Shown piece after piece: positions 1 through 64,000 of a DNA stretch of 64,000 bases. The stretch covers positions 1-64,000 of the forward strand of contig MEDY01000093.1 in assembly GCA_001724265.1 (NCBI GenBank). The letters are read 5' to 3'. How positions within the stretch are numbered: position 1 is the first letter of the stretch; each line of letters opens with the position of its first letter. The notes beneath the pieces are model-generated. The model made no database searches, had not been told where the DNA came from, and was given only the letters and a program-made list of their open reading frames with translations. A program made the translations under genes and the position numbers. The DNA is from Rhizaria sp. SCN 62-66. Taxonomy: Eukaryota.

Positions 1-726
1 TCATGTGGTAATCTAGGGATGTTTATTGGGGATGGGGGGTGCCTCAACATCACAAACATGTGGGGTGGGAGAGGCAAACGGCCCAATTCGCGACCCCCGA
101 GTTATAGAAATGATTGATACACAGGCGAAACCAACGATTGAAGAGACAGAATTAAGGTTTCGCAAATAAACATAGCCTGGAATGCTACGCCCACATTCCA
201 GGGCATTTGACGATACACTTATACAGATTTAGCATCATTTTTTGCACGGCGTGGATGATGATGTGGTTGTTGGACTATGGTCTTGGGCTCTGTAAAAAGG
301 CCCCCATAGAGTTTTGTCATGACGTAAGTTGCAGTTTGACAGGGCATTACTTAGTCAATAGTAGCCGTGAATATAGCTATGGAATATTTGTACTCATGAA
401 CAAGTTTTACACCGTGAACTCGTTGTTTACTTCATGCCCAGCCACAACGCGAGTGAAGAAAGCCACGACTGGCTCATATTCGTCGCATACACGGGGTTTT
501 CTGGTCATCTATTCCACTATGCATGCGAATTATAGCTACAAAATTCGATAATATCCACATTTTATGCATGTTAACGCGTGAATGTCACGTGTACACTGTT
601 GTATCTAACAATTCATTTTTCTCCTTGGCTGCCTTTGCTAGGTCCAGCTTCTGTCCACACACCCGATGCCCTTGATTGATCCCGATGCGTCGCGGCAGTG
701 ATTAACATTAACACACGACACTGCCA

Positions 727-2190
727 ATGGCTACTTTATTGTGGTATGGGTCTTTCTATATGGCGCTTGCGGACTTGATGTCAACCGCGACGGCGCTTGC
801 TGGAGTTCAAAAACTGAAGTAGCTCAGTGCGACCGAGGACAGCGACAGGCCGGGGGATATCGCGGCAGCGTGCCTCGAACACGGCGTGCTTGACTGGCTT
901 CTACAGTCATTGGAGTACTCCGCTGACGCAGACGAGTTCGATCGCTTGATGGAAACGCTCTCAGTCCTAGTCAACCTGTCCATCGCGTCTGGGGGAAGCG
1001 CCGCGCTCATTCAGTGTGGCGCTCCGGAGAAGCTGTGTCGTCTGCTCAACCTTGACCAGCCGGATGAGGTTATCAACAACGCGCTCTGGACGGTATGCAA
1101 CATTTCTAGCGAGAGGGATGAGTTTGCCCTCACGCTCATCGAGCGCGGCGTGTTCTTTCACGTGTGCCAGTATATGGCAGAGTTATTCGACGATGACGCC
1201 GTCGAGGTTCACGAGAACGTGCGCGCACTTCTCTTGCAGGTGGTGTCTCAGTTTCTCCAAGTAGAGCCGCCGCTGCGTTACAGCGTCACGGCGCCGATTG
1301 TGCCGCAGCTTGCGTCCGCACTGCGCTACTTTTCCAGCATGTCGGATCAAGAACAAGCACTCACAGATACGCTGTGGTCACTGTTGTCGGTCTTCAATGC
1401 TCAGAGCGAGGGCGTGCGCTTCGAGGACCTTCTGTCCGGTGGTGCCAGCAGTCTCTTGACCGCTGCGCTTGAACTGTTGCCCCGGAGCAGCGCGACGTGC
1501 CGGCCCGCGCTGCTCATCGCCATCGAGGTCGCCGGACTTGGCGGCGAGACGCTAGAGCGCGTCTTCACGCCGTTCGTGCTGGCGCATCTGCGGCAATTAG
1601 CTATCGTGATAAATCAATTTGAAGGTAACTTACTGAACGATTTGCTGTCACTGCTGTCGGTTCTGACGAGTGATGCGCCGGAGATGGTGTTCCGTGTGCT
1701 TGAGTCGAACGTGCTGCAGAGGCTCATGCAGCCCTTGCCCGCACTGCAGCGCGGCGGCGATGCGTCGGGCGGGCTGTGGCTTATGGTGACCGAGCTGTCG
1801 TGGGTGCTGCTCAACGTGGTGACCACGTCCGCGCAGTAGGACGGCGACCAGGAATATATGGCGAGTGCACTGCTCGACGCTGGCGTCGTGCAGTTCTGTG
1901 CGCACGCGCTGGATGCCGCAGCTGCTGCGTCATCGCCGCCGCCTGACAAGACGCTGAGCCGGCTGCTCCAAATCGTGCATGCAGTGCTTATGCTTGGCGA
2001 GTCGGGAGCAAACGCCGCCGCTCAGGCCGAGGGCGCTTAGCGCCGTAACGAGTTCCTGGTGGCGTTTGTCGCTGCTGGCGGTGCTGCTGCTCTGGAGGAG
2101 CTGATGAAGAATGAACAGGCCTGTGCCGACGCGTTGGATGACGCCATTGAGCTGAAAGAGCTGATGGAACAGCTCTTGGAAGAGCAATGA
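727..2190 (+). CDS. ARM-repeat protein, divergent importin-alpha-like; contains 3 in-frame TAG codons
   Basis: One frame runs from ATG 727 (alternatives 760, 778) through TAG at 820-822, 1837-1839 and 2038-2040 to TGA 2188-2190. It joins track ORFs 886..1839 and 1858..2040 plus a tail (RRNEFLVAFVAAGGAAALEELM...LLEEQ). ARM-like motifs: NALWTVCNIS, LTDTLWSL, ELSWVLLNV. The start is uncertain and an upstream exon is possible. Confidence 0.7.
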
Positions 2191-2798
2191 CGCATAGTTT
2201 GTCCATACAGGTGCGGGATAGATGCCAATGCATACCACAATTTCGACATCGGAACTCAATTTTATAACTAAAGTAGTATAGGGTAGAAGCGGTACTCTAA
2301 ATGTAGATTTTGTATTTTTAATGTTTAAACAAGATGTTTTATTGTTGAATTCGTCTGCTATTTTAAGTTGATTGTGGTCACTGTGCGAAGTGAGCGCGGA
2401 GTTGCAGTAATAGATGAACAGTGCGTGCGTTTTTCTCCTTATTTCCGGAGTTATTGTTTTTATTCACTTGAGTCTTTACAGTTTGCGAGATGTACAGTAC
2501 ACTCGCCAGCTTGTTGTTGATGCTTTAATACGATTCGTCTGTGCGACTTCAAGTTGATCCAACTTAAAGAAAAGTTGTCACTTAATTTGAATTGACACCA
2601 GAATCCAATATTATGAGAACATCTTTGTGTTGTTTTGATATTTTCGTTATTGCATTCTATGCGATATTTGATATGATATAAGCTCTGACCGTGAATCTTC
2701 TGTGGTGTTCTGGATAATGCTTTGCTAGACCCAACAAGCGTTGTGCTTCATTCACGAGCTCATAGACTTGTGAAGGAACACTTCTCTGAGTTAAAACA

Positions 2799-4178
2799 AT
2801 GTCTCAGGAGCTTAGACCGCGATTAACGCCGGCACAAACGTATCTTGCGAGTTTCTTGTGCGGGGCTGGCTGTTTCGCGGCGTTGATGTGGGCATCCCCG
2901 ACCCGCTCTGTATGGGGCACGCTCGGCTGGTCACTGTTGGCTGCCTATGTGCCATCATACTTTGACGGAACCGAGAGCACAGTGCAAGGTCGCTACTGGC
3001 CCGCATTCACAAAGCTATCTTTTTGGCGCTACTTTCACAAGTACCACTCTGTGCGTCACATCTTCACCGCGCAAACAGATCCTGAGTGCCAGTACATCAT
3101 CACCTCTCATCCCCACGGCACACTATCGCTGTACGTCATTCGCTCTAACCCGCGCCAAATCGCTGTTTAATTAGTAAAATACTCTGTCATAAAACCCATC
3201 ATGTGTGATATGCAGCTTCAAGTGACACTCACACGCCTACACCAATCATTCTTCGCTTCGTCATTACTCATCTGTCATAGCCACCACTGGACGTACGTGA
3301 CGGGACCCGAGTTCCAGGCGCGCTTCCCCGGCGCGCGGCGGCGCCACGTAGGGTCGTCACTAGTCTTCCATATCCCGTTGTACCGCGACTTTATGCTCTG
3401 GGGCGGGCTCGTTGACGCGCCCGCGCCCGTGGCCCGCGCCGTGCTGCGCGCGGGTTTCACTCTACTTTCGTTGCTGGGCGGCATTGCAGAGCAGACGCGC
3501 ACAGACCCCGCGCGCCACCTCGTCATTGTCATGACCCGCCCCGGTACGTGCCTCTGTATTATTGTACACACTTACGCGTGCTTGTTCGACACAAACTTTC
3601 TTCACTCTCACTCTCCGCTGTTTGTTTTCACATCACACACCCGTACCAATTACGAACCTAGGCATCTTCCGTTTATCACTGCAGCACGGGGTGCCAATCG
3701 TGCCCGCATACTGCTTCGGCGAGAACGCGCTGATGAGCGTTTCGCGCGTTGGTGCCACAGCGCGCGCGCAGCTTAGCGACCGTTGGCGCGTGCCGCTGTG
3801 CATCGCGTGGGGCCGCTGGGGTTTGCCGCTGCCGCACCGTGTGCCGCTCACGGCCGTCTTTGGGGCACCGCTGGAGGTTGGCGCACCCATCGAGAAGTAC
3901 GTCACAGGCTGCTCTCAGAAGAAAATGTTGTTCGCCATAACCTTGACTGCTACGATTTGTGGTATATTCGTTAATACTCTTGTGATATCGGAGCCTGCCT
4001 TTCTCCAAGCGAGTTCAATTAGTTTTTCACACTCGTTATCACATTTTATTGTTCTTGCAGGCCGACTCATGAAGATATTGCTGCATTGCAGCAGCGTTAC
4101 GCGGCGGAGTTGCAACGCATTTTCAACCTTTACAAGCGCGAGGCGGGCTACCCAGACGCTGAGCTTGAGATCCAGTGA
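2799..4178 (+). CDS. Diacylglycerol/monoacylglycerol acyltransferase (DGAT2/MOGAT family), 4 exons
   Basis: Exons 2799-3130, 3281-3543, 3662-3896 and 4061-4178 join in frame via GT-AG introns. Motifs: HPHG, GGIAE, RPGIFRLSLQHGVPIVPAYCFGEN, PLPHRVPLTAVFGAP. Ends in TGA. Confidence 0.9.
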
Positions 4179-4400
4179 CCTGTAACAACGCAGGTCCGCT
4201 GCGGACCCATGTGATGTTCAGTTATCATCGAAAAGACGAATTGATAAGGCCAATGTATGTATTATTCCAACAAACAGACACACACCATACACGACAAGCA
4301 CTAAATAAGTGTCAAATCACACACATGAACTCTAAGTAAATGGAGATCGCACACACACCACCATCTCTTGTAGAGTCCTGTTCCTCGCTACGCTCAAGCG

Positions 4401-4498
4401 ACAAGCTCACATAACAAGCTCATACAGCAAGCTTACGTGACGATCCCACTTGATGAGGCCGCCTAATGAGGTCGCCTGATGCGCTCACTTGATGAGGT
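4401..4498. repeat. Two adjacent degenerate 13-nt tandem repeats
   Basis: 4401-4439: acaagctcacata/acaagctcataca/gcaagcttacgtg. 4447-4498: cacttgatgaggc/cgcctaatgaggt/cgcctgatgcgct/cacttgatgaggt. The last unit overlaps the SDR stop codon. Confidence 0.7.
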
Positions 4499-5804
4499 CC
4501 CAGTGCGCGCAGTCCTTGCTGTTGAGTCCCATGTGCTCGAGCAGCCAGAGGCAGTGGGCCCAGAAGCGCTCGGCCGCCTCGTCGTCGCCGGCGGCGGCGC
4601 TCATGGCGCAGACGCGAGCGTCCATGTGCAGCTGCCCGGGTTGCGCCGCGGCGGCGGGCCCTAGCGCGGCGACGGCGGCGGAGTGCGCGTCGCGCGCGGC
4701 GGGCGCGGCGGCGGGTAGCGCCGCGAGTGCGCAGTGGAGCGTCGTGCGCGCGCCCTCCTCGGCAGACTTAAACGCGCAGTAAGCCAACGGACCGAAGAGC
4801 AGCGGCACAATGAGGTACACGCCGCACGGCGAGTCGTGGTAAAAAGGCATGTGGAAGGGCGTCCACACGGTGCCAGGGTGCACCGACATGGCCGCCGCGC
4901 GCGCGCCGCCGGGCGCGCCCAACGCAGAGTTGCGTGCCAGCGCGCGGTCGATACGAAACTGCACGGCGCGCGCAAGCCACAGCGAGGCGAGCTTGCCCGT
5001 CGCATACGCCGCAGGCGGGTCCCAGCGCCGCGCGTCGGTGACGTTGAACGTCTCCCCCGCGGGGCCCGGCTTGGCCGAGAGGTGGATCGCTGAAGAAAGC
5101 GTCACCACGCGCGTCGCGCTGCGCAGGATCAGCGGAAAGAGCAGCGACACGAGTAAGAAGTGGCCCAGCGCGTTAGTTGCGAAGGCCACGTCGACGGGGC
5201 GGTCGGGCGCGGCGTCGGCCACGAGCGCGGGCCGCGAGAGCATGGCGCCTGCGTTGCACACGAGCACATCCAGCGGGCAGCCGCGCGCCAGGTAGTCCTG
5301 CGCAAAGCGGCGCACGGACGCAAGCTTGGTGACGTCCAGGTCGGCTATGTCGACGAGCGCGGCAACCTCCTTGCTCGACAGCGCGAGCTCGATCGCCAGC
5401 GCCGCGACGGTTGAGCGCGCCTTGTCGGCGTTGCGCACGGCCAGCGTCACGTGCATGCCGCGGCGGATGAACTCCTTGACAGTCTCCAGCCCGATGCCCG
5501 AGGTGGCACCCGTGACGATGGCGCGCACGGGGCGGCCCGCGGCGGCGAACATGTTGTCGTGGCGCGGGTTGAGCACGTAACTGGCCGACGTGTGGCCGAC
5601 GCCCAGATACCGGGTCAGCCCGGCACCCACGGGGATGACGATCCCGAGGGCAACGCTCAGCCCGCTCGTCTTGTACAGATACACGCTGAGAGCAACGGTC
5701 GCGATGAACACAAGCGCTGCGTGTACCTCGGACATGCGCACGAGGAAGGCAAAGCCTGATCGGGGTGACTCGTACGTGCACCCCACTGGCTTTCCGTACT
5801 TCAT
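4485..5804 (-). CDS. Short-chain dehydrogenase/reductase (retinol dehydrogenase/WWOX-like) with N-terminal hydrophobic segments
   Basis: Motifs IVTGATSGIG (TGxxxGxG), LDVLVCNAG, NALGHFLL, YATGK (YxxxK) and SVHPG. TGA stop. The start may be Met at 5735. Confidence 0.9.
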   Translation of the reverse strand: MKYGKPVGCTYESPRSGFAFLVRMSEVHAALVFIATVALSVYLYKTSGLSVALGIVIPVGAGLTRYLGVGHTSASYVLNPRHDNMFAAAGRPVRAIVTGATSGIGLETVKEFIRRGMHVTLAVRNADKARSTVAALAIELALSSKEVAALVDIADLDVTKLASVRRFAQDYLARGCPLDVLVCNAGAMLSRPALVADAAPDRPVDVAFATNALGHFLLVSLLFPLILRSATRVVTLSSAIHLSAKPGPAGETFNVTDARRWDPPAAYATGKLASLWLARAVQFRIDRALARNSALGAPGGARAAAMSVHPGTVWTPFHMPFYHDSPCGVYLIVPLLFGPLAYCAFKSAEEGARTTLHCALAALPAAAPAARDAHSAAVAALGPAAAAQPGQLHMDARVCAMSAAAGDDEAAERFWAHCLWLLEHMGLNSKDCAHWDLIK

Positions 5805-6562
5805 TATGGGGTCACAAGTCTAAATAATTGAAGAATAGATTTAAGAAGTAAGGCTATAAGATTACGAAAATATGCGAAATTATGTCAGCATACACAAGGA
5901 CGAATATTGGAGCGCTGGGTGTACTGCCAAAGTGAGCCTTGTCAAGTCATTCCTCGGCCATTTTTTTTAGGAACCGCGTGTCCGCGCATACGATTTTTTG
6001 ACCAGGTGACCTTTGCTAGAACATCTTTGACACCTTCCAAAAGGGGCCGTTGGAAAATAACTCTTAATGCACCACTACTCAGCCGGTGCAGACATTGTAT
6101 GCTCAATTAGATTCCTCGTTACAGTATACCTACAGCCCTCTACGAGTCTCAGATATGAACACGGCTGGATGACGTGAAGACGTGATCTCGGACTCCTTGG
6201 GAGAACAGTTTCTCAGTGCACCCTTCGTCAATAGCCATATATCAGTGTCACAGAGAAATTAATTGCAATGTTATTTGTTGATCATTGATACCAACCGCTA
6301 CATCATGCATATATCGATGTCAATTTCTGTTTCTATGAAGTGACCGTTTAACGGTTAGGAACGCCTCTTGACCTTCAATGTTTCGCTCTTCTGTCTTGGT
6401 CTGCTCACTCTCTTGCTCTTACCCCGAATCCAATTTGGTGCTTTCAATAGAACTCTTCTCTACAAAAGAGGAGCTTTTGTTCTTGGCGCGCTTTCGTATC
6501 CCCCCTTATAGCAGAGGCAAGCTTCGGTAGTCGACGACGCAAACGCCCAACGAAAGACACTC

Positions 6563-9500
6563 ATGGCGACTCGGGATGAAGTCGTGACGCGGTGCCGCGA
6601 GGCGCTGACGGTGATGTACTCGGCCACGGTAGAGTTCGATACGCGCGCCGAGGCGAACCGCTACCTGACTTGGGTGTCGGACCAGCCCATCGCGTGGGAA
6701 GTGCTGGATCAGCTGCTCACGCAGTCTGACCTGCAGATGCAGCACTACTTCTGGACGGCAAACTTGCTGCTGTCGTGTCTCCAACGGCGTTTCCGCGAGC
6801 TGCCTTCGGCGCCCGTGCGCGCGGCGTTCCGTGACTCGCTGCTCTCACACCTGGACCGTTTTCTTCCCTCGCCGTACGCGCAGGTGACGGCGCGACTGGC
6901 GCGCTGCGTGGGCGTGCTCGTGTACCACCTCTCGGCCGCGGGCGAGTGGCCCACCGCTGTGCCGGACCTCTGCGTGCGCTACAGTCAGGGCCCCGCGCTG
7001 ACGGCGCTTGTTGAGGCGCTGACGATGGCGGCCGAGATGTGCATATCGTCGCGCGCACACATCGTCGTCACTGCCGAGGTCGCGGCGGCGCTGCCCGGCG
7101 CGTCCCGCGGCAAGCTGCGGCGCCACGTGCGCCACACCGCGCTGGCCGCGCTGAGCGCCGAGTCGGCGCGCGTGCTCGACGTGCTGTCGCAGCTGCTGCA
7201 GGCGACGCAGGAAGTGCCTGTGCAGAACACCGTGTTCCGCTGTCTGGCCGAGTGGGCTGGAGCCGGCTGCGTCGACATCGCATCGTTCCAGACGCACGCG
7301 CTCTTCCCCGCGCTCTTCGACGCCGTGCGCGTGCCCGCGCTTACGGTCGCAGTTTCAGACACGCTCGCGGGGCTGCTCGCGCAGGTCGCCTCGGCTGCGC
7401 GCAACGGCAAGATCGAGCTGGAGCCGCTGCTCGTGCGCGTCGCTTCGGCCGCGCTGCCGCTGCTGCCTTATCTGCACTCGCTCGTCGCCGAGGGCTCTTT
7501 CGCCGAAGCCGCAGCGCTGGGCAGCATCTTCACCGAGCTGGCGCACGCGTCGGTGGACTACATCGCGCCGTGCGGCCCCGCGCCGGGCCCCAGCGGTGAC
7601 TTCGGGCTGGCCGTGCTCGACGCCGCCGTGCAGGTCGCAGAGGCGCGCCCGGCGCCCGGCTCCGAGGCCGAGACCGAGTCCGACGGCGCGGCCGTGGGGC
7701 CCGGCGCCGTGACTGCGGTGACCTTCACGTTCTGGCGCGCGATCGGGAACCTGGTGGACGACATCATGGGCGAAGTGCTGCGCTCGCGCGATCACGCCGA
7801 GCGCGCAGGCAGGCTCGAGGAGGTGGCAGAGGCGCGGGCCCACGCAGAGATTGCCGAGGCGCGCATGGCGCAGCTGGCGCCGCTGCTGGGCCGCGCCGTG
7901 GCCGCGCTGGTGGCGACGATGCAGTTCCCGGGCGACGCGCACGAGCGCCCTGACGGCGAGCTGAGCGAAGTGCGCGACCACCGCAAGGCGGCCGCATCGG
8001 CCATGGTGCACCTCGTCGAGTGCCTGGGGCTGCGCGCGGCGATGCAGGTTGTGGGCCCGCTCGCCGCCGAGGGGCTGCAGGCCTACACGCGCGGCGCGCA
8101 GACGGGCGCTGGGTGGCAGATGCTCGAGGCCGCGCTCTACGCCGTGCGCATGGGGATGAGGCTGCAGGGCCAGACGTCGAGCCGCGCCGAACGCGAAGCC
8201 ATCGCGCCCATGCTGGCGCTCATCATGGAGATGCGCGCAGTACTCGCGGCGGCGCGTCCTGCGGCCGAGGCGCAGGGCGCGAACTCGCCCGCCGGCTTCG
8301 GGTATGATTCGGTGCGGTACACGGCGACGCTGGTGCTGGGCCAGTACGCGCACCTGATCGACTCTGACGCCGCACTGGCCGCCACGCTGGGCTTCATCGC
8401 CGAGGGCGTGTCCGCCAAGGGTGTCGCGGGCGCGTCGGCCACGGCGCTGCGTAACCTGTCGGACGTGTTGGCGCCTGAGCTGGCGACGACGAGTCTGACT
8501 GCTGTGTACGAGGTCTACGACATGCTGCCGTTGCTGGGCCGCGACGCGCAGAAGGACGTGCTCACGGCCGTGGTCAACGTCACGGCCGCGCTGCCCGACG
8601 CTGAGGCCTTTGTGTCGGGGCTGCGGCTCGTGCTGGGCCGGCTCGTCGACGCGCTGACCAACATCCTCGCCGCGGGCGTGCCTGACGCCGCGAATACAGT
8701 GACTGTGCTGCAGCTGCTGGCGCGCGCTGTCGAGGCCGTGAACCCGCGGTACACGGCGGATCCGCCGACGGTGATGGCGATCGTCGTTAACGCCGTGCAG
8801 GCGCTGGCTCCTTCGCTCGAGACGGTGATCAAGCACTACTCGGCGGACCAGGACGTCACCGAGGCCGTGGTGGCCATTTGGCGCACGACGATGAACGTAT
8901 GCGGGCGCCACTCGTGGCCCATCGCGCCCGAGCTGTGCACTGCGGCGTGCAACTTCTTCGACGCGCGGCCGCTGTCGGCGTACGTCTACCTCGCGGACCG
9001 CTTTATCGCGCTCTTCGCATCGCCGGACCACGAACGCGACGGAGTCACAGTGCCCTTCGACGGCCACCAGTACGCAGTCACGCTGCTCGAGTTTTTTGCG
9101 CAGCGCGTGCCTGCGCTGCTGCTGCAGTGGGGCTCGGTGGACGAGCACCCCGAGATCATTGACGACTTTGTGTCGCTGGGCATGACGTCGCTGCGCCACT
9201 GCCCCGACACGTTTCTGTCGCTGCAGCCAGTCGTCGCGGCCATCACGCAGACGGCGCGCCAGGCGCTCGTGGCCACGCACAAGGACGCGCACCACGCCGC
9301 CGTGCGCTACTACGATACCGTATTCACGCGCGCCATCGTGCAGGGGCAGGCGGGCGCGCCCGTGACGCCGCAGCTGGCGACGCTGCTCGCGCTCGCGCGC
9401 TCCGAGGCCCAATTCGTCTTCGTCGAGACCATCGCCTCCGCTGGCGGCTCACGCGCCCTGGGCGTTTCGCTCTTCGGCGTCGGACTCGCCGTGACCGCGC

Positions 9501-9739
9501 TCAACGTGTGTAGCGAGCTCGCCGGCGCGCCAGCGCCCGCCTGCTCGCCCGCGCTGCGCTCGCCTGCGCAGGTCATCGAGAGCCTCCTCGCGGACCCGCG
9601 GCTGGCGGCGCTTGACACGGCCGCGTTGCGCGCCGAGGTCGCCGCCGCAGGCACTGACCGCCCGCAGCTGCGCCGCGCGTTTGCGCACATCATGCACGCG
9701 CTTAAGGGCGAGGAGTTCGAGGACGACAACGACTGGTGA
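6563..9739 (+). CDS. Importin-beta family HEAT-repeat transport receptor (transportin-3/importin-13-like)
   Basis: 1058 aa helical protein. N-terminal RAEANRYLTW..AWEVLDQLL resembles IBN_N; also WQMLEAALY and EHPEIIDDF. TGA stop. Confidence 0.75.
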   Translation: MATRDEVVTRCREALTVMYSATVEFDTRAEANRYLTWVSDQPIAWEVLDQLLTQSDLQMQHYFWTANLLLSCLQRRFRELPSAPVRAAFRDSLLSHLDRFLPSPYAQVTARLARCVGVLVYHLSAAGEWPTAVPDLCVRYSQGPALTALVEALTMAAEMCISSRAHIVVTAEVAAALPGASRGKLRRHVRHTALAALSAESARVLDVLSQLLQATQEVPVQNTVFRCLAEWAGAGCVDIASFQTHALFPALFDAVRVPALTVAVSDTLAGLLAQVASAARNGKIELEPLLVRVASAALPLLPYLHSLVAEGSFAEAAALGSIFTELAHASVDYIAPCGPAPGPSGDFGLAVLDAAVQVAEARPAPGSEAETESDGAAVGPGAVTAVTFTFWRAIGNLVDDIMGEVLRSRDHAERAGRLEEVAEARAHAEIAEARMAQLAPLLGRAVAALVATMQFPGDAHERPDGELSEVRDHRKAAASAMVHLVECLGLRAAMQVVGPLAAEGLQAYTRGAQTGAGWQMLEAALYAVRMGMRLQGQTSSRAEREAIAPMLALIMEMRAVLAAARPAAEAQGANSPAGFGYDSVRYTATLVLGQYAHLIDSDAALAATLGFIAEGVSAKGVAGASATALRNLSDVLAPELATTSLTAVYEVYDMLPLLGRDAQKDVLTAVVNVTAALPDAEAFVSGLRLVLGRLVDALTNILAAGVPDAANTVTVLQLLARAVEAVNPRYTADPPTVMAIVVNAVQALAPSLETVIKHYSADQDVTEAVVAIWRTTMNVCGRHSWPIAPELCTAACNFFDARPLSAYVYLADRFIALFASPDHERDGVTVPFDGHQYAVTLLEFFAQRVPALLLQWGSVDEHPEIIDDFVSLGMTSLRHCPDTFLSLQPVVAAITQTARQALVATHKDAHHAAVRYYDTVFTRAIVQGQAGAPVTPQLATLLALARSEAQFVFVETIASAGGSRALGVSLFGVGLAVTALNVCSELAGAPAPACSPALRSPAQVIESLLADPRLAALDTAALRAEVAAAGTDRPQLRRAFAHIMHALKGEEFEDDNDW

Positions 9740-10165
9740 GTGCGCTGCGCCGCGGGTGGTGCGGTGACTGGTTGTCAGCGTGTACTTTTGCAATGATTAA
9801 ACTCACGCACGGTTAAATGTGTCGAGGTCAGAGTGTAAGGCCACTGGTTGAGTGTACAAACAACTGGAGGTAATACAAAAGAAACATTATTATACGTGTT
9901 TCAAGTGTGTGCTAACGTGACAACATGTGTATTTTGAAATATGTTGCTTAATTTCTGAGTATTTTCCTACGTAGTATTCAAGAATGACCTTTGTTAAATG
10001 GCCTTATCAGATATGACTTCAGTGCATATTTGGCGGCTTCTCTAAAGCATTTACGTCGTCGATTACACAATCAACACAGCGAAAGTCAGATGACGCAAAG
10101 CTGGAGTCGGAGTCATAATCATGATCGCAGAGACAGGCGATGCAGCGGCGGTCAGTCAATTCAGC

Positions 10166-10813
10166 TCAGCGGCAGCAGACGCCGGAGGGCTTCTCCTCGG
10201 GCTGCTGGTCCGCAAGCGTGATACGCGCCGCGGGCGCGGGCTCGGGCGCCGCGGGTGCGCTCTGTGCAAGGCGGCGCGTGACGCCGTGGTGGATTTGGCG
10301 CACGATCGTCTCGAACGCCGTCTTGACGTTTGTGTCGGCGAGCGCAGAGGTCTCAATGAAGAAGAGGCGGTGCTGTTTGCAAAACTCCTTGGCTTCGTCG
10401 GTCGACACCTGGCGCTGCTGGCGAAGGTCTTTCTTGTTGCCAACGAGCATGATGACGATGTTGGGGTCCGCGTGGTCGCGCAGCTGCTTGAGCCAGCGCT
10501 TGATGTTGTCAAACGAGGCGCGATTGGTGACGTCGTAGGCGATGATGCCGCCCAGCGCCGCGCGGTAGTACACCGTTGCGATCGAAAAGTACACGTCCTG
10601 CCCCATCGTGTCCCAAATCTGCGCCTTAACAACCTTGCCGTCGGCCGTGACAATGTTGCGGCTAGCGAACTCGACGCCGATCGTCGGCTTCGACTCGAGG
10701 CTGAACTCGTTCGTCGTGAAGCGAGAGATGAGGCTCGACTTGCCCACACCCGAGTCGCCCACAAGAACAATCTTGAACAGGAAATCGTACTCGACCTCCT
10801 GGGCAAGAGCCAT
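10166..10813 (-). CDS. Rab11-like small GTPase (divergent switch II)
   Basis: [49 protein letters not shown] and C-terminal CCR. ATG at 10813 follows a polypyrimidine/AG acceptor. TGA stop. Confidence 0.9.
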
Positions 10814-11514
10814 CCTGCTGTCTATTGAGAAAAAAACAGTATCGTAAAAGTGCAGTTTTGATAACGCTGTGAGCAAAGATAGTTCACACGCGGGTCGTTC
10901 TGAGACTCCAGGCCAGAGGGTGATTCGAAGCCCTGACGAGCAGGTACAGACGCAGATTTAAGAAGTAGTAATAAAATGAATGATCATATTTACAAAAACA
11001 CCATGTATACACCCATTCACACTCTCTCAAATGGTCGTTGGCGCTGGTAACCCTAGTCGGATTTTGGGTCGACGTCGAGCCGGCCAACTACGTGTCCCTT
11101 CAGTAGCACCATTGCATGTGGTCACATCGTGTAAATCGAGTTTCTAACATGAGGATTGTCATGGGTGAATTTGAGTTTAAAGTATATCATGTGAAAGTTA
11201 GCGTTACAGAAAAAAGTCGTTGTATTTATCATCATGGGGACTGTGTATCAAGTCACAAAGACTTTGAAAGCAAGTGCTGTTCGTGAGAGTAACGAATCTT
11301 GCTTCGAGTGCAAGTCACGGTCTGACCAAGCAGAAGTGATTCTGACAAATTCGGAGAAGGCGAACTCAAAAGTAAAAATAGGAAAGTCAACAAAGCATAC
11401 ACAATTATGAGGTCTGTTGTTGTTATCGTTGCCGGTACGGCGCGCGCCCAGGCCATGCGTGTCACTCGATCGATGTGATATGGTCGTCTCAGCTGTGTTT
11501 AGCCGTGAATTATC

Positions 11515-14500
11515 TCAGCCGTTGATCGCGTAGACCGTCTGATCCGCCGCGCTCACGCTGGCCGAGTTCGACGCACTGCTGCCATAACTCGCGTGGGCGT
11601 TGGCGGGCTTAAAGGGCGACGGTAGCGGTCCCGCAGACATGCGCCGCGCCGCGCCGGGCACGGCCGCCATCGCTCTAGGCAGAGCGGCCGCACCGGAGCT
11701 GTGACTGGCGCGCACGATGATGTTGGTGCCGCTGAGCTCGTGCGTCGCGTCGAGCAACGGCGCCGTGTACCCGCCGTTGTTGCCGCCGCTGTTGTTGCCG
11801 TTGGACGTGGTGGTGGCTGTGGCGTCTGCGATGAGTGTGGCGGCACGTACAACGGCGGAACCCACGAGCACATGTCCCGTTGCGGCGGCGGCGCGCGCGG
11901 CGCCGGGTCCCACGCCCGCGAGCGCGCGCGCTTCGTCATGCGGCACGCGTGCGGCCGCGCGGGCGCCGTCACGGTGCAGGTACAGACGCAGCTGCACCAC
12001 TGCGTCTGTGGTGCTCGCGGCGGAGACGGGCAGAAGGACGTGGAGCGGGGCGGTAAAGCGCACGAGCGCGCCCAGCGCGGCCGCGCTCGCCACGGGAAGC
12101 ACCTCAGATGTGGCGACAAACCGCGACGACGATGCCGCCGCCGCCGCCGCCGCCGCGGCCGAGGACAAGCCACTATTACGGTCGTGGGCGACGATGGCGG
12201 CGACGAACACGGAGCAGGGTCCGGCGGCGGGGTCAGCCGCAGTCCCGTTGGCATCACCGCAATCGCTGTCGGCGGCCAGCGCGGCGGCCAGCGCGGCCGC
12301 GGGGTGCTGCAGCGCCAGCGCCAGCGAAAGCTCCTGCTGCGGCTGCTGCTGCGGCTGCTGTGGCTGCTGCGGCACGACGACTGGGACAGGCACAGTGGGC
12401 GCACCCCACTGCGCGCGCGGCAACGCAGAAGTGGAGGCCGAAGCCGAGGACTGCGAGCGAATGAAACGCGCATTAGAGCCACCGGTGTTGTTGCCGTTGC
12501 CGCTGCCACTGCTGGAGAGTGAGAGCTCGCTCATGTCCATCGCCGTTGTCGCCTGCATCTCCGTCTGCGCCTGCATCTGCGGAAGCATCTGAATCTGCGC
12601 CTGCGTCTGCGGATGTGTCATGCGCGGCGTCGCCGAGCGCGGGGTCGAGGGTCGCGGCGGCGGCACAGGGCGCCCGTCCGCCGTCATAGCGCCTGCTGAG
12701 GCGCCTGCAGCGAAGGCGGCGGCGGAGGCGGAGGCAGTAGCGGCGGTATAATCCGCGGCCTCGGCGAAGGCGTTTCCGAGCGCGCGGGGCATCGCGGGCG
12801 ACGGCGGCGGCGAGCGGCCGCGCGGTGCGGTCGCGGACAGATTGATCGTCGCCGAGGGTGGCGCGAGCTGGCCCGTGGACGGCGCGGCGGCCACGGCCAC
12901 GGGGGTGGGCTTGTAGACCACAGGGCCAAGCGCGGGGGAACTCACACGCGAGGACGGCCGCGACGGGGGCCGCGAGGGCGGCCGCGAGCTCACTGAGCCA
13001 GACCGGGAGAGACTCGGACTGCTGCCCAGCAGCAGGGAGCGTTGCGCCTGCGGCGTGTGTCCGCGCGGCGCGGCGGCGTAGGACGCGTTCGCGCTGCCGA
13101 AGCTGCGGTCGCTGGCGCTGCGCTCCAGGCCCTCCGGCACAATCGGCACCAGTGATGCGAGCGGCGAGAGCGGCGCTTCTGCGGTGATCTGGCGGCGGCT
13201 GGGCGACAGCACCCTCGCGGCGGCCGAGGGCGACGCGGGCTCGCCGCCGCGGGCGTCCGCCAGCCGCTGCTGCTGCTGCAGCACAAACTGCGTGTTGAGC
13301 AGCTGTTGTGTGCCCCACTGCTGCTGGCGCGCGGCGGCGCGCGCGGCACGCTATGCTGCGAGCCCGCGCGCGCTCGCCTCCTGCGCGGCCTGCTGCTGCG
13401 CCATGAGCTCAGCCACGGCGCGCTCGCGCTGCGGGCGCAGCACGGCCTCCTCGGCGGCCGCCTGCGCCGCGGCGGTCGCGGCCGCGCGTGCGGCGTTAGC
13501 GGCGGCCGTGGCGGCGGCGATGTCGGCCTGCAGCGAGGCTTGCGCGTCGCGCTGTTGGAGCTCCGCGGTCTTGGCCTCGCGCACAGCGGTCAGATAGCCC
13601 GCCGCAGCCGCCGCAGCAGCCTGGGACGGGCGCGCGTACGACGCGGGCGTCAGTGCGTAGTTCACCGGCTGCGGCTGCAGCTGCTGTTGCTGTCGCTGTT
13701 GCTCTGAGGCGTCCATAGCGCGCGGGGACGGCAGCGGGCGCACGCCGAAGTGGAAAGACGCGGCCACGGGTAGCGGCGGCGAGCGCGGGCGCGCCAGCGG
13801 CGACAGCGGGCCCTGTGGCCCCATCATGATGCCGTTCCCCGTGTGGGGACCGTAGCCGTAGCTGCCGTAGCCCTGGCTCAGGCTCTGGCCGCCGGGGGTG
13901 GGCGCGGCGGGGCGGTCCTGGCTCTGCGGCGCGGGGCGCGGGGAGCCGACACGCGAGCCCTCGGGAGAGTGGAACTCGTCCTCCTCGTTGCCGTCGCCGT
14001 CGCCGTTGCCGTGCGAGGACGAATGCAGAAAGGCCACGGCGCGCGCGGCGGGGTGGGCGTCGCCGCCGCGCACGGCCGCTGGACGCGCCAGCGCCACCTG
14101 CGGCGACCCAGAAACAGCGGCAAAGCGCGGAGAGAGGCTGGGGGAGCCGGGGCGCTGCGACTGCGGCAGGGCGGGCGCAGCGGAAGAAGTTTGGGCAGCG
14201 GAGGAAGCTGGCGCAGCGAGAGGAGCGCTGTAGGGCGTGAGGGGCGTGTTGAGGGGCGTGGCGGGCACGGGGATCGACGTGGAGCCCTCGGTGGTAAATG
14301 ACGGCCGGCGCGCGGCCGCGGCTAACGCAGGTGCAGGCTCAGCGCGTGCGGCGGGTTCGTAGCGGGCGAAGACAGGGGAGCCGGGGCGTGAGGGGGGCGG
14401 CGCCTGCTGCGAGAAGGCGCCCGCGTACACTGGCGAGCCGGGGCGCGAGAGCAGTGCAGCGTCCGTCGCGGCGCGCACGGCTGTAAGCCGCTGCTGGTCG

Positions 14501-14880
14501 GCCTAGCGCGCGGCACGCAGGGAGGCGATCTCGACGCGGTGCGTGGCGGCGCGCGCCTCGGCTTCCTGCAGCGCGGCCGCGAGCGTGTGCTGGCTGGCGT
14601 GCGCGACCTCGAGCTGTAGCTGCAGCAGACGGATCAGATGCAGCACGCTCGCCGGGTCCGCGGCCGTCAGCTCGGCCTGCGTAATGTCACAGAAGGCGAC
14701 GTGCGCGGCGGCGTTATGCAGCGTCGTCACGTCGGCGGTCATGACTGTGCGGTCCAGGTCCAGGTTCGACACGAAGACCCAGTCCAGCGGGCCCTGGCGC
14801 CTCCGGAAGCGGATCGAAGACCGCATGGCGCCAAGCCATGGTGCGGGCGGGGTTCGAAGCGCCTGGACAATGTCTTGCAT
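11515..14880 (-). CDS. DZIP1/Iguana-like N-terminal domain protein with long low-complexity tail; contains 2 in-frame TAG codons
   Basis: Track ORFs 14503..14880, 13351..14478 and 11515..13284 share one frame, separated only by TAG at 14505-14503 and 13353-13351. The N-terminus (FRRRQGPLDWVFVSNLDLDR...VAFCDI...LIRLLQLQLE...SQ) resembles the Dzip-like N domain. TGA stop. Confidence 0.7.
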
Positions 14881-15472
14881 CGGGCGTACTAGGCTGTCTG
14901 CTCACCGAAAGGCCGAGAGATTCGAGCGTCTCAAGACGTGTCGTCGGATTCGCAAGGGAGCACTGGCGGGTGAAGAGGAGTCTGTAAAGAGCGAATGAAG
15001 GGAGTGCAGCAACAATATGGGGTAAAAGTATCGTGGTACATTGACGCAACAAGGGACATTTCATAAGCATCGAGTAACCATCCTGTTGTGCGGGTTTTTC
15101 GATGACAGATAATCACCTACGCGCGTGAGAGCAGGAGAGCTGTCACTACGAGGGCTACATGAGGCGATGCACGGCTGATAAAGTTAAGTCAAAATTAGCA
15201 CTGCATAGAACAATCAGCAGCTCATACCAAAACGGATAGGTTTTCAAAATGGCCAAGGAGGTGGCGCACAGGAGAGCGTCGAAAAAGGGGGAGCAGGTAG
15301 TTTCGACTAGCCGAGATTCGCTCGGGAGGTTTTTCGCGAACCGTGCTCTGCAGGCAGGAAAGTGGCGGCACTACCCACAGCCCTCATGAGCGGCTAACTT
15401 GGCGGGGTTTGTCTCGTTGTCTTCATCCGCAGAATAACCTTGAGGCACCGCCCTAGATTACTTCTGAGCAAA

Positions 15473-17086
15473 ATGTCTTCGATCGATCATTTCCCGGGTC
15501 AGGAGTTCCAAGCTATTATCCTGGCTGGCGGTCAGGGCAACCGCATGGAGGCACTGACTCACAACTTCCCCAAGGCGCTGCTGCACGTCGCCAACCGGCC
15601 TCTGCTGTCGTACCAGCTGGACATGCTGCACTCCGCGGGCATTGACGACATCACAATCCTGACCAAGCCCAAGATGCGCGAGGAGGTTGAGAAGTTCGTT
15701 GACAAGTACAAAGGCGAAGTGAACCGCGCGGTGCGCGTGGTGGCTGCGCCTGACGACGCCATGGGCAGCGCCGACTCACTGCGCGCGTGCCGCGAAGAGC
15801 TCAACATCACCAAGGACTTTTTCGTCGTGTCCAGCGACGTCATCACCACGATCCCGCTGCAGAGCATGGCCAACGCGCACCGCCACCGGCAGGCAACGAT
15901 GACAATGATGATGCAGGTGCCTCCCGAGGCTGTGGCCGCCGCGGCCGCCGCTGCTAAGGGCGAGGGCGAGGCGCCCGCGGCCGACGCCGCCGCGTCCTCG
16001 GGCTCCGGCAGCGGCGCTGCGGACGAGTTTGATGACATCGACACACAGTTCGTCGCGCTCGACGAAGCCACGGGCCGTCTCGCCTACGTGCGCGCACGGT
16101 CCGACCTCGAGACGGGCATTAAGCTGCCCAAGCGCGTACTGGCGAGCTTCCCCAGCCTCGGCATCTACTCACAGCTGCGCGACGCGCACCTGCACCTTTT
16201 CTCGCCCGCCGTGTTTGAGTTCCTCGAGGAGCAGTCGCACATCTCGTCTCTGCAGGGCGAGCTCGCCCCCGCGCTCGTGGCGGCGCAGTTCGTGCCCTCG
16301 GCGCAAGACTGGCTGCGCAAGAGCACCTCGCACACGGGCCAGCGCACCGATGCACCGGGCTTTGTGGACCCGCGCGACGACGCCCCGCTCTGCGTCGGCG
16401 GCCCCGCGTCGCCGCTCCCCACCGATGGGCTCGGAATCATTGGCGCCGGCGCCGATGATGATGACGACGACGACGCGCGCCTCGCCGCGGGCGCGGGCCC
16501 CGAGGCTGTGGAGGCGCGCGACTGGGTCGGCGCGCAGTCGCACTCGCGCCCCGCGGCCGACGCGTCGCTGGGCCCTCTGCGCTGCTACGCGTTCGTCGCG
16601 CCCGGCACGACGCTGCTGGCGCGGTGCAACACGGTGGCGTCGCTGCACTCGCTGTCGCTTCAGCTCGTGGCGCGCGCGCGCGACGGGATGGCGGACCCCT
16701 GGACGGCGGTGACCGAGGGCGACTTCGCGGCCGCGGCCAAGGCGGCGACGCCTACGGCTGGGCTCACAAACTGCCTCGTCGGGACCGGCGTGCAACTGGC
16801 GCCGTCGACGCTGCGCAACTCGTTCATCGGCGCGCACTGCCGCATCGGCAAGGGCTGCCGCATCGACAACTGCGTCATCATGGACCACGTCAGCGTCGGC
16901 GACAAGGTGATCTTGTCAAACTGCGTCATCGCGCCGCAGGCCAAGATCCACGATGGCGCCTCGCTCAAGCAGTGCACTGTGGCGCTTAAGTACGAGGTTG
17001 TCGCCGCCAAGTACGAGAGCATGGAGCTGCGCCCGGACGAGGAGGGCGCCGGCAGCGGCTCCGCCAGCGACGAGGAGGATGACTGA
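15473..17086 (+). CDS. EIF2B3: Translation initiation factor eIF2B gamma subunit
   Basis: EFQAIILAGGQGNRM..PKALLHVANRPLLSY (NTP-transferase-like fold), LRDAHLHLFS, and a C-terminal left-handed beta-helix (SFIGAHCRIGKGCRIDNCVIMDHV). TGA stop. Confidence 0.85.
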   Translation: MSSIDHFPGQEFQAIILAGGQGNRMEALTHNFPKALLHVANRPLLSYQLDMLHSAGIDDITILTKPKMREEVEKFVDKYKGEVNRAVRVVAAPDDAMGSADSLRACREELNITKDFFVVSSDVITTIPLQSMANAHRHRQATMTMMMQVPPEAVAAAAAAAKGEGEAPAADAAASSGSGSGAADEFDDIDTQFVALDEATGRLAYVRARSDLETGIKLPKRVLASFPSLGIYSQLRDAHLHLFSPAVFEFLEEQSHISSLQGELAPALVAAQFVPSAQDWLRKSTSHTGQRTDAPGFVDPRDDAPLCVGGPASPLPTDGLGIIGAGADDDDDDDARLAAGAGPEAVEARDWVGAQSHSRPAADASLGPLRCYAFVAPGTTLLARCNTVASLHSLSLQLVARARDGMADPWTAVTEGDFAAAAKAATPTAGLTNCLVGTGVQLAPSTLRNSFIGAHCRIGKGCRIDNCVIMDHVSVGDKVILSNCVIAPQAKIHDGASLKQCTVALKYEVVAAKYESMELRPDEEGAGSGSASDEEDD

Positions 17087-17707
17087 GCGAGCCTTGCGAC
17101 CAGCGCGACCGCCGAGACCCACTGAGCGCCCGCTTTGCGGTGAGATCATTCCTTTGCTTACCTACAACCCGGGCCAAAGAGATATTTGCTTTATGTAGTT
17201 CTATTTTATACAAATATTTTTAAGTTCAAACAAATATTATTTTGCTATGTATTCTACTTTCGGCCAATTCTGAAACGATCTATGTCTTGTTTTAACTTGA
17301 AAAGGAACGCTCTTTGACTCGCTTGCCATCGGTTTGTGGCGGCCGAGCGGGGAGTGACGAGAAGCAACATGCAAAAGTAACGTAACTGGTTTTGGAATGA
17401 CTGTTCGCGTTATTGGCTCCGTCTTTGCGACACTGAGAGATTTTTTGATATTATTTGTTGTCTGATTTATCATATTCAGATTTTCTAAGCGCTATTAGAG
17501 TGACAAAGACATCGAAATAGCTCATTTAATTCGTCCGCTTGTACAGACCCCTTTGAACAGGTAATTGATTCCTTTTGCCGACGCAGTTTCAAAGGTTCTG
17601 ACGTTGTTTCAAGCGATAAGTGGTGACCAACACCGCGTCGCCCTTCTAAACTACAGCCTGCGCACCGCGCTGAGCCTCGTACAGTCCCCACAACCCCAAT
17701 AGCAAGA

Positions 17708-20700
17708 ATGGAGATCATCTCCCCGCTGCCGATAGTCGCGGCGCTGCTACTCGTACTGCTGATCCTCGCCATCGTGCTCATTGTGCTCAAGTGCAAGATG
17801 CCGCCCGTGGTGGCTGATGTGACGCAGCTGGGCCAGCTTAAGGCTAACACGCATGAGTTCCTGGTTCCGTTCCACGAGCTCCAGTTCGGCCGCCTGCTGG
17901 GCAAGGGCTCGCAGGGCGAGGTATACCTGGCGCAGTGGCGCGGCTCCACCGTCGCCGTCAAGCGCGTTGACACGGACAAAGTCGACCCGGCCGCTGTGGA
18001 CGAGTTCTGTCAGGAGGCGAACATCATGCGGCAGTTGCGGCACCCGTCGCTGACGCTCTTCCTGGGCGTGAGCATTAAGGAGCCTGAACTGTGCATCGTG
18101 ACTGAGTACGTTGTCCGCGGCTCGCTCTTCGACATTCTCCACGACGAGGCCTCGCCCTACACCTGGCAACGCGGGCTCCGCATTATGTGCGACGTTGCGC
18201 GCGGCATGACGTACTTGCACTCGGCCAAGCCGGCGCCCATCCTACACCGCGATCTCAAATCGCTCAACATTCTGGTCGACGCCAACTGGCGCGGCAAGGT
18301 CGCCGACTTCGGCATGACACGCATCCAGGAAGAGGGCGCCACCATGACGCAGTGCGGCTCCCCGCTTTGGATGGCGCCCGAGATGATCCGCAACACGGCC
18401 TACGACGAGAAGAGCGACGTGTACTCGTTCGGCATCTGTCTCTGGGAGGTCTACATGCGCAAGATCCCTTACCGTTCACTGGGGTTGGCCGCCAGCAACC
18501 TTGTCGTCAAGGTCGTCAAGGATCATCTGCGGCCCGAGATTCCCAACACCATGCCGCGGCCCTACTTCAAGCTCATGGAGCGCTGCTGGCACCCGCTGCC
18601 CGAGAAGCGCCCCTCATTCCGTCAAATCCTCCGCGTGCTTGAGTCCTTCTGCGAGGACCCAGGCTTGCTGTCGCACGTCCCCAACTCGCAGCGCCAGGCC
18701 ACCGTGACCGCGCGCGCGGGGCTGCCGCCGCTGGCGCACGTGCAACACGGCGGCGCGGGCGCGGACGACGACTTCGACGGCGACGAAGAAGCGCCCGCAG
18801 CCGCGCACGCCGCGGCCGCGGGCGGGCAGCGCGCGCTTGTCGGCCGCCGCGTCAAGGGCGGCGTCGGGCTTGCCGCGGGCGCCGAGCCCGAGCGTTCGGA
18901 CGCGTGGCTCATCAAGGACTGGCGCGCGGACGTCACGACCGACTCGATCACGGCCACGGAGCGTGAGATGCAGGACGCCAACACGCGCGCCGACGCCTCC
19001 GCCGAGTACTCGGTCTCGCACGCCAACGCCCCCGACGGGTTCGAGCGCCGGCCTTCGATCATGAAGCGACAGAGCTTCTCCGCCAGCACTGGTGGCGGCC
19101 TCGACTCCTCGCAGACCGGCGGCGCTGGCGGCGGTGGTGACCGACGTGCGTCGAACGGCGGCAAGCGCGCATCTGCGTCGGCGTTGCGGCCCTCGCCGCT
19201 GCTGTCTGCGGCCGCGGCGCCCTCGGTCACGCCGTCGGGCACCGCCGTGTCGGCGTCGCCGGCCGTGGGGGGCGTGGGCGGGCGCATTGCGCCCATCGCA
19301 GAGGACGGCGAGGAGGACATCTACGCCGAGCTCGTGCGGCCCGTGCGCAAGGTCGCGCGCACCCGGTTGTTCCCGTCGGACCTCTACCTGGCCAAATACC
19401 GCGGCAAGGACTGCGCACTGCGCAAGCTATATCTCTCCGCGCGCCCCACGGACCCCGAGGCGACCAAAGGCGCGCCCGTCCCGCAGTGCGGCTGGCGCCG
19501 CGGCGACGACGACGAAGAGGCTGGCACCGGGGGCGAGGAACGCGTGATGCCGCGGCGCTCGCTACTGGTGGGCTCCGACGACGCCGTGTGGACCAAAGTG
19601 GAGCGCGCACTGGGCACGCTCGCGGCGCTGCGGCACCCGAACCTTGTACTCTTCATGGGCGCCTACCGCGCAGAGGACCACGCCGGCGTTGTGGTGGAGC
19701 TCATGGAACAGGGCGCGCTGGCGGGACTGCTGCGCGACACGTCGCTGCTGTTCGAGTGGGACACGACGCTGTCGATGCTGCTCGACACGGCGCAGGCAGT
19801 CAAGTACTTGCACTCGGCCAAGCCCCCGCTGGCGCCCGCGGAGCTGTCGCCGACCACGCTCATGGTCGACGCCAACTGGCGCGTCAAGCTCTACAACACC
19901 GTGCTGTCCTCGCTCGACGCCGTCGTGTACGGGCTCTCGGGCACCAAGGACGGCGCACTCACGCTGCAGCCCACGGCGTACACGGCACCCGAGTGCATGG
20001 ACGCGCCGGAACGCGTGACGCCCGCGGCCAACGTGTACGCCTTTGCCGTCATCGTCAACGAGCTCTTCTCGCGGCGCCCGCCTTTCGACGGCAACTTCGA
20101 CGTGCGTACGATGCGCCAAGTCGTCCGCAAGGACCTGCGGCCCGCGATCAGCGGGTCGATGCCGCCTGTGCTCGCCGCGCTTGTGCGCCAGGGTTTCACT
20201 GCGGATCCGGCGAAGCGGCCGCCGATCGACTCGTTCCTCACGCTGTTGCAGCAGCTCCAGACCGAGGGCCCGCCCAAGATGGAGCTCACGCTGGGGCCAC
20301 GCGGCAACGCACGCAAGTACCGCAAGGCCGCGACCATCTTCGCGTACCGCACTGCGGACCCCGTGACGGTGCTTAAGGACTGGGGCCGCAACCAGGGCCG
20401 CGCGGGCAGCTACGTGGTGTGCGGCAAGGACGACGACGTGTACGCCGTCGACGCAGACATCTTCAAGCGGACGTACGAACCGATCCGCGGGTCGAAGCGT
20501 AAGCACGAATACCGCAAAACGGGCTACGTCGTCGCCCGGAGGCTCGAGGAGCCCTTCGTGGTGCGTACCAAGGGCGGCGCCAATGAGCACGGCCACGCGG
20601 GCGACTACCTGGTGCAGAACGAGCAGGGCGAGCAGTGGGCGATCGACGCTAAGACCTTCGAGGACACGTATGAGGAGGACGACGGCACCGAGGCCGCGGC

Positions 20701-21202
20701 CATCGCCGCCGCCACCGCGGCCGCCGCCGCGAGCCTCGCCTCGCGGCCCGGTACCGTGGTGACCGCCGTGCCCTCCGCACTGGGCGTCGGCGCGGTCACG
20801 GGCACCCCTGGCGGGCGTGTGGGCACTGCGCAGTCGCTGTCCGCGCGGCCGACGTCAGTTTCGAGCGTGCAGACGAACCCTGCGCAAACGCCCGCGGGTC
20901 GCCGCGCGACGGCTGTGACGGGCTCGGCCGCGATGGTGCCTGTTGCCGCGCACGCGCGCACGCAGTCGCGCAGCGGGGCGTCGCTCGCGCTGGACCTGGC
21001 CGCCGCTGAGGGCAACACTGGGGGTCCGTTCGCGAGCATCACGCCCACCGCGCGCCGGCAGACGTCGGCCTCGGGCGCGGGCGTGGGCTCAGTCACGCCG
21101 CAGGCGGGCACGCCAACGGCCTCTATAGGCGTCGCCAATGCGCCGATCCGCGGGCTCGTGCCCCGCGCTCGTCCCGAAGCTCCCAGCACGCCTGGGCTGT
21201 GA
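17708..21202 (+). CDS. Membrane-anchored TKL-family kinase + pseudokinase + tandem PGDYG-like domain
   Basis: N-terminal hydrophobic helix. Kinase 1 has GKGSQG, VAVK, HRDLKSLN, DFG and WMAPE. The second kinase-like domain (LRHPNLVLFMG, AYTAPE) lacks HRD and DFG. Two C-terminal repeats YRK...G(S/D)Y(V/L)V...F..TYE. TGA stop. Confidence 0.85.
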   Translation: MEIISPLPIVAALLLVLLILAIVLIVLKCKMPPVVADVTQLGQLKANTHEFLVPFHELQFGRLLGKGSQGEVYLAQWRGSTVAVKRVDTDKVDPAAVDEFCQEANIMRQLRHPSLTLFLGVSIKEPELCIVTEYVVRGSLFDILHDEASPYTWQRGLRIMCDVARGMTYLHSAKPAPILHRDLKSLNILVDANWRGKVADFGMTRIQEEGATMTQCGSPLWMAPEMIRNTAYDEKSDVYSFGICLWEVYMRKIPYRSLGLAASNLVVKVVKDHLRPEIPNTMPRPYFKLMERCWHPLPEKRPSFRQILRVLESFCEDPGLLSHVPNSQRQATVTARAGLPPLAHVQHGGAGADDDFDGDEEAPAAAHAAAAGGQRALVGRRVKGGVGLAAGAEPERSDAWLIKDWRADVTTDSITATEREMQDANTRADASAEYSVSHANAPDGFERRPSIMKRQSFSASTGGGLDSSQTGGAGGGGDRRASNGGKRASASALRPSPLLSAAAAPSVTPSGTAVSASPAVGGVGGRIAPIAEDGEEDIYAELVRPVRKVARTRLFPSDLYLAKYRGKDCALRKLYLSARPTDPEATKGAPVPQCGWRRGDDDEEAGTGGEERVMPRRSLLVGSDDAVWTKVERALGTLAALRHPNLVLFMGAYRAEDHAGVVVELMEQGALAGLLRDTSLLFEWDTTLSMLLDTAQAVKYLHSAKPPLAPAELSPTTLMVDANWRVKLYNTVLSSLDAVVYGLSGTKDGALTLQPTAYTAPECMDAPERVTPAANVYAFAVIVNELFSRRPPFDGNFDVRTMRQVVRKDLRPAISGSMPPVLAALVRQGFTADPAKRPPIDSFLTLLQQLQTEGPPKMELTLGPRGNARKYRKAATIFAYRTADPVTVLKDWGRNQGRAGSYVVCGKDDDVYAVDADIFKRTYEPIRGSKRKHEYRKTGYVVARRLEEPFVVRTKGGANEHGHAGDYLVQNEQGEQWAIDAKTFEDTYEEDDGTEAAAIAAATAAAAASLASRPGTVVTAVPSALGVGAVTGTPGGRVGTAQSLSARPTSVSSVQTNPAQTPAGRRATAVTGSAAMVPVAAHARTQSRSGASLALDLAAAEGNTGGPFASITPTARRQTSASGAGVGSVTPQAGTPTASIGVANAPIRGLVPRARPEAPSTPGL

Positions 21203-21658
21203 GCTTGTGCTGTCCCAATTATCTCACTTGTACTCTTGAGTTAATCTTTTTCTTTTCCTCTTAAAACACTCGCATTGGATGTGAGTTTATTATTATTATC
21301 TTAATACATTGATTTTGTCCATATTATCCTCAACAAACATCATGTATTGCGACAAAAGTGCACGTTTCAAGTCCACATCGTCCGCTTCGGACACTGACCG
21401 TGAGCACACATCCTCCAAGGAGTTGGCATCTAAAACACATGTGCAGTCCACCGGTCGATTTCCGTAAATGGATATTATATTCTTCTAAAACGTAAGCGTT
21501 ATTCACACACCCTCATTTGATTGTTTTTGATTTAACGGTCCTTCTGGCTTAGTAGCCCAACTCTTAGCCAACGGCCTGCCGCGTCGCCGCTCTTGGTGCG
21601 TATTCCGAAAAGCAAGGCGTATAGGAGCAAACAGAGCGCATTGTGTTCGTGACTCGGC

Positions 21659-24600
21659 ATGAGTGAAGCACACGGCCAGAGCCGTGTGACATTTGCATCC
21701 GATGCATCACAGCTTTTATCGAGTCGCCAAGAGGGCTTCGGCCCGGCCGCTCCGACTTCGACCGACTTGTCCGTACAGCCGCGCCTCTCTATTTCTAACT
21801 CGGCCTCGAGTACGACTGGCGTCTTGCTACCGCAACACCACACAGTGACGATTAACACCCCCGTTTCTGTCTCCGCCAGCGGCACGGGCGGCAGCGGTCG
21901 CAGCCGGAGCTCGGCGTCGGGCACTCTGCGCCGACGCTCGGGCCGAAGCAAGTCTCGCGTCGCGCCCTTCGGCAGCCCGAAGATCTCGAAGAACCGGTTC
22001 AAGTTCCGCCGCCGTCGAGGCTTTACGTCCTCGACCTCTTCGTCTGGGTTATCCACGTCCACGTCGTCATCGTCCTCCTCCTCTTCATCTTCGTCGTCGT
22101 CTTCGTCCTCATCGTCGTCGTCGTCTGACTTCGACTCGTCTTAGTCCTCGGCCTCAGGCTCAGACGACACATCCTCCTCCTCCGGCTCCGACGCGGAGCC
22201 GGACCTGGCGTACGATGACGTGTCCGCCTTCTGGACGCACGGCAGCTTTGACCCGCGGTACTACTCGCAGCACTACGGCGGCGGCGGCGGCAGCCACTAC
22301 CACGGCCAGGGCGGCGCGCACGCGTGGTACTTTCCCCAGGGCGCCGCGGGCGGCCCGCAGTTCGACTCCACGGCCGGCGGCGAGTGGCAGGGCCTGGCCA
22401 TGGCGCGCACGCAGGCCGCCTACGCGCAGGAGATTGACGACGCGTACCACGGTGTGCGCGGTTTGGTTCGCACAGAGCGTCCGGCACCCGTCGCCTGGCG
22501 TTCCACGTGGGCGCGCGTCAACAAGCCGTACGAGATTGCACGCTTTCTCTGCCAGCTGGGGCTCGTCATCGCGTTCTTTTACGTCATCACAGCCGCCGCG
22601 GGTGGGCACCTCATCTTCGAGCGCACCGCAGCCAAGGGCCTCGCGTCGCGGTTACTGCCGGAATCACTTTCATCGCTGCGGTCCTTCGACGGGTCAGAGC
22701 CCGTGCTGACGCCGACTCAGATGCGCGAGGCTGCGGAGACGATGACAACGGTCTATTACGCGCTAGGCGACGCCGTGGAGCGCTTCGTCTACCACTTGCC
22801 CGCGGACCAGAACGTGGTGTCGTGCGTGGTGGACCACCGCAACGGGTCTTCGGTGACGTACGCGCTCTACGCCGACGACCTGGGCCCCTTCCAGCAAGGC
22901 GGCGGCGACCTCGCGCGCTGGCTGCAGAACTCGGACATCGCGGTCATCACGCTTGCCTTCGAAGTGCAGGCGCATCTCTTCTTCGGGCGCCGCTACTGCA
23001 TCGAGTGGGGCGCGCAATACGTCGTCGCCGTCGCGCCCAAGGCCGCCGAGGCGACGGGCCGCCTCAAAACCTCGGTCACCATGTGCAGCGAGGGTCCGCG
23101 GTCGGCGGGCGTGACCGAGATCGACGTCATCAACGTCGTCGTCACCGCGCTGTCTTTCGCGCTCTTCGCCATCTACATCTCCGTCCTGGGCAAGACGGCC
23201 ACCGCGTTCAAGCGATACGTCTTCGCGCGCATCTGCCCGCGCGCGGCGCGCCGAACGCGTTCCCCGCGCGCGGCGCGCACGACTGCCGCGGCCGCGGCCG
23301 CCGACGCGGCCGCTGAAACCGCCGCCACCGCGGCCGCCAACGCCACCGCCGCTGCGGCCGCGGCCGCCGCAGCTGGGTACGCCGCGCATGACGCCGGCGC
23401 GTACTTCCCGCCCGAGCTCGGCGACGGCACATTCACTTTTGGCCCCGTGAATGCGAATGCGGTCAATCCTGCTGCGCCAGTGGCGCAGGAGCCGGTGCAG
23501 CGGCCGCGCAGCCGGGGCGGGACGTTCCGCTCGGGGCTTTCGGTGCAGCAGACACCGACTGCATCCGCGATGGGCGCCGCGAGTGACGACGACCACGACG
23601 ACTCCGGGTACGACCACGACGACCTAGACGATCTCGACGACGATGACGACGACGGCGCGTCGCTGAATGCGGGCGGCACGGGGTGGACGCGGCACGTGCG
23701 GCTGCGCGACGACGCCGCCAACGCCGCCGCGGCCACGGCCTCGGAGTCGGCGCTCGCCGCCGCTGCGGGCGGCTACGATGACGACGGCAGCACGTTCGGC
23801 TCGATGACAGCGCGTGCAATGGTCGATAGCGACGACAGCGACGACGACCTCGAGGGCTTCGGCGGTGCGCGCGCCCGCCGCGGGCCCGGGCGCGCGTTCG
23901 GCGCGCGGTCTCTCTCCGCGGCGGCGGCGGCTCGGCCCGCGCGGTCGCAGGTGCCGCAGCACATGCGCGCAGAGCTGGAGCGCGAGGCGAGCGAGGCCGA
24001 GGCCCTGGCTGTGGCCGCGGCGTCCTCCGCTCTCGCGGCCGCTGAGCGCGCCGACGAAGAGGCGCGCGCGCCGCGGCGGCCGCCGTGGAGCACCGTGGTC
24101 GCGGCGGCGCGGACCGAGCTGACGGTGGCGCACCTGGTGCAGGCGCTGTCGATCTCGCTCAATCTGGCCTATTCGACGCTGTCGTACCGTGAGCACCACA
24201 CGTTCGACGCTCCTGTGGACTCTGAGTCGATCCGCCTGCTTTTCGCCTTTGCCGCGGCTACAGCGTCGATGATGCTGCTGCCGTCGCTGTCGCTGCTGCC
24301 GTACACGTACACCGTGTTCCAGAACACCATGATCACGGCCACGCCCTCACTGGTGCGCGTCCTTATCGGCGCGCTGCCCTTTTACTTCGGATTCACATTT
24401 TTCGCCTGGGTAGTCTTCGATAAGTACAGCGCGCGCTTCCAGTCTTTCAACTACGCGGCGACGAACCTGTTCGCCGTGATGAAAGGCGACAACATCCTCG
24501 CGCTCTTCAACGAGCTCGCACACGCAGGTATCGTCGGTCGAGTGTTTCTGTACTCGTTCGTCATCTTCTTCACACTGCTGCTGTACCGCCTCATCCTCGC

Positions 24601-27562
24601 GCTCGTCGGCTTCTTTGTGCTGTTACACCAGCCTGAGGTGCACACTGACGGCCACCTCACCGGCGTTGACCGCATTGCCGCTGACATCGCCGCAGACGCC
24701 GCCAAGGAGCGCAAGTTCCGCCGCCGCGAGCGCCGCCGCCGCCAGCGCCGCCGCCGCCAGCGCCGCCGCCGCCACCAGCAGCACGGCTCCAGCTCTTCGT
24801 CGTCATCATCGACTTCATCTAGCTACGACTCTGACGCGGACACGGACTCGGATGACTCCGGCACGCACACGTCTGACTCTGAGCTGTCGAGCATGACCGA
24901 GAGCTTTGGCGACTCCCGCGGTGACCGCGACGGCAACGGTGCGCCGCCCGCGCTGGCCCGCGTGCAATCGAGCTACTTGCCCGCGCCGCCGATGCCGCTG
25001 GCGCTGCCGCAGCCGCAGCCGACGCCGGGGCCCGGGTTGATGCAGCCGACGCCCACATTGCCGCCGACGCCGCGCGGGGGCGGGACCAGACTCTCTCGCG
25101 CGCCCTCAATGTCCGGCTTTGCTCCCGGCGCACTGTCGTACGGACAGATGCCGCCGATGGGTCCGATGGGCTCGCAGATGCCGGCCGGTGCCAAACCGCC
25201 GCTGGGGCAGAACAAGTTCTCGCTCGCGCCGGCCGCGTCTTTCACATCCGCGGGCTTTGGTCCTATGGCCGTCGCCGCCTCGCCGGCCGGCTCGTACTAC
25301 GGGCCCGGCAGCGCGCTTGCGCAGCACCCCGCGGGCTCTTACGCACCGGACACAGGCGCGCTCGCGGGCTCCGTGAGCTACGGGCTCGGCGGCGCGTTCC
25401 AGCCTGTGAGCTCGTTTGCCTCCTCAGCGGGCTCGTTCATCCCTTCTGGTTCCTTCGCCCCGTCGGGCTCGTTCGCGCCTCTGGGCTCGTTTGCACCGCC
25501 GATGTCGTTCGGACCCGCGGGCTCGTTTGCCGCGCCGCCACCGCCGTCTCCGCTCGCACAGTCCCAGTTCCAACAACAACAACATCAGCAGCAGCAGCAG
25601 TTCCCACAGCAGCTCCCATTTCCGCAGCAGTTTATGCACGGTACCGCGCTGGTGCCCATAGGCCAGCCGCAGCCGCAGCCGCAGCCGGGTTTGCCGCCGC
25701 TCGCGCCTGCGATCCAGGGCGGCCGCGTGCACCCACTAGCGCAGCAGTATCAACAGCTGCACGCGTCAACGTCGGTGTCGCCGCCCACGCTGCCGTCGGT
25801 CTCCCCGTCCGGCACGCATGGCGGCGACGGCGAGCCCACTGCCGCAGTGACCGGAGCCGCGGACGCGTGGGACGAGGACGATGAGCTGGACGCGCTGGCG
25901 GCGTTTGCGGACGACGCGGACGACGACGACGACGGCGGCGACGACGCCGACATCGCTGGCGTGCCCGTCGGCGCATTCGCCCCCGCCTTGGGCCCCGGCC
26001 GCTCGCGCTCGCGCGCGCTGGGCCTTATTGGCAGCGGTGGTGAGACGCCGAAACGCGGCGTGACCCCGCGTCGGCGCCCGCCCGCGGGCCGCGACTCGAC
26101 CCCACAGCCCGGAGGCGACCGTGGCGGCGACCGGTCGGGGTTGGGCGCAATCCCGCCTCCGCTAGGCCCTCAGGCGTCGCAGTCGCAGTCTGCCGCTCAA
26201 CCAGGGCAACCAGCACTGATGTCGCCACAAGGCCCGATGTTGTCGCGCAGAGCGTCGATCGCGTCCCCCGCGGACCCTGGCGAGTGGACACCAATGCACC
26301 CGCAGCAGCACTTTCTCCACATGCAGCAGCAGCAACAGCAGCAGATGCAGGCGCAGCAGCAAATGATGGGGATGCCGCCCGACATGCCGCCGATGCTGGG
26401 CCGCTCAATGACGCTTCCACTTGGCCCGCCGGGGCTGGGTCAGGGCGTGTTCTTCGTGCCGCCCGCGCTGGCGTCGCCACAGGGCACGGTGCGCGGTGAC
26501 GGGCGCACACACCGCAAGCAGTTGCGTGGCCGCACTGTGCGCAAGCTGTGGACGTGGCCCAAACTCACGGCCGATGAATGTGTGCGCTACTTCGCCACTG
26601 CCGCCGAGGACAACGCCGCCGCTGCAGCCGCGCGCGCCGCCGCAGGTTTGAGCGCGCTGGTGGAGGCTGTGCCGGCGGAGCGCGCGACGTCGCTGTCGCG
26701 GCTGTGCGGACTGGGCGCTCTCGACGGCCCTGTGGCGCCGCTGCTGACGCTGCTCGACCGCACGGGCTCGGAGTCGCTGCACCGCCTTGCGGGCGGCCAC
26801 GCCGAGCCCTTCAACCTCACGGAGCTCTGGGCCGCGCTGCGCGAGCGCCGTACGAACGACAAGCGCAAGCGCGTGCAGACGGCTGCGGCGACGACGGCGG
26901 CGGCGGCGGAGGCTGCGGTGGGCACTCCGAACGAGGAGTCCACCGCGGCCGCGGCTGCGACTGCCGCGGCCGCGCTGGCGGCGTGGAGGGAGCGTAAGCC
27001 GCGCAAGCAGCGGCGTCCGCGTCCGCTGGCACTGTCGCTGGCGCCGATGATGGTGCAGCTCAACTGTCTTCACGTGGCGCTGTGCCTCTACTTCTTGACG
27101 TTCGACTTTACGCGGCGCCTCGCGCTCGTGATGCACCGGCTGCGGCGCCAGCAGAGCACCGACGGCGGCGCGCCCAGCGTTGCGGCCGAGCTGCTCGCGC
27201 AGTACAAGACCAAGGGCTGGACGCGCGAGCACACGGTGCCGTGCGCGCAGTCGCACCGCTGTCTGCTCTGTGTCGTATCGGGCGTGTACCAGGACCTGGT
27301 GGCGACTTTCTGGGGCCGTCTCGAGCGCAAGCTTGTCCGCTACCTGCTGCAGCCGATCGAGTTGCAGCAAGACGAGGACTTGCCCGCGCTCACCACAGTC
27401 ACCACTTACCGCGTCGGCCGCGCCATTGACCAATACATCGACGAGCGCGTTGATACCGGCGGTCCGCCTGTAGTTGCGACAACGACAACGACGACGCCCG
27501 CTATCGCTTTGATCGAGGAGGCACCACAGAGTAGTGCGTCACCAAAGCTAACTCTGGCTTAA
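21659..27562 (+). CDS. Mucolipin (TRPML)-like cation channel with large low-complexity insertions; contains 1 in-frame TAG
   Basis: Track ORFs 21659..22144 and 22220..27562 are in one frame, separated by TAG 22142-22144. The S5-pore-S6 region (PSLVRVLIGALPFYFGFTFFAWVVFDKYSARFQSFNYAATNLFAVMKGDNI..GRVFLYSFVIFF..LILALV) matches the mucolipin pattern. TAA stop. Confidence 0.75.
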
Positions 27563-27796
27563 GTTGTCAATTTATGTCATCCAGCAAGTGACATCATAAC
27601 CAACCTATGTTACTGTAGTGTTATGTTCTAAAAAGATTATTTGTGTATGGAGTCACGTTGCGTGTTACGAACGCACAATGTGTGGACTGTTACTTTACCG
27701 AGTTTCTTTTGTTGTTTAATTGTTTTCGTTTTGATTGCACGTCTAGCGAGACTGCGTTGAATGCTGTGAATAAAGCACATATCTTTTAGAGTGGAA

Positions 27797-28822
27797 TCAA
27801 CGGTTTGTTTGGAACAATGTTTGGAAATGAGCAATGAGAAAATAAAAATCAGAGTTCGCGGTTCCACCTGGGAAAAGTGCGGTGGCTGTTTTTAACTGAG
27901 TTGGCGCATGTCTCGGCGAATCTACCGAGAATTTCACGCCTGGGCTGTACAAGGGGGGAGAAACAAAGAAGGCCATCGATTGTGACCTAGGTCAGTGTGT
28001 GCGGCTACCACTGTTCATTCGCTTGCGCTAAGGGTGCGCGTGCATCGTGGTGCCCACAATCTCCGAGCGGAATACATGTTGCACGTTGCATACTTACATG
28101 CCACCAACAATCGAGTTGCGAGTGCCAGTCTTGTCGTTGCGCATCGTGATCGCTGAACAAGACACAAGTACAAACAAAGAAGAAAGATCATACGTGAGGG
28201 AACAGAGCGAAAGCAAACCAGAACATGGTGACAAGTGTGAAACAAGAGCAAAACGAAGGCGGAGTATTGAACGTACACGCGAGCACTTCGCGGCGGTGCG
28301 TGCGGAGATTGTTGGGGCGCTCGCCCTCGAGGCGACCAATGAGCTGGTCCGCGAGGTACCGCTTGGTGAGCTCGTTCTCAATCCAGTTGTGGAAGCGGTG
28401 GAACGGGATGCTTTCGTCGATGGCCTTGAGCCACAGCTCCTCCGTCGGGACGGAGAGCGTGTCCTCGCCCAGTGCGTGCGTCATCTTGACGGCCAGTGCA
28501 GTCAGGTAAAAAAACTCCTGCAAACGCGAGCGCAGCGAAAAAAGGCAAGAGACAAAGTCATGGTGTGAGATGATGTTAATGGAGGATCTGAATGAGAAGG
28601 ATTCCAACTGTATTACAGCAGAAGCTAAACGAGGGGCGGCATGGCCGTATGCGGGCTAGAGACCATGCGAAGAGAAGAACCGCGGGCCAAAGTAGTCCGC
28701 ACTCGTAATCGAGTGCAACACTGTGACCGCATCCTCCTTCCTCCGGTCCCTGGCCCGCGCCGGCGGCGCCGCCCCCCGTCCGCCACGCGGCAACAGTGGT
28801 CCAGTGGTGCACCTGCGGCCAT
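27797..28822 (-). CDS. Hypothetical multi-exon protein
   Basis: Internal exons 28517-28277 (EFFYLTALAVKM...FHRFHNWIENEL), 28152-28098 and one starting at 27944 splice in frame via GTACGT/GTAAGT donors and CAG acceptors. The first exon and the stop (TGA 27799-27797) are uncertain. Confidence 0.45.
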
Positions 28823-29061
28823 GCCGCAGGAGGAATAGGAGGTCGAGACAGTGACAATATAATATCAAGAACAAAGACAGTAGTAGAGGAATAAAAAGGA
28901 TGGTAACGGCGAGCCATAGCGGCTTCTAACCAGAACAAACAGAATAAACTTTTAATCAAGATTAGGTGTGGAGTATCGGACTACCACAAATCGCAGCGGG
29001 CGACAATAACAACAACAGTAGTAGTAGTAGTAGTGGGGTGATGTGGAAGCGGGAGCGCGCT

Positions 29062-32000
29062 TCAGCAGATGACGCAGCAGCAGTCGTCCTCGCGAGCAGT
29101 GGTGTCGTGTGTGGGCTGCTCGGGTTCATCTTCCCAGTCGGAGGACGTCACCGTCGTCACCGTAGTCGTGGTCGTCGTCGTGGTCGCCTTGCGAGAGCCC
29201 TTGCCAGCGCCGTCTGCGCCATCCGCATCGTCTGCGCTGTCAGCGCCCTCAACGACATTGTCGTCGGCGGATGTTGCAGTGGCTGCAACGGTATCGCTGA
29301 CGGCGTCGTTGGCGCTCGCGGTCGGAGCGTCAGTCGAGGAGGCCTCGGCGAAGCTGACGACGGCAACATCATCAGCGACAGCGGCAGCGGCGCGCTCAGG
29401 AGCTGGCTCGGCAGAGGCGGCAACAGCGACAGCGTCTTCAGCGGCGGGCTCGGGCACAGGCTCAGAGGGAGCTTGCTCAACAATGGGCTCCGCGGGCTCC
29501 ACAGCGGCTGAAGAAACCTCAGCGGAGCTTTCGGTGGCCGCCATCGCGGTCACCTCAGGCTCCGCCTCAATCACAACAGCCACAGTGGCGTCGGCATGCG
29601 CGGGAGCTGCAGCGACGGACTCAGCCTCAGTCACCACGATTGCCTTGGAAGACTCCTGTGGTGCCGCCTCAGCGGCGGCAACTGCAACAGACTCGGACGC
29701 GACGGCGGCATCCTCGGACTCGGAAATAGCCGCCTCGGGCTCGGAGATAGCAGCCTCCGGCTCAGCGGACGTAGATGACGAAGACTCAGTTGTAACAGCT
29801 GCAAAATATGCGACAGCTGCATCCTCCGACTCGACAACAACTGCATCGGACCCATCAGAGGACGATGACGAAGACTCGGCAGCGGCAGTAGACTCCGTCG
29901 CGACCGCAGCCTCTTCCGACTGGACAATGGTGGCGTTAGACTCAACAGCAACCGCGGGCTCAGCAGACTCAGCAGCAGCAGACTCAGCAGCAGCAGACGA
30001 AGCGGACTTAGCAGACTCAGTACCAGTGGCAGACTCACCGTCAGCGTCCGCAGCAGACTCAGCGTCCGCAGCAGACTCAGCGACAGCGGCAGACTCGGAC
30101 TCGGCGACTGCAGCTTCAGAGTGGGAGCCGACTGTTGCGGACTCGACATCGACTGTGTCGTCAGCAGGAGCAGCAGCGGCAGACTCAGACTCGACGTGAG
30201 CAGAGGACTCGGCCACAGCCACAGCCTCAACTGCAGCCACAGCAGCCTCGGCCTCGGCCTCGATCACAGTCTCAGGCACTGCCACAGGCGTCGACTCGGC
30301 CTCGATCTCGAAGTCCATAAGAGGTGGCGCGGGCGCCAGCGGCTCAAAGTCGTCCAGGTCGCTAGCAGGAGCAGCCGCGGCAGTGTCGGCGGCATCCACA
30401 GTCGTTGATGAGGCCGCAATCGTGCTGAGCCCAGCGGCAGCGCGCGGGTGGCGGTTGCGCGCGTCCGCGTTGGCGTCATCGTCGTCGCTGCCGGCGTCGC
30501 TGTGGCGGCCGAACTCGTCCCCGTCGTCCTCATCCAGATGGCTCGTGCTGGCCGCGGCCACAGCGGCGGCCATCAACGCAGCCTGACTGGCAGAACCAGT
30601 GCCAGCGCCGGCGCCAGAGGCAGAGAGCGAGGGCCGCATCGTCTCGATCACAGAACGGCGGAACTCGGCTGCATCAGCGCCAGCGATGGACTCACCGCGC
30701 GTGCGCGCACCGGCCCACTCACCATCGCCGTCACCATCAGCGTCGGCATTGGCGTTGGAGGACGCGGTGACCGTGTGCAGCGGCTGCGAAAATGTGTACT
30801 GAGCAGATACGACGTCAGAGGTGGTCGTCACCTCGTCAGCGTCGAGCACAGCAACCTCAGAGAAACCGTACTTGTGTTGCGCGCTTGAAGTCGAGACCGG
30901 CACGGTCTCAGCCTCGGTCGTAACGCCAGTGCTCGAACCAGCCTCACTGAAGCCGTACTTGTGGCTGACACTCGATGCCGTCGCGGCGCCGCCAGCCGTG
31001 AAGGCGTAGCGGCCGCCGCCGTCAGCAGCACTGCGGGCAGCGTACGCGTAGCGGCCGCCGCTGGCGATGGCAGCAACGTTCGCGTAGTAGTCGGCGTCGC
31101 CTTCTTCGTGGTCATCCTCCTCGTTCTCGCCCTCGTCGCCGTCGCCGTCACCGTCGGCCTTGTCTTCGGCGATGACGTCTGTCATGAGTCCGGCGCCGAC
31201 GCCCGTGGCGAGACGCTCCTGGCGCGCGCGGCGGCGGGCGTCAGCGGCCGAGGCGGAGACTGCGAGCTGCGCGGCGTCGCGCGCTTCCTTGTCCTCGAAG
31301 CGGCGCACAGAGCGCACGTGGTCCAGCACACCTGCGCCCGTGCCCAGGCCGGCGGGGAGCCGCGCCAGGCGCTGCAGAGTCAGCATACGCGCGCGGCGCA
31401 CGCGGCGGCCGGACGCGTCGTCGGCCAGCGCGGCCTCGTACGCTGCCACGCGGTCCGCAAGCGACAGCGAGACGTCACGCTGCTGGACGTCATCAGCGGC
31501 CGCGTCGGCGTTGGGGTTGGCGTTGCCGTAGTCGTCGTCGTAGAGCACGCGACGGCGCGGCGGGGGCACGGGGGTCGAGCCAACCTCCGCGGCGGCAGTG
31601 GCAAGCGAGCGTAGCACGACGCCGAAGCGCGGCATGGCGACCGTGGTGGCGTGGTCGACCGCGTAATACGTATCGTCGTCAGCATCGTGTTCGGCATCGT
31701 GCTCAGCGTCGGCTGCGGCGGCGCGGGCGAGGCGGGCGGCGTGTTGGAAGAAGACGGACTGCGGCAGCGTCGAGACAAAGCCCTCGAACGAAGGCTCGGA
31801 AGGTAGCACCTCGTGTGCGGTGTGGCTGGCGAAGAACCATTCGCACGCCTGCATGATCGCCCACGCCGATGAGCCGGACTTGGTGTTATCATCACTGGAA
31901 TTATTGTTGTTGTTATTGTCACTGCTGCTAGAAGAAGAACTGGGTGAAACATTAAAAGAGGATGGAACAAAAGTTGAAAGAAAACCTACCTGTTTAGCGG

Positions 32001-33771
32001 AGTACTCGAAGAAGCGCTTGCGCTCGTCGTCAGTCATGGCCTCGACGTCAACGCCCAGCGACGCTGCCATCGCGAGCCCAGCGCCGGCGCCTGCGCCGTA
32101 CTTCTTCTGCTGCTCTTCAAGCAGCTGACGCGCGGCCTCAGCGGCGGCCTCGGCGGCGGCGGCGCGCGCGGCCTCATCGGCCTCGCTGTCACCGGTTCTA
32201 GACTGGCCCGCGCCCGCGTCGCCGAGCGTCGTGTCGCAAGGCGTGTCGGCCGAGTCGTTGCTCGTCGACCGCGCGAGTACAGTCGAACCGTCCGCAGCCA
32301 CCGAGGCGGCGGAGCCGGAGCCCGAGCCCGCGGCGGCGTCGGCGTCGCCGCGGGAACCTGACGACATGACTGCGCAGCGGCGGCCGGAGCCGCCTGTGGA
32401 CGGGCGCGGGGGACGCGCGGGGGCGCCGGCGGCACCGAGCTTCTTGCCGGTGCCGTGCGTCGCGATGCCGCCCTTGGGGGAGACCTGGTGCTGCGCGCAA
32501 AAGGCGCCGATGTCCTCCCATTTGTTGTCGTAGCGGACAAAAAGCGAGGCTGACGTGCGCACGCCCCCAGTCTCGCCCTCACGGCCCTCGGCGGCGGCAG
32601 TCGCGGCCGCTGCGGCGGCGGCGTCGGGCCCCGTGAGCGTCTCGGTAAACTGGAAGAGACGCAGGTGCGCGGCGGCGCCGCTGCGGAAGCGGTACTCGCC
32701 GCGGAGCCTGTTGGTCGCAGCGGGCTCGTCGAAGCCGTGCGTGGAGCAAAAGGCAGTCAGCGCGGCCGCGATCTCGTGCGACGCCTGCAAAGTCAGTCCG
32801 GACGCGTCAGGGCCCTCGTTCGCGGCAGCGGCGGCGGCCTTGGCGGCAGCGTCGTTGCTGTCGGCGCCCTCACCGGCGGCCGTGCCGGCCTCGGGTCCAC
32901 CTGCGGCGGCGCCGTCGGCTCCGTCCGCGTCGACCGAGTCGGCGTCCTTGAGGGCGTCGATCTGGAGCTCGATGAGCACCATCTGGGGCGGGACAACGCC
33001 GAAGGTCTTATAGGCGGAGCGCGTGAGCTCCATGATACCCAACACGACGAGGCGTTCGTCAACGAGGCCCGCAGTGGTCGAGAGCAGCTTCTCAGGCTCG
33101 AACATGTTACGGCGCTTGACGCCGAAGCTCTCGGCGGCGTTGATGAACGCCGAGACGTTCTCGTACGCCCAGGGCGAGCAGGGACCGGCCTTCTGGTGAA
33201 CGCGGCCCAGCACGGACTTTGCGTCGGGCGAGATGGCGAGCGCGAGGTCGCACAGCATCAGGCCTGTCTGCAGGCGCGGGATGAGATTGTCCATCGTCAG
33301 CACGTCGTCGCCCTCCAGCTTCAGGATGCCGTTCATCCACTCGACAACCTGCGTCTTGACGGCGAGCATTTGATCGCGACGAAGCGCGCGAATGCGGGCT
33401 GTGAGCTGGCCGAAGCGGCGCTCGCCGGCCTTGGCGTTGGCAGGGCGCAAGCCAGACACAGCGCCATCCTTGCCTTGGAGAGCTGCAACTGTGCTCTTCG
33501 TGGTTGAAAACAGCATGGAATCACGCTTGCTAAGCTCCTGCTTAAGATTGACAGCCTCGGCCTCAAGCTGGCGAACGCGCTCACGGAGAGCCTCCTCTGC
33601 AGAAACTGAAAAATAGCAAAGTGCGAGCAAAGTCAAGACAAGATAAGAAGGGGAGTGATGAGGAGAATGCTAATTTTAGCAATAAACCTCGGGTGCAAGT
33701 TCGTGTTTCGCCTTGAGCAAGAAAGAATAGGCGTGTGGCAGTGAGATCATACACGTACGCGACTCACTCAT
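29062..33771 (-). CDS. Calponin-homology (GAS2-like) cytoskeletal protein with acidic Ala/Glu/Ser-rich tail and Cys-rich C-terminus
   Basis: Mini-exon 33771-33759 (MSES) splices via a GTACGT donor to 33605. CH domain: VVEWMNGIL..LQTGLMLCDLA..AYENVSAFINAAESFGV..MFEPEKL..VVLGIMEL. Possible GAR-like segment: GEYRF..LFVRYDNKWEDIGAF. Ends CCCVIC, TGA. Confidence 0.65.
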
Positions 33772-34203
33772 TGTGTTAATCTCTGAGACGGAGTCTGTCT
33801 AAAGGAGGCAAGAAGCGAAGTAGGGAGGGGAGGCACGTGCCAAAGTTAGAGTGTCATTATGAGCACATTGTTCGCATATTCCGCAAATACAACTTTAAAA
33901 TAATAGAGAAAAACGTTGCGGAATAACATTTTATTGTGATTTGGCTCTATCTGTACTCGGGTGAAGCTTTTAAATCAAAAGTGCTTTTGGGTTCTTGGAC
34001 GCGTGCTCTCTGCCGCGCTTCGGCATCCAAGCCGACGGTCAAATGGCAAAATATACAAAATGAGGCGAAATCGTCATGTAATTCCAGGTAAAAGGCATAA
34101 TCTGTGCATGTAGGATCTAAGTTGGGCTAGTGTATCAGTATTCACAATTATTATTACAGTTGACTCATTTTTCGGACAATATATCAGTGCTTTCCTTTGC
34201 ACG

Positions 34204-35373
<1,170 letters not shown>

Positions 35374-35732
35374 TTACTAGTCAATTACAGCGGCAGGTAT
35401 CACCTGTTGTCAAGTTGAAGCTTTTATCGTGGCTGACAGAGAAAGGACGGTCGCGTTGGATGGTGGGTGAGGCTGGTGAAGGTGCGAGCGTGTAAGAAGA
35501 ACTAAACGATCAATAATTCATCCAAAGTTCCGACAGTGAATTTACCGTTTAATTTCCAATAACAATAAAGATATTGGTACAATAACACTTTATTATACAT
35601 CTCAAAAACGTGATATATCCCTGTTTCGTATCATTTTTAGAGGCCACTCTTTCTCGAGTCAGCGAACCAAATCTTCACTCCCAGATCCAAGACCAACCAC
35701 AAGGCAGGGCGTCTGCCCTACGCTATCACACA

Positions 35733-38700
35733 ATGAGGCGCCCTCAGCTACAGCCAGCGCCGCGTGTGGCTACGCGCTGTCTTAACCTGATACGCATGCT
35801 CCCCTTAATCGTCCCGCTATTCTTCCTTCTGAAAGAGATTCTGGTACGTTCCTCCGCTTGTGCCCCTACCTTTCCCACTGCTGCCGCGGTTTAAATCTTA
35901 TCTTAGTCCAACTCTCACTGCCCTTTCTATGATTTCTGTATTTTTGCAGCCATACGTCACGTCGATCCCTGACGAGACGATCCAGGTGCCTGTCGTCTTC
36001 ACCACCCCACGCGCACCGCTGACAGTGCCGACAGCAGTGCAGCCGCTCAAAACAGCGCCGCTGTCTGCCTCCACCTCCACAGCAGCCACAAACGTTCTGT
36101 ACACCACTGCCACGAGTTTGCTTGACGCGCGCCTGCTTACTCCCGCGCCGCTGCGCCCCCGCATGCTTCCTGTTGCCGCCTCTGCCACCACACGCACTAC
36201 CGCTACATCCGCGACTGCGAATGATGCGGCTGCTGCCGCCGCTGCCGCCGCGACTGCGGCCACAGTCGCGGCCGAGCCCGAGATGGACCCGTTTGCGTTG
36301 CCGCCGCCACTAGTGCAGTCCGCGCTGGCAGCGGACGACGCGCGCGGCTCGCGTTTCCTCTCTCGCTATATGTTCCTGCCGCTGCGAGAGCACGTTTACA
36401 CCTTCCGCCGCGCGCGCGCCGCCGCCGCCGCTGCCGCCGGGGTGCTGCCCTCCGCCGTGCCCGCCGCGCTGGCGCGCGCGCTGCCCCGCGCTCCCGCCGC
36501 CGCCCGCGCCGCCCGCGCGCGCGCACACGCTGGCCAGGACGTTTACTCAGGCGCGTGGCGATACATCCCAGCCACGAACAAGCACATCGACGCAGCTCCC
36601 AGTGAATACCACCACGACGACGATGATGAAGATGGCGATGATGGCGATGATGACCCGGTGCTTGCGTCCGCGCCTGCCGCGGCCGAGGTGGCGGCTGCAG
36701 AGGCCGCGGCGGCTCTGGCGCGGGCCCGCGCGCTGCTGCCGCCGACGGCCACGCCCACAGTCGCGACTCTGACTGACGCCGGCCTCACCACTGCTCCAAA
36801 GCAGGGCGGTGATGAGCGACAGCAGGGCGACGCCGCTGCGCAGCCGGCTTTCAGTGGTGAGGCGCACGTGCTGGCGCTGTGTGCGGTGGCGTTTCCAGAG
36901 CAATTCCCCTTGCTCCTGCTTCCTTCGCAGACTCCCGACCGGTTTGTGTTCGCCAATGAAACCGACACCGAGACCGATGTCGCGAGTGATGCTGCGTTTG
37001 CGGGGGACCAGTGGGTCGCTGCCGTGCGCGCTCACCTTCTGGCGCCGCCCAAGCACGAGGCAAGCACTGGCGCTGGCGCTGGCGGGCGCGGCCGCGGGGG
37101 CCGCAAGCAGAAGTCTCGGCGAGGCTCGCGCGCGCGCGCACCGTGGTCGCTGTACCCCGTGGTGGCGCTCGAGGCCGCCGCGGACTGGGCCGTTGCCGCC
37201 CGCGCTGCGGCGGTCGCCATAGCACTCGCACAGCCCACTTGCCCCGCCAACTCCAGCGACACTGACAGCGGTCAAGACGGCGATAGCATCAGCAGCGTCG
37301 ACACCTCTCCCACGGAGGGCGTCGTGTCGCTCGACTGGTGGGCTGGCCCCGCCACCGCGGCGCTGCTACGCCAGTGCGCGCGTGCCGACGGCGGCTGGGC
37401 GCGCGGCACCGACCCCGCGCTCATCACTCGATGCGCGGCGCTGGAGCCGTTGCTGGCCACGCAGCGCGCGACGGGCGCCGTGGTCACTCCGCCCGCGCTT
37501 ACGGGCTGGACTGCGGCCGCATCGGCCTGCGCGCGCGCGCACGCACCGTACCGCCGCCGCCGCGCGCGCGAAGCCGTTGCTGCTGCACGCAAAGCCGCCG
37601 CTGTCGCGCGTACAGCCACTGGCACTGCTATCTCAAGCGATAGCGCGGAGGCGGATACGCCCCTTGAGAGCCACGCGACGGCGTCGGCGACTGTGAGCTC
37701 AGTGTTTAGTACCAGTTTGGACCCATTCGCGGTGCTGCGCAGTGCGGTTGATACCGTCGCAGCCGCAGTCCGCACCGCGCCGCTGCGCCTACTCGCCCTT
37801 GCGATGCCCTCACGGCGCTCGGCGCTTGCGACTGCGACCGCGCGGCGGTCCGCGGCCGAGCCGGCGACTGAGAGCGCGGCGCGCGCGGAGTGGGCAGCCG
37901 CGACGCATGCGCTGCACTTGGCCACGCTGCTCGCGCGCGCCGCGGCCGCTGCGCGTCTCCGCGTCGACACCGTGGCCGTCTTCGCGGGCATCTCGCCAGC
38001 CGCGACCGCTGCCGCGGCTGCGACCAGTGCCGCGACCCCGGCGGCGAATGATACCTTTGTCGACGACGGGCTGCGCGCTGTCATTGCGCGCTTCGCGCTG
38101 GGCGACGCGGAGGAGCTCGTGCGCGACGCGCGCGTGTTTGCAGGCTCCGCGCCCGCGCTGGCGCCCGCGCTGCGGCCTGCCGAGAGAGGCGGCGGCGGTA
38201 GTGGCAGTGCGAACAACGCAGTGCGCGCCGCGGCGCTGGCGCTTGCGCACGGGCCCGCGCGCTACGATGGCGTTGCCGTTGCCACTCAGCTGCCGCGCCG
38301 CGGCCGCGAGGGCGACGACGACCTCGCGATGGGCGCTGGCGCTGGCGCTGGTGCTGGTGCGGGGGCGAATACTGCCGGCGGCGCAAGTGATATTTTCGGG
38401 GCAGTACGGCCGATCGCTGATCTCGAAGTGGCAGCTGAGGTTGAGCGCCGTCTCCGCGGCCCACGCACGGCTCAGTCACAGTTACTGCCGCAGGATAACG
38501 CGGCTGTGCCGCGGGCTGAGGAGCGCGGCGCACTGGCGGAGCTGTGGGAGCTGCTGGGCGAAGTCAAGGATGAGTTGGTGTCCGCACTCACAGCGCCCGC
38601 GATGCCCGCTGGCGAGACTGACGGGCGCGAGTGGCTCATGCCCGGCGAGCGCAACTCTGTCGGGCTTGAGGCTGAGGCTCCGCATGAACACGGACAGGAC

Positions 38701-41700
38701 CATGAACATGAACACGAGCGTGATGGCGATGAGCACGAACATGATGCTGTTGACTTGGAGCAAGAGGCTGCAAGGCAGGCTGCAAAGACGCAGTACCACG
38801 AGAGCGATAGCACCAAGACGTCGGCGTCCGATAATGCTTCCGACAACAAACCCGCAACTACGAGTGAGACTATTCGCGCCACTGAGCCCAAGACCACCGC
38901 GGCCGCCGAGGCGGAGGAGCAACCCGACTCTGCGACTGCGTACGTGCGCGGCCTGGGCCGCGGCTCGCGACTGTTGAGCGCGACCCCGCTGCCCGCGGGC
39001 GGCGCCGTCGTCGCCACCGCGCGCTCGCGCGACGGGGAGTGGTTCCTTGCCATCACGCGTCAGTTCGCGCCGATCGACGGCCCTTACACAGGCGCTGTTG
39101 GTGAGCACCCACCGTACGCGCTCACGGTCGTGCGCTTCTTCCCCGAGACTTCTGCGCGCGCGCGGTCGCCGCTGGTGACGACGGTGCCGCTGGCGGGGCT
39201 GTCCGGCGCGCCGACCGCGCTGGCGGTGGCGGCGACGCCCGTGTGTGCCGACTCCGCGTGTGCGCCGCTGTACACCCACCAGGCCGTGCTTCACGAGGCG
39301 CTGGGCGCGGCCACTCTTGTCGCAGTGCCTTTCGTGCTCACCGCCGCCGCTGCCGCGGATATCGCCGCAGGAGACGCCGCGACGAGAGACGCTACGCTGG
39401 CAGTGCGCGTGGCGCCCCCGCGCGTGTGGGTACGGTCTGGCCCGCTGGAGCGCGGCGCCGTGGCGTGGCTGCCGCCCGACAGTGCAATGGGCGATTTGAC
39501 CGTCGACGCGCTCGTGCCGGTCACCAGTGCCGTTGCTGCGAACTTGCCTGGGATTGGCCACGCGGTCATTGCCAGTGAGAAGATCGCCGCTGTCACCACC
39601 GACACAAAGTACGTCGCATAACTGGCTCATCGTGTTTTTAAACTCTGGTGTATTTGATATAACCTCACAATGCTATCTTTATTTTCTATTTTATCACGAT
39701 TTTTTTTCTAGCATTGACAACACGCTGTACCAGCAAAGCGTGCACGTATATTCGTTGCAGCTGACCGTGGCACCCGCTGCGATGCCACTTGACGCTGCCG
39801 CAGCGTACACACAGGCACAACGGCTTGACATCGACACGATTCACGCGCCCAGCATGGCCTCCTGGGCCTGGGCACCCGCTCTCAGCAACACAACAATGAA
39901 CTCAAACAACATGAGCGCGAGTTGTGTGAACGAGACGGTGATGTCACGCTGGCGGCGTATCGAGACTGTACTCGTGCTTTCGCCGCGCGCAACACCCGCG
40001 TTGCGGCGGCCGGGCCGCGTGGGCGGTCTGCCGCTGCCCGCGGTGCTCTCCGCGGCCGCGCCCGACGCCGCAGCGACGTCTGTGATGTTGATCGGCACGC
40101 AGATGCTCACGCTCGACAGCGCGCGCGAGACGCGTCCGCTCACGGTCACCGCGTCGGGTCCCCAGGCGGGCTCCGAGGAGGCCGATGACGCGGCGGCGGC
40201 GGGCGACGACCCGGCGTCGTTCGTGGCTGCCGCGCTGTCCGCGCGCGGTGACATGCTCGCGCTCGCTGACTCCAGCTCCACCATCGCGCTGCTCTCACGG
40301 CCCGCGATTGTGCCGACGCCGCGCGCGCGGGCCGCGCGGGGCCGTCGCCGCGGGCGCGCGTTGGAGCCGACGGGGTGGCGCGCGCGCGAGCTGCGCGCGC
40401 GCGAGCTGCGCGCGGCGCGGCTGCCCGCGGCGACGCGGCTGCGCGGCGCGGCGGGCAGCGCGAACGGCGCGCTCGATGCCGCGCGCGATGCTGTTGCCGG
40501 TGCGTGGGCCGCCACGGCCGCGCTGGCCGAGGCGCAGCGCGACCTGGCGATGCCCGGGGCGCTCACGGGCTATGCTGAGCTGATCGGCGGCGCAAGAGGC
40601 GTAAGCACCTATGCTCAGGACGGCGAGGGCGACTATGAGGGCGAGGATGAGGATGGCGCAGTGGCGACAGCCCCCGCTGGAGCAGTGCCTTCGACGCTGC
40701 GACCCCCAACCATGCGCAGTGACACCGGCAACAACAGCAGTGAGAGCGCTAACGTCTTCCGCGCGCACCCGCTGTCCGACGGACGCAACCTGTTCCACTC
40801 CTCCGGCGCGGCCATGGGCGAGCTCGCGCCCGACGCCGACGCGACTGCCGCGGCGGCTGCGCCTGCCAGCGCCCTGGACAAGCGGCGCGCGCCGGCGTGG
40901 AGCGTGCACTCGCAGCTGCAGCTGCCGCCCGCGCTGCGCGGCCACCGCCTGCGCGCGCTGTGGCTGCTGGAGACCACGGCGCAGCCCGCACTCCGCGCGC
41001 TACCGGCCCCCGCGGCGCCACTGACCTCCACAACTGTGGTCGCGTTCACGGCCGAGGGGCTTGTCACGGCGTTCGACCTCACGCCCGCGCTCGACACACC
41101 CCCGCGCCGCGCGTTTGCGCCCGTCGCCGCAGCCGCTGCGCCTTCGCTGCGCGCTGCTGATAGCGCTGGTTCCGCTGGCGCCGGTGTGGCTGTGCAGCCG
41201 GCGCTGGACGCGTTGCGCACACGCTATCCATACACCACATTGCCGGACCCTGCTTTCTCAACACTGCCCGCGCCTGATGTTTCCACCACAACCGCACCCG
41301 CGATCGGGACTGGGACAGAGACAGCGAAGGGCAAGTCCAATAGCGCTGTTGGTGCTGTAACTGCGGCCGCCGACGCCGCCGCTGCTGCTGCGCGTCGCGC
41401 TCCTACGACAGGGATGCCCGAGGACGGTCTGTGGCTGCCGCGTGCAGTGACGCCGCTGCCGCTGCCGTGCTTTGCGCTGCTTTCTTGGGTGCGCGCGGGG
41501 CAGGACCCCGAAGCCCAGCTGCTGCCGCTGCTGCCCGCGTGTCTGCTCGCGTCCTGGGGCGGGATCCTGCGCCACGTTCTGCGCACCGCCGCAGGCACCG
41601 CGCTGCGCGGCAAGCTCGCCGCCGTGCCCGCCGCCTCGGCGCGCGCGCTGCGGCTCGCAATGCGCGGCGCGCTGGCCCGTCTGACGCCGCTCGTCGCCGC

Positions 41701-42676
41701 GCTGAGTCCCGACGAGTCCGCGACCACTGCGACGCGCGTGGCGTGGGCTGTGCACGCTGCGATGGCGCGAGCGGGCGAGATCGCCGGTCCGGCCTCGGCC
41801 GCGCCCGCGCGCGCACTCGCCCGCGCGCGCGCGGGCCACGGGTTCTTCGCCGAGGGCTGGGGACTGCTGGCGTGGCTCGACTGGCTCGCCGCGTGGGCCG
41901 GGTTCGCGCTGCCCGCGCCGCCCACGGCCGAGGACGACGGCATCTACGCGCGCGCAGTCGCCGCGGGCGAGACACCCGCGCTGCCCACGGGCGGCTGGGC
42001 GACGGAGGATCTGGCGACCGCACTGAGGGAGGCGCTGGACGCGATCGGGCCAGACACTGCCGGCAGCGCGGCGGATGGGTTCGCGATCAACTTCGTGTAC
42101 ACACCCGAGGACGACGACGCGGACGCTGACGCGGACGTCATGGCCGACAGCGATTTGGGCCTGGGCGCTCAGAGTCAAAGCCAGGGCGCGGGTGTGACGG
42201 GGCGTGGGCGCGGTCACACCAGTCGCGGACAGCAGCAGGAGACTGAGCGCGATCACGACGGCGGCGACGACGACGAGGAAGACTAGGAGGCCGCGGCCGG
42301 ACTCGTGGCGCGCGCGCTGTCGACCGCAATGGGCTCGATGATCGGCGCGTTCGTGCTGTTCGTGCTCGCGTCCTCAGTCGCCGCGCTGTTGCCGCACCGC
42401 CGGGTGCTGCGCAGGCTCCAGGGCCGGCCGGACGAGGAACCCGCTGCCGCTGCAGTTGCCGCTGCTGCTGTTGTTGCACCCGCTCCCGTTCAAGCTGCTG
42501 CTGTGGCTGATGCTCCTGCCTCGGATGCTGCTGCGGCCCCCGCTGCTGGTGCGGCTGCAGAGGAAGAGGAGGATGGCGCTCTCCGTGCTAGTTTAAACGA
42601 TGATGATGGCGCACATCTTGCGCTGGGTGAGAGTGAATACGTGGCCTCGATTACAATTGAGTCGCATGAGCTGTAA
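35733..42676 (+). CDS. Large hypothetical Ala-rich membrane protein (~2240 aa), 3 exons; contains 1 in-frame TAG
   Basis: Exons 35733-35843, 35950-39608 and 39712-42676 join in frame (both donors GTACGT). TAG 42284-42286 precedes an in-frame predicted TM helix (MIGAFVLFVLASSVAALL). TAA stop, followed by AT-rich DNA. Confidence 0.6.
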
Positions 42677-42996
42677 ACTTTCCGTGCCGTAAGGCGAAAC
42701 GACTCATTGGAGTTGTGTGTATTTAAGATTTTATTGAACTGTCTTGTTATTCTTTTTTATTTCTCGGTGTTCATGGGCCCGAGCTTGCTTTATCTATTCG
42801 CTACTTAGCTTCCACACACAGAGACTGTTGGCACGCACTACCGTCGTTATAAACAACGCACACATGCACACGAGTGCCGCTGCAGTCGCACTTAACCAAT
42901 ACAACAGAGAATATTCTTCACTGTCTCACCATATATCGCGAATGCAACACATTCCACTTTGTACAAACGGATAATACACGTAGCTACAATTGGTGC

Positions 42997-44175
42997 TCAA
43001 AGACGGCGCTGGTAGCGGCTCTGCTCGGCTTCCTTCTTCTTCTTAGCGGCAACCTTCTTGCGGCGCAGCGCCTTCGCGAGCGCCCGTGCGCGCTCAGCCT
43101 CTTCCTCGGCAAGCTTAAGCTGCGCCTCCTTCTCCGCCCTGCGGCGCGCGGCGGCCTCATCGACCTCCGCAAGCGAGTAGACACGCAGCTGCCCGTCGTA
43201 ACCACCAGCGTACAGCGCGCCCTCAGCGACCTGCAAGCACGTGACGCCGTCGCCGAAGCCGCCCAAAACGTCCGCGGCCGCGCCCGTGTGCGCGTCCCAG
43301 AGGCGGATCTTGCCGTCGTCGCCGCCGCCCAGCAGACGCGGGCCCTGCGCTGAGGGGGCGAGCGTGAGGGAACGGATGCCGTACTCCGCACCGCCGAAGC
43401 CGCCCGCGAAGACGCGCGGGAAACGTAGGTCCCAGGCCTTGAGCTCGCCGTGACCGTGCGAAACGTAGAGCAGCATGGGCAGCTTGGAGCCCGCAGCGGG
43501 GGCAGCGCCAGCGGCGGGCAGCGGCAGACCCTGCAGCGCGGGGGCGGGGCCGAGCGTGAGCGCGCGGACCGGTGAGTCGTCTGAAGCGGAGGGGCGCAAC
43601 ACTGCGGCACAGGATTTCGCGCGCAAGTCGAGCAGCTTGACCGTGCCGTCAAGCCCGCCAAGGAAGACGGTGTCGGGCGACGCGACGGCGAGGGACGTGA
43701 GCGGGCACGTGCACGCAACAAAGGAGTGCGTCGTCTGCCCATGTGCGAGGTTGTATGCGCGGAAATAACCGTCGTGGGAGACCGAGTACACTTCCTCGTC
43801 GGTCACAAACTGCACGCGCGAAACCGAGTCGGCGTGCGCGGACCACACGGCAATGGGCTCGTGTGACGACGCGCGCCACGCGCCCATGGCGCCGCCCTGC
43901 GAGCCGGCGACGAGGATGTCGTTGCGCAAGTCGAGCGATGAACACTGCATCGCGGAGCCCAGCCAGCCGGGCTCGGACGCCGACGAGACCGAGGCCGCGG
44001 CAAGAGCAAACGAGTCGACCTGGCGCTCCTCCTGTGCGTCGTAGACGCAGACGTTGCCTGAGAGCGTGGAGGCGTAGACGAGGGAGCCAGCGCACTTGAG
44101 GTCTGTCACCACGTCGTGCAGGTCCAGCGCCTTCTCGCCCTGCCGGTACGACAGCAAGAAGTTAGTCTCGTCCAT
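42997..44175 (-). CDS. WD40-repeat protein with basic coiled-coil tail
   Basis: Repeated WD-like units: AHADSVSRVQF..SVSHDG, GGLDGTVKLLD, GGGDDGKIRLWD, GGYDGQLRVY. TGA stop. Confidence 0.85.
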   Translation of the reverse strand: MDETNFLLSYRQGEKALDLHDVVTDLKCAGSLVYASTLSGNVCVYDAQEERQVDSFALAAASVSSASEPGWLGSAMQCSSLDLRNDILVAGSQGGAMGAWRASSHEPIAVWSAHADSVSRVQFVTDEEVYSVSHDGYFRAYNLAHGQTTHSFVACTCPLTSLAVASPDTVFLGGLDGTVKLLDLRAKSCAAVLRPSASDDSPVRALTLGPAPALQGLPLPAAGAAPAAGSKLPMLLYVSHGHGELKAWDLRFPRVFAGGFGGAEYGIRSLTLAPSAQGPRLLGGGDDGKIRLWDAHTGAAADVLGGFGDGVTCLQVAEGALYAGGYDGQLRVYSLAEVDEAAARRRAEKEAQLKLAEEEAERARALAKALRRKKVAAKKKKEAEQSRYQRRL

Positions 44176-44734
44176 GGTACTGTAGCCTTACAATGTGTCT
44201 GTCGTGCCGTGCTGTCTGAGTCGCGATGGTCGCTGTTATGGCTTTTCAAGGGGCAAAGTTTGAGGAAACGTCTACGAGTTTAGCGAGGTGAAGTTGGGGA
44301 GAAACGGCAAGCGTAGTGTGAGGTATATCCAAATGTTGGAACTGATGCTATCATAGATGTTTATATAGATTGTACGCTAAGCGTTGGAAAAATACACAGT
44401 TTCCGGTTTAACGGATGTTGCATGTCGTAGGAGCCAATTTGTTTCGGCTATTCGTCGTAACGGCTCTCGCTTCGGTCGCCGACCGACGACCCATCCTGCG
44501 CGAGAAGATACCATCAAGATAGATTCATGTCCTACCTATAGACGACGTCAGATGCGTCTGCTTGATCGATATGACATTATGATCTTACTTTCGGCCTCCC
44601 AATCAATAAATTTTAAGCTGCATAACATAGCTCCGTGCCTATTAACTTCTCTTTGTGCAACGCTGACCACGTCTTTTGAATCACCCTTGCCTCTTCTCTC
44701 CCGGCTCACGTCGACAGCGCCAAGCGTTTCTATC

Positions 44735-46408
44735 ATGGCACAGAACCGCGTGGGCATCACCCCCGCGAACGTGCCCACCTGGTCCCCGCACGAGCCGGTC
44801 CTGCACGCAATTACTGGCGCGCAGCTGAACGTCGAGTGGGGCGGCGGCTACCCTGGCCGCGGCGGCCACGTGCACCTTCCCGGCACACTGCACCTCTCCA
44901 TGCTCCGCCTTGTCTTTGTCCCCGACGCGCCCACCGAGCAGTTCTTCTCCTTTGTGATGCCGTTGACCTGTCTCAGTAACGTCAAGGCGACGGAGACCTC
45001 GTCTATCAGCCGCGCCTTCAAGCGTCTCTTCTCCACCTCCAACTCCACCGCCACCGCCAAGGGCAGCAACAACAGCAACAGCATCAACAGCGACGCGGGC
45101 GGCGACGGCAGTGACAACGAGTCCTCCGCTGCCGCCGCGGGCCGCTACGCACGCGTGACGTCCTCCGCTGCCGCCGCGGCCCCTCCCGGCACCGCGTCGG
45201 CCGCCGGCGATGACGGCTCAGTGACTGGCTTCACAGCGTCACTACGGCCTATGGCTAACCGGCGGCTTGACCCCGCCGGCGCGGCGCTGCTGCTGCTGGG
45301 CGTGCCTGTCTCCGCAGAGGCCTCGGTTGTTGCCACGGGCGTCGTGTCGCTGCCGGCGTCGGTGACTGTGTCTTTCGCGTCCCCGTCGTCGTCCAACCCC
45401 GCCCCCGCGCGCTGCTTGCTCCACCGGGGCGCGTTTCTCGACGGCCGCGTCCGCTGCGGGCCCGCGGCGTTTGTCTCTTCTCTCGCCTCTGCTGTTACTG
45501 CCGCGGCTGCGGTCGTGCGCCCCGGCGCGCTGAGCAACTCGTTGCTGGCTCGCGGCCACCTCGCCGCCGCCCACACACTGCAGGATTTGTCTGAATACTC
45601 GTTCGAATGCCAGGCTGCGGGCGTGGCCGAGGGCGCTGCGCCGGCTGGAGACATCATATTTCCCCCCGGCGACGCCCCTGAGCGTTTCCCTGCCCCGCCG
45701 ACCGCCGCCGAGCAGGCTGCCGCGGCTGCTGAGGCGCGCGAGCAGGCCGCCGCGCAGGCCGCGGGGAACTGGGGCGGACCGGGGCTTATCGTCGCCGCGC
45801 CGCGCGTGCAGCCGCTGGGCGTTGGCGCCGCGGTGGGAGACGCGCCCGGCGGCGGTGCGGCGACGTTGGACTCGTACCTGGGGCCCGGGTTCGATCCCGC
45901 TGCCCGGCCGTTCGCGATTGGCCCCGACGGGGCGATGCGGTGGGGGTACAACTACGACCCCACTGGCGGGATCCCGGTCCCCGCCGCGAGTGGCAGTGGC
46001 GGCGCTGCTGTTGCTGCTGCGCCGGGTGCGCCGGGTGCTGGCGGCGGTGGCGGCGGCGGTGGCGGTGGCGGTGGCGGTGGCGGCGGTGGCGTGGTTGGGG
46101 TGGGAGGACTGTCGCACGCGCACGTGCAGTTTGACCGGGAGGAACGCGCGGCGGCCGCCAGGCAGGGCAGGGAGACGTGCGCTGAGCGCATGAGGCGCGA
46201 GGTCGATGAGGAGCGCGCGGCGGCCGCGACTACTGCGACGACGACGACGACGCCTGCGACTGCAATGACCGACAAGGATAAGCCCGCAACGACTGAGACA
46301 GTTGGTGCGAACAGTGAGACGGACGATAAAAGCGAGGATAAGGGCGCTGTGGGGCGCGAGGTGGACCCGATGAACGTGCAGATGCGCGAGCGCAACACCA
46401 AAAAGTGA
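44735..46408 (+). CDS. WBP2-like PH/GRAM-domain protein
   Basis: GTLHLSMLRLVFVP..FFSFVMPLTCLSNVK resembles the WBP2-type GRAM domain. The ATG at 44735 coincides with the start of the GC-rich block. TGA stop. Confidence 0.55.
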   Translation: MAQNRVGITPANVPTWSPHEPVLHAITGAQLNVEWGGGYPGRGGHVHLPGTLHLSMLRLVFVPDAPTEQFFSFVMPLTCLSNVKATETSSISRAFKRLFSTSNSTATAKGSNNSNSINSDAGGDGSDNESSAAAAGRYARVTSSAAAAAPPGTASAAGDDGSVTGFTASLRPMANRRLDPAGAALLLLGVPVSAEASVVATGVVSLPASVTVSFASPSSSNPAPARCLLHRGAFLDGRVRCGPAAFVSSLASAVTAAAAVVRPGALSNSLLARGHLAAAHTLQDLSEYSFECQAAGVAEGAAPAGDIIFPPGDAPERFPAPPTAAEQAAAAAEAREQAAAQAAGNWGGPGLIVAAPRVQPLGVGAAVGDAPGGGAATLDSYLGPGFDPAARPFAIGPDGAMRWGYNYDPTGGIPVPAASGSGGAAVAAAPGAPGAGGGGGGGGGGGGGGGGGVVGVGGLSHAHVQFDREERAAAARQGRETCAERMRREVDEERAAAATTATTTTTPATAMTDKDKPATTETVGANSETDDKSEDKGAVGREVDPMNVQMRERNTKK

Positions 46409-46992
46409 GCTGTTGGGGTACGAAAACGGCTTATGTCACGGTCAAAGCGTTATGGCTTCAAGTCAGCGACGGGGCCAGTCTGACTTATAAATAGGAGGAC
46501 CAAGATTAATACCACTTGATTAACTAACTTTCCAATACAATTGTACTTTTTCAGCTTGAAAATCTTGCAGAACGGTCTTATTTCGAGTGGGATCTATCGC
46601 GCGGAATTTTGTACCCAGGGTCCGCCAGTTCACTCAAAGTTAAGCCGCCGGCTGGAGGCTCGACTGGGAGGACTGAGGAGATCATAATTAAGGCTGTAGC
46701 GCTGTGAATAGACGTTTGTAGAGTTGCGCTGATTTTGAACATAGTGTCCCGGGGAGGTTTGATCTCGTAGTTCATTTTTTATTGCTCCACACGACGTACA
46801 CCCTTCACTGCAGCTGCGTCGTTTAACGGCGACGTGTTCGAGGACACCAGTGTCCGCCGCTTCTACAAGCGGTGCGCCCCTGCGGCCCATAAACGTAATC
46901 GAGCTCTACAAGGCACCTCCATGGGAATATCTTGTTTTATTTATTTCCGGATTTTGTCTCACACACCTTTGCTCCCCGCTTTCGCCCCACAG

Positions 46993-47344
46993 ATGTTCAA
47001 GTCTACCAAGCAGCAGATCCTCTTCGCCCTCTTCGCCCTCTTCGCGGTCCTCATCCAGGTCCAGGGCGCTGCCGCTGATGCCGGTGACGTCATTGCGGGC
47101 CTCCTCGGTGCCGGTACGTCCTTTCCCATTCTATTTATTGCTTTCTAACCCTTCCTGTCTCGTCTCAACCCGCATTCGGCCGTCAACGTCTACGCCTTCG
47201 CTCACTCCACCTCTCCCTTTTGTGCTTCACCCTCTCTTCCCTTGTTTAGTCATTGGCATCGTCGCTATCTGCGCCTTCCTCGGCTGGTGGTCCCGTCGCG
47301 GCCAGGCCGGCAGCAGCAGTGGCTCTGAGGAGGAGGCCCAGTAA
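46993..47344 (+). CDS. SMIM30-like small integral membrane microprotein (71 aa), 2 exons
   Basis: Exons 46993-47113 and 47250-47344 give MFKSTKQQILFALFALFAVLIQVQGAAADAGDVIAGLLGAVIGIVAICAFLGWWSRRGQAGSSSGSEEEAQ. It has a signal peptide followed by the DAGDxIAxLLG..ICAxLG..R pattern. TAA stop, though an overlapping GTAAGT could be a splice donor. Confidence 0.7.
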
Positions 47345-47368
47345 GTGCCCTCCGCACGCGCTGCTCCC

Positions 47369-47614
47369 GCTGTAGCTCTCCGAGGGCTACAGCTCGCTCC
47401 CAGAACTTTCTCCCTATCTCTCTAGAACCGCTCTCGCAACCCGCGCTGTCGTGCGTGCTTTGTAGCAACATGCACGCCCAGCTTGATTCCTGCTAGCGCG
47501 GCGCGGTGCGCCCGCTCCCGCCAGCGGCGGCCCCCATGGGGGATTCCCGCCGCAGCAGCAGTTGGAACCGAGCCACATCCATGGCTCGCCACGGGGAAAT
47601 CACCTCATCCCCGT
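47369..47614 (+). other. Cluster of five consecutive stem-loops (structured 3' UTR or ncRNA)
   Basis: Inverted repeats at 47369-47393, 47450-47476, 47524-47553, 47569-47588 and 47591-47614. Confidence 0.55.
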
Positions 47615-48495
47615 ATGTAATATGGTAATACACAGTCTTCTTTTTTGTCACTCTCCCACATAACCCTCTCGGTAATGTACCATTTGGCAGGGTCTGGTCC
47701 TGATTTGAAACGATTTAGCCTGATTTAGGCTCATTTGATAGCTCATTGCGAATGCAGTCGGGCTCGCAAACGGTATCGCGTGAGCGGGTGGCGAGAGGAT
47801 TGTGAAGGTGAGCTTTGATTCGTAAATGTGACACCCACACACGTTTTTTTGGCGCGGTACAAGATCTTGAGATTCACTTTGTGACAATCTTTCAATGACA
47901 CTTTTATTTATTTCAAATTATCAACTTGGTGGCTCTTGAGAGGCACCTCGTTTTGTCTTCGTGCGTGTGGTCCTGTCCTCTCTTCAGAGCGGCACTTAAT
48001 CGCAACTTTGAAGGGTAGGAAGTTATGGATCTGACATATGCACAAAACGAAGGCAATCAACAAGGCCTTTTGTTTGGTAAATGCTGTGTGTCTGCTGCCA
48101 CCACTCAGTCTGCGTCTCAGGGACCTAGACCCGAATCAAATCTCAGCGCAAACCGTTCATGACGCCGTCCCGCGCCACCACTCAGTCTGCGCCTCACAGG
48201 CTTCCAGCGTCACAAGAAACGATCTCAATGTCTGTATATTGGCGTTTTTGTAGACGCGGGCGCTTTGTCTGCCACTCGATGATGATTCAGGCTTGCAGAG
48301 CTCCCTTTTTCTGCTTCGCCTTGTTAAACCCTATCTCGGGTGACGCAGCATACGCTCCTCTCGTCGCGACGGAGCCACATGTCACAACGTTTCGTTCAGC
48401 AGAAAGTCTACGTAAAATATTACGGAACTCCATTACTCACACCCGTTGCCGCTCTTTTTGTGCTTGATTTGACTTGTTTCCCCGCGCAGAACTCG

Positions 48496-50943
48496 ATGGA
48501 CCCGCAGCAGCCCGTCGCCGCTGCCGCCGCCGCCGCCCCGGCGCCCGCGGCTCCTGTTCCGATGCAGGACGATCCCGCCGTGAAGCTGGAGGCCGCGCTC
48601 GCCGCCGCGCCCGCGCCCGCCGCGCCCGCGGGTGAGGTGAAGCCTGAGGTGAAGCCTGAGTCCTCCTCTTCGTCGTCTTCTGCCTCTGCCTCTGCTTCGT
48701 CCTCTGCGTCCGCATCTGCTGCTGCTGCGCCGACGCCGTCGCGCCCGAAGCGCGCGCTGGACGCGTCGTCCTCCGACTCGGACTCGAGCTCCAGCTCCAG
48801 CAGCTCGGACTCGGACTCTTCCTCGTCCTCGGACTCAAGCTCGGGCTCCGACTCGGACAGCGACAGCTCAAGCTCCAGCTCGGACTCGGACTCGGACTCG
48901 TCGAGCTCCAGCTCTGGTTCGGACTCGAGCGACAGCTCCGACAGCAGCGACAGCTCTGACTCGAGCGACAGCTCCGACTCAAGTGACAGCTCCGACAGCA
49001 GCGACAGCGACAGCTCCGACAGCAGCTCTGACGACGACAGCTCCGACTCCGACTCCGGCCCCCGTGTGAAGCGCTCCAAGAAGGCCGCGGCGGGCAAGAG
49101 CAAGAGCAAGGACGCCAAGAAGAAGAAGTCCGGTGGCAAGAAGGAGAAGAAGGAAAAGAAGAGCCGCCGCAGCGAGTCGATGGTCGGTGACAGCGAGATC
49201 TACCCTCCCACCAAGTACGAGCGTCTGACTGAAATCAAGCCGCTTGAGCCGTCTAAGGGCGCGAACAAGTGGTGGGCGCGCGCGCTATCGAGCGACGTCA
49301 AGTGGGAGACGCTGGAGCACAACGGCATTCTCTTCGCGCCCGACTACGTCCCGCACGGTATCAAGATGCGCTATGCCGGTGCTGAGGTGGAGCTGACGCC
49401 CGAGCAGGAGGAAGTCGCGACTTTCTACGCTGCGATGCTCGAGACAGACTACATGACCAACGCGAAGTTCAACGCGAACTTCTTCGCGGACTGGCAACAG
49501 CTGCTGGGCCCCAAGCATGTGGTGCAAAAGCTCTCCGAGTGCGATTTCACGCCCATCAAGCGTTACCTTGACGCCGAGCGTCTTCGCAAGATCGAGGAAC
49601 GCAAGACCCCCGAGTTTAAGAAGGCCGCCAAGGAGACCAAGGCCCGCCTCGACTCGATCTACGGCTTCGCCATCGTTGACGGATTCAAGGAGAGCACCGC
49701 CAAGTACTCTGTCGAAATCCCCGGTCTCTTCCGCGGCCGTGGTGGACACCCTAAGACCGGCAAGATCAAGCGCCGCGTGATGCCTGAGGACGTGATCCTC
49801 AACATCGGCCGGAACACGCCGATCCCCAAGTGCCCACTCGAGGGCCACGACTGGAAGGGCATCATCCACAACGACAAGGTCACCTGGCTCGCTTACTACC
49901 GCGACCCCATCACCAACGGCTACAAGTACGTCTACTTGGCGTCGTCGTCGCGCTTTAAGGGCGAGTCTGACCGCAATAAGTACAATAAGGCGCGTCGTCT
50001 CATCACGCACATCGACGCCATCCGCGCGTCCTACACGCGCGACTTCTCCAACGCGGACCGCGGCGCGCGCCAGCGTGCGACGGCGGTGTACTTGATCGAC
50101 GTGCTCGCGCTGCGTGTCGGCAACGAGAAGGACACCAGCGAGGAGGCTGATACCGTGGGCTGCTGCTCGCTGCGTGTGGAGCACCTCGCGTTCAAGGAGG
50201 GCAACCGCGTCGAGTTTGACTTCCTCGGCAAGGACTCGATGCGGTACTTCAACGAGGTCGAGGTGCACCCGCTCGTGTTCGCCAACCTGCAGGAGTTCTG
50301 CAAGGGCAAGGCGGGCACGCGCGACGTTTTCGACGCGCTTAACACCAGTCAGCTCAACGACCACCTCAAGTCCTTCATGCCAGGGCTCTCCGCTAAGGTG
50401 TTCCGTACGTACAACGCGTCCATCACGCTCGAGAAGGAGCTCCGCGAGGGCTCCAAGGACGTCTCCGTGTCTGACCTCACGGCCGTCAAGGAGCAGTTTT
50501 ACACCAACGCTAACCGCGAAGTGGCGATCCTGTGCAACCACCAGCGCTCGCTGCCTAAGGGCCACGAGACGCAGATGGCGGCGCTGGACGAGCAGCTTGC
50601 CAAGGTGCGCGGTGAGATCGCGGCGCTCAAGGGCAAGGCCGAGACGTTCGGCGAGAAGAAGCTGCCTGCGGATCGTGCAAAGCGCACTGAGATGGGCGCC
50701 AAGCTCGAGATGCGGCTCAAGAACATGGAGGCGAAGCGTGCGATGAAGGATGATAACAAAACGGTGGCGTTGGGCACGTCCAAGATCAACTACATGGACC
50801 CGCGCATCACGATTGCGTGGTGCAAAGAGAAGGATGTGCCCCTCGAGCGCATCTTCAACCGTTCGCTGCTGTCCAAGTTTCCGTGGGCCATGGAGTGCCC
50901 GTCCACGTGGCGCTTCAACGACCCCGAGCTCCGCGATATCTAA
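48496..50943 (+). CDS. TOP1: DNA topoisomerase IB
   Basis: KWETLEHNG, PGLFRGRG.HPKTG, LALRVGNEKD, DTVGCCSLRVEH, FLGKDS, AKVFRTYNAS, VAILCNHQR, and catalytic SKINYMDPRI. Ser/Asp-rich N-terminus. TAA stop. An upstream exon is possible (acceptor at ~48489). Confidence 0.97.
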   Translation: MDPQQPVAAAAAAAPAPAAPVPMQDDPAVKLEAALAAAPAPAAPAGEVKPEVKPESSSSSSSASASASSSASASAAAAPTPSRPKRALDASSSDSDSSSSSSSSDSDSSSSSDSSSGSDSDSDSSSSSSDSDSDSSSSSSGSDSSDSSDSSDSSDSSDSSDSSDSSDSSDSDSSDSSSDDDSSDSDSGPRVKRSKKAAAGKSKSKDAKKKKSGGKKEKKEKKSRRSESMVGDSEIYPPTKYERLTEIKPLEPSKGANKWWARALSSDVKWETLEHNGILFAPDYVPHGIKMRYAGAEVELTPEQEEVATFYAAMLETDYMTNAKFNANFFADWQQLLGPKHVVQKLSECDFTPIKRYLDAERLRKIEERKTPEFKKAAKETKARLDSIYGFAIVDGFKESTAKYSVEIPGLFRGRGGHPKTGKIKRRVMPEDVILNIGRNTPIPKCPLEGHDWKGIIHNDKVTWLAYYRDPITNGYKYVYLASSSRFKGESDRNKYNKARRLITHIDAIRASYTRDFSNADRGARQRATAVYLIDVLALRVGNEKDTSEEADTVGCCSLRVEHLAFKEGNRVEFDFLGKDSMRYFNEVEVHPLVFANLQEFCKGKAGTRDVFDALNTSQLNDHLKSFMPGLSAKVFRTYNASITLEKELREGSKDVSVSDLTAVKEQFYTNANREVAILCNHQRSLPKGHETQMAALDEQLAKVRGEIAALKGKAETFGEKKLPADRAKRTEMGAKLEMRLKNMEAKRAMKDDNKTVALGTSKINYMDPRITIAWCKEKDVPLERIFNRSLLSKFPWAMECPSTWRFNDPELRDI
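48760..49055 (+). repeat. Ser/Asp low-complexity coding repeat (DSS/SD) in the TOP1 N-terminus
   Basis: About 100 residues, almost all S and D, with repeated gactcg/agctcc/gacagc units. Confidence 0.85.
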
Positions 50944-51452
50944 GCGCTGCACTGTTGCAAAACACCGACTGCTGAAAGCAGCTGTGTCATGTGCATGTGC
51001 GATGGGTGGTGGCTGACTCTGTGTTGTATGATGTGAGTGCGTGATGATGAAGTAGAGTGATGAACGTATGATGGATTTTGAGAAATAATATTGAACACCA
51101 GTTGCAAGACGTCGTCATGCGTCGGTAGAATAATGACCGCCAGTAATATTAATGAGATAATAATCACACCAAAAACAAAACATGTGTAGTATCATTGTGA
51201 GTCTCCTCGCCCTGTTCTGTAAGCGTGCGAGCTCTCAAAGACAGTCTAAAGTCATAGAATAAATAGCAAACCTTTTGAACCAATAATAGAAAGCCACATT
51301 CGGGATAAATATTACATCTAAACTGTATTGGTGTTCAATTGTATTAAGGTTCACTCACTTGTCGTCTCATACGCAACGACACCTCATCGTCACATCTGCT
51401 TCATTTACATGATTCCGTGCTTCTCACGACGACTCTCACACTGGTTTTGCGC

Positions 51453-53823
51453 TTACGCGCTCTCAGGGAACTGGAGCGCGAGCGAGTCCGCAATGAGCGC
51501 CTCAACACCGGCGGCGTCAGAGCGCACGGGCAGCGTGGGCACAATGGGCAGTGCGCCCTCAGCACCAGCCTCAAACGCCGCCGCGGCACGCTTGATCGCG
51601 CGTTCCGCCTTATCGTTGCCAGCCCACGCGCGGCGCGCGACGCCGTTGTTGACGTCCCAGAACAGCATCAGACGCGCCTTGGCGGCCGCGTCGTCGGTGC
51701 CGTCGAGAACGAGGCCGAAGCCACCGTTGATGGCCTTGCCCCACCCGGTGCCGCCGCCGTTATGGAGCGCGACCCACGTCGCGCCGCGCACAGCGTCGCC
51801 GATGCAGTTTTGCACAGCCATGTCTGCGGTGAACTTGGACCCGTCGCAGACATTGCTGGTTTCGCGGAACGGCGAGTCCGTGCCCGACACGTCGTGGTGG
51901 TCGCGCGACAGCACGACGGGACCGTGGAGGCGGCCTGACTTAACGGCGGCGTTGATCGCACCGGCAATAGCGGCGCGCCCGGCGGCGTCGGCATACAAGA
52001 TGCGCGCCTGTGATCCGACGACGAGATGATTCTCCTGCGCGGCGTCAATCCACAGGATGTTGTCCTTGAGCTGGCCCCGCACCTCGCCGTCGCCCTCGCA
52101 GGTCAGCAGCCCCTTGAGTACTTCACTGGCGATGGAGTCAGTCGCGGCGAGGTCCTCCGCGCGGCCAGAGGTGCAGACCCATCGGAACGGACCGAAGCCC
52201 ATGGAGAAGATGTCTCCCATGAACTCCTCCACATAACTCGGGTACTTGAACGTCACGTTTGTCTCCGTGACGGCGTCGCCCGCGCGCGCCGCCGGGAGCG
52301 CGATGTCGGCGCCCGCGCGGAACGCTTCGAGCAAGAACGAGTTCCCGTAGTCCCAGAAGCGCGAGCCCCGGGTAACGAGGGCGTTGATCGCGGTCACCTG
52401 GCGGCGCAGAGAGGCCTGAACAGCGGCCTTGAACGCCGCGGGGTCGGCCGCCATGAGCGCGTTGGACTCGGCGAGTGTGAGCCCGGTGGGGTAGAAACCG
52501 CCGTTGTAGGGGTTATGCAGCGAGGTCTGATCCGAGGCCAGGTCGATGAGGTTCTCACCAGTGGCGGCGGCGTCGGCGGCGAAACGCTCCCAGACGTCAA
52601 CGACGTTGCCCAGATAGGCAAGTGCAACGGCTTCGCGGCCGGCGCGAGCGGCGCGCACGCGCTTGACCAGCACGTCCAGGCACGTGATCTGTACGTTCAC
52701 GCAGAAAAAAACAAGAGAAAATCAAAATATGGAATTAGATGTTGCAAAAATAACCTGATATAGTCGTTATTTACATAAAAATAGGATTTGTCATGACGTG
52801 TGATAATTTGAAACGAATATCATGATTAACATCAGAATCATGACAGTTAATAACGATCAGCAAACAAGAATCGTGATATATGGGTTTGGTTTTTTGCGGT
52901 TTGTTTCATATTCGCCATACCTTCTCGGTGACCCATCCCTGCGCGTGGCGCTTATCAAGTGCGTTCTCATCTATCTCAGCTATCACCGTGACAGCGCCGC
53001 AGATCACACCGGCCTTGCCCTGGGCACCGGACATGCCGCCCAGTCCGGACGAAAGATAGACCTTGCCGGCAAGCGAGGTGTCCGGGTCGCCAGCGCCGAG
53101 GTACTTGCGGCCTGCGTTGAGGACCGTGAGCACCGTGCCGTGCACGATGCCCTGGGGGCCGATGTAAGCGAACCCGCCGGCGGTCATCTGGCCGTATTGA
53201 GTGACACCCATTGCGTACATGCGGTCGTAGTCAACCGGGGTGGAGGCCATAGGGACGACCATGCCGTTGGTGATCACGAGGCGCGGGGCAGAGGGCAGAG
53301 ACGCGAAGAGGCCCTGCGGGTGGCCTGAGTTGAGCACGAGCGTCGAGTTCTCGTCGAGGCGGCAGAGGTAGTGCATCATGAGCCGGTATTCGGCCCAGTT
53401 CGAGAACGCGGACCCGTTGCCGCCGTACGTCACAAGCTCTTCGGGGAACTGCGCGACGGCGGGGTCGAGGTTGTTCATCACCATAAGCATCACGGCCTTG
53501 GCGTGCGCGTGGCGACCGGGGTAGCAGGAAATGGGGTAGGCGCGCATGGCGTACTCATTCGGCATGTACCGGTAGCAGTAGATGTGGCCATACTGTTGCA
53601 GCTCGGCGGCAAACTCGGGCGCCAGCACGGCGTGGTGCTCGGCGGGGAAGTACCGCAGGATGTTGCGGACGGCCTGAATGAACTCGCCGCGCTGCAGACC
53701 GTGCTTGCGGACTGGCGCGTGGGGCACGCCCGGCGAGCGCGTGCGGGGCGGGGGAAGCACGGAGAGATCCGCGGGGAGGCACTTGGCAAGCAAGGCCGTC
53801 ACGATGGCTTGGTCGAACTCCAT
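51453..53823 (-). CDS. UROC1: Urocanate hydratase (eukaryotic long form), 2 exons
   Basis: Exons 53823-52921 and 52688-51453. Motifs: NNLDPAVAQFPEELVTYGGNG, YGQMTAG..YIGPQGIVHGT, GLGGMSGAQ, SDQTSLHNP, RDHHDVSGTDSPFRETSN, HNGGGTGWG. TAA stop. Confidence 0.96.
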
Positions 53824-54376
53824 TAAGCCAGCTGGAGAGGCGTGGTGGCGCGGTAGAGAGGGGACAAAGGTCAAGGGATGACGGACAAACGGTGAGTCCG
53901 GAGGAGAAGAGTGAAGATTAAGTCGGACAAAACAGATATTATGGAGAATCAGTAAGATAAATTGTTATCATGTAAGATGGACTAAGATCAAATCATGATG
54001 AAACGTGTCAGGCGGGCCTTTTACTTGTGACAACAAGTGAAATAAAAAAGTGATGCAGTCTTGGGTCGGGGGTCAACACGAAAGGAAAGATAGCGCAATA
54101 AACCAAGCAGTTAAAGCAACAGTAATTAGTGATAGTAATCAATAAAGTGGGATCTATTGTGAAGCTAAACAGAATCTAAATATACGGTCACAGTCGGCCA
54201 CACTAACTCGTTTCAGGCAGTCCACCTCATCATCAAGCCGAACAGGCACCTCGTCGATGGCCGTCGCCGCCGCACTGCACAGCACCGGCAGTCACCCCGA
54301 AACAGTCTTAAAACACAGCGAATACTGAATAACATCGCACAAAACAGGGTAATATCGCACATCAACGCGTGGAAAA

Positions 54377-55639
54377 TCACCCCAGCGCCCACGTATCCGC
54401 GCGCGCAAGGCGGAACGACCTCGGCGCGGTGACCGCCAGAGGGTCCGCTGAGTAGCTCGCTGGCCCCGGCGCATCGCTTTTGCGCACGTACGACACGCCG
54501 CTGGGCACCGAAGACACAAACACCGCGCTCCCGCGCTGCTGCGCCGCCGCGGCCGCCGCGCCGGGCGGCGGCGCGGGCGGAAACGCGAGGGTGCTAGGCG
54601 CCGGGTCGTAGTATCCAGGGGCTGGCACCGTAGCCCGCGTTGTGGCGCCACGACGAGGCGCCAGGGGCTGGCCAAAGCGGTCCTGGTCGCGCTGCGCAAA
54701 GGCCGGCGACAGCACCGAGAGATCGCGCGCGCGGGAGCCTCGCGTCAGCGCCGTCGCGACGCGCGGGACGGCCAAAACCCCCGCATCTCCACTATGGGCG
54801 GCTCCGCTATGAACTTGATTGCTATGATTCGCTGTGGTAGAGACAGGGGGCGCACGCGCGAAGTGAAGCGGGAGTTCGTACGCGCCTGGGCCGGGCACGT
54901 CCTGTGGCACACCCAGCGCGCCCGTGCGCGGCGCAGCGGAGCGGAACGCGGCCGACGCGGCGGCGGCGGTGCGGGAGCGGGCTAGCACTGGGCGCGGGGC
55001 TGTGGCGAGGTCAAAGTGGCCGGGGCCTGGCGTAGCGGAGGCCGCGGAGGGTGCGAGGAAGCGTTCGCAGGTCGTCGCGAAGGGAGGGCGTGGCACGCGG
55101 GACGGGAAGGCCGCCGCAGCCGCCGCAGAGCCCACTCCGGCAGTTCGATACGACGACGATGACGATATGGGTTCTGTTGCTGTGTGTTGCGGTTGATGGG
55201 CCGGGACTGATGCGCCGAAACCGACGGAGGGCACTGGCACGCGGTGCGCGCGGGCGTCGCGTGTCGGGTCGCGCGCGAATGACCCCGCGGCGGCGGCGGC
55301 TGAGGTTGCAGTGTACGCGCGCCCGACGTCATACGCGCCGACACCGGGCAAAAGACCAGCACGGTCACTCGCGGCGGCCAAGAACGACTGTGAGTCGAAG
55401 CGAGACGCGCGGGAGACAAAACCGCTGCCGTAGCCCTTGTTGGAAAGCGAGGCCGATGACGAGACGAGGCTGGCGTGCGCGCGGCCGCCCGCGGGGCCCG
55501 CCGAGGAGGATGAGGCGAGGGCGTCTGCAGTGGGAGCGGCGAAACGAGCGGTCCGGGAAGAGAAGCCGTCGCGCTCGGCCGGGACCGTGTGCTGCGCGGG
55601 CAGGGTCACGTAGCGCGCGGGGATTGATGGCGGCGTCAT
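54377..55639 (-). CDS. Sperm-tail PG-rich (SHIPPO/STPG) repeat protein
   Basis: Repeats PGVGAY, TPGPGHF, VPGPGAY, VPAPGYY and APGPASY, plus F.S...RF motifs. TGA stop. Confidence 0.8.
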   Translation of the reverse strand: MTPPSIPARYVTLPAQHTVPAERDGFSSRTARFAAPTADALASSSSAGPAGGRAHASLVSSSASLSNKGYGSGFVSRASRFDSQSFLAAASDRAGLLPGVGAYDVGRAYTATSAAAAAGSFARDPTRDARAHRVPVPSVGFGASVPAHQPQHTATEPISSSSSYRTAGVGSAAAAAAFPSRVPRPPFATTCERFLAPSAASATPGPGHFDLATAPRPVLARSRTAAAASAAFRSAAPRTGALGVPQDVPGPGAYELPLHFARAPPVSTTANHSNQVHSGAAHSGDAGVLAVPRVATALTRGSRARDLSVLSPAFAQRDQDRFGQPLAPRRGATTRATVPAPGYYDPAPSTLAFPPAPPPGAAAAAAQQRGSAVFVSSVPSGVSYVRKSDAPGPASYSADPLAVTAPRSFRLARADTWALG

Positions 55640-56366
55640 CGCGGGGCGGGGACCATTGTCGCGGCGGGTCGCTGTATGGGAGTGGGTATGGTGGGTATAG
55701 TCAGAGGCGTGAAGGAGAAGTGGCGTGTGTGAGTCACAAATAGTGTGGCAGCGAACGGCAATGAACGAGTTGAGAGTTTAGTTGGATACGGCAAGTATAA
55801 TACAATATTGGGTCGCCCTGACCATGGCGATATAATCATATGACGTACCTTGACGCGTGAGCGTGATGCTGGAAGGGCCTCCGACTTGGCGCTCTACACG
55901 AGGGCCCTGAGCAAAAGAGGGATCAGCCATGGCGCTCGATAACGCCTAGATGCAATGCCACCAATTCAATAAAGTATGCTATAAAAGCTGAACTCAATTA
56001 AATCAATGCCAAACAGCAGCGTGACGACCAAACTACGGTGAACAACCACGGTTTAGAATCAAGCAGTTTCTCATGTGGGCGAAATTTTTACGAACACCTC
56101 GATTTTCATGACGACCGAACCTCGCATCTTTTTATGTTCATAACCCTGGTTTTTTACGTCACCGTGCTTATTTATGTGGTTTGTTTACCTTTATCTGATA
56201 CCATATTATACTCACTCTTTGCCACTGTCGCACCACGACTGCTATAGTCCTTTTCACCCTGTTCTGAGGAAGTCGAGCCGAGGAGTTGTTTGAAGCTGCT
56301 GTGTCATCGCTTCTCGCACCTGTCCCTCCCCAGCCTGAGGCTTGTGTCGTTATCAAGGAGCTTGCC

Positions 56367-59300
56367 ATGAGCAGCCCTGTGTCGAAAAACAAGTCTCGCG
56401 GCGCTCCCGCCACCGGGGCCTCTTCTGAGGCCGCCGGCACCGTGCCGTTCGGCTCCCACTCCCGAGCTTCTGGCGTCACTCCCGCGCCCTCTGCCGCGGC
56501 CGCTGCCTCTGCTGAGCCCTCGGCCGTGCAGTCGCACTCCTCGCCGTCGAAGCAGGCGTCGGGCGCGCACGTGTACTTCCAGGCCCCGACGTCGGGCCGC
56601 GGCTCGATGGTGGCCGTCGCGTCAACCTTCGGCGGTGACATGTCGTCCTCGCTCGATCTCGCAGCGCAAGTCGCCAGCGCGCTCCACGCGCCGACCGCGC
56701 CCCCCGTTGCCGCGCCCGCGCCCGCGCCCGGGTCGACCGCGCAGCATACGCATTACCACGCGCCGACTGCGGTTGCGCTGTCGCCGCCGCTCGCGGGCCT
56801 CCGCAGTCTCGCCAGCTCACCGCTCAAGCCTGCACGCGATATCGGTCGCATGCATAACGTACGTGAGATGAACGCGCGTGACATGAGCGCGCGCGACATG
56901 AGTGCTGCCGGCGTAAACAGTAGCGGCAGCGTCGGCTCTGCGGCGCGGGGGAGTGGTGACCGCGCAACTGCTGCCTCAACTGCCTCGACCTCCTCTGTAC
57001 GCGGAAGCAGCAACACCAGTGGCGGCGGCGTTGCGAGGACCTCGCTCTCACACACCGGCTCCGGCCCCTCGACCGCGCCCGCCGCTGCTACAGTCCCCGT
57101 CTCTGTGTTGACCGCAGCCACTCAGTCCGCCGACCACACCACACATGTCAACTCCAACACCAACGCGAACGCCCATGCAAACGCCCATGCTAACACAAGC
57201 GCACACAGCACAAGCACACTGCGCCAGCGCAGCTCTCGCGGCGGCGGTCTGGCCGGAGTCGTGCGCCGCAACGCGCTCGCGCAGCGCACGAACGGCCACT
57301 ACAGTCACTCCCGCAGCGACAGCGGCTCCGACAGCGACGACTCCTTCTCGGGCTCCGACCGCGGGGCGGGCGCGTGTTCCTGCTCGGGCTCGGGCTCTGA
57401 CGCGGATGCCGCGGCGGACCGGCGGCGGCGCGCGCTGCGGGGCTCCCTCGGCGACGGCGACGATCGCCGTGGCAACAGCAACAGCAACAGCAGCAACGAC
57501 GACGAGGACGAGGACGAGGACAGCGGCGACAGCAGCCGTTCGTTTATCTCGCTCACCGGGAGCGGCAGCGGCGTCGGCGCAATGCTGGCGCGGGTCGGCT
57601 CAGCCGCGCGCCTCACTGGCAGCGGCGCTTCATCGCGCCGCCACAAGAGCAGCCACGAACACGGCCACGAGGTCCCCAGTCACGAGCACGGACATCGCCG
57701 CAGTCGCCGGCGCCGGTCGCGCGTGTCCGTCCCCAACGGCGGCGGCAGCTCCGACAGCGATGTCAGCGGCGACTTGCTGCAGTCCGACGACAACGCCGAC
57801 GCCGCGGCACACACCGCCGCCTTCGCCTCCGCCGCCGCGGCCGCCGCGGCGGTGGCGACGGCCAACGCCGCCGCCGCCGCTGCCCGCGCCGCCGCGATCG
57901 TGATCGCAACCCCGCGGTGCTCTCCGTCGCCGCAGCGGTCACGCGCGCCGTCGGTGGACCCCGCGTGTACGCACGCGAGCTCGCAGGCCGACTCGCGCCG
58001 CGGGTCGCTCGCGCTACAGCCGGTGCGCGCGCCGTCGCTGCCGGATGCGGCCGCGCGGGACGCCAGCCGCGGGCCCTCGCGCACGCACACGCACACGCAC
58101 ACGCACACGCTTACACAACAGCAGCAGGGCCCGGCTCCGCGCCACAGTCTTACCCACGGTCAGCGGACTGCGCTGGCGCGCGCTGGCTCCGGCTCTGGCT
58201 CAGGCGCTGTATCAGGCTCAGGCTCAGGCTCCGGCGCGAGCCCGTCGCTCGAGCGCGGCGGCAGCGCTGTCGACAACAACAATAACGCCAAGCCCCCCTT
58301 AGCCTCGGGGTCTCCCGCGGCCAATGACGCTGCTGGCGGCGTGAGCAGTGCCGTGTCCGACGGCCGCCTCGCCCTCAGCGGCCTCGGTGGCCTCGTCGGC
58401 AGCAGCAGTGGCAGTGGCAGTGGCAGTGGCAGAGGCAGCCCGAGTGCGACTGGCACGGACAGCAGCGCAGCAGGGTCGCCGCTGAGTCCGCCCGCCGCGC
58501 TCGCGCCGCAGCAGCTCCAGCAGCAGCAGCTGTCGCAAGCGCAGTTGCATCCGCAGCAGCAGCAGCTGTATCATCCCACTTACCCGCAGCTGTACACGCA
58601 TCATTACGCGCAGCAACTGCATCACCAGCAGCACCGCCAGCAGCAGTACCATCAATACCAGTACCAGCAGCATGTTTCACACACGCACCAGCACACCCAC
58701 CAGCATCAGCACTCCCACACGCGTGCTGCCACCACGGCGCAGCTCGCGGCCGCGGAGGCGGAGGCGGAGGCGGAGGCGGAGGCCGCGGGGCAAAGCGAAG
58801 AAGAAGAGCTCTCCCGCCTGGCCCGGCTGCGGCGCTATGTCGGTCTCGGCGACTGCATTCTGCGCTTGCTGCGGCGCCGCGTGACCAACATCGTGCTCTG
58901 GTCCGAAGGCGAGCGCAACGAGCTGGGCCGGCTCGGTGTGTCGATCCTGATTACAATCGCGACGCTGCTCTTCGTTGTCATGGTCAACATCACGGCACAC
59001 ATGCGCTTTCCGCAGCACGTCGACCCTTTGCCCGATATGTTGCATGATGTTTTACCGGATCTGTCCGCGCCCGAGTGGTTGGGCGTGCCTGACCACTTCA
59101 TCACCGCGCACTTGCTCATCGTGCTCACAGTCGCCGCCTTCCACGCCCAGCGCATTGTCGTCGTGCGGCGCTGGCTGCTCATCTACTCGATGCTCATGTT
59201 TGTGCGCGGCATCTGCATCCTCGTCACTGCGCTGCCCGAGCCCTGCTTGACGTGCCGCCCCGAGTGCAAGACGTACCGTCCCGCCGGGCTGCTGCCTCAC

Positions 59301-61994
59301 TTGCGCGAGGTTTGGGCCGGCAACTACCCATTCTCGACCTCGTGCGGCGACTACGTTTTCTCGGGACACACCGTATTCATGGTACTCTGCTCGCAGTTTG
59401 TCACAGAGTACTCGTCCCCGAAGCGTTTTGCCGTGTTCCACCGCCTCATGTGGAGTTTCACGCTGCTGGGCATCGTGTTCATCGTAGCGACGCGGCTTCA
59501 TTACACAATCGACGTGCTCATCGCATTCATCCTCGCCGTCTCGTGCTGGAAGTTCTACCATCATGAGAGCGACCGTTACCACCAGCGTCGTCTGCGGCAT
59601 AAGCACACGCTCGAGGTGCGCCGCGCGCGCGAGGCCGCCGCGGCCGCCGCCGCCGTCGCCGTCGCCGCCACCGCCACGGCCGAGTCCTTCCACCACCCCA
59701 ACGCGCCCGGCGCCGCTGCCGCGGCCGCTGCGGCTGCGGCCTCGGCCTCGGCCGCCGCGCTGGCCGCCGCAGCCGCAGCCGCCGCCGCTGCGGGCGCGGG
59801 CGGGGACGGGACGCCGCTGTTCGGCGCCCTCAGCACCACAGCGGGCTACCCGGCGCCCAAGTACTCCGGCCTCACCTCCGCCTCGGGCCCACTGCCGCTG
59901 CCGAACGCGACTCCGACTGCGTCGAGTACTGGTGCGATGCCCGCGCTCGCGCTCGCCACGGCCACGGGCACGGCGCCGCTGCTGGGGGCCGCAGGCGGCG
60001 CGGTCGCCGGCGGCAGCGGCGTCGGCGGCTGGGGCGAAACCGACGCGGAGACCGCTGACGCGGCTGCTGGTGGGGTTGCGACCGGCCCCAGGCCGTCGCC
60101 CCTGGCGGGGCCTGTGACGTCTCTGCCTGCGCATCTGCAACCGTATGCGCACCAGCTGCAGCTGCCGCAAGACAACGATCACTACGCTCAACAGCAGCGG
60201 CAACATCAGCAGTACCACCAGCAGCATCAGCAGCAACAGTATCAGCAGTATCACCAACAGCAGCAGTATCAGCAGCAACATCAGCAGTATCAGCACGGCG
60301 CGCGCGTGGTGGTGCCGCTCTCACCGCCTGCTCCGTCGCCGCCGCTTTCCGCCAGCGCGCCCGCGACAGACGCCGCCGCCGCCGCCGCTGCTGACGCGGC
60401 TGTGAACAGCGCGGGGCACGACTCGGGAGTGCCGCAACTGCAGTCTCTGTCGCTCGCACTGACTCCCTCTGCGGGTATCATGCCGCACGGGAGCTCGGCC
60501 TCTGGCTCTCTGATGTCCAGCTCACCACATGCGCACGCCACGACTGCGGTGACGCCGCATTTAGCCCCGCCCGCCCTGAGCGCCGCGCCGTCGTTCGCGC
60601 GCACCACGCCGCCCATCAGCAACCGGACTGGCGTCATGAGTCCCAAGGGTTCCGGCGGTGCGCTGCCGTCGGGCGCCGTGGTGACCGTGTCGCACATCGT
60701 CGCTGTGGCCATGGTCGCCGGCGCAACCGTGCTCACGGTCAACCACCACGAAACCGTCGAGTTCCCGTACGCTACGGCCGCCGCAGCCGCCGCGGCCGCC
60801 GCGGGCACTGCTGCGAATGCTGGCGGGCAACAGGGCGCAGGTGCGCTGCCGCCCGGAACCCCCGCGGCCGCTGCGCTGGCGCTCCGCAACAGCAACAGTA
60901 ACAACGGGGCCGCGGGGAGCGCGACTGGTAGCGGCGTTGCCGGTGCGGCCACTCCCGTGCTGTCCGCAGCGGCCTCGGGCTCAGCCGCTGTCTCCGGCGC
61001 TGACGGCGTGGCCCTACTAGGCCCTGCCGGCGGTGATCACCATAACTACGGTCACATTGCGAGCAACCGTGACTCTGGCGCCGACAGCGACGGCGGCAGC
61101 ACAGGCGCTGCGCACGATAACGTTCGCCACGCCGCGCGTCCCTCTGCACCCCGCCCCGCTACTATGGGCGAGACGGGGGGCATCTCTGCACACGCGCACC
61201 GCGAGCGGCTGACGACGCGTGCTCGCGCGCTGGCCAGCTCCGGCGCGGGCACTGGCGACGTGGGATACGGCGACGCCGACGGCGACGACGGCGACGGCGA
61301 AGGCTTCCCCTATGGCTACGGCTACGGCTACGGCGACGCGGATGCGCCAGTGTGCGGACTGTGGGTGTACTGCGGCGTGTGTGTGCGGCTGGTCGCGGTG
61401 GACGCCGACTCAGTCGTGCCGGTCACCGCGGTCGCGCCCCTCCCGGGCCCCGCGCCAGGGCCCACGCCTGCGCCGGTTTCCGCGATGGTGTCGTTCGCGG
61501 CCAGCCCGGCATCGGTGAACGCCTCGGCCGCCGCGTCCCCGATGGCGCCCTACGCGACGACCACAGCCACGACCGCGACCGCGCCAGTGTCGGCGTCGGC
61601 GTCGGCGGCGGGTCAGTACGGCTTGTCGCTGCACGGTCAGTCCGTCGCGCCCGTCGGGATTTAGGCCCCGTTGCTCGCCGTGCCGCCCTCCGCTGCGCCG
61701 GGCTCCAACAGCGGCAGTCGCAGTAGCAGTAGCGGCGGCGATGTGGCGGCAGCGCTGACTGCGGGTTCCGTTCCTGTGGCGGTGCCTGCGCCGGGGCTGG
61801 GGCTCTCGGCCGCGGCGGCCAGCGCGCTCGAGGCCGAGTTGCGCGCCAATGAGCGCGCGCGCATGTTCATCGAGGCCGCGCAGCGATCGCGCAGCGGTAG
61901 CAGCAGCAGCGGCGGCGCCGACGCCGCGACTGGCGCAGACGAAGAGCTGATGGCGACGCGGCCCGGACGCCTTTTCTCGGGATTCACCTTCTGA
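56367..61994 (+). CDS. Sphingomyelin synthase-like protein embedded in long low-complexity arms; contains 1 in-frame TAG
   Basis: The core (~58915-59570) has the SMS motifs PLPD, RRW..VRGICILVTALP, CGDYVFSGHT and HYTIDV. TAG 61662-61664 is followed in frame by the 61671..61994 ORF ending in TGA. Confidence 0.85.
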
Positions 61995-62843
61995 GATGTT
62001 GTTGTGTGCCCCCTTGCGTGCTTGTCGACATTAACTATATTCGAGAGAGATTCACAAGGTGTGTCTCTGGACTCAACTCAACTTTTATCACTGCTGTGAG
62101 CAGTGAGATTTCAAATTTTTAAAGCGGGTATACCCGCATGCTGATCTCCAACCTGTGTCTCAATCGAATGCTATACTGTTGAATATTCTGCATACATAGT
62201 CATATTACTTGTGATATCTTTATTCCACTCAACTTCACTTGAATACATCTTGAATAACGCATGATAACTTCAGTGTGCTCACGGTCACTGGCTGCTGACA
62301 GTCGAGTCGGGCGAATCGACCGACGTGTCGGCGGGTGAACGGCAGCTTCGAACCTGCACAGTCCGTCTTGTGGCCATGAAATAAGCATATTCTTGTGTGC
62401 ATCAGTCTACTTCTGGTGGGTCCTTTATGTAGCTTCTTTAATCTTCTCAAATGTGGGTCCTGTGTGCGGTATCACGATGCCGAAGTCAGCCCTCGCCCAG
62501 CGACGGCGTCTTCGCCTCGATATGGGGTGAACTTTCCAGCGATGGCGACATATATGAATGCAGTAGCGTGTCAAACTTAACCATCAAGATTGAACCGTTG
62601 CGTTTTGCTGTATGGCTTTGGTTTTATTGCTACCTCGACTTGATTTGCGCGAGAACAGCTTGGGTGAAAAGCCCTCCACGCATTTTTTTCAACCTCAACC
62701 AGCCCCACCTTATTCTTGTAACACGATGCATGCCCACTCTGCGCCGCTCGGTAGCCAGCAGCTCGCTGCATCTTATTGCAATTGAACGCATTTTCTTATT
62801 ATTTTGCTACTGTTTTTTCTTTACCTGCATCTTCTAGCCCGCG

Positions 62844-64000
62844 ATGTCTGCCCCGCACATCACAGAGAACCCCTCCCCGTCCGACCTGGCGATGGACAAG
62901 TTCGCGGCGCAGGCCAAGGCCACGCTCGCGCAGCTCGCCGAGCTCAACGACGACGAGTTCGCGACGTACCTTCTTACTGCACCCACGCTGCCGCAGCTGC
63001 AGGGCTGTATCTTCGTAGGCCACAAGGCCACTGACCTGGACTCGATTGCGTCGGCAGTGGCCTGCGCCGAGCTCTTCGGCGGCACCGCGGCGCGCGCGTC
63101 CGAGGTCAACTCCGAGACGCGCTGCGCGCTCGACCTCTGGCACGTCCCGCTGCCCGAGACCTTCTCCTCGGCCTGCGAGCGCCTGCCGAACGCCAAGATC
63201 GTGCTGTGCGACCACAATCAGATGTCTCAGTCGCCCGACGGGCTGGATCTGACGCGCTTGCACGGGTGCATCGACCACCACGCGATGCAGGGCCGCACCG
63301 TAATGACCTCGGCGCCTATCTACGTCTGCATCCAGCCCTGGGGCTCAGCGTGCACGATCGTCGCGCACATGTTCTTTGCGGCCCGCCGCAAGATGACGCG
63401 CCACGTCGCCGGCATGCTGCTGTCTGGCATCGTCTCCGACACGCTCAATCTGCGCTCGCCGACGACCACGGACCCGGACCGCCACGCTGTCACGCTGCTC
63501 GCGCGCCTCGTCCACGACTCTCCCGTGGGTCGCTGTGACGTCACGGCGCTCGCGCGCACGCTCTTTAAGGCTAAGTCGCGTGAGGTTCTGCTGTGCACGC
63601 CGCACCAGCTTGTGCGTGGCGACCTCAAGACGTTCGAGTGCCGCTGCAACGCGCCTCGCGGCGCGCTCGTCGCGCTCGAGGGCGACGGCGCCCCCGCCGC
63701 TGACGCCGCGGCCGCCGCCGCTATCGACGCCGCCGCCGCTGCTGCTGCCGGTGCGGAGACAGTGCTGTCGATGGCGTTCGGCGTGATCGAGACCACCGAT
63801 CTCTCGACGCTGACGCCGCTCAAGGCCGAGCTGCAGAAGGAGCTGCGTGCGCTCAAGCGCGAGGAACGTCGTGACCTTGCCTTTCTTGCTCTCGTGGACA
63901 TTGACCGGCTGCATTCGCTGCTCGTCACTGCCGGCGAGCGCGAGCTGTCTCTCGCGATGGCCGCTTTCCCGGGCGCCAAACACGACGAGGCGTCCGGTCT
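62844..64000 (+). CDS. Family II (DHH/DHHA2) Mn-dependent inorganic pyrophosphatase, PpaC-like; truncated by the window end
   Basis: The frame is open from ATG 62844 to the window end and is missing from the ORF track. Motifs: FVGHKATDLDSIASA, VNSETR, LCDHNQ..QS, IDHH, PWGSACTIV, AGMLLSGIVSDTLNLRSPTTT, GDLKTF. Confidence 0.85.
   Translation, partial: MSAPHITENPSPSDLAMDKFAAQAKATLAQLAELNDDEFATYLLTAPTLPQLQGCIFVGHKATDLDSIASAVACAELFGGTAARASEVNSETRCALDLWHVPLPETFSSACERLPNAKIVLCDHNQMSQSPDGLDLTRLHGCIDHHAMQGRTVMTSAPIYVCIQPWGSACTIVAHMFFAARRKMTRHVAGMLLSGIVSDTLNLRSPTTTDPDRHAVTLLARLVHDSPVGRCDVTALARTLFKAKSREVLLCTPHQLVRGDLKTFECRCNAPRGALVALEGDGAPAADAAAAAAIDAAAAAAAGAETVLSMAFGVIETTDLSTLTPLKAELQKELRALKREERRDLAFLALVDIDRLHSLLVTAGERELSLAMAAFPGAKHDEASG

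Follow-up and report, generated by a model that had tools for sequence, protein, structure and literature searches.

In-frame TAG codons in a GC-rich, uncultured eukaryote point to a probable reassignment of UAG with UAA and UGA retained as stops

Introduction

Genetic codes that give UAG and UAA different meanings are rare, and they inform the evolution of both release-factor specificity and suppressor tRNAs. A CUA anticodon pairs with UAG and not with UAA, and the two codons are therefore separable. Such codes have been described in one rhizarian, one fornicate, three phyllopharyngean origins and one other ciliate, according to PMC5304391, PMC11687900 and PMC10553269. The DNA studied here, a 64-kb stretch that we call the window in its entirety, raises the question of whether another should be added: a preliminary description had reported eight in-frame TAG codons in five genes and had read UAG as sense, with UAA and UGA still acting as stops.

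Results

All eight TAGs are present where they had been reported, six on the plus strand (820-822, 1837-1839, 2038-2040, 22142-22144, 42284-42286 and 61662-61664) and two on the minus strand (14505-14503 and 13353-13351); each is named below by its first nucleotide. The accompanying claim that internal TAA and TGA are absent also stood, as 17 gene models comprising 15,283 codons contain 8 TAG, 0 TAA and 0 TGA in frame. The two off-phases of the same models contain 26 and 27 TAG, 10 and 66 TAA, and 207 and 286 TGA. In-frame TAG usage in the window is about 0.5 per 1000 codons (8 in 15,283).

These TAGs are genuine DNA. In an independent DNA run (X3), the contigs spanning 600-2580, 12214-13520 and 13522-20599 show 0 differences; in a 2025 run (X4), a contig covering 600-1598 has one difference, away from the TAG, and is identical at TAG 820; and a separate metagenome contig (locus L001) carries all three TAGs of the Arm-repeat gene described below. 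The TAGs also do not appear to lie within introns, because the verified intron (n = 1; GT-AG, ~230 nt) has a GC content of 31% whereas the DNA around the TAGs is 49-80% GC. Among the RNA-library contigs listed on this stretch (X7 and X6), none bridges a TAG.

The source is an uncultured, GC-rich, intron-bearing eukaryote that occurs in wastewater and bioreactor metagenomes. The DNA of the window is 64% GC, and its genes include urocanase, TOP1 and cilium-related genes. Its TOP1 is ~52% identical to plant sequences; among the matches listed, no named relative exceeds 55% identity, and those present, at or below that value, are mostly plants. A protein atlas search with TOP1 returned generic TOP1 clusters alone, and a search of genome contigs for lineage DNA with a TOP1 alignment returned a single 39% match (L006), while neither genome contigs searched with alignment A1 nor viral contigs searched with alignment A3 yielded a relative. 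By these searches, the lineage appears to be one without a close named relative.

The Arm-repeat gene (727..2190, plus strand; PF00514 match) is the one for which homology across the TAGs is direct. It is a 492-codon ORF open from 712, with an ATG at 727 and a terminal TGA, and holds TAGs at codons 37 (TAG 820), 376 (TAG 1837) and 443 (TAG 2038). The 523-aa homologue P0007 is 45% identical to the ORF over residues 12-481 and places R, N and E opposite the three TAGs, with no gap there; tblastn against metagenome loci L002-L004 gave the same ungapped pairing, and TAG 820 faces R in P0007 and in all three loci. A search of the full library with phmmer found 30 relatives of this gene, whose family is multi-copy. 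In an alignment of 24 homologues (A2), a residue is present at the three TAG columns in 9, 16 and 18 sequences, respectively. The column of TAG 820 is variable (R, R, R, T, D, E, F, L and T), as is that of TAG 1837 (five D, two each of R, A and V, and one each of N, G, E, P and F). Homologues continue to match past TAG 1837, where the motif LLDxGAxxYCAQxL lies 3' of the codon, and past TAG 2038 up to the C-terminus; the motif PRNxFLAAFxAAGG, which adjoins TAG 2038 in the last 49 codons before the TGA, is the most conserved of the family. In the protein catalogue this gene exists as three fragments (P0006, P0022 and P0024). An additional TAG in the acidic tail of L002, after which the frame stays open for the 41 codons left on the contig, was excluded from our count, as frame 0 was ahead there by just 2.3 nats. 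Direct homology support extends to only three of the eight TAGs, all of which lie in this gene, and in a multi-copy family such as this a dead copy is conceivable.

The Dzip1-like gene (11515..14880, minus strand) has two in-frame TAGs, a terminal TGA and a match to PF13815 at residues 31-143. TAG 14505, at codon 133, falls inside that match; the Dzip-like_N score is 66.9 bits when the protein is cut there and 69.0-70.0 bits when it is read through, and the match beyond the TAG reaches profile position 114 of 118. In a coding-versus-3'-flank comparison, the sequence after TAG 14505 scores +40.5, and TAG 13353, at codon 517, has a score of +65 before it and +47 after it, with a downstream GC of 0.73-0.78. 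In each of the gene's three segments, the lead of frame 0 is 30 nats or more. Residues 1-220 found no match among proteins of similar length.

Each of the other three genes carries a single TAG. The least certain of the eight is TAG 22142, at codon 164 of a polycystin-like channel ORF (21659..27562, plus strand; terminal TAA) with a weak PF08016 match below the cutoff. The 60 codons that follow it score +41.8, and the first ATG past it is 86 codons on; upstream, the sequence is Ser-rich and ambiguous in frame, with a competing minus-strand ORF at 21532-22140, and this TAG may lie upstream of the true gene start. A gene without an assigned family (39782..42676, plus strand; terminal TAA) has TAG 42284 at codon 929, 129 codons before the TAA; the sequence after it scores +39, and frame 0 leads by 36 nats. 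Read by eye, the peptide downstream of this TAG has a hydrophobic, helix-like stretch and then basic residues. In the PAP2_C (sphingomyelin-synthase-like) gene (56364..61994, plus strand; PF14360 match, terminal TGA), TAG 61662 is codon 1799 and precedes the TGA by 109 codons. The sequence that follows it has a score of +35 and a GC of 0.75, although frame 0 is ahead of a reverse frame by 5 nats, and support here is weak.

Across all eight TAGs, the preliminary description's observation that GC-rich, coding-like sequence continues past the codon was borne out by both composition and codon usage. GC in the following 100 nt is 0.61-0.75, compared with 0.31-0.60 after 17 TGA/TAA ends, so that the ranges do not overlap (one-sided Mann-Whitney p = 4e-5). 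Coding-versus-3'-flank scores over the 49-60 codons past each of the 8 TAGs range from +13 to +47 nats, and those past each of 18 TGA/TAA ends from -26 to -70 nats. In a six-frame comparison using a codon model trained on 11 TAG-free genes, frame 0 comes out ahead both before and after the TAGs, except upstream of TAG 22142; its win after TAG 61662 is weak. From each TAG to the next TAA or TGA, the frame is open for 50 to ~1,800 codons; in contrast, 16 of the 17 3' flanks examined have an in-frame stop within 5-89 codons, and every verified 3' flank is AT-richer. Codon statistics, composition and homology alike show coding sequence running in frame through the TAGs.

At the ends of genes, the earlier tally of 14 TGA and 5 TAA (n = 19) did not hold exactly: our recount gave 13 TGA and 5 TAA in 18 models, with TGA the commonest stop, and a multi-exon DAGAT gene beyond these models has a probable TAA end. 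That no gene ends in TAG is correct for the 18-19 genes when read through, but the count is circular, since it presupposes read-through; taken by the standard code, TAG would terminate 4 of the 19, a normal share. The claim that TAA is a working stop fared better. The TAA of TOP1 (50941..50943, plus strand) ends the protein in the alignment column where the 83%-identical relative P0038 also stops, and the Topo_C_assoc domain ends 8 residues before it. The urocanase gene ends in a TAA (51453..51455, minus strand) beyond which TAA, TGA and TGA follow in frame at +16, +21 and +23 codons. At all five TAA ends GC falls at once and the codon score is -30 to -70; the extensions gained by reading past them, from 12 to more than 100 codons long, are AT-richer and resemble non-coding sequence. 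The lack of in-frame TAA is itself uninformative, because the CAA:CAG ratio of 81:460 predicts only ~1.4 TAA even if both codons were sense. On the evidence of these gene ends, and at the scale of the window, UAA is kept as a stop, uncoupled from UAG.

To ask which amino acid fits UAG, we used an HMM posterior from the three Arm columns and Dzip-like_N scores computed with 11 residues and with X at TAG 14505. The Arm columns disfavor Leu (posterior 0.015) and Trp (~0), and about equally favor Glu, Lys, Arg and Gln. The Dzip-like_N score was 70.0 bits with Gln, 68.5 with Leu and 67.9, the lowest, with Trp, a spread of ~2 bits. This pattern suggests that polar residues of the Gln, Glu, Lys or Arg type suit the aligned columns best and that Leu and Trp fit poorly; because the columns are variable and the Dzip-like_N spread is small, no single residue was chosen. 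The window has 0 tRNA genes by ARAGORN, 0 Rfam matches, and no eRF1 gene among its ORFs.

Discussion

Homology, codon statistics, base composition and the TAA end of TOP1 together support the code first proposed for this DNA. On the strength of these sequence features, we consider it likely that UAG is an amino-acid codon in this organism, rarely used, and that UGA and UAA still terminate. Ribosomes of the organism would then decode UAG as an amino acid and end translation at UGA and UAA. By analogy with known codes (PMC5304391, PMC11687900), the decoding of UAG would fall to a dedicated tRNA bearing a CUA anticodon, and eRF1 would have lost or weakened its recognition of UAG.

The alternative that survives best is a rescue at the RNA level under the standard code, in which UAG is edited in the mRNA or is read through by a leaky near-cognate tRNA and so remains ambiguous; we regard it as unlikely. 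A-to-I editing, which turns UAG into UGG and hence Trp, is known from sexual-stage filamentous ascomycetes. UAG-preferring editing would be expected to affect TAG alone, as is the case here; the rarity of TAG (8/15,283 codons) would suit an early or ambiguous reassignment; and the listed RNA contigs leave the mRNA sequence at the TAGs uncovered. However, Trp is the worst-fitting residue by both measures (posterior ~0; 67.9 bits), and TAGs in 5 of 19 genes are, by our estimate, far above known editing cases. Position-dependent termination fits poorly with TAG 2038, which lies near the end of its gene with the most conserved motif of the family still to follow. As for a codon that is stop or sense according to context, TAG was not seen as a terminator in the small sample that a 64-kb window affords.

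In our view, gene decay under the standard code, whether as pseudogenes in all five cases or as a dead paralogue in that of the Arm-repeat gene, is very unlikely. The Arm family is multi-copy (30 matches) and includes a clearly degenerate member, L005, whose sequence has TAG, TGA, frameshifts and Ns. In addition, at the codon usage of the window 67% of random nonsense mutations would produce TAG, so the all-TAG pattern alone is modest evidence: from codon type, 8 of 8 TAG has P ~0.04-0.05, which nonetheless weighs against decay. Decay would require 8 nonsense codons in 5 of 19 genes within 64 kb, with no frameshift, TAA or TGA, while leaving the downstream codon bias and the family motifs intact, and the same TAGs recur in run X3 and locus L001, and TAG 820 also in X4.

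The two weakest alternatives can be dealt with briefly. The notion that the TAGs terminate or sit in untranslated regions, the later frames being chance products, draws on the many spurious long ORFs of GC-rich DNA (158 in the six frames of the window at a minimum length of 150 aa), on the normal share of TAG ends that it would yield (4/19) and on the possibility that TAG 22142 precedes a real start, but it is contradicted for the Arm gene by homologues matching beyond TAG 1837 and TAG 2038 to the C-terminus and is further opposed by the frame-specific codon bias past the TAGs and by frames that stay open for 50 to ~1,800 codons after the TAGs, so that we give it scarcely any credence. Just as improbable is a coupled reassignment of UAA and UAG (similar to NCBI table 6), with UAA doubling as a terminator or UGA as the only dedicated stop: codons are biased toward a final G, and chance alone would leave in-frame TAA at zero about one time in four, but at the five TAA gene ends GC falls and the codon score turns non-coding, and the TOP1 TAA coincides with the C-terminus of its relative.

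If UAG alone is sense, the closest parallels are found in a few protists. The rhizarian exLh (Sainouroidea) likewise has a non-ciliate nuclear code in which UAG alone is sense and true ends lie at other stops; UAG is Leu, UAA and UGA are stops, a tRNA(CUA) is inferred, and UAG is frequent, with 384 in 71 genes at conserved Leu positions (PMC5304391). In the window, UAG is rare (8 in ~15,300 codons), and Leu is a poor fit. Iotanema is an anaerobic metamonad, whereas the window carries urocanase, a TOP1 ~52% identical to those of plants and cilium-related genes in 64% GC DNA. The code of Iotanema spirale (Fornicata) has UAG as Gln with UAA kept as a stop (PMC5304391). It resembles the code proposed here in being a UAG-only reassignment, and Gln is among the best-fitting residues in the window.

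Ciliate genomes are AT-rich with very short introns, unlike the window, which is GC-rich, has a 230-nt GT-AG intron and uses TGA as its commonest stop. Phyllopharyngean ciliates share with it a sense UAG and a stop UAA: UAG is Leu or Gln, with three origins, UAA is the preferred stop, and two of their genomes contain suppressor tRNA(CUA) genes (PMC11687900). In an oligohymenophorean ciliate, UAA is Lys and UAG is Glu (PMC10553269). There too the two codons differ in meaning, but both are sense, whereas TAA terminates in the window. The Amoeboaphelidium lineage occurs in wastewater. Amoeboaphelidium protococcarum, a non-ciliate with a stop-to-Gln change, reads UAR as Gln (as cited in PMC5304391), but its reassignment is coupled, whereas TAA ends 5 genes of the window. 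The residue in the window may be other than the Leu or Gln of other UAG-only codes with a UAA stop.

The window probably represents a new case of UAG-only reassignment. Our search of published articles turned up no UAG-sense code described from wastewater or from a GC-rich non-ciliate eukaryote. Whether this is an independent and unreported origin, in a GC-rich non-ciliate lineage that recurs in wastewater and bioreactors and has no sequenced named relative, is a more tentative matter, to which we assign a little less than an even chance.

Public gene callers ended this organism's genes at TAG, with the result that metagenome catalogues contain systematically shortened proteins for the lineage. 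If true, a further case would provide a different kind of data point, a GC-rich non-ciliate with very low UAG usage. The reassignment may have been caught early, while UAG remains very rare, and the organism could thus show an early stage of codon capture.

Results

The window is eukaryotic nuclear DNA of about 64% GC on average (0.51–0.76 per 2 kb), with genes packed densely on both strands and AT-richer spacers between them. Pfam identifies, among others, genes for TOP1, urocanase (containing a canonical GT-AG intron, about 230 nt long at 31% GC), a dual TKL kinase, an importin-like protein, WD40, a Rab GTPase, a short-chain dehydrogenase, a deaminase, an eIF2B-epsilon-like protein and a DHH phosphoesterase. 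The ORF at 17627–21202 (+) joins two TKL-type kinase domains and a C-terminal PGDYG domain (PF14083) in one reading frame, and the diacylglycerol acyltransferase (DAGAT) gene at 2790–4185 (+) has at least two or three exons with AT-rich introns between. Near-identical DNA occurs in metagenomes from bioreactor, wastewater, activated sludge and microbial fuel cell, dated 2015–2025; the window is partly present in 12 run rows from seven studies, and in four of them half or more of the sampled words are found.

All eight in-frame TAGs of the preliminary description were recovered in frame: 820, 1837 and 2038 (Arm-repeat gene, +), 14505 and 13353 (Dzip1-like gene, −), 22142 (polycystin-like channel gene, +), 42284 (+) and 61662 (PAP2_C gene, +). 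Across 17 gene models, 15,283 codons read in frame include these 8 TAG but 0 TAA and 0 TGA, confirming the claimed absence of other internal stops; the two off-phases of the same models hold 26/27 TAG, 10/66 TAA and 207/286 TGA. Assembly error is ruled out as their source by contigs from two DNA sequencing runs and a separate metagenome contig, L001, whose Arm gene has the identical three TAGs. Contigs of the independent run X3 match 600–2580, 12214–13520 and 13522–20599 with 0 differences, a contig of the 2025 run X4 spanning 600–1598 differs solely at 663, and no difference at a TAG position was listed over the stretches covered. In low-complexity regions of the Dzip1-like gene that are rich in Ala and Gln (12120–12330 and 13450–13620), several runs contribute many chimeric joints and loose ends; these resemble cross-matching by GC-rich repeats of other organisms rather than structural variants.

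The strongest evidence for the predicted coding continuity through the TAGs is the Arm-repeat gene (727–2190). When 1.84 billion representative proteins were searched exhaustively with phmmer, 30 matched, three of which (P0006, P0022 and P0024) are the gene's own fragments, split at the TAGs by gene callers. The 523-aa relative P0007, with 45% identity, covers residues 12–481 in its alignment and places the TAGs opposite R, N and E, ungapped there, and the homologous genes on L002–L004 (42–45% identity) are likewise ungapped at these positions. Because lengths are equal at the TAG positions, tiny introns are excluded. In an alignment of 24 homologues the three columns are occupied in 9, 16 and 18 sequences, and the best family motifs, LLDxGAxxYCAQxL and PRNxFLAAFxAAGG, lie downstream of TAGs 1837 and 2038. 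For the Dzip1-like gene, the match to Pfam Dzip-like_N crosses TAG 14505 to reach profile position 114 of 118, scoring 69–70 bits when read through versus 66.9 bits when cut there, a small yet consistent gain.

Several further members of the Arm family were seen. Three copies (42–45% identity) on short contigs of the metagenome that yielded L001 are either paralogues or from sister species. On L002, whose 5′ flank is 41% GC, a TAG at 2269–2271 (codon 553 of an ORF from 613) lies in an acidic C-terminal tail, and the frame beyond it stays open for 41 codons (62% GC) to the contig edge; it may be a ninth sense TAG, but its frame margin is only 2.3 nats and it is left out of the count. A degenerate member on L005 (1723–2815), from another metagenome, has TAG against W, TGA against W, TAG against L, frameshifts and 19 Ns, and represents either a pseudogene or poor assembly. 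The public gene calls P0009, P0012 and P0014 start exactly where the TAG-truncated P0006 does, at Arm codon 60, with M for the V of GVxDWLL, and their genes may also have an upstream in-frame stop.

In a six-frame comparison on either side of the TAGs, under a codon model trained on 11 TAG-free gene segments, the gene's own frame was best on both sides, with margins from 11 to over 200 nats and two weak spots: after TAG 61662 its margin was just 5 nats, and upstream of TAG 22142, in Ser-rich sequence, a reverse frame outscored it. Scored as coding against a model of the organism's own 3′ flanks, the 49–60 codons following each TAG gave +13 to +47 nats, versus −26 to −70 nats for the 60 codons following each of 18 TGA/TAA ends; the negative scores are partly built in, since these flanks themselves served to train the model, but the positive ones are not. 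GC content over the next 100 nt was 0.61–0.75 after the TAGs versus 0.31–0.60 after 17 real ends (Mann-Whitney p = 4e-5). Sequence after TAG 22142 is strongly coding-like, with the nearest ATG 86 codons downstream, and favours read-through at this uncertain site too. The channel gene's N-terminal extension, which is Ser-rich, is overlapped by a minus-strand ORF at 21532–22140 (202 codons, encoding an acidic run) that scores slightly above the plus frame there, so this TAG is the least secure of the eight.

Discussion

In this window the reading frame is translated through UAG, or is at least kept open and codon-biased through it by selection, and termination occurs at UGA or UAA. Stop-codon counts do not carry this case. 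If TAG is taken as sense, the 18 gene models terminate in 13 TGA and 5 TAA, and the multi-exon DAGAT gene probably ends at TAA as well; these ends are TGA or TAA as in the preliminary description, whose tally of 14 and 5 differs slightly and whose absence of terminal TAG presupposes read-through. If the standard code is applied instead, TAG would be the terminator of 4 of 19 genes, a normal share. Because 67% of random nonsense mutations would yield TAG, given the window's strong bias to G-ending codons, the TAG-only pattern by itself gives only P = 0.04–0.05 against a pseudogene model. Nor is zero in-frame TAA informative by itself, just ∼1.4 being expected from a CAA:CAG ratio of 81:460. TAA is, as had been claimed, a true stop: in TOP1 it follows the C-terminal domain by 8 residues, at the alignment column where an 83%-identical metagenomic relative also ends, and UAG and UAA are therefore uncoupled in the window. 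What supports the proposed code, at window scale, is homology together with frame-specific codon bias and the boundary in composition; we consider it likely that UAG is a sense codon here and that UAA and UGA still end translation.

The four aligned columns favour a polar residue at UAG but cannot decide which. An HMM from Arm homologues gives, over three TAG columns that are variable among them, E 0.21, K 0.14, R 0.13, A 0.13, D 0.08, T 0.07, Q 0.06, L 0.015 and W/Y/C ∼0, with Q, R, E and K leading in log-odds over background; the Dzip-like_N score is 70.0 bits with Q at the TAG, 69.8 with D, 69.7 with E, 69.6 with K, 68.5 with L and 67.9 with W. Leu, as in the rhizarian exLh and some ciliates, would fit poorly, as would Trp, the product of UAG-to-UGG editing. 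Judging from PMC5304391 and PMC11687900, a tRNA with anticodon CUA would pair with UAG and not UAA, and eRF1 recognition of UAG would be weakened. The 64-kb window yielded no tRNA gene, 0 Rfam matches and no eRF1 gene.

The closest relatives of TOP1 are metagenome proteins (83, 67, 61 and 60% identity), versus at most 55% for named eukaryotes (plants about 52%). A eukaryote-type topoisomerase IB 39% identical to it, at 218–1861 of L006, a 2.3-kb contig in a genome bin labelled uncultured Rickettsiales bacterium, may reflect contamination or gene transfer. Judging by their families, the Dzip1-like and polycystin-like genes point to a stage with flagella. The organism's GC-rich genome and 230-nt intron differ from those typical of ciliates. 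PMC5304391 describes UAG-only reassignment to Leu in the sainouroid rhizarian exLh, where UAG is far commoner (384 in 71 genes) than here, and to Gln in Iotanema; PMC11687900 describes three origins in phyllopharyngean ciliates, to Leu or Gln, and PMC10553269 a ciliate in which UAA means Lys and UAG means Glu. Full-text literature search found no report of a UAG-sense code in a eukaryote from wastewater or in a GC-rich non-ciliate one. The window organism is probably a further case of the UAG-only reassignments already described; it would be a novel form of such a code if its amino acid proves different or its origin independent.

Follow-up and report, generated by a model that had tools for sequence, protein, structure and literature searches.

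A complete PGDYG module behind the degenerate second domain of a membrane-anchored kinase–pseudokinase protein

Tandem kinase–pseudokinase proteins are known from the JAK family, with its JH2-JH1 pair, and from the plant tandem kinase proteins such as WTK1/Yr15; PKA/PKG, PDE2/5/6 and the CNG/HCN channels are signalling proteins regulated by CNB and GAF domains. Apart from the fusions described here, proteins of the PGDYG family (Pfam PF14083) are known only from bacteria and phages and are unstudied: none of 8.4 million full texts mentions PGDYG or PF14083, and sequence and profile searches found no solved member in the PDB, returning chance-level matches only (best E 1.1 with the module sequence and 0.25 with the alignment profile). 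Here we describe a protein, P0001, encoded in a 64,000-nucleotide stretch of DNA (the window) from an uncultured, GC-rich wastewater eukaryote. Its gene almost certainly codes for one complete PGDYG module, placed behind the dead second domain of a membrane-anchored kinase–pseudokinase.

The P0001 reading frame is single and uninterrupted, open from 17627 to 21202 with an ATG at 17708, and its GC3 (0.87) is like that of other genes in the window, which also codes for a eukaryotic topoisomerase I, an eIF2B-like subunit and an exportin. The exact protein is already recorded in the protein collection and in the Atlas. From the N-terminus it comprises a membrane anchor, an intact TKL-type kinase, a long linker, a dead second kinase domain, the PGDYG module and a low-complexity tail (Table 1). 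The only Pfam families found in it at E up to 1 are PF07714, PF00069 and PF14083, and at the same threshold the linker matches no family. A hydropathy scan flagged residues 1-39 as hydrophobic, and two relatives, P0005 and P0010, likewise begin with a hydrophobic segment; the rest of the protein past the anchor probably faces the cytosol.

Table 1. Features of the P0001 gene (positions in the window)
Feature	Position	Strand	Remarks
Whole coding sequence, P0001	17708..21202	+	1164 aa + stop; intron not needed
N-terminal hydrophobic membrane anchor	17720..17791	+	about residues 5-28
Kinase domain 1, TKL-like, catalytic motifs intact	17879..18637	+	residues 58-310
Low-complexity Ala/Gly/Ser-rich linker	18638..19315	+	residues 311-536; from translation
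Kinase-like domain 2, predicted pseudokinase	19316..20266	+	kinase fold, degenerate motifs
PGDYG module, repeat 1	20312..20482	+	residues 869-925; GSY replaces GDY
PGDYG module, repeat 2	20504..20677	+	residues 933-990; AGDYLVQN
Ala/Ser/Thr/Gly-rich C-terminal tail	20678..21199	+	from translation

Domain 1 matches Pfam PK_Tyr_Ser-Thr (PF07714) with an E-value of 6.2e-85 along its whole length, and carries the GKGSQGEV, VAVK, HRDLKSLN, DFG and APE motifs. Its best solved matches are CTR1 (1.5e-56), TNNI3K (1.7e-51) and MAP3K9 (2.6e-49), followed by MLK4, ZAK and TAK1, all of them established TKL members. Judged by these nearest solved relatives, domain 1 is a TKL-group kinase. Domain 2 is related to domain 1 (75 bits, phmmer) and also finds CTR1 as its best solved match (7.3e-23), but in alignment A2 it reads CALR for VAIK, APAELSPTT for xHRDLKxxN and LYNTVL for xxDFGx. 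The β3 Lys and the Asp residues of HRD and DFG, which pseudokinases lack, are gone, and the domain is predicted to be catalytically dead. The module starts 6-12 residues after this domain. An earlier note on this DNA had proposed a fusion to a eukaryotic TKL kinase; the kinase fusion is there, with CTR1/TNNI3K/MLK-type kinases as the nearest, but the module adjoins the dead second domain and not the active kinase.

As in JAKs and the plant tandem kinases, the P0001 chain combines an intact kinase-fold domain with a second one that lacks catalytic residues. The likeness is one of layout only, as P0001 has no FERM, SH2 or other Pfam accessory domain, both of its kinase domains are closest to CTR1-type TKL kinases, and it carries an N-terminal membrane anchor and the C-terminal PGDYG module. 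In addition, which of the two domains is dead varies between the PGDYG subgroups (see below).

The two repeats that the earlier note had reported at 20312-20674 are real, as frame +2 of 20282-20692 translates to the sequence it quoted, and its coordinates were right to within 3 bases (module at 20312-20677). The repeats, of about 57 residues each, share 21 of 57 positions (37%; E 1e-11 in a single BLASTP comparison), and both retain Y-R-K ... G-(D/S)-Y ... F..T-Y-E. Their proposed membership of the PGDYG family was borne out by the profile: the module alone scores 36.6 bits (E 6.1e-9) against PF14083 and the whole protein 32.2 bits, both above the gathering cut-off of 27. This match spans profile positions 1-101 of 102, beginning midway through repeat 1 and ending with repeat 2, so that the Pfam "domain" corresponds to about one and a half repeats and both repeats together form one module. 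In alignment A1 (35 sequences, 29-56% identical to the window module), stand-alone members of 126-158 residues align end to end over both repeats. What had been read as a tandem of two domains is therefore rather a single module with an internal duplication, which is normal for the family, and no second copy was picked up when all six frames of the window were searched with a module HMM.

Within alignment A1, F61 is invariant and G35, Y65, A85, F126 and Y130 are nearly so, and the YRK, GD(W/Y) and F..TYE positions of the stand-alone members are also present in the window module. The literal P-G-D-Y-G string, the eponymous motif of PF14083, is absent from P0001, where repeat 1 reads AGSYV and repeat 2 AGDYL. 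In the alignments, both repeats have the family consensus G-D-W/Y, whereas the window module retains the G-D-aromatic core in repeat 2 only, with a Ser at the conserved Asp position in repeat 1. The window module further differs from the stand-alone PF14083 proteins in being the C-terminal domain of a eukaryotic membrane-anchored kinase of 1164 residues.

A HMMER search of 1.84 billion representatives retrieved 519 proteins (50%-identity representative clusters) at E ≤ 1e-3, of which 119 at E ≤ 1e-10, so that PGDYG is a large family. Kinase domains are present in 43 of the 150 best representative hits, so the fusion recurs and is not a one-off, although the label "eukaryotic" given to these relatives comes from their domain content only. 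In all 45 kinase-bearing proteins compared the module lies behind the last kinase domain, at a median distance of 13 residues (range 6-22, apart from a single outlier at 101), and 17 of the 21 proteins of at least 650 residues have two kinase-fold regions. Domain 1 is intact and domain 2 degenerate in the window protein, P0003, P0005, P0010, P0032, P0044 and P0088, and the reverse is found in P0021, P0028, P0034, P0040, P0051, P0055, P0078 and P0104. P0003, P0004, P0005 and P0156 share the architecture of P0001. An intact and a degenerate kinase-fold domain in front of PGDYG are the mark of a conserved protein family. The fusion had been thought undescribed, and the literature searched indeed does not mention it, but it is visible in databases, where the public proteins P0003, P0004 and P0016 carry precomputed PF07714, PF00069 and PF14083 labels. 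Genome-contig scans with P0095 and P0144 singly gave no confirmed relatives.

The module is also found with other partners. In P0087, P0093, P0128 and P0026 it is placed on the N-terminal side of PDEase_I, a region in which Pfam finds nothing else. It precedes Ion_trans in P0083 and lies inside multi-pass membrane proteins ending in EF-hands (P0033, P0038, P0045, P0073 and P0101). Some relatives couple it to annexin and a P-loop kinase, and long module arrays occur in P0008, P0018 and P0064, that of P0008 consisting of 15 near-full modules head to tail with an annexin at the N-terminus. The stand-alone relatives of 126-150 residues have both repeats; the nearest Atlas clusters are "PGDYG" proteins of this size from Bacteria and Uroviricota (score 0.91-0.92), in line with the earlier view that the family is mainly bacterial and phage-borne.

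A phylogenetic tree of the modules has as its best label-free bipartition a 100/98-supported split of 50 modules against 49, which sets the clade of the window module apart from the stand-alone forms. The first side holds 30 kinase, 4 PDE and 5 membrane/EF modules and 11 that are short or unassigned, mostly fragments, and the second 24 short, 18 unassigned, 6 from annexin/Zeta giants and 1 TrkA_N, bearing in mind that fragments confound the architecture labels. The modules of kinase–pseudokinases group with those of phosphodiesterases and multi-pass membrane/EF-hand proteins, apart from the stand-alone bacterial/phage-type ones, and conservation falls on the same polar and aromatic positions in both halves of the split.

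The structure of the module was predicted with AlphaFold2 from the 35-sequence alignment (pLDDT 94.6, pTM 0.80), after a single-sequence model had proved unusable (pLDDT 51.4). The model shows a short helix and two sets of strands that resemble each other, forming a small two-barrel domain in which the strands of repeat 1 extend from module residue 11 to 67. The structure prediction and Foldseek search suggested in the earlier note thus gave a confident model and no PDB match at E ≤ 1e-3, the top row being Spindlin (E 0.089). With VIA-align, the best scores were Z 4.3 for the BAHCC1 tandem Tudor (rmsd 2.6, 48 aligned residues) and Z 4.1 for the OSTF1 SH3 domain, and neither the wide search nor a second look at the PDB gave any Z of 5 or more. 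Structures such as the BAHCC1 tandem Tudor (8ye8), the OSTF1 SH3 domain (3ehq) and Spindlin1 (4h75) superpose on about 48-50 residues with rmsd 2.2-2.8, Z 3.3-4.3 and 2-12% identity, scores of the kind given by chance common arrangements. Most VIA-align rows align about 48 residues and yet are spread over model residues 8-133, which could mean that the predicted barrels draw on both repeats, in a hybrid-Tudor-like manner. A complex prediction of domain 2 (537-853) with the module (859-995), run without alignments or controls, scored 0.00, which weighs neither for nor against docking of the two.

In phages, the module matches PHROGs 419, 36774, 1810 and 4502 at E-values from 1e-12 to 4e-7, none of them with a known function. 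The window module had no tblastn match at E ≤ 1e-3 among 50,697 phage records, and P0091 and P0146 retrieved 116 and 84 records, respectively, nearly all annotated as "hypothetical protein" and mostly with a single repeat. A candidate MazG-like PGDYG fusion from Microbacterium phage Pajaza was set aside, as tblastn gave only 9e-4 and Pfam finds PRA-PH alone there; the tie to nucleotide enzymes in phages is weak. No family of the PADLOC defence models matched any of 8 modules at E ≤ 0.1, and an NCBIfam search with the module returned a chance-level row only. The six BFVD matches at E ≤ 1e-3 are all uncharacterised phage or giant-virus proteins, and hence provide no functional lead.

Since kinases, cyclic-nucleotide phosphodiesterases and membrane proteins all carry the same module, it is a good candidate for a regulatory sensor domain not described so far, and the ligand-sensing role suggested in the earlier note fits these architectures. 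By analogy with the CNB- and GAF-regulated proteins, in which the sensor occupies a comparable place, PGDYG may act as a cytosolic regulatory input of these three kinds of proteins, possibly a nucleotide-binding one; we hold this proposal, mechanism included, tentatively and at somewhat below an even chance. The module would bind a small ligand, our best guess being a nucleotide-type molecule, with the conserved Tyr-Arg-Lys, Gly-Asp-Trp/Tyr and Thr-Tyr-Glu, present once per repeat, as candidate contacts. The ligand state would then be relayed to the active kinase through the kinase-fold domain next to the module, in a mode resembling that of CNB or GAF domains on kinases, phosphodiesterases and channels. 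The PGDYG module has no sequence relation to those domains, and cNMP_binding, GAF and PAS were found neither in P0001 (Pfam, E up to 1) nor in the four PDE fusions (E up to 0.01). More speculatively, and with a distinctly low likelihood, PGDYG could be an unrecognised receptor domain for a nucleotide-type second messenger, perhaps of the bacterial immune-signalling kind, common to phage and bacterial proteins and to the signalling of eukaryotes. In that case it would be a third kind of sensor beside CNB and GAF, gating tandem kinase–pseudokinases, cyclic-nucleotide phosphodiesterases and Ca2+-linked membrane proteins in protists.

The fixed place of the module on kinase–pseudokinase pairs, and its occurrence on phosphodiesterases and membrane/EF-hand proteins, give a testable handle on its function, as the module is small, confidently predicted and amenable to expression by itself for ligand screening. 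As a sensor, it would constitute a new input to protist signalling and help to account for the many orphan PGDYG proteins of phages and bacteria; as a mere adaptor, it would still be an unrecorded accessory domain of TKL-type kinases.

The main rival to a sensor is an SH3/Tudor-type adaptor that binds peptides or proteins and so recruits substrates or localises the enzyme, which we consider rather unlikely. SH3, Tudor and Spindlin barrels are the sole structural resemblances found (Z 4.1-4.3), aromatic positions are conserved, and arrays such as that of P0008, with up to 15 modules and an annexin, recall multi-SH3 scaffolds and would be expected of a binding scaffold sooner than of a sensor for small molecules. 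However, every Z is below 5, in the range of chance, Foldseek gave no significant PDB match, the stand-alone bacterial proteins of 130 residues and the single-repeat phage versions are atypical of eukaryote-style peptide adaptors, and to our knowledge the conservation of Arg-Lys and Asp/Glu is a hallmark of neither SH3 nor Tudor domains. The conserved residues could also be explained by the fold, the Tyr, Trp, Phe and Gly having a purely structural role in so small a barrel and the Arg/Lys and Asp/Glu forming internal salt bridges. The Ser of repeat 1 at the conserved Asp position, the weak tie to nucleotide enzymes in phages and the lack of a PADLOC match also count against a ligand sensor. 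A constitutive structural or oligomerisation element, which fixes the geometry of the kinase pair or dimerises for trans-phosphorylation with no ligand input, would agree with the invariably short distance, in 44 of 45 proteins, between the module and the kinase-fold domain before it, and with the pseudo-dimeric build and single-repeat phage forms, which suggest self-association of repeats; it seems improbable to us because it leaves unexplained both the module in front of PDEase_I and in membrane/EF-hand proteins and the conservation of the same polar residues in stand-alone proteins. Binding of a polymer (nucleic acid, poly-ADP-ribose, polyphosphate or a cell-wall-type glycan) instead of a diffusible signal is, in our view, very improbable: the long arrays would fit, but there is no significance in the weak Foldseek rows, which include OB/SSB-like and bacterial SH3b folds, or in the PHROG co-hits (a resolvase family at E 0.018, a pyrophosphohydrolase family at E 0.065), and the partners of the module, namely kinase, PDE and channel, serve signalling and do not act on nucleic acids.

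That the kinase–PGDYG fusion is an artefact of chimeric assembly, contaminating bacterial DNA or chance similarity is hardly credible and already close to refuted. The window does come from a metagenome, and Logan contigs end at a GCC-rich repeat (20699-20730) directly after the module, so that no contig independently bridges the join of module and tail; none of the contigs listed for runs X4, X5 and X6 crosses 20730-20819. Nevertheless, a single DNA contig of run X1 spans 17200-20728 with zero differences, and the same architecture is found in the four relatives named above, whose modules are 46-64% identical to that of P0001, which together indicate that the stretch is not an assembly chimera. 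The frequency of kinase fusions among the best hits and the codon GC3, which is even across the ORF and matches that of neighbouring eukaryotic genes, also argue against an artefact. At the RNA level, where the contigs come from one polyA library only, metatranscriptome run X5 provides a contig on 20573-20730, overlapping PGDYG repeat 2, with zero differences.

The two repeats quoted in the earlier note are the exact translation of nucleotides 20282-20692, in the plus-strand frame of the long ORF that encodes P0001, the kinase-PGDYG protein of the window, and they align with each other at 37% identity over 57 residues (E 1e-11, single comparison). Their assignment to a PGDYG-like family held in a profile check, where the repeat pair scored 36.6 bits (32.2 bits within the whole protein) against a curated cut-off of 27 bits for Pfam PF14083 'PGDYG', and by the family's own criterion the module is, at the sequence level, a PF14083 member. 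Since the match starts midway through repeat 1, finishes where repeat 2 does and takes up positions 1-101 of the 102 in the profile, the Pfam 'domain' corresponds to approximately 1.5 repeats. The description as a tandem domain has to be revised: relatives span both repeats, and three results concur in defining the pair, as judged from sequence, as a single module and not two domains. Stand-alone relatives of 127-158 aa are aligned across both repeats in the 35-sequence module alignment, a module HMM detected 119 near-full two-repeat units among the 155 proteins collected, and the giant protein P0008 carries 15 copies of the whole two-repeat unit at a 129-residue period. A search of the whole window found no second copy of the module.

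The claimed fusion to a eukaryotic kinase was borne out in that a TKL-like kinase lies in the same ORF, whereas the domain that the module adjoins is a predicted pseudokinase. Kinase domain 1 has a complete set of catalytic motifs, and its nearest solved relatives are CTR1, TNNI3K, MAP3K9, MLK4, ZAK and TAK1, all of them TKL-group kinases. In domain 2 the beta3 lysine, HRD aspartate, catalytic-loop Asn and DFG aspartate are all substituted (CALR, APAELSPTT, LYNTVL). JAKs and plant tandem kinases resemble this kinase-pseudokinase layout in plan only.

Features of the PGDYG-bearing gene and parts of its product, P0001
Feature	Position	Strand	Basis or remark
PGDYG-bearing ORF	17708-21202	+	uninterrupted, 1164 aa
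PGDYG repeat 1	20312-20482	+	translation, repeat-vs-repeat alignment
PGDYG repeat 2	20504-20677	+	translation, repeat-vs-repeat alignment
Part 1: N-terminal anchor			hydrophobic
Part 2: kinase domain 1	residues 58-310		Pfam PK_Tyr_Ser-Thr, E 6.2e-85
Part 3: linker	226 residues		low-complexity
Part 4: second kinase-fold domain	about residues 537-853		closest CTR1, 7.3e-23
Part 5: PGDYG module	6-12 residues past second kinase-fold domain		
Part 6: tail			Ala/Ser/Thr-rich

A HMMER search of 1.84 billion cluster representatives with the module retrieved 519 proteins at E ≤ 1e-3, of which 119 reached E ≤ 1e-10 and 8 reached E ≤ 1e-30. A kinase domain is present in 43 of the best 150 of these 519 matches (phmmer, E ≤ 1e-3), and in 45 of the 155 proteins collected when P0004 and P0005 are counted as well. 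In all 45 kinase-bearing proteins the module is C-terminal to the last kinase domain, at a distance of 6-22 residues (median 13, with a single outlier of 101), and 17 of the 21 proteins of at least 650 aa contain two separate kinase-fold regions. According to the motifs in the kinase-PGDYG family alignment, the subgroup of the window protein (P0001, P0003, P0005, P0010, P0032, P0044 and P0088) combines an intact domain 1 with a degenerate domain 2; the other subgroup (P0021, P0028, P0034, P0040, P0051, P0055, P0078, P0104 and others) has a domain 1 that lost its HRD aspartate and an intact domain 2. What is constant across both is one predicted live and one predicted dead kinase, with the module at the end. 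As the degenerate domain differs between the two subgroups, these predicted roles have been exchanged at least once, the module staying C-terminal.

The module is also joined to other partners. It is followed by PDEase_I in P0087, P0093, P0128 and P0026 and by Ion_trans in P0083, and is joined to TrkA_N in P0109. Five multi-pass membrane proteins of about 950-1100 aa (P0033, P0038, P0045, P0073 and P0101) carry it between hydrophobic blocks and have two EF-hand pairs at the C-terminus; no Pfam family scored above cut-off in their membrane part. The giants P0008, P0018 and P0064 (1994-3743 aa) contain 3 to 15 or more head-to-tail modules with the 129-residue period and end in a Zeta_toxin/AAA_33 P-loop kinase, which gives the module a further type of kinase partner, unrelated to the first; an annexin is present in P0008, falls below cut-off in P0018 and was not found in P0064. 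The stand-alone forms are bacterial and phage proteins; the share of Bacteria in the nearest Atlas clusters is 55-86%, and Pseudomonadota or Uroviricota is the commonest group. With tblastn, P0091 and P0146 matched 116 and 84 phage records, respectively, mostly over one repeat, and almost every one of these records is labelled a hypothetical protein; the window's own module matched no phage record at E ≤ 1e-3.

In an unrooted maximum-likelihood tree of 99 modules, from which the long-branch P0061 was excluded, one branch with 100/98 support divides 50 modules from 49. The larger side comprises 30 kinase, 4 PDE and 5 membrane/EF/Ion_trans modules and 11 short or unassigned ones, several of which are visibly fragments of kinase, PDE or membrane-type proteins; the other comprises 24 short and 18 unassigned modules, 6 modules of the annexin/Zeta giants and 1 TrkA_N module. 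As the tree is unrooted and its rows are unlabelled for organism, it gives neither the direction nor the number of transfers.

The PGDYG family has no solved structure, since sequence, profile and structure searches of the PDB found no member: Foldseek returned no chain at E ≤ 1e-3 (top row Spindlin1, 0.089). An AlphaFold2 model of the module was poor without an alignment and reached pLDDT 94.6 and pTM 0.80 with the 35-sequence alignment, each repeat forming six or seven short strands and one short helix. VIA-align found none of 48,161 representatives at Z ≥ 5, and its best rows, an SH3 domain and a tandem Tudor at Z 4.1 (the same tandem Tudor at Z 4.3 on a second look), lie inside the range that the tool gives for common arrangements matched by chance. 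With low certainty, the model may represent a pair of small SH3/Tudor-like barrels. BFVD yielded six matches at E ≤ 1e-3, every one an uncharacterised protein of a phage or giant virus, and further down the list some rows bear the label 'PGDYG protein'.

In the kinase and PDE fusions no non-catalytic domain other than the module is recognisable, and the Y-R-K, G-D-W/Y and F..T-Y-E positions are conserved once per repeat in the signalling-fused and stand-alone clades alike. These polar and aromatic positions suggest a shared biochemical function, possibly with two pseudo-symmetric sites. The ligand sensors CNB and GAF are similarly spread over kinases, phosphodiesterases and channel-type proteins, and the PGDYG module likewise recurs with the kinase pair, with cyclic-nucleotide phosphodiesterases and with membrane proteins that are of ion-transport type or carry EF-hands. 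Because of this recurrence on signalling enzymes and membrane proteins, and of the positions conserved in both clades, we tentatively favour, from the architecture, a cytosolic ligand sensor whose state would be relayed through the adjacent kinase-fold domain. The Arg/Lys-plus-aromatic signature and the nucleotide-using partner enzymes lead us to guess a ligand of nucleotide type. Arrays of 15 modules and the resemblance of the fold to SH3/Tudor barrels would instead suit a peptide-binding adaptor, the main rival, which we consider somewhat less likely, and the invariant short linker a purely structural or dimerising element, which is more doubtful; binding of a polymer seems the least probable of these.

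The earlier note took the fusion to be undescribed. A search for 'PGDYG' and for 'PF14083' found no paper in the literature collection covered, but the co-occurrence of kinase and PGDYG is already present in the precomputed Pfam labels of public proteins, and the fusion therefore has no record in print, although it could have been discovered. It overturns nothing, and offers a clean, testable entry to a large orphan family.

The module is set in eukaryotic nuclear DNA: the same window encodes a eukaryotic topoisomerase I, an eIF2B-like subunit, an exportin/importin-like protein, a WD40 protein and urocanase, and has a G+C content of 64%, with GC3 near 0.85 in long ORFs. The DNA is present in bioreactor and wastewater metagenomes, and a single DNA contig spans 17200-20728 with zero differences, which establishes a physical link between the kinase domains and the module. 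A GCC-rich low-complexity stretch directly past the module (20699-20730) is an endpoint of contigs from several runs, and many unrelated contigs of one DNA sequencing run (X1) attach there. The join of module to tail rests on the window's own assembly. Contigs from a polyA-selected metatranscriptome fall on the gene in five places, among them repeat 2 (20573-20730) and the region of the stop codon (20974-21328), which is consistent with transcription and stops short of proof, as such libraries can hold DNA.

Downstream, a Ser-rich 163-aa ORF (21653-22144, +) is in frame with an 1805-aa ORF (22145-27562), from which it is divided by a lone TAG (22142-22144) in a Ser/Asp-rich run; this could reflect read-through, an error, a pseudogene or merely a downstream start. 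The sole match of the 1805-aa ORF is a sub-threshold one to PKD_channel (19.7 bits vs 22.4). Urocanase is split into two minus-strand ORFs, one with the N-terminal domain and the start of the Rossmann-like domain (52909-53964) and one with the remainder (51456-52721), suggesting an intron or frameshift in an otherwise intron-poor region. A DHH and DHHA2 phosphoesterase gene (62838-64000, +) continues beyond the window end.
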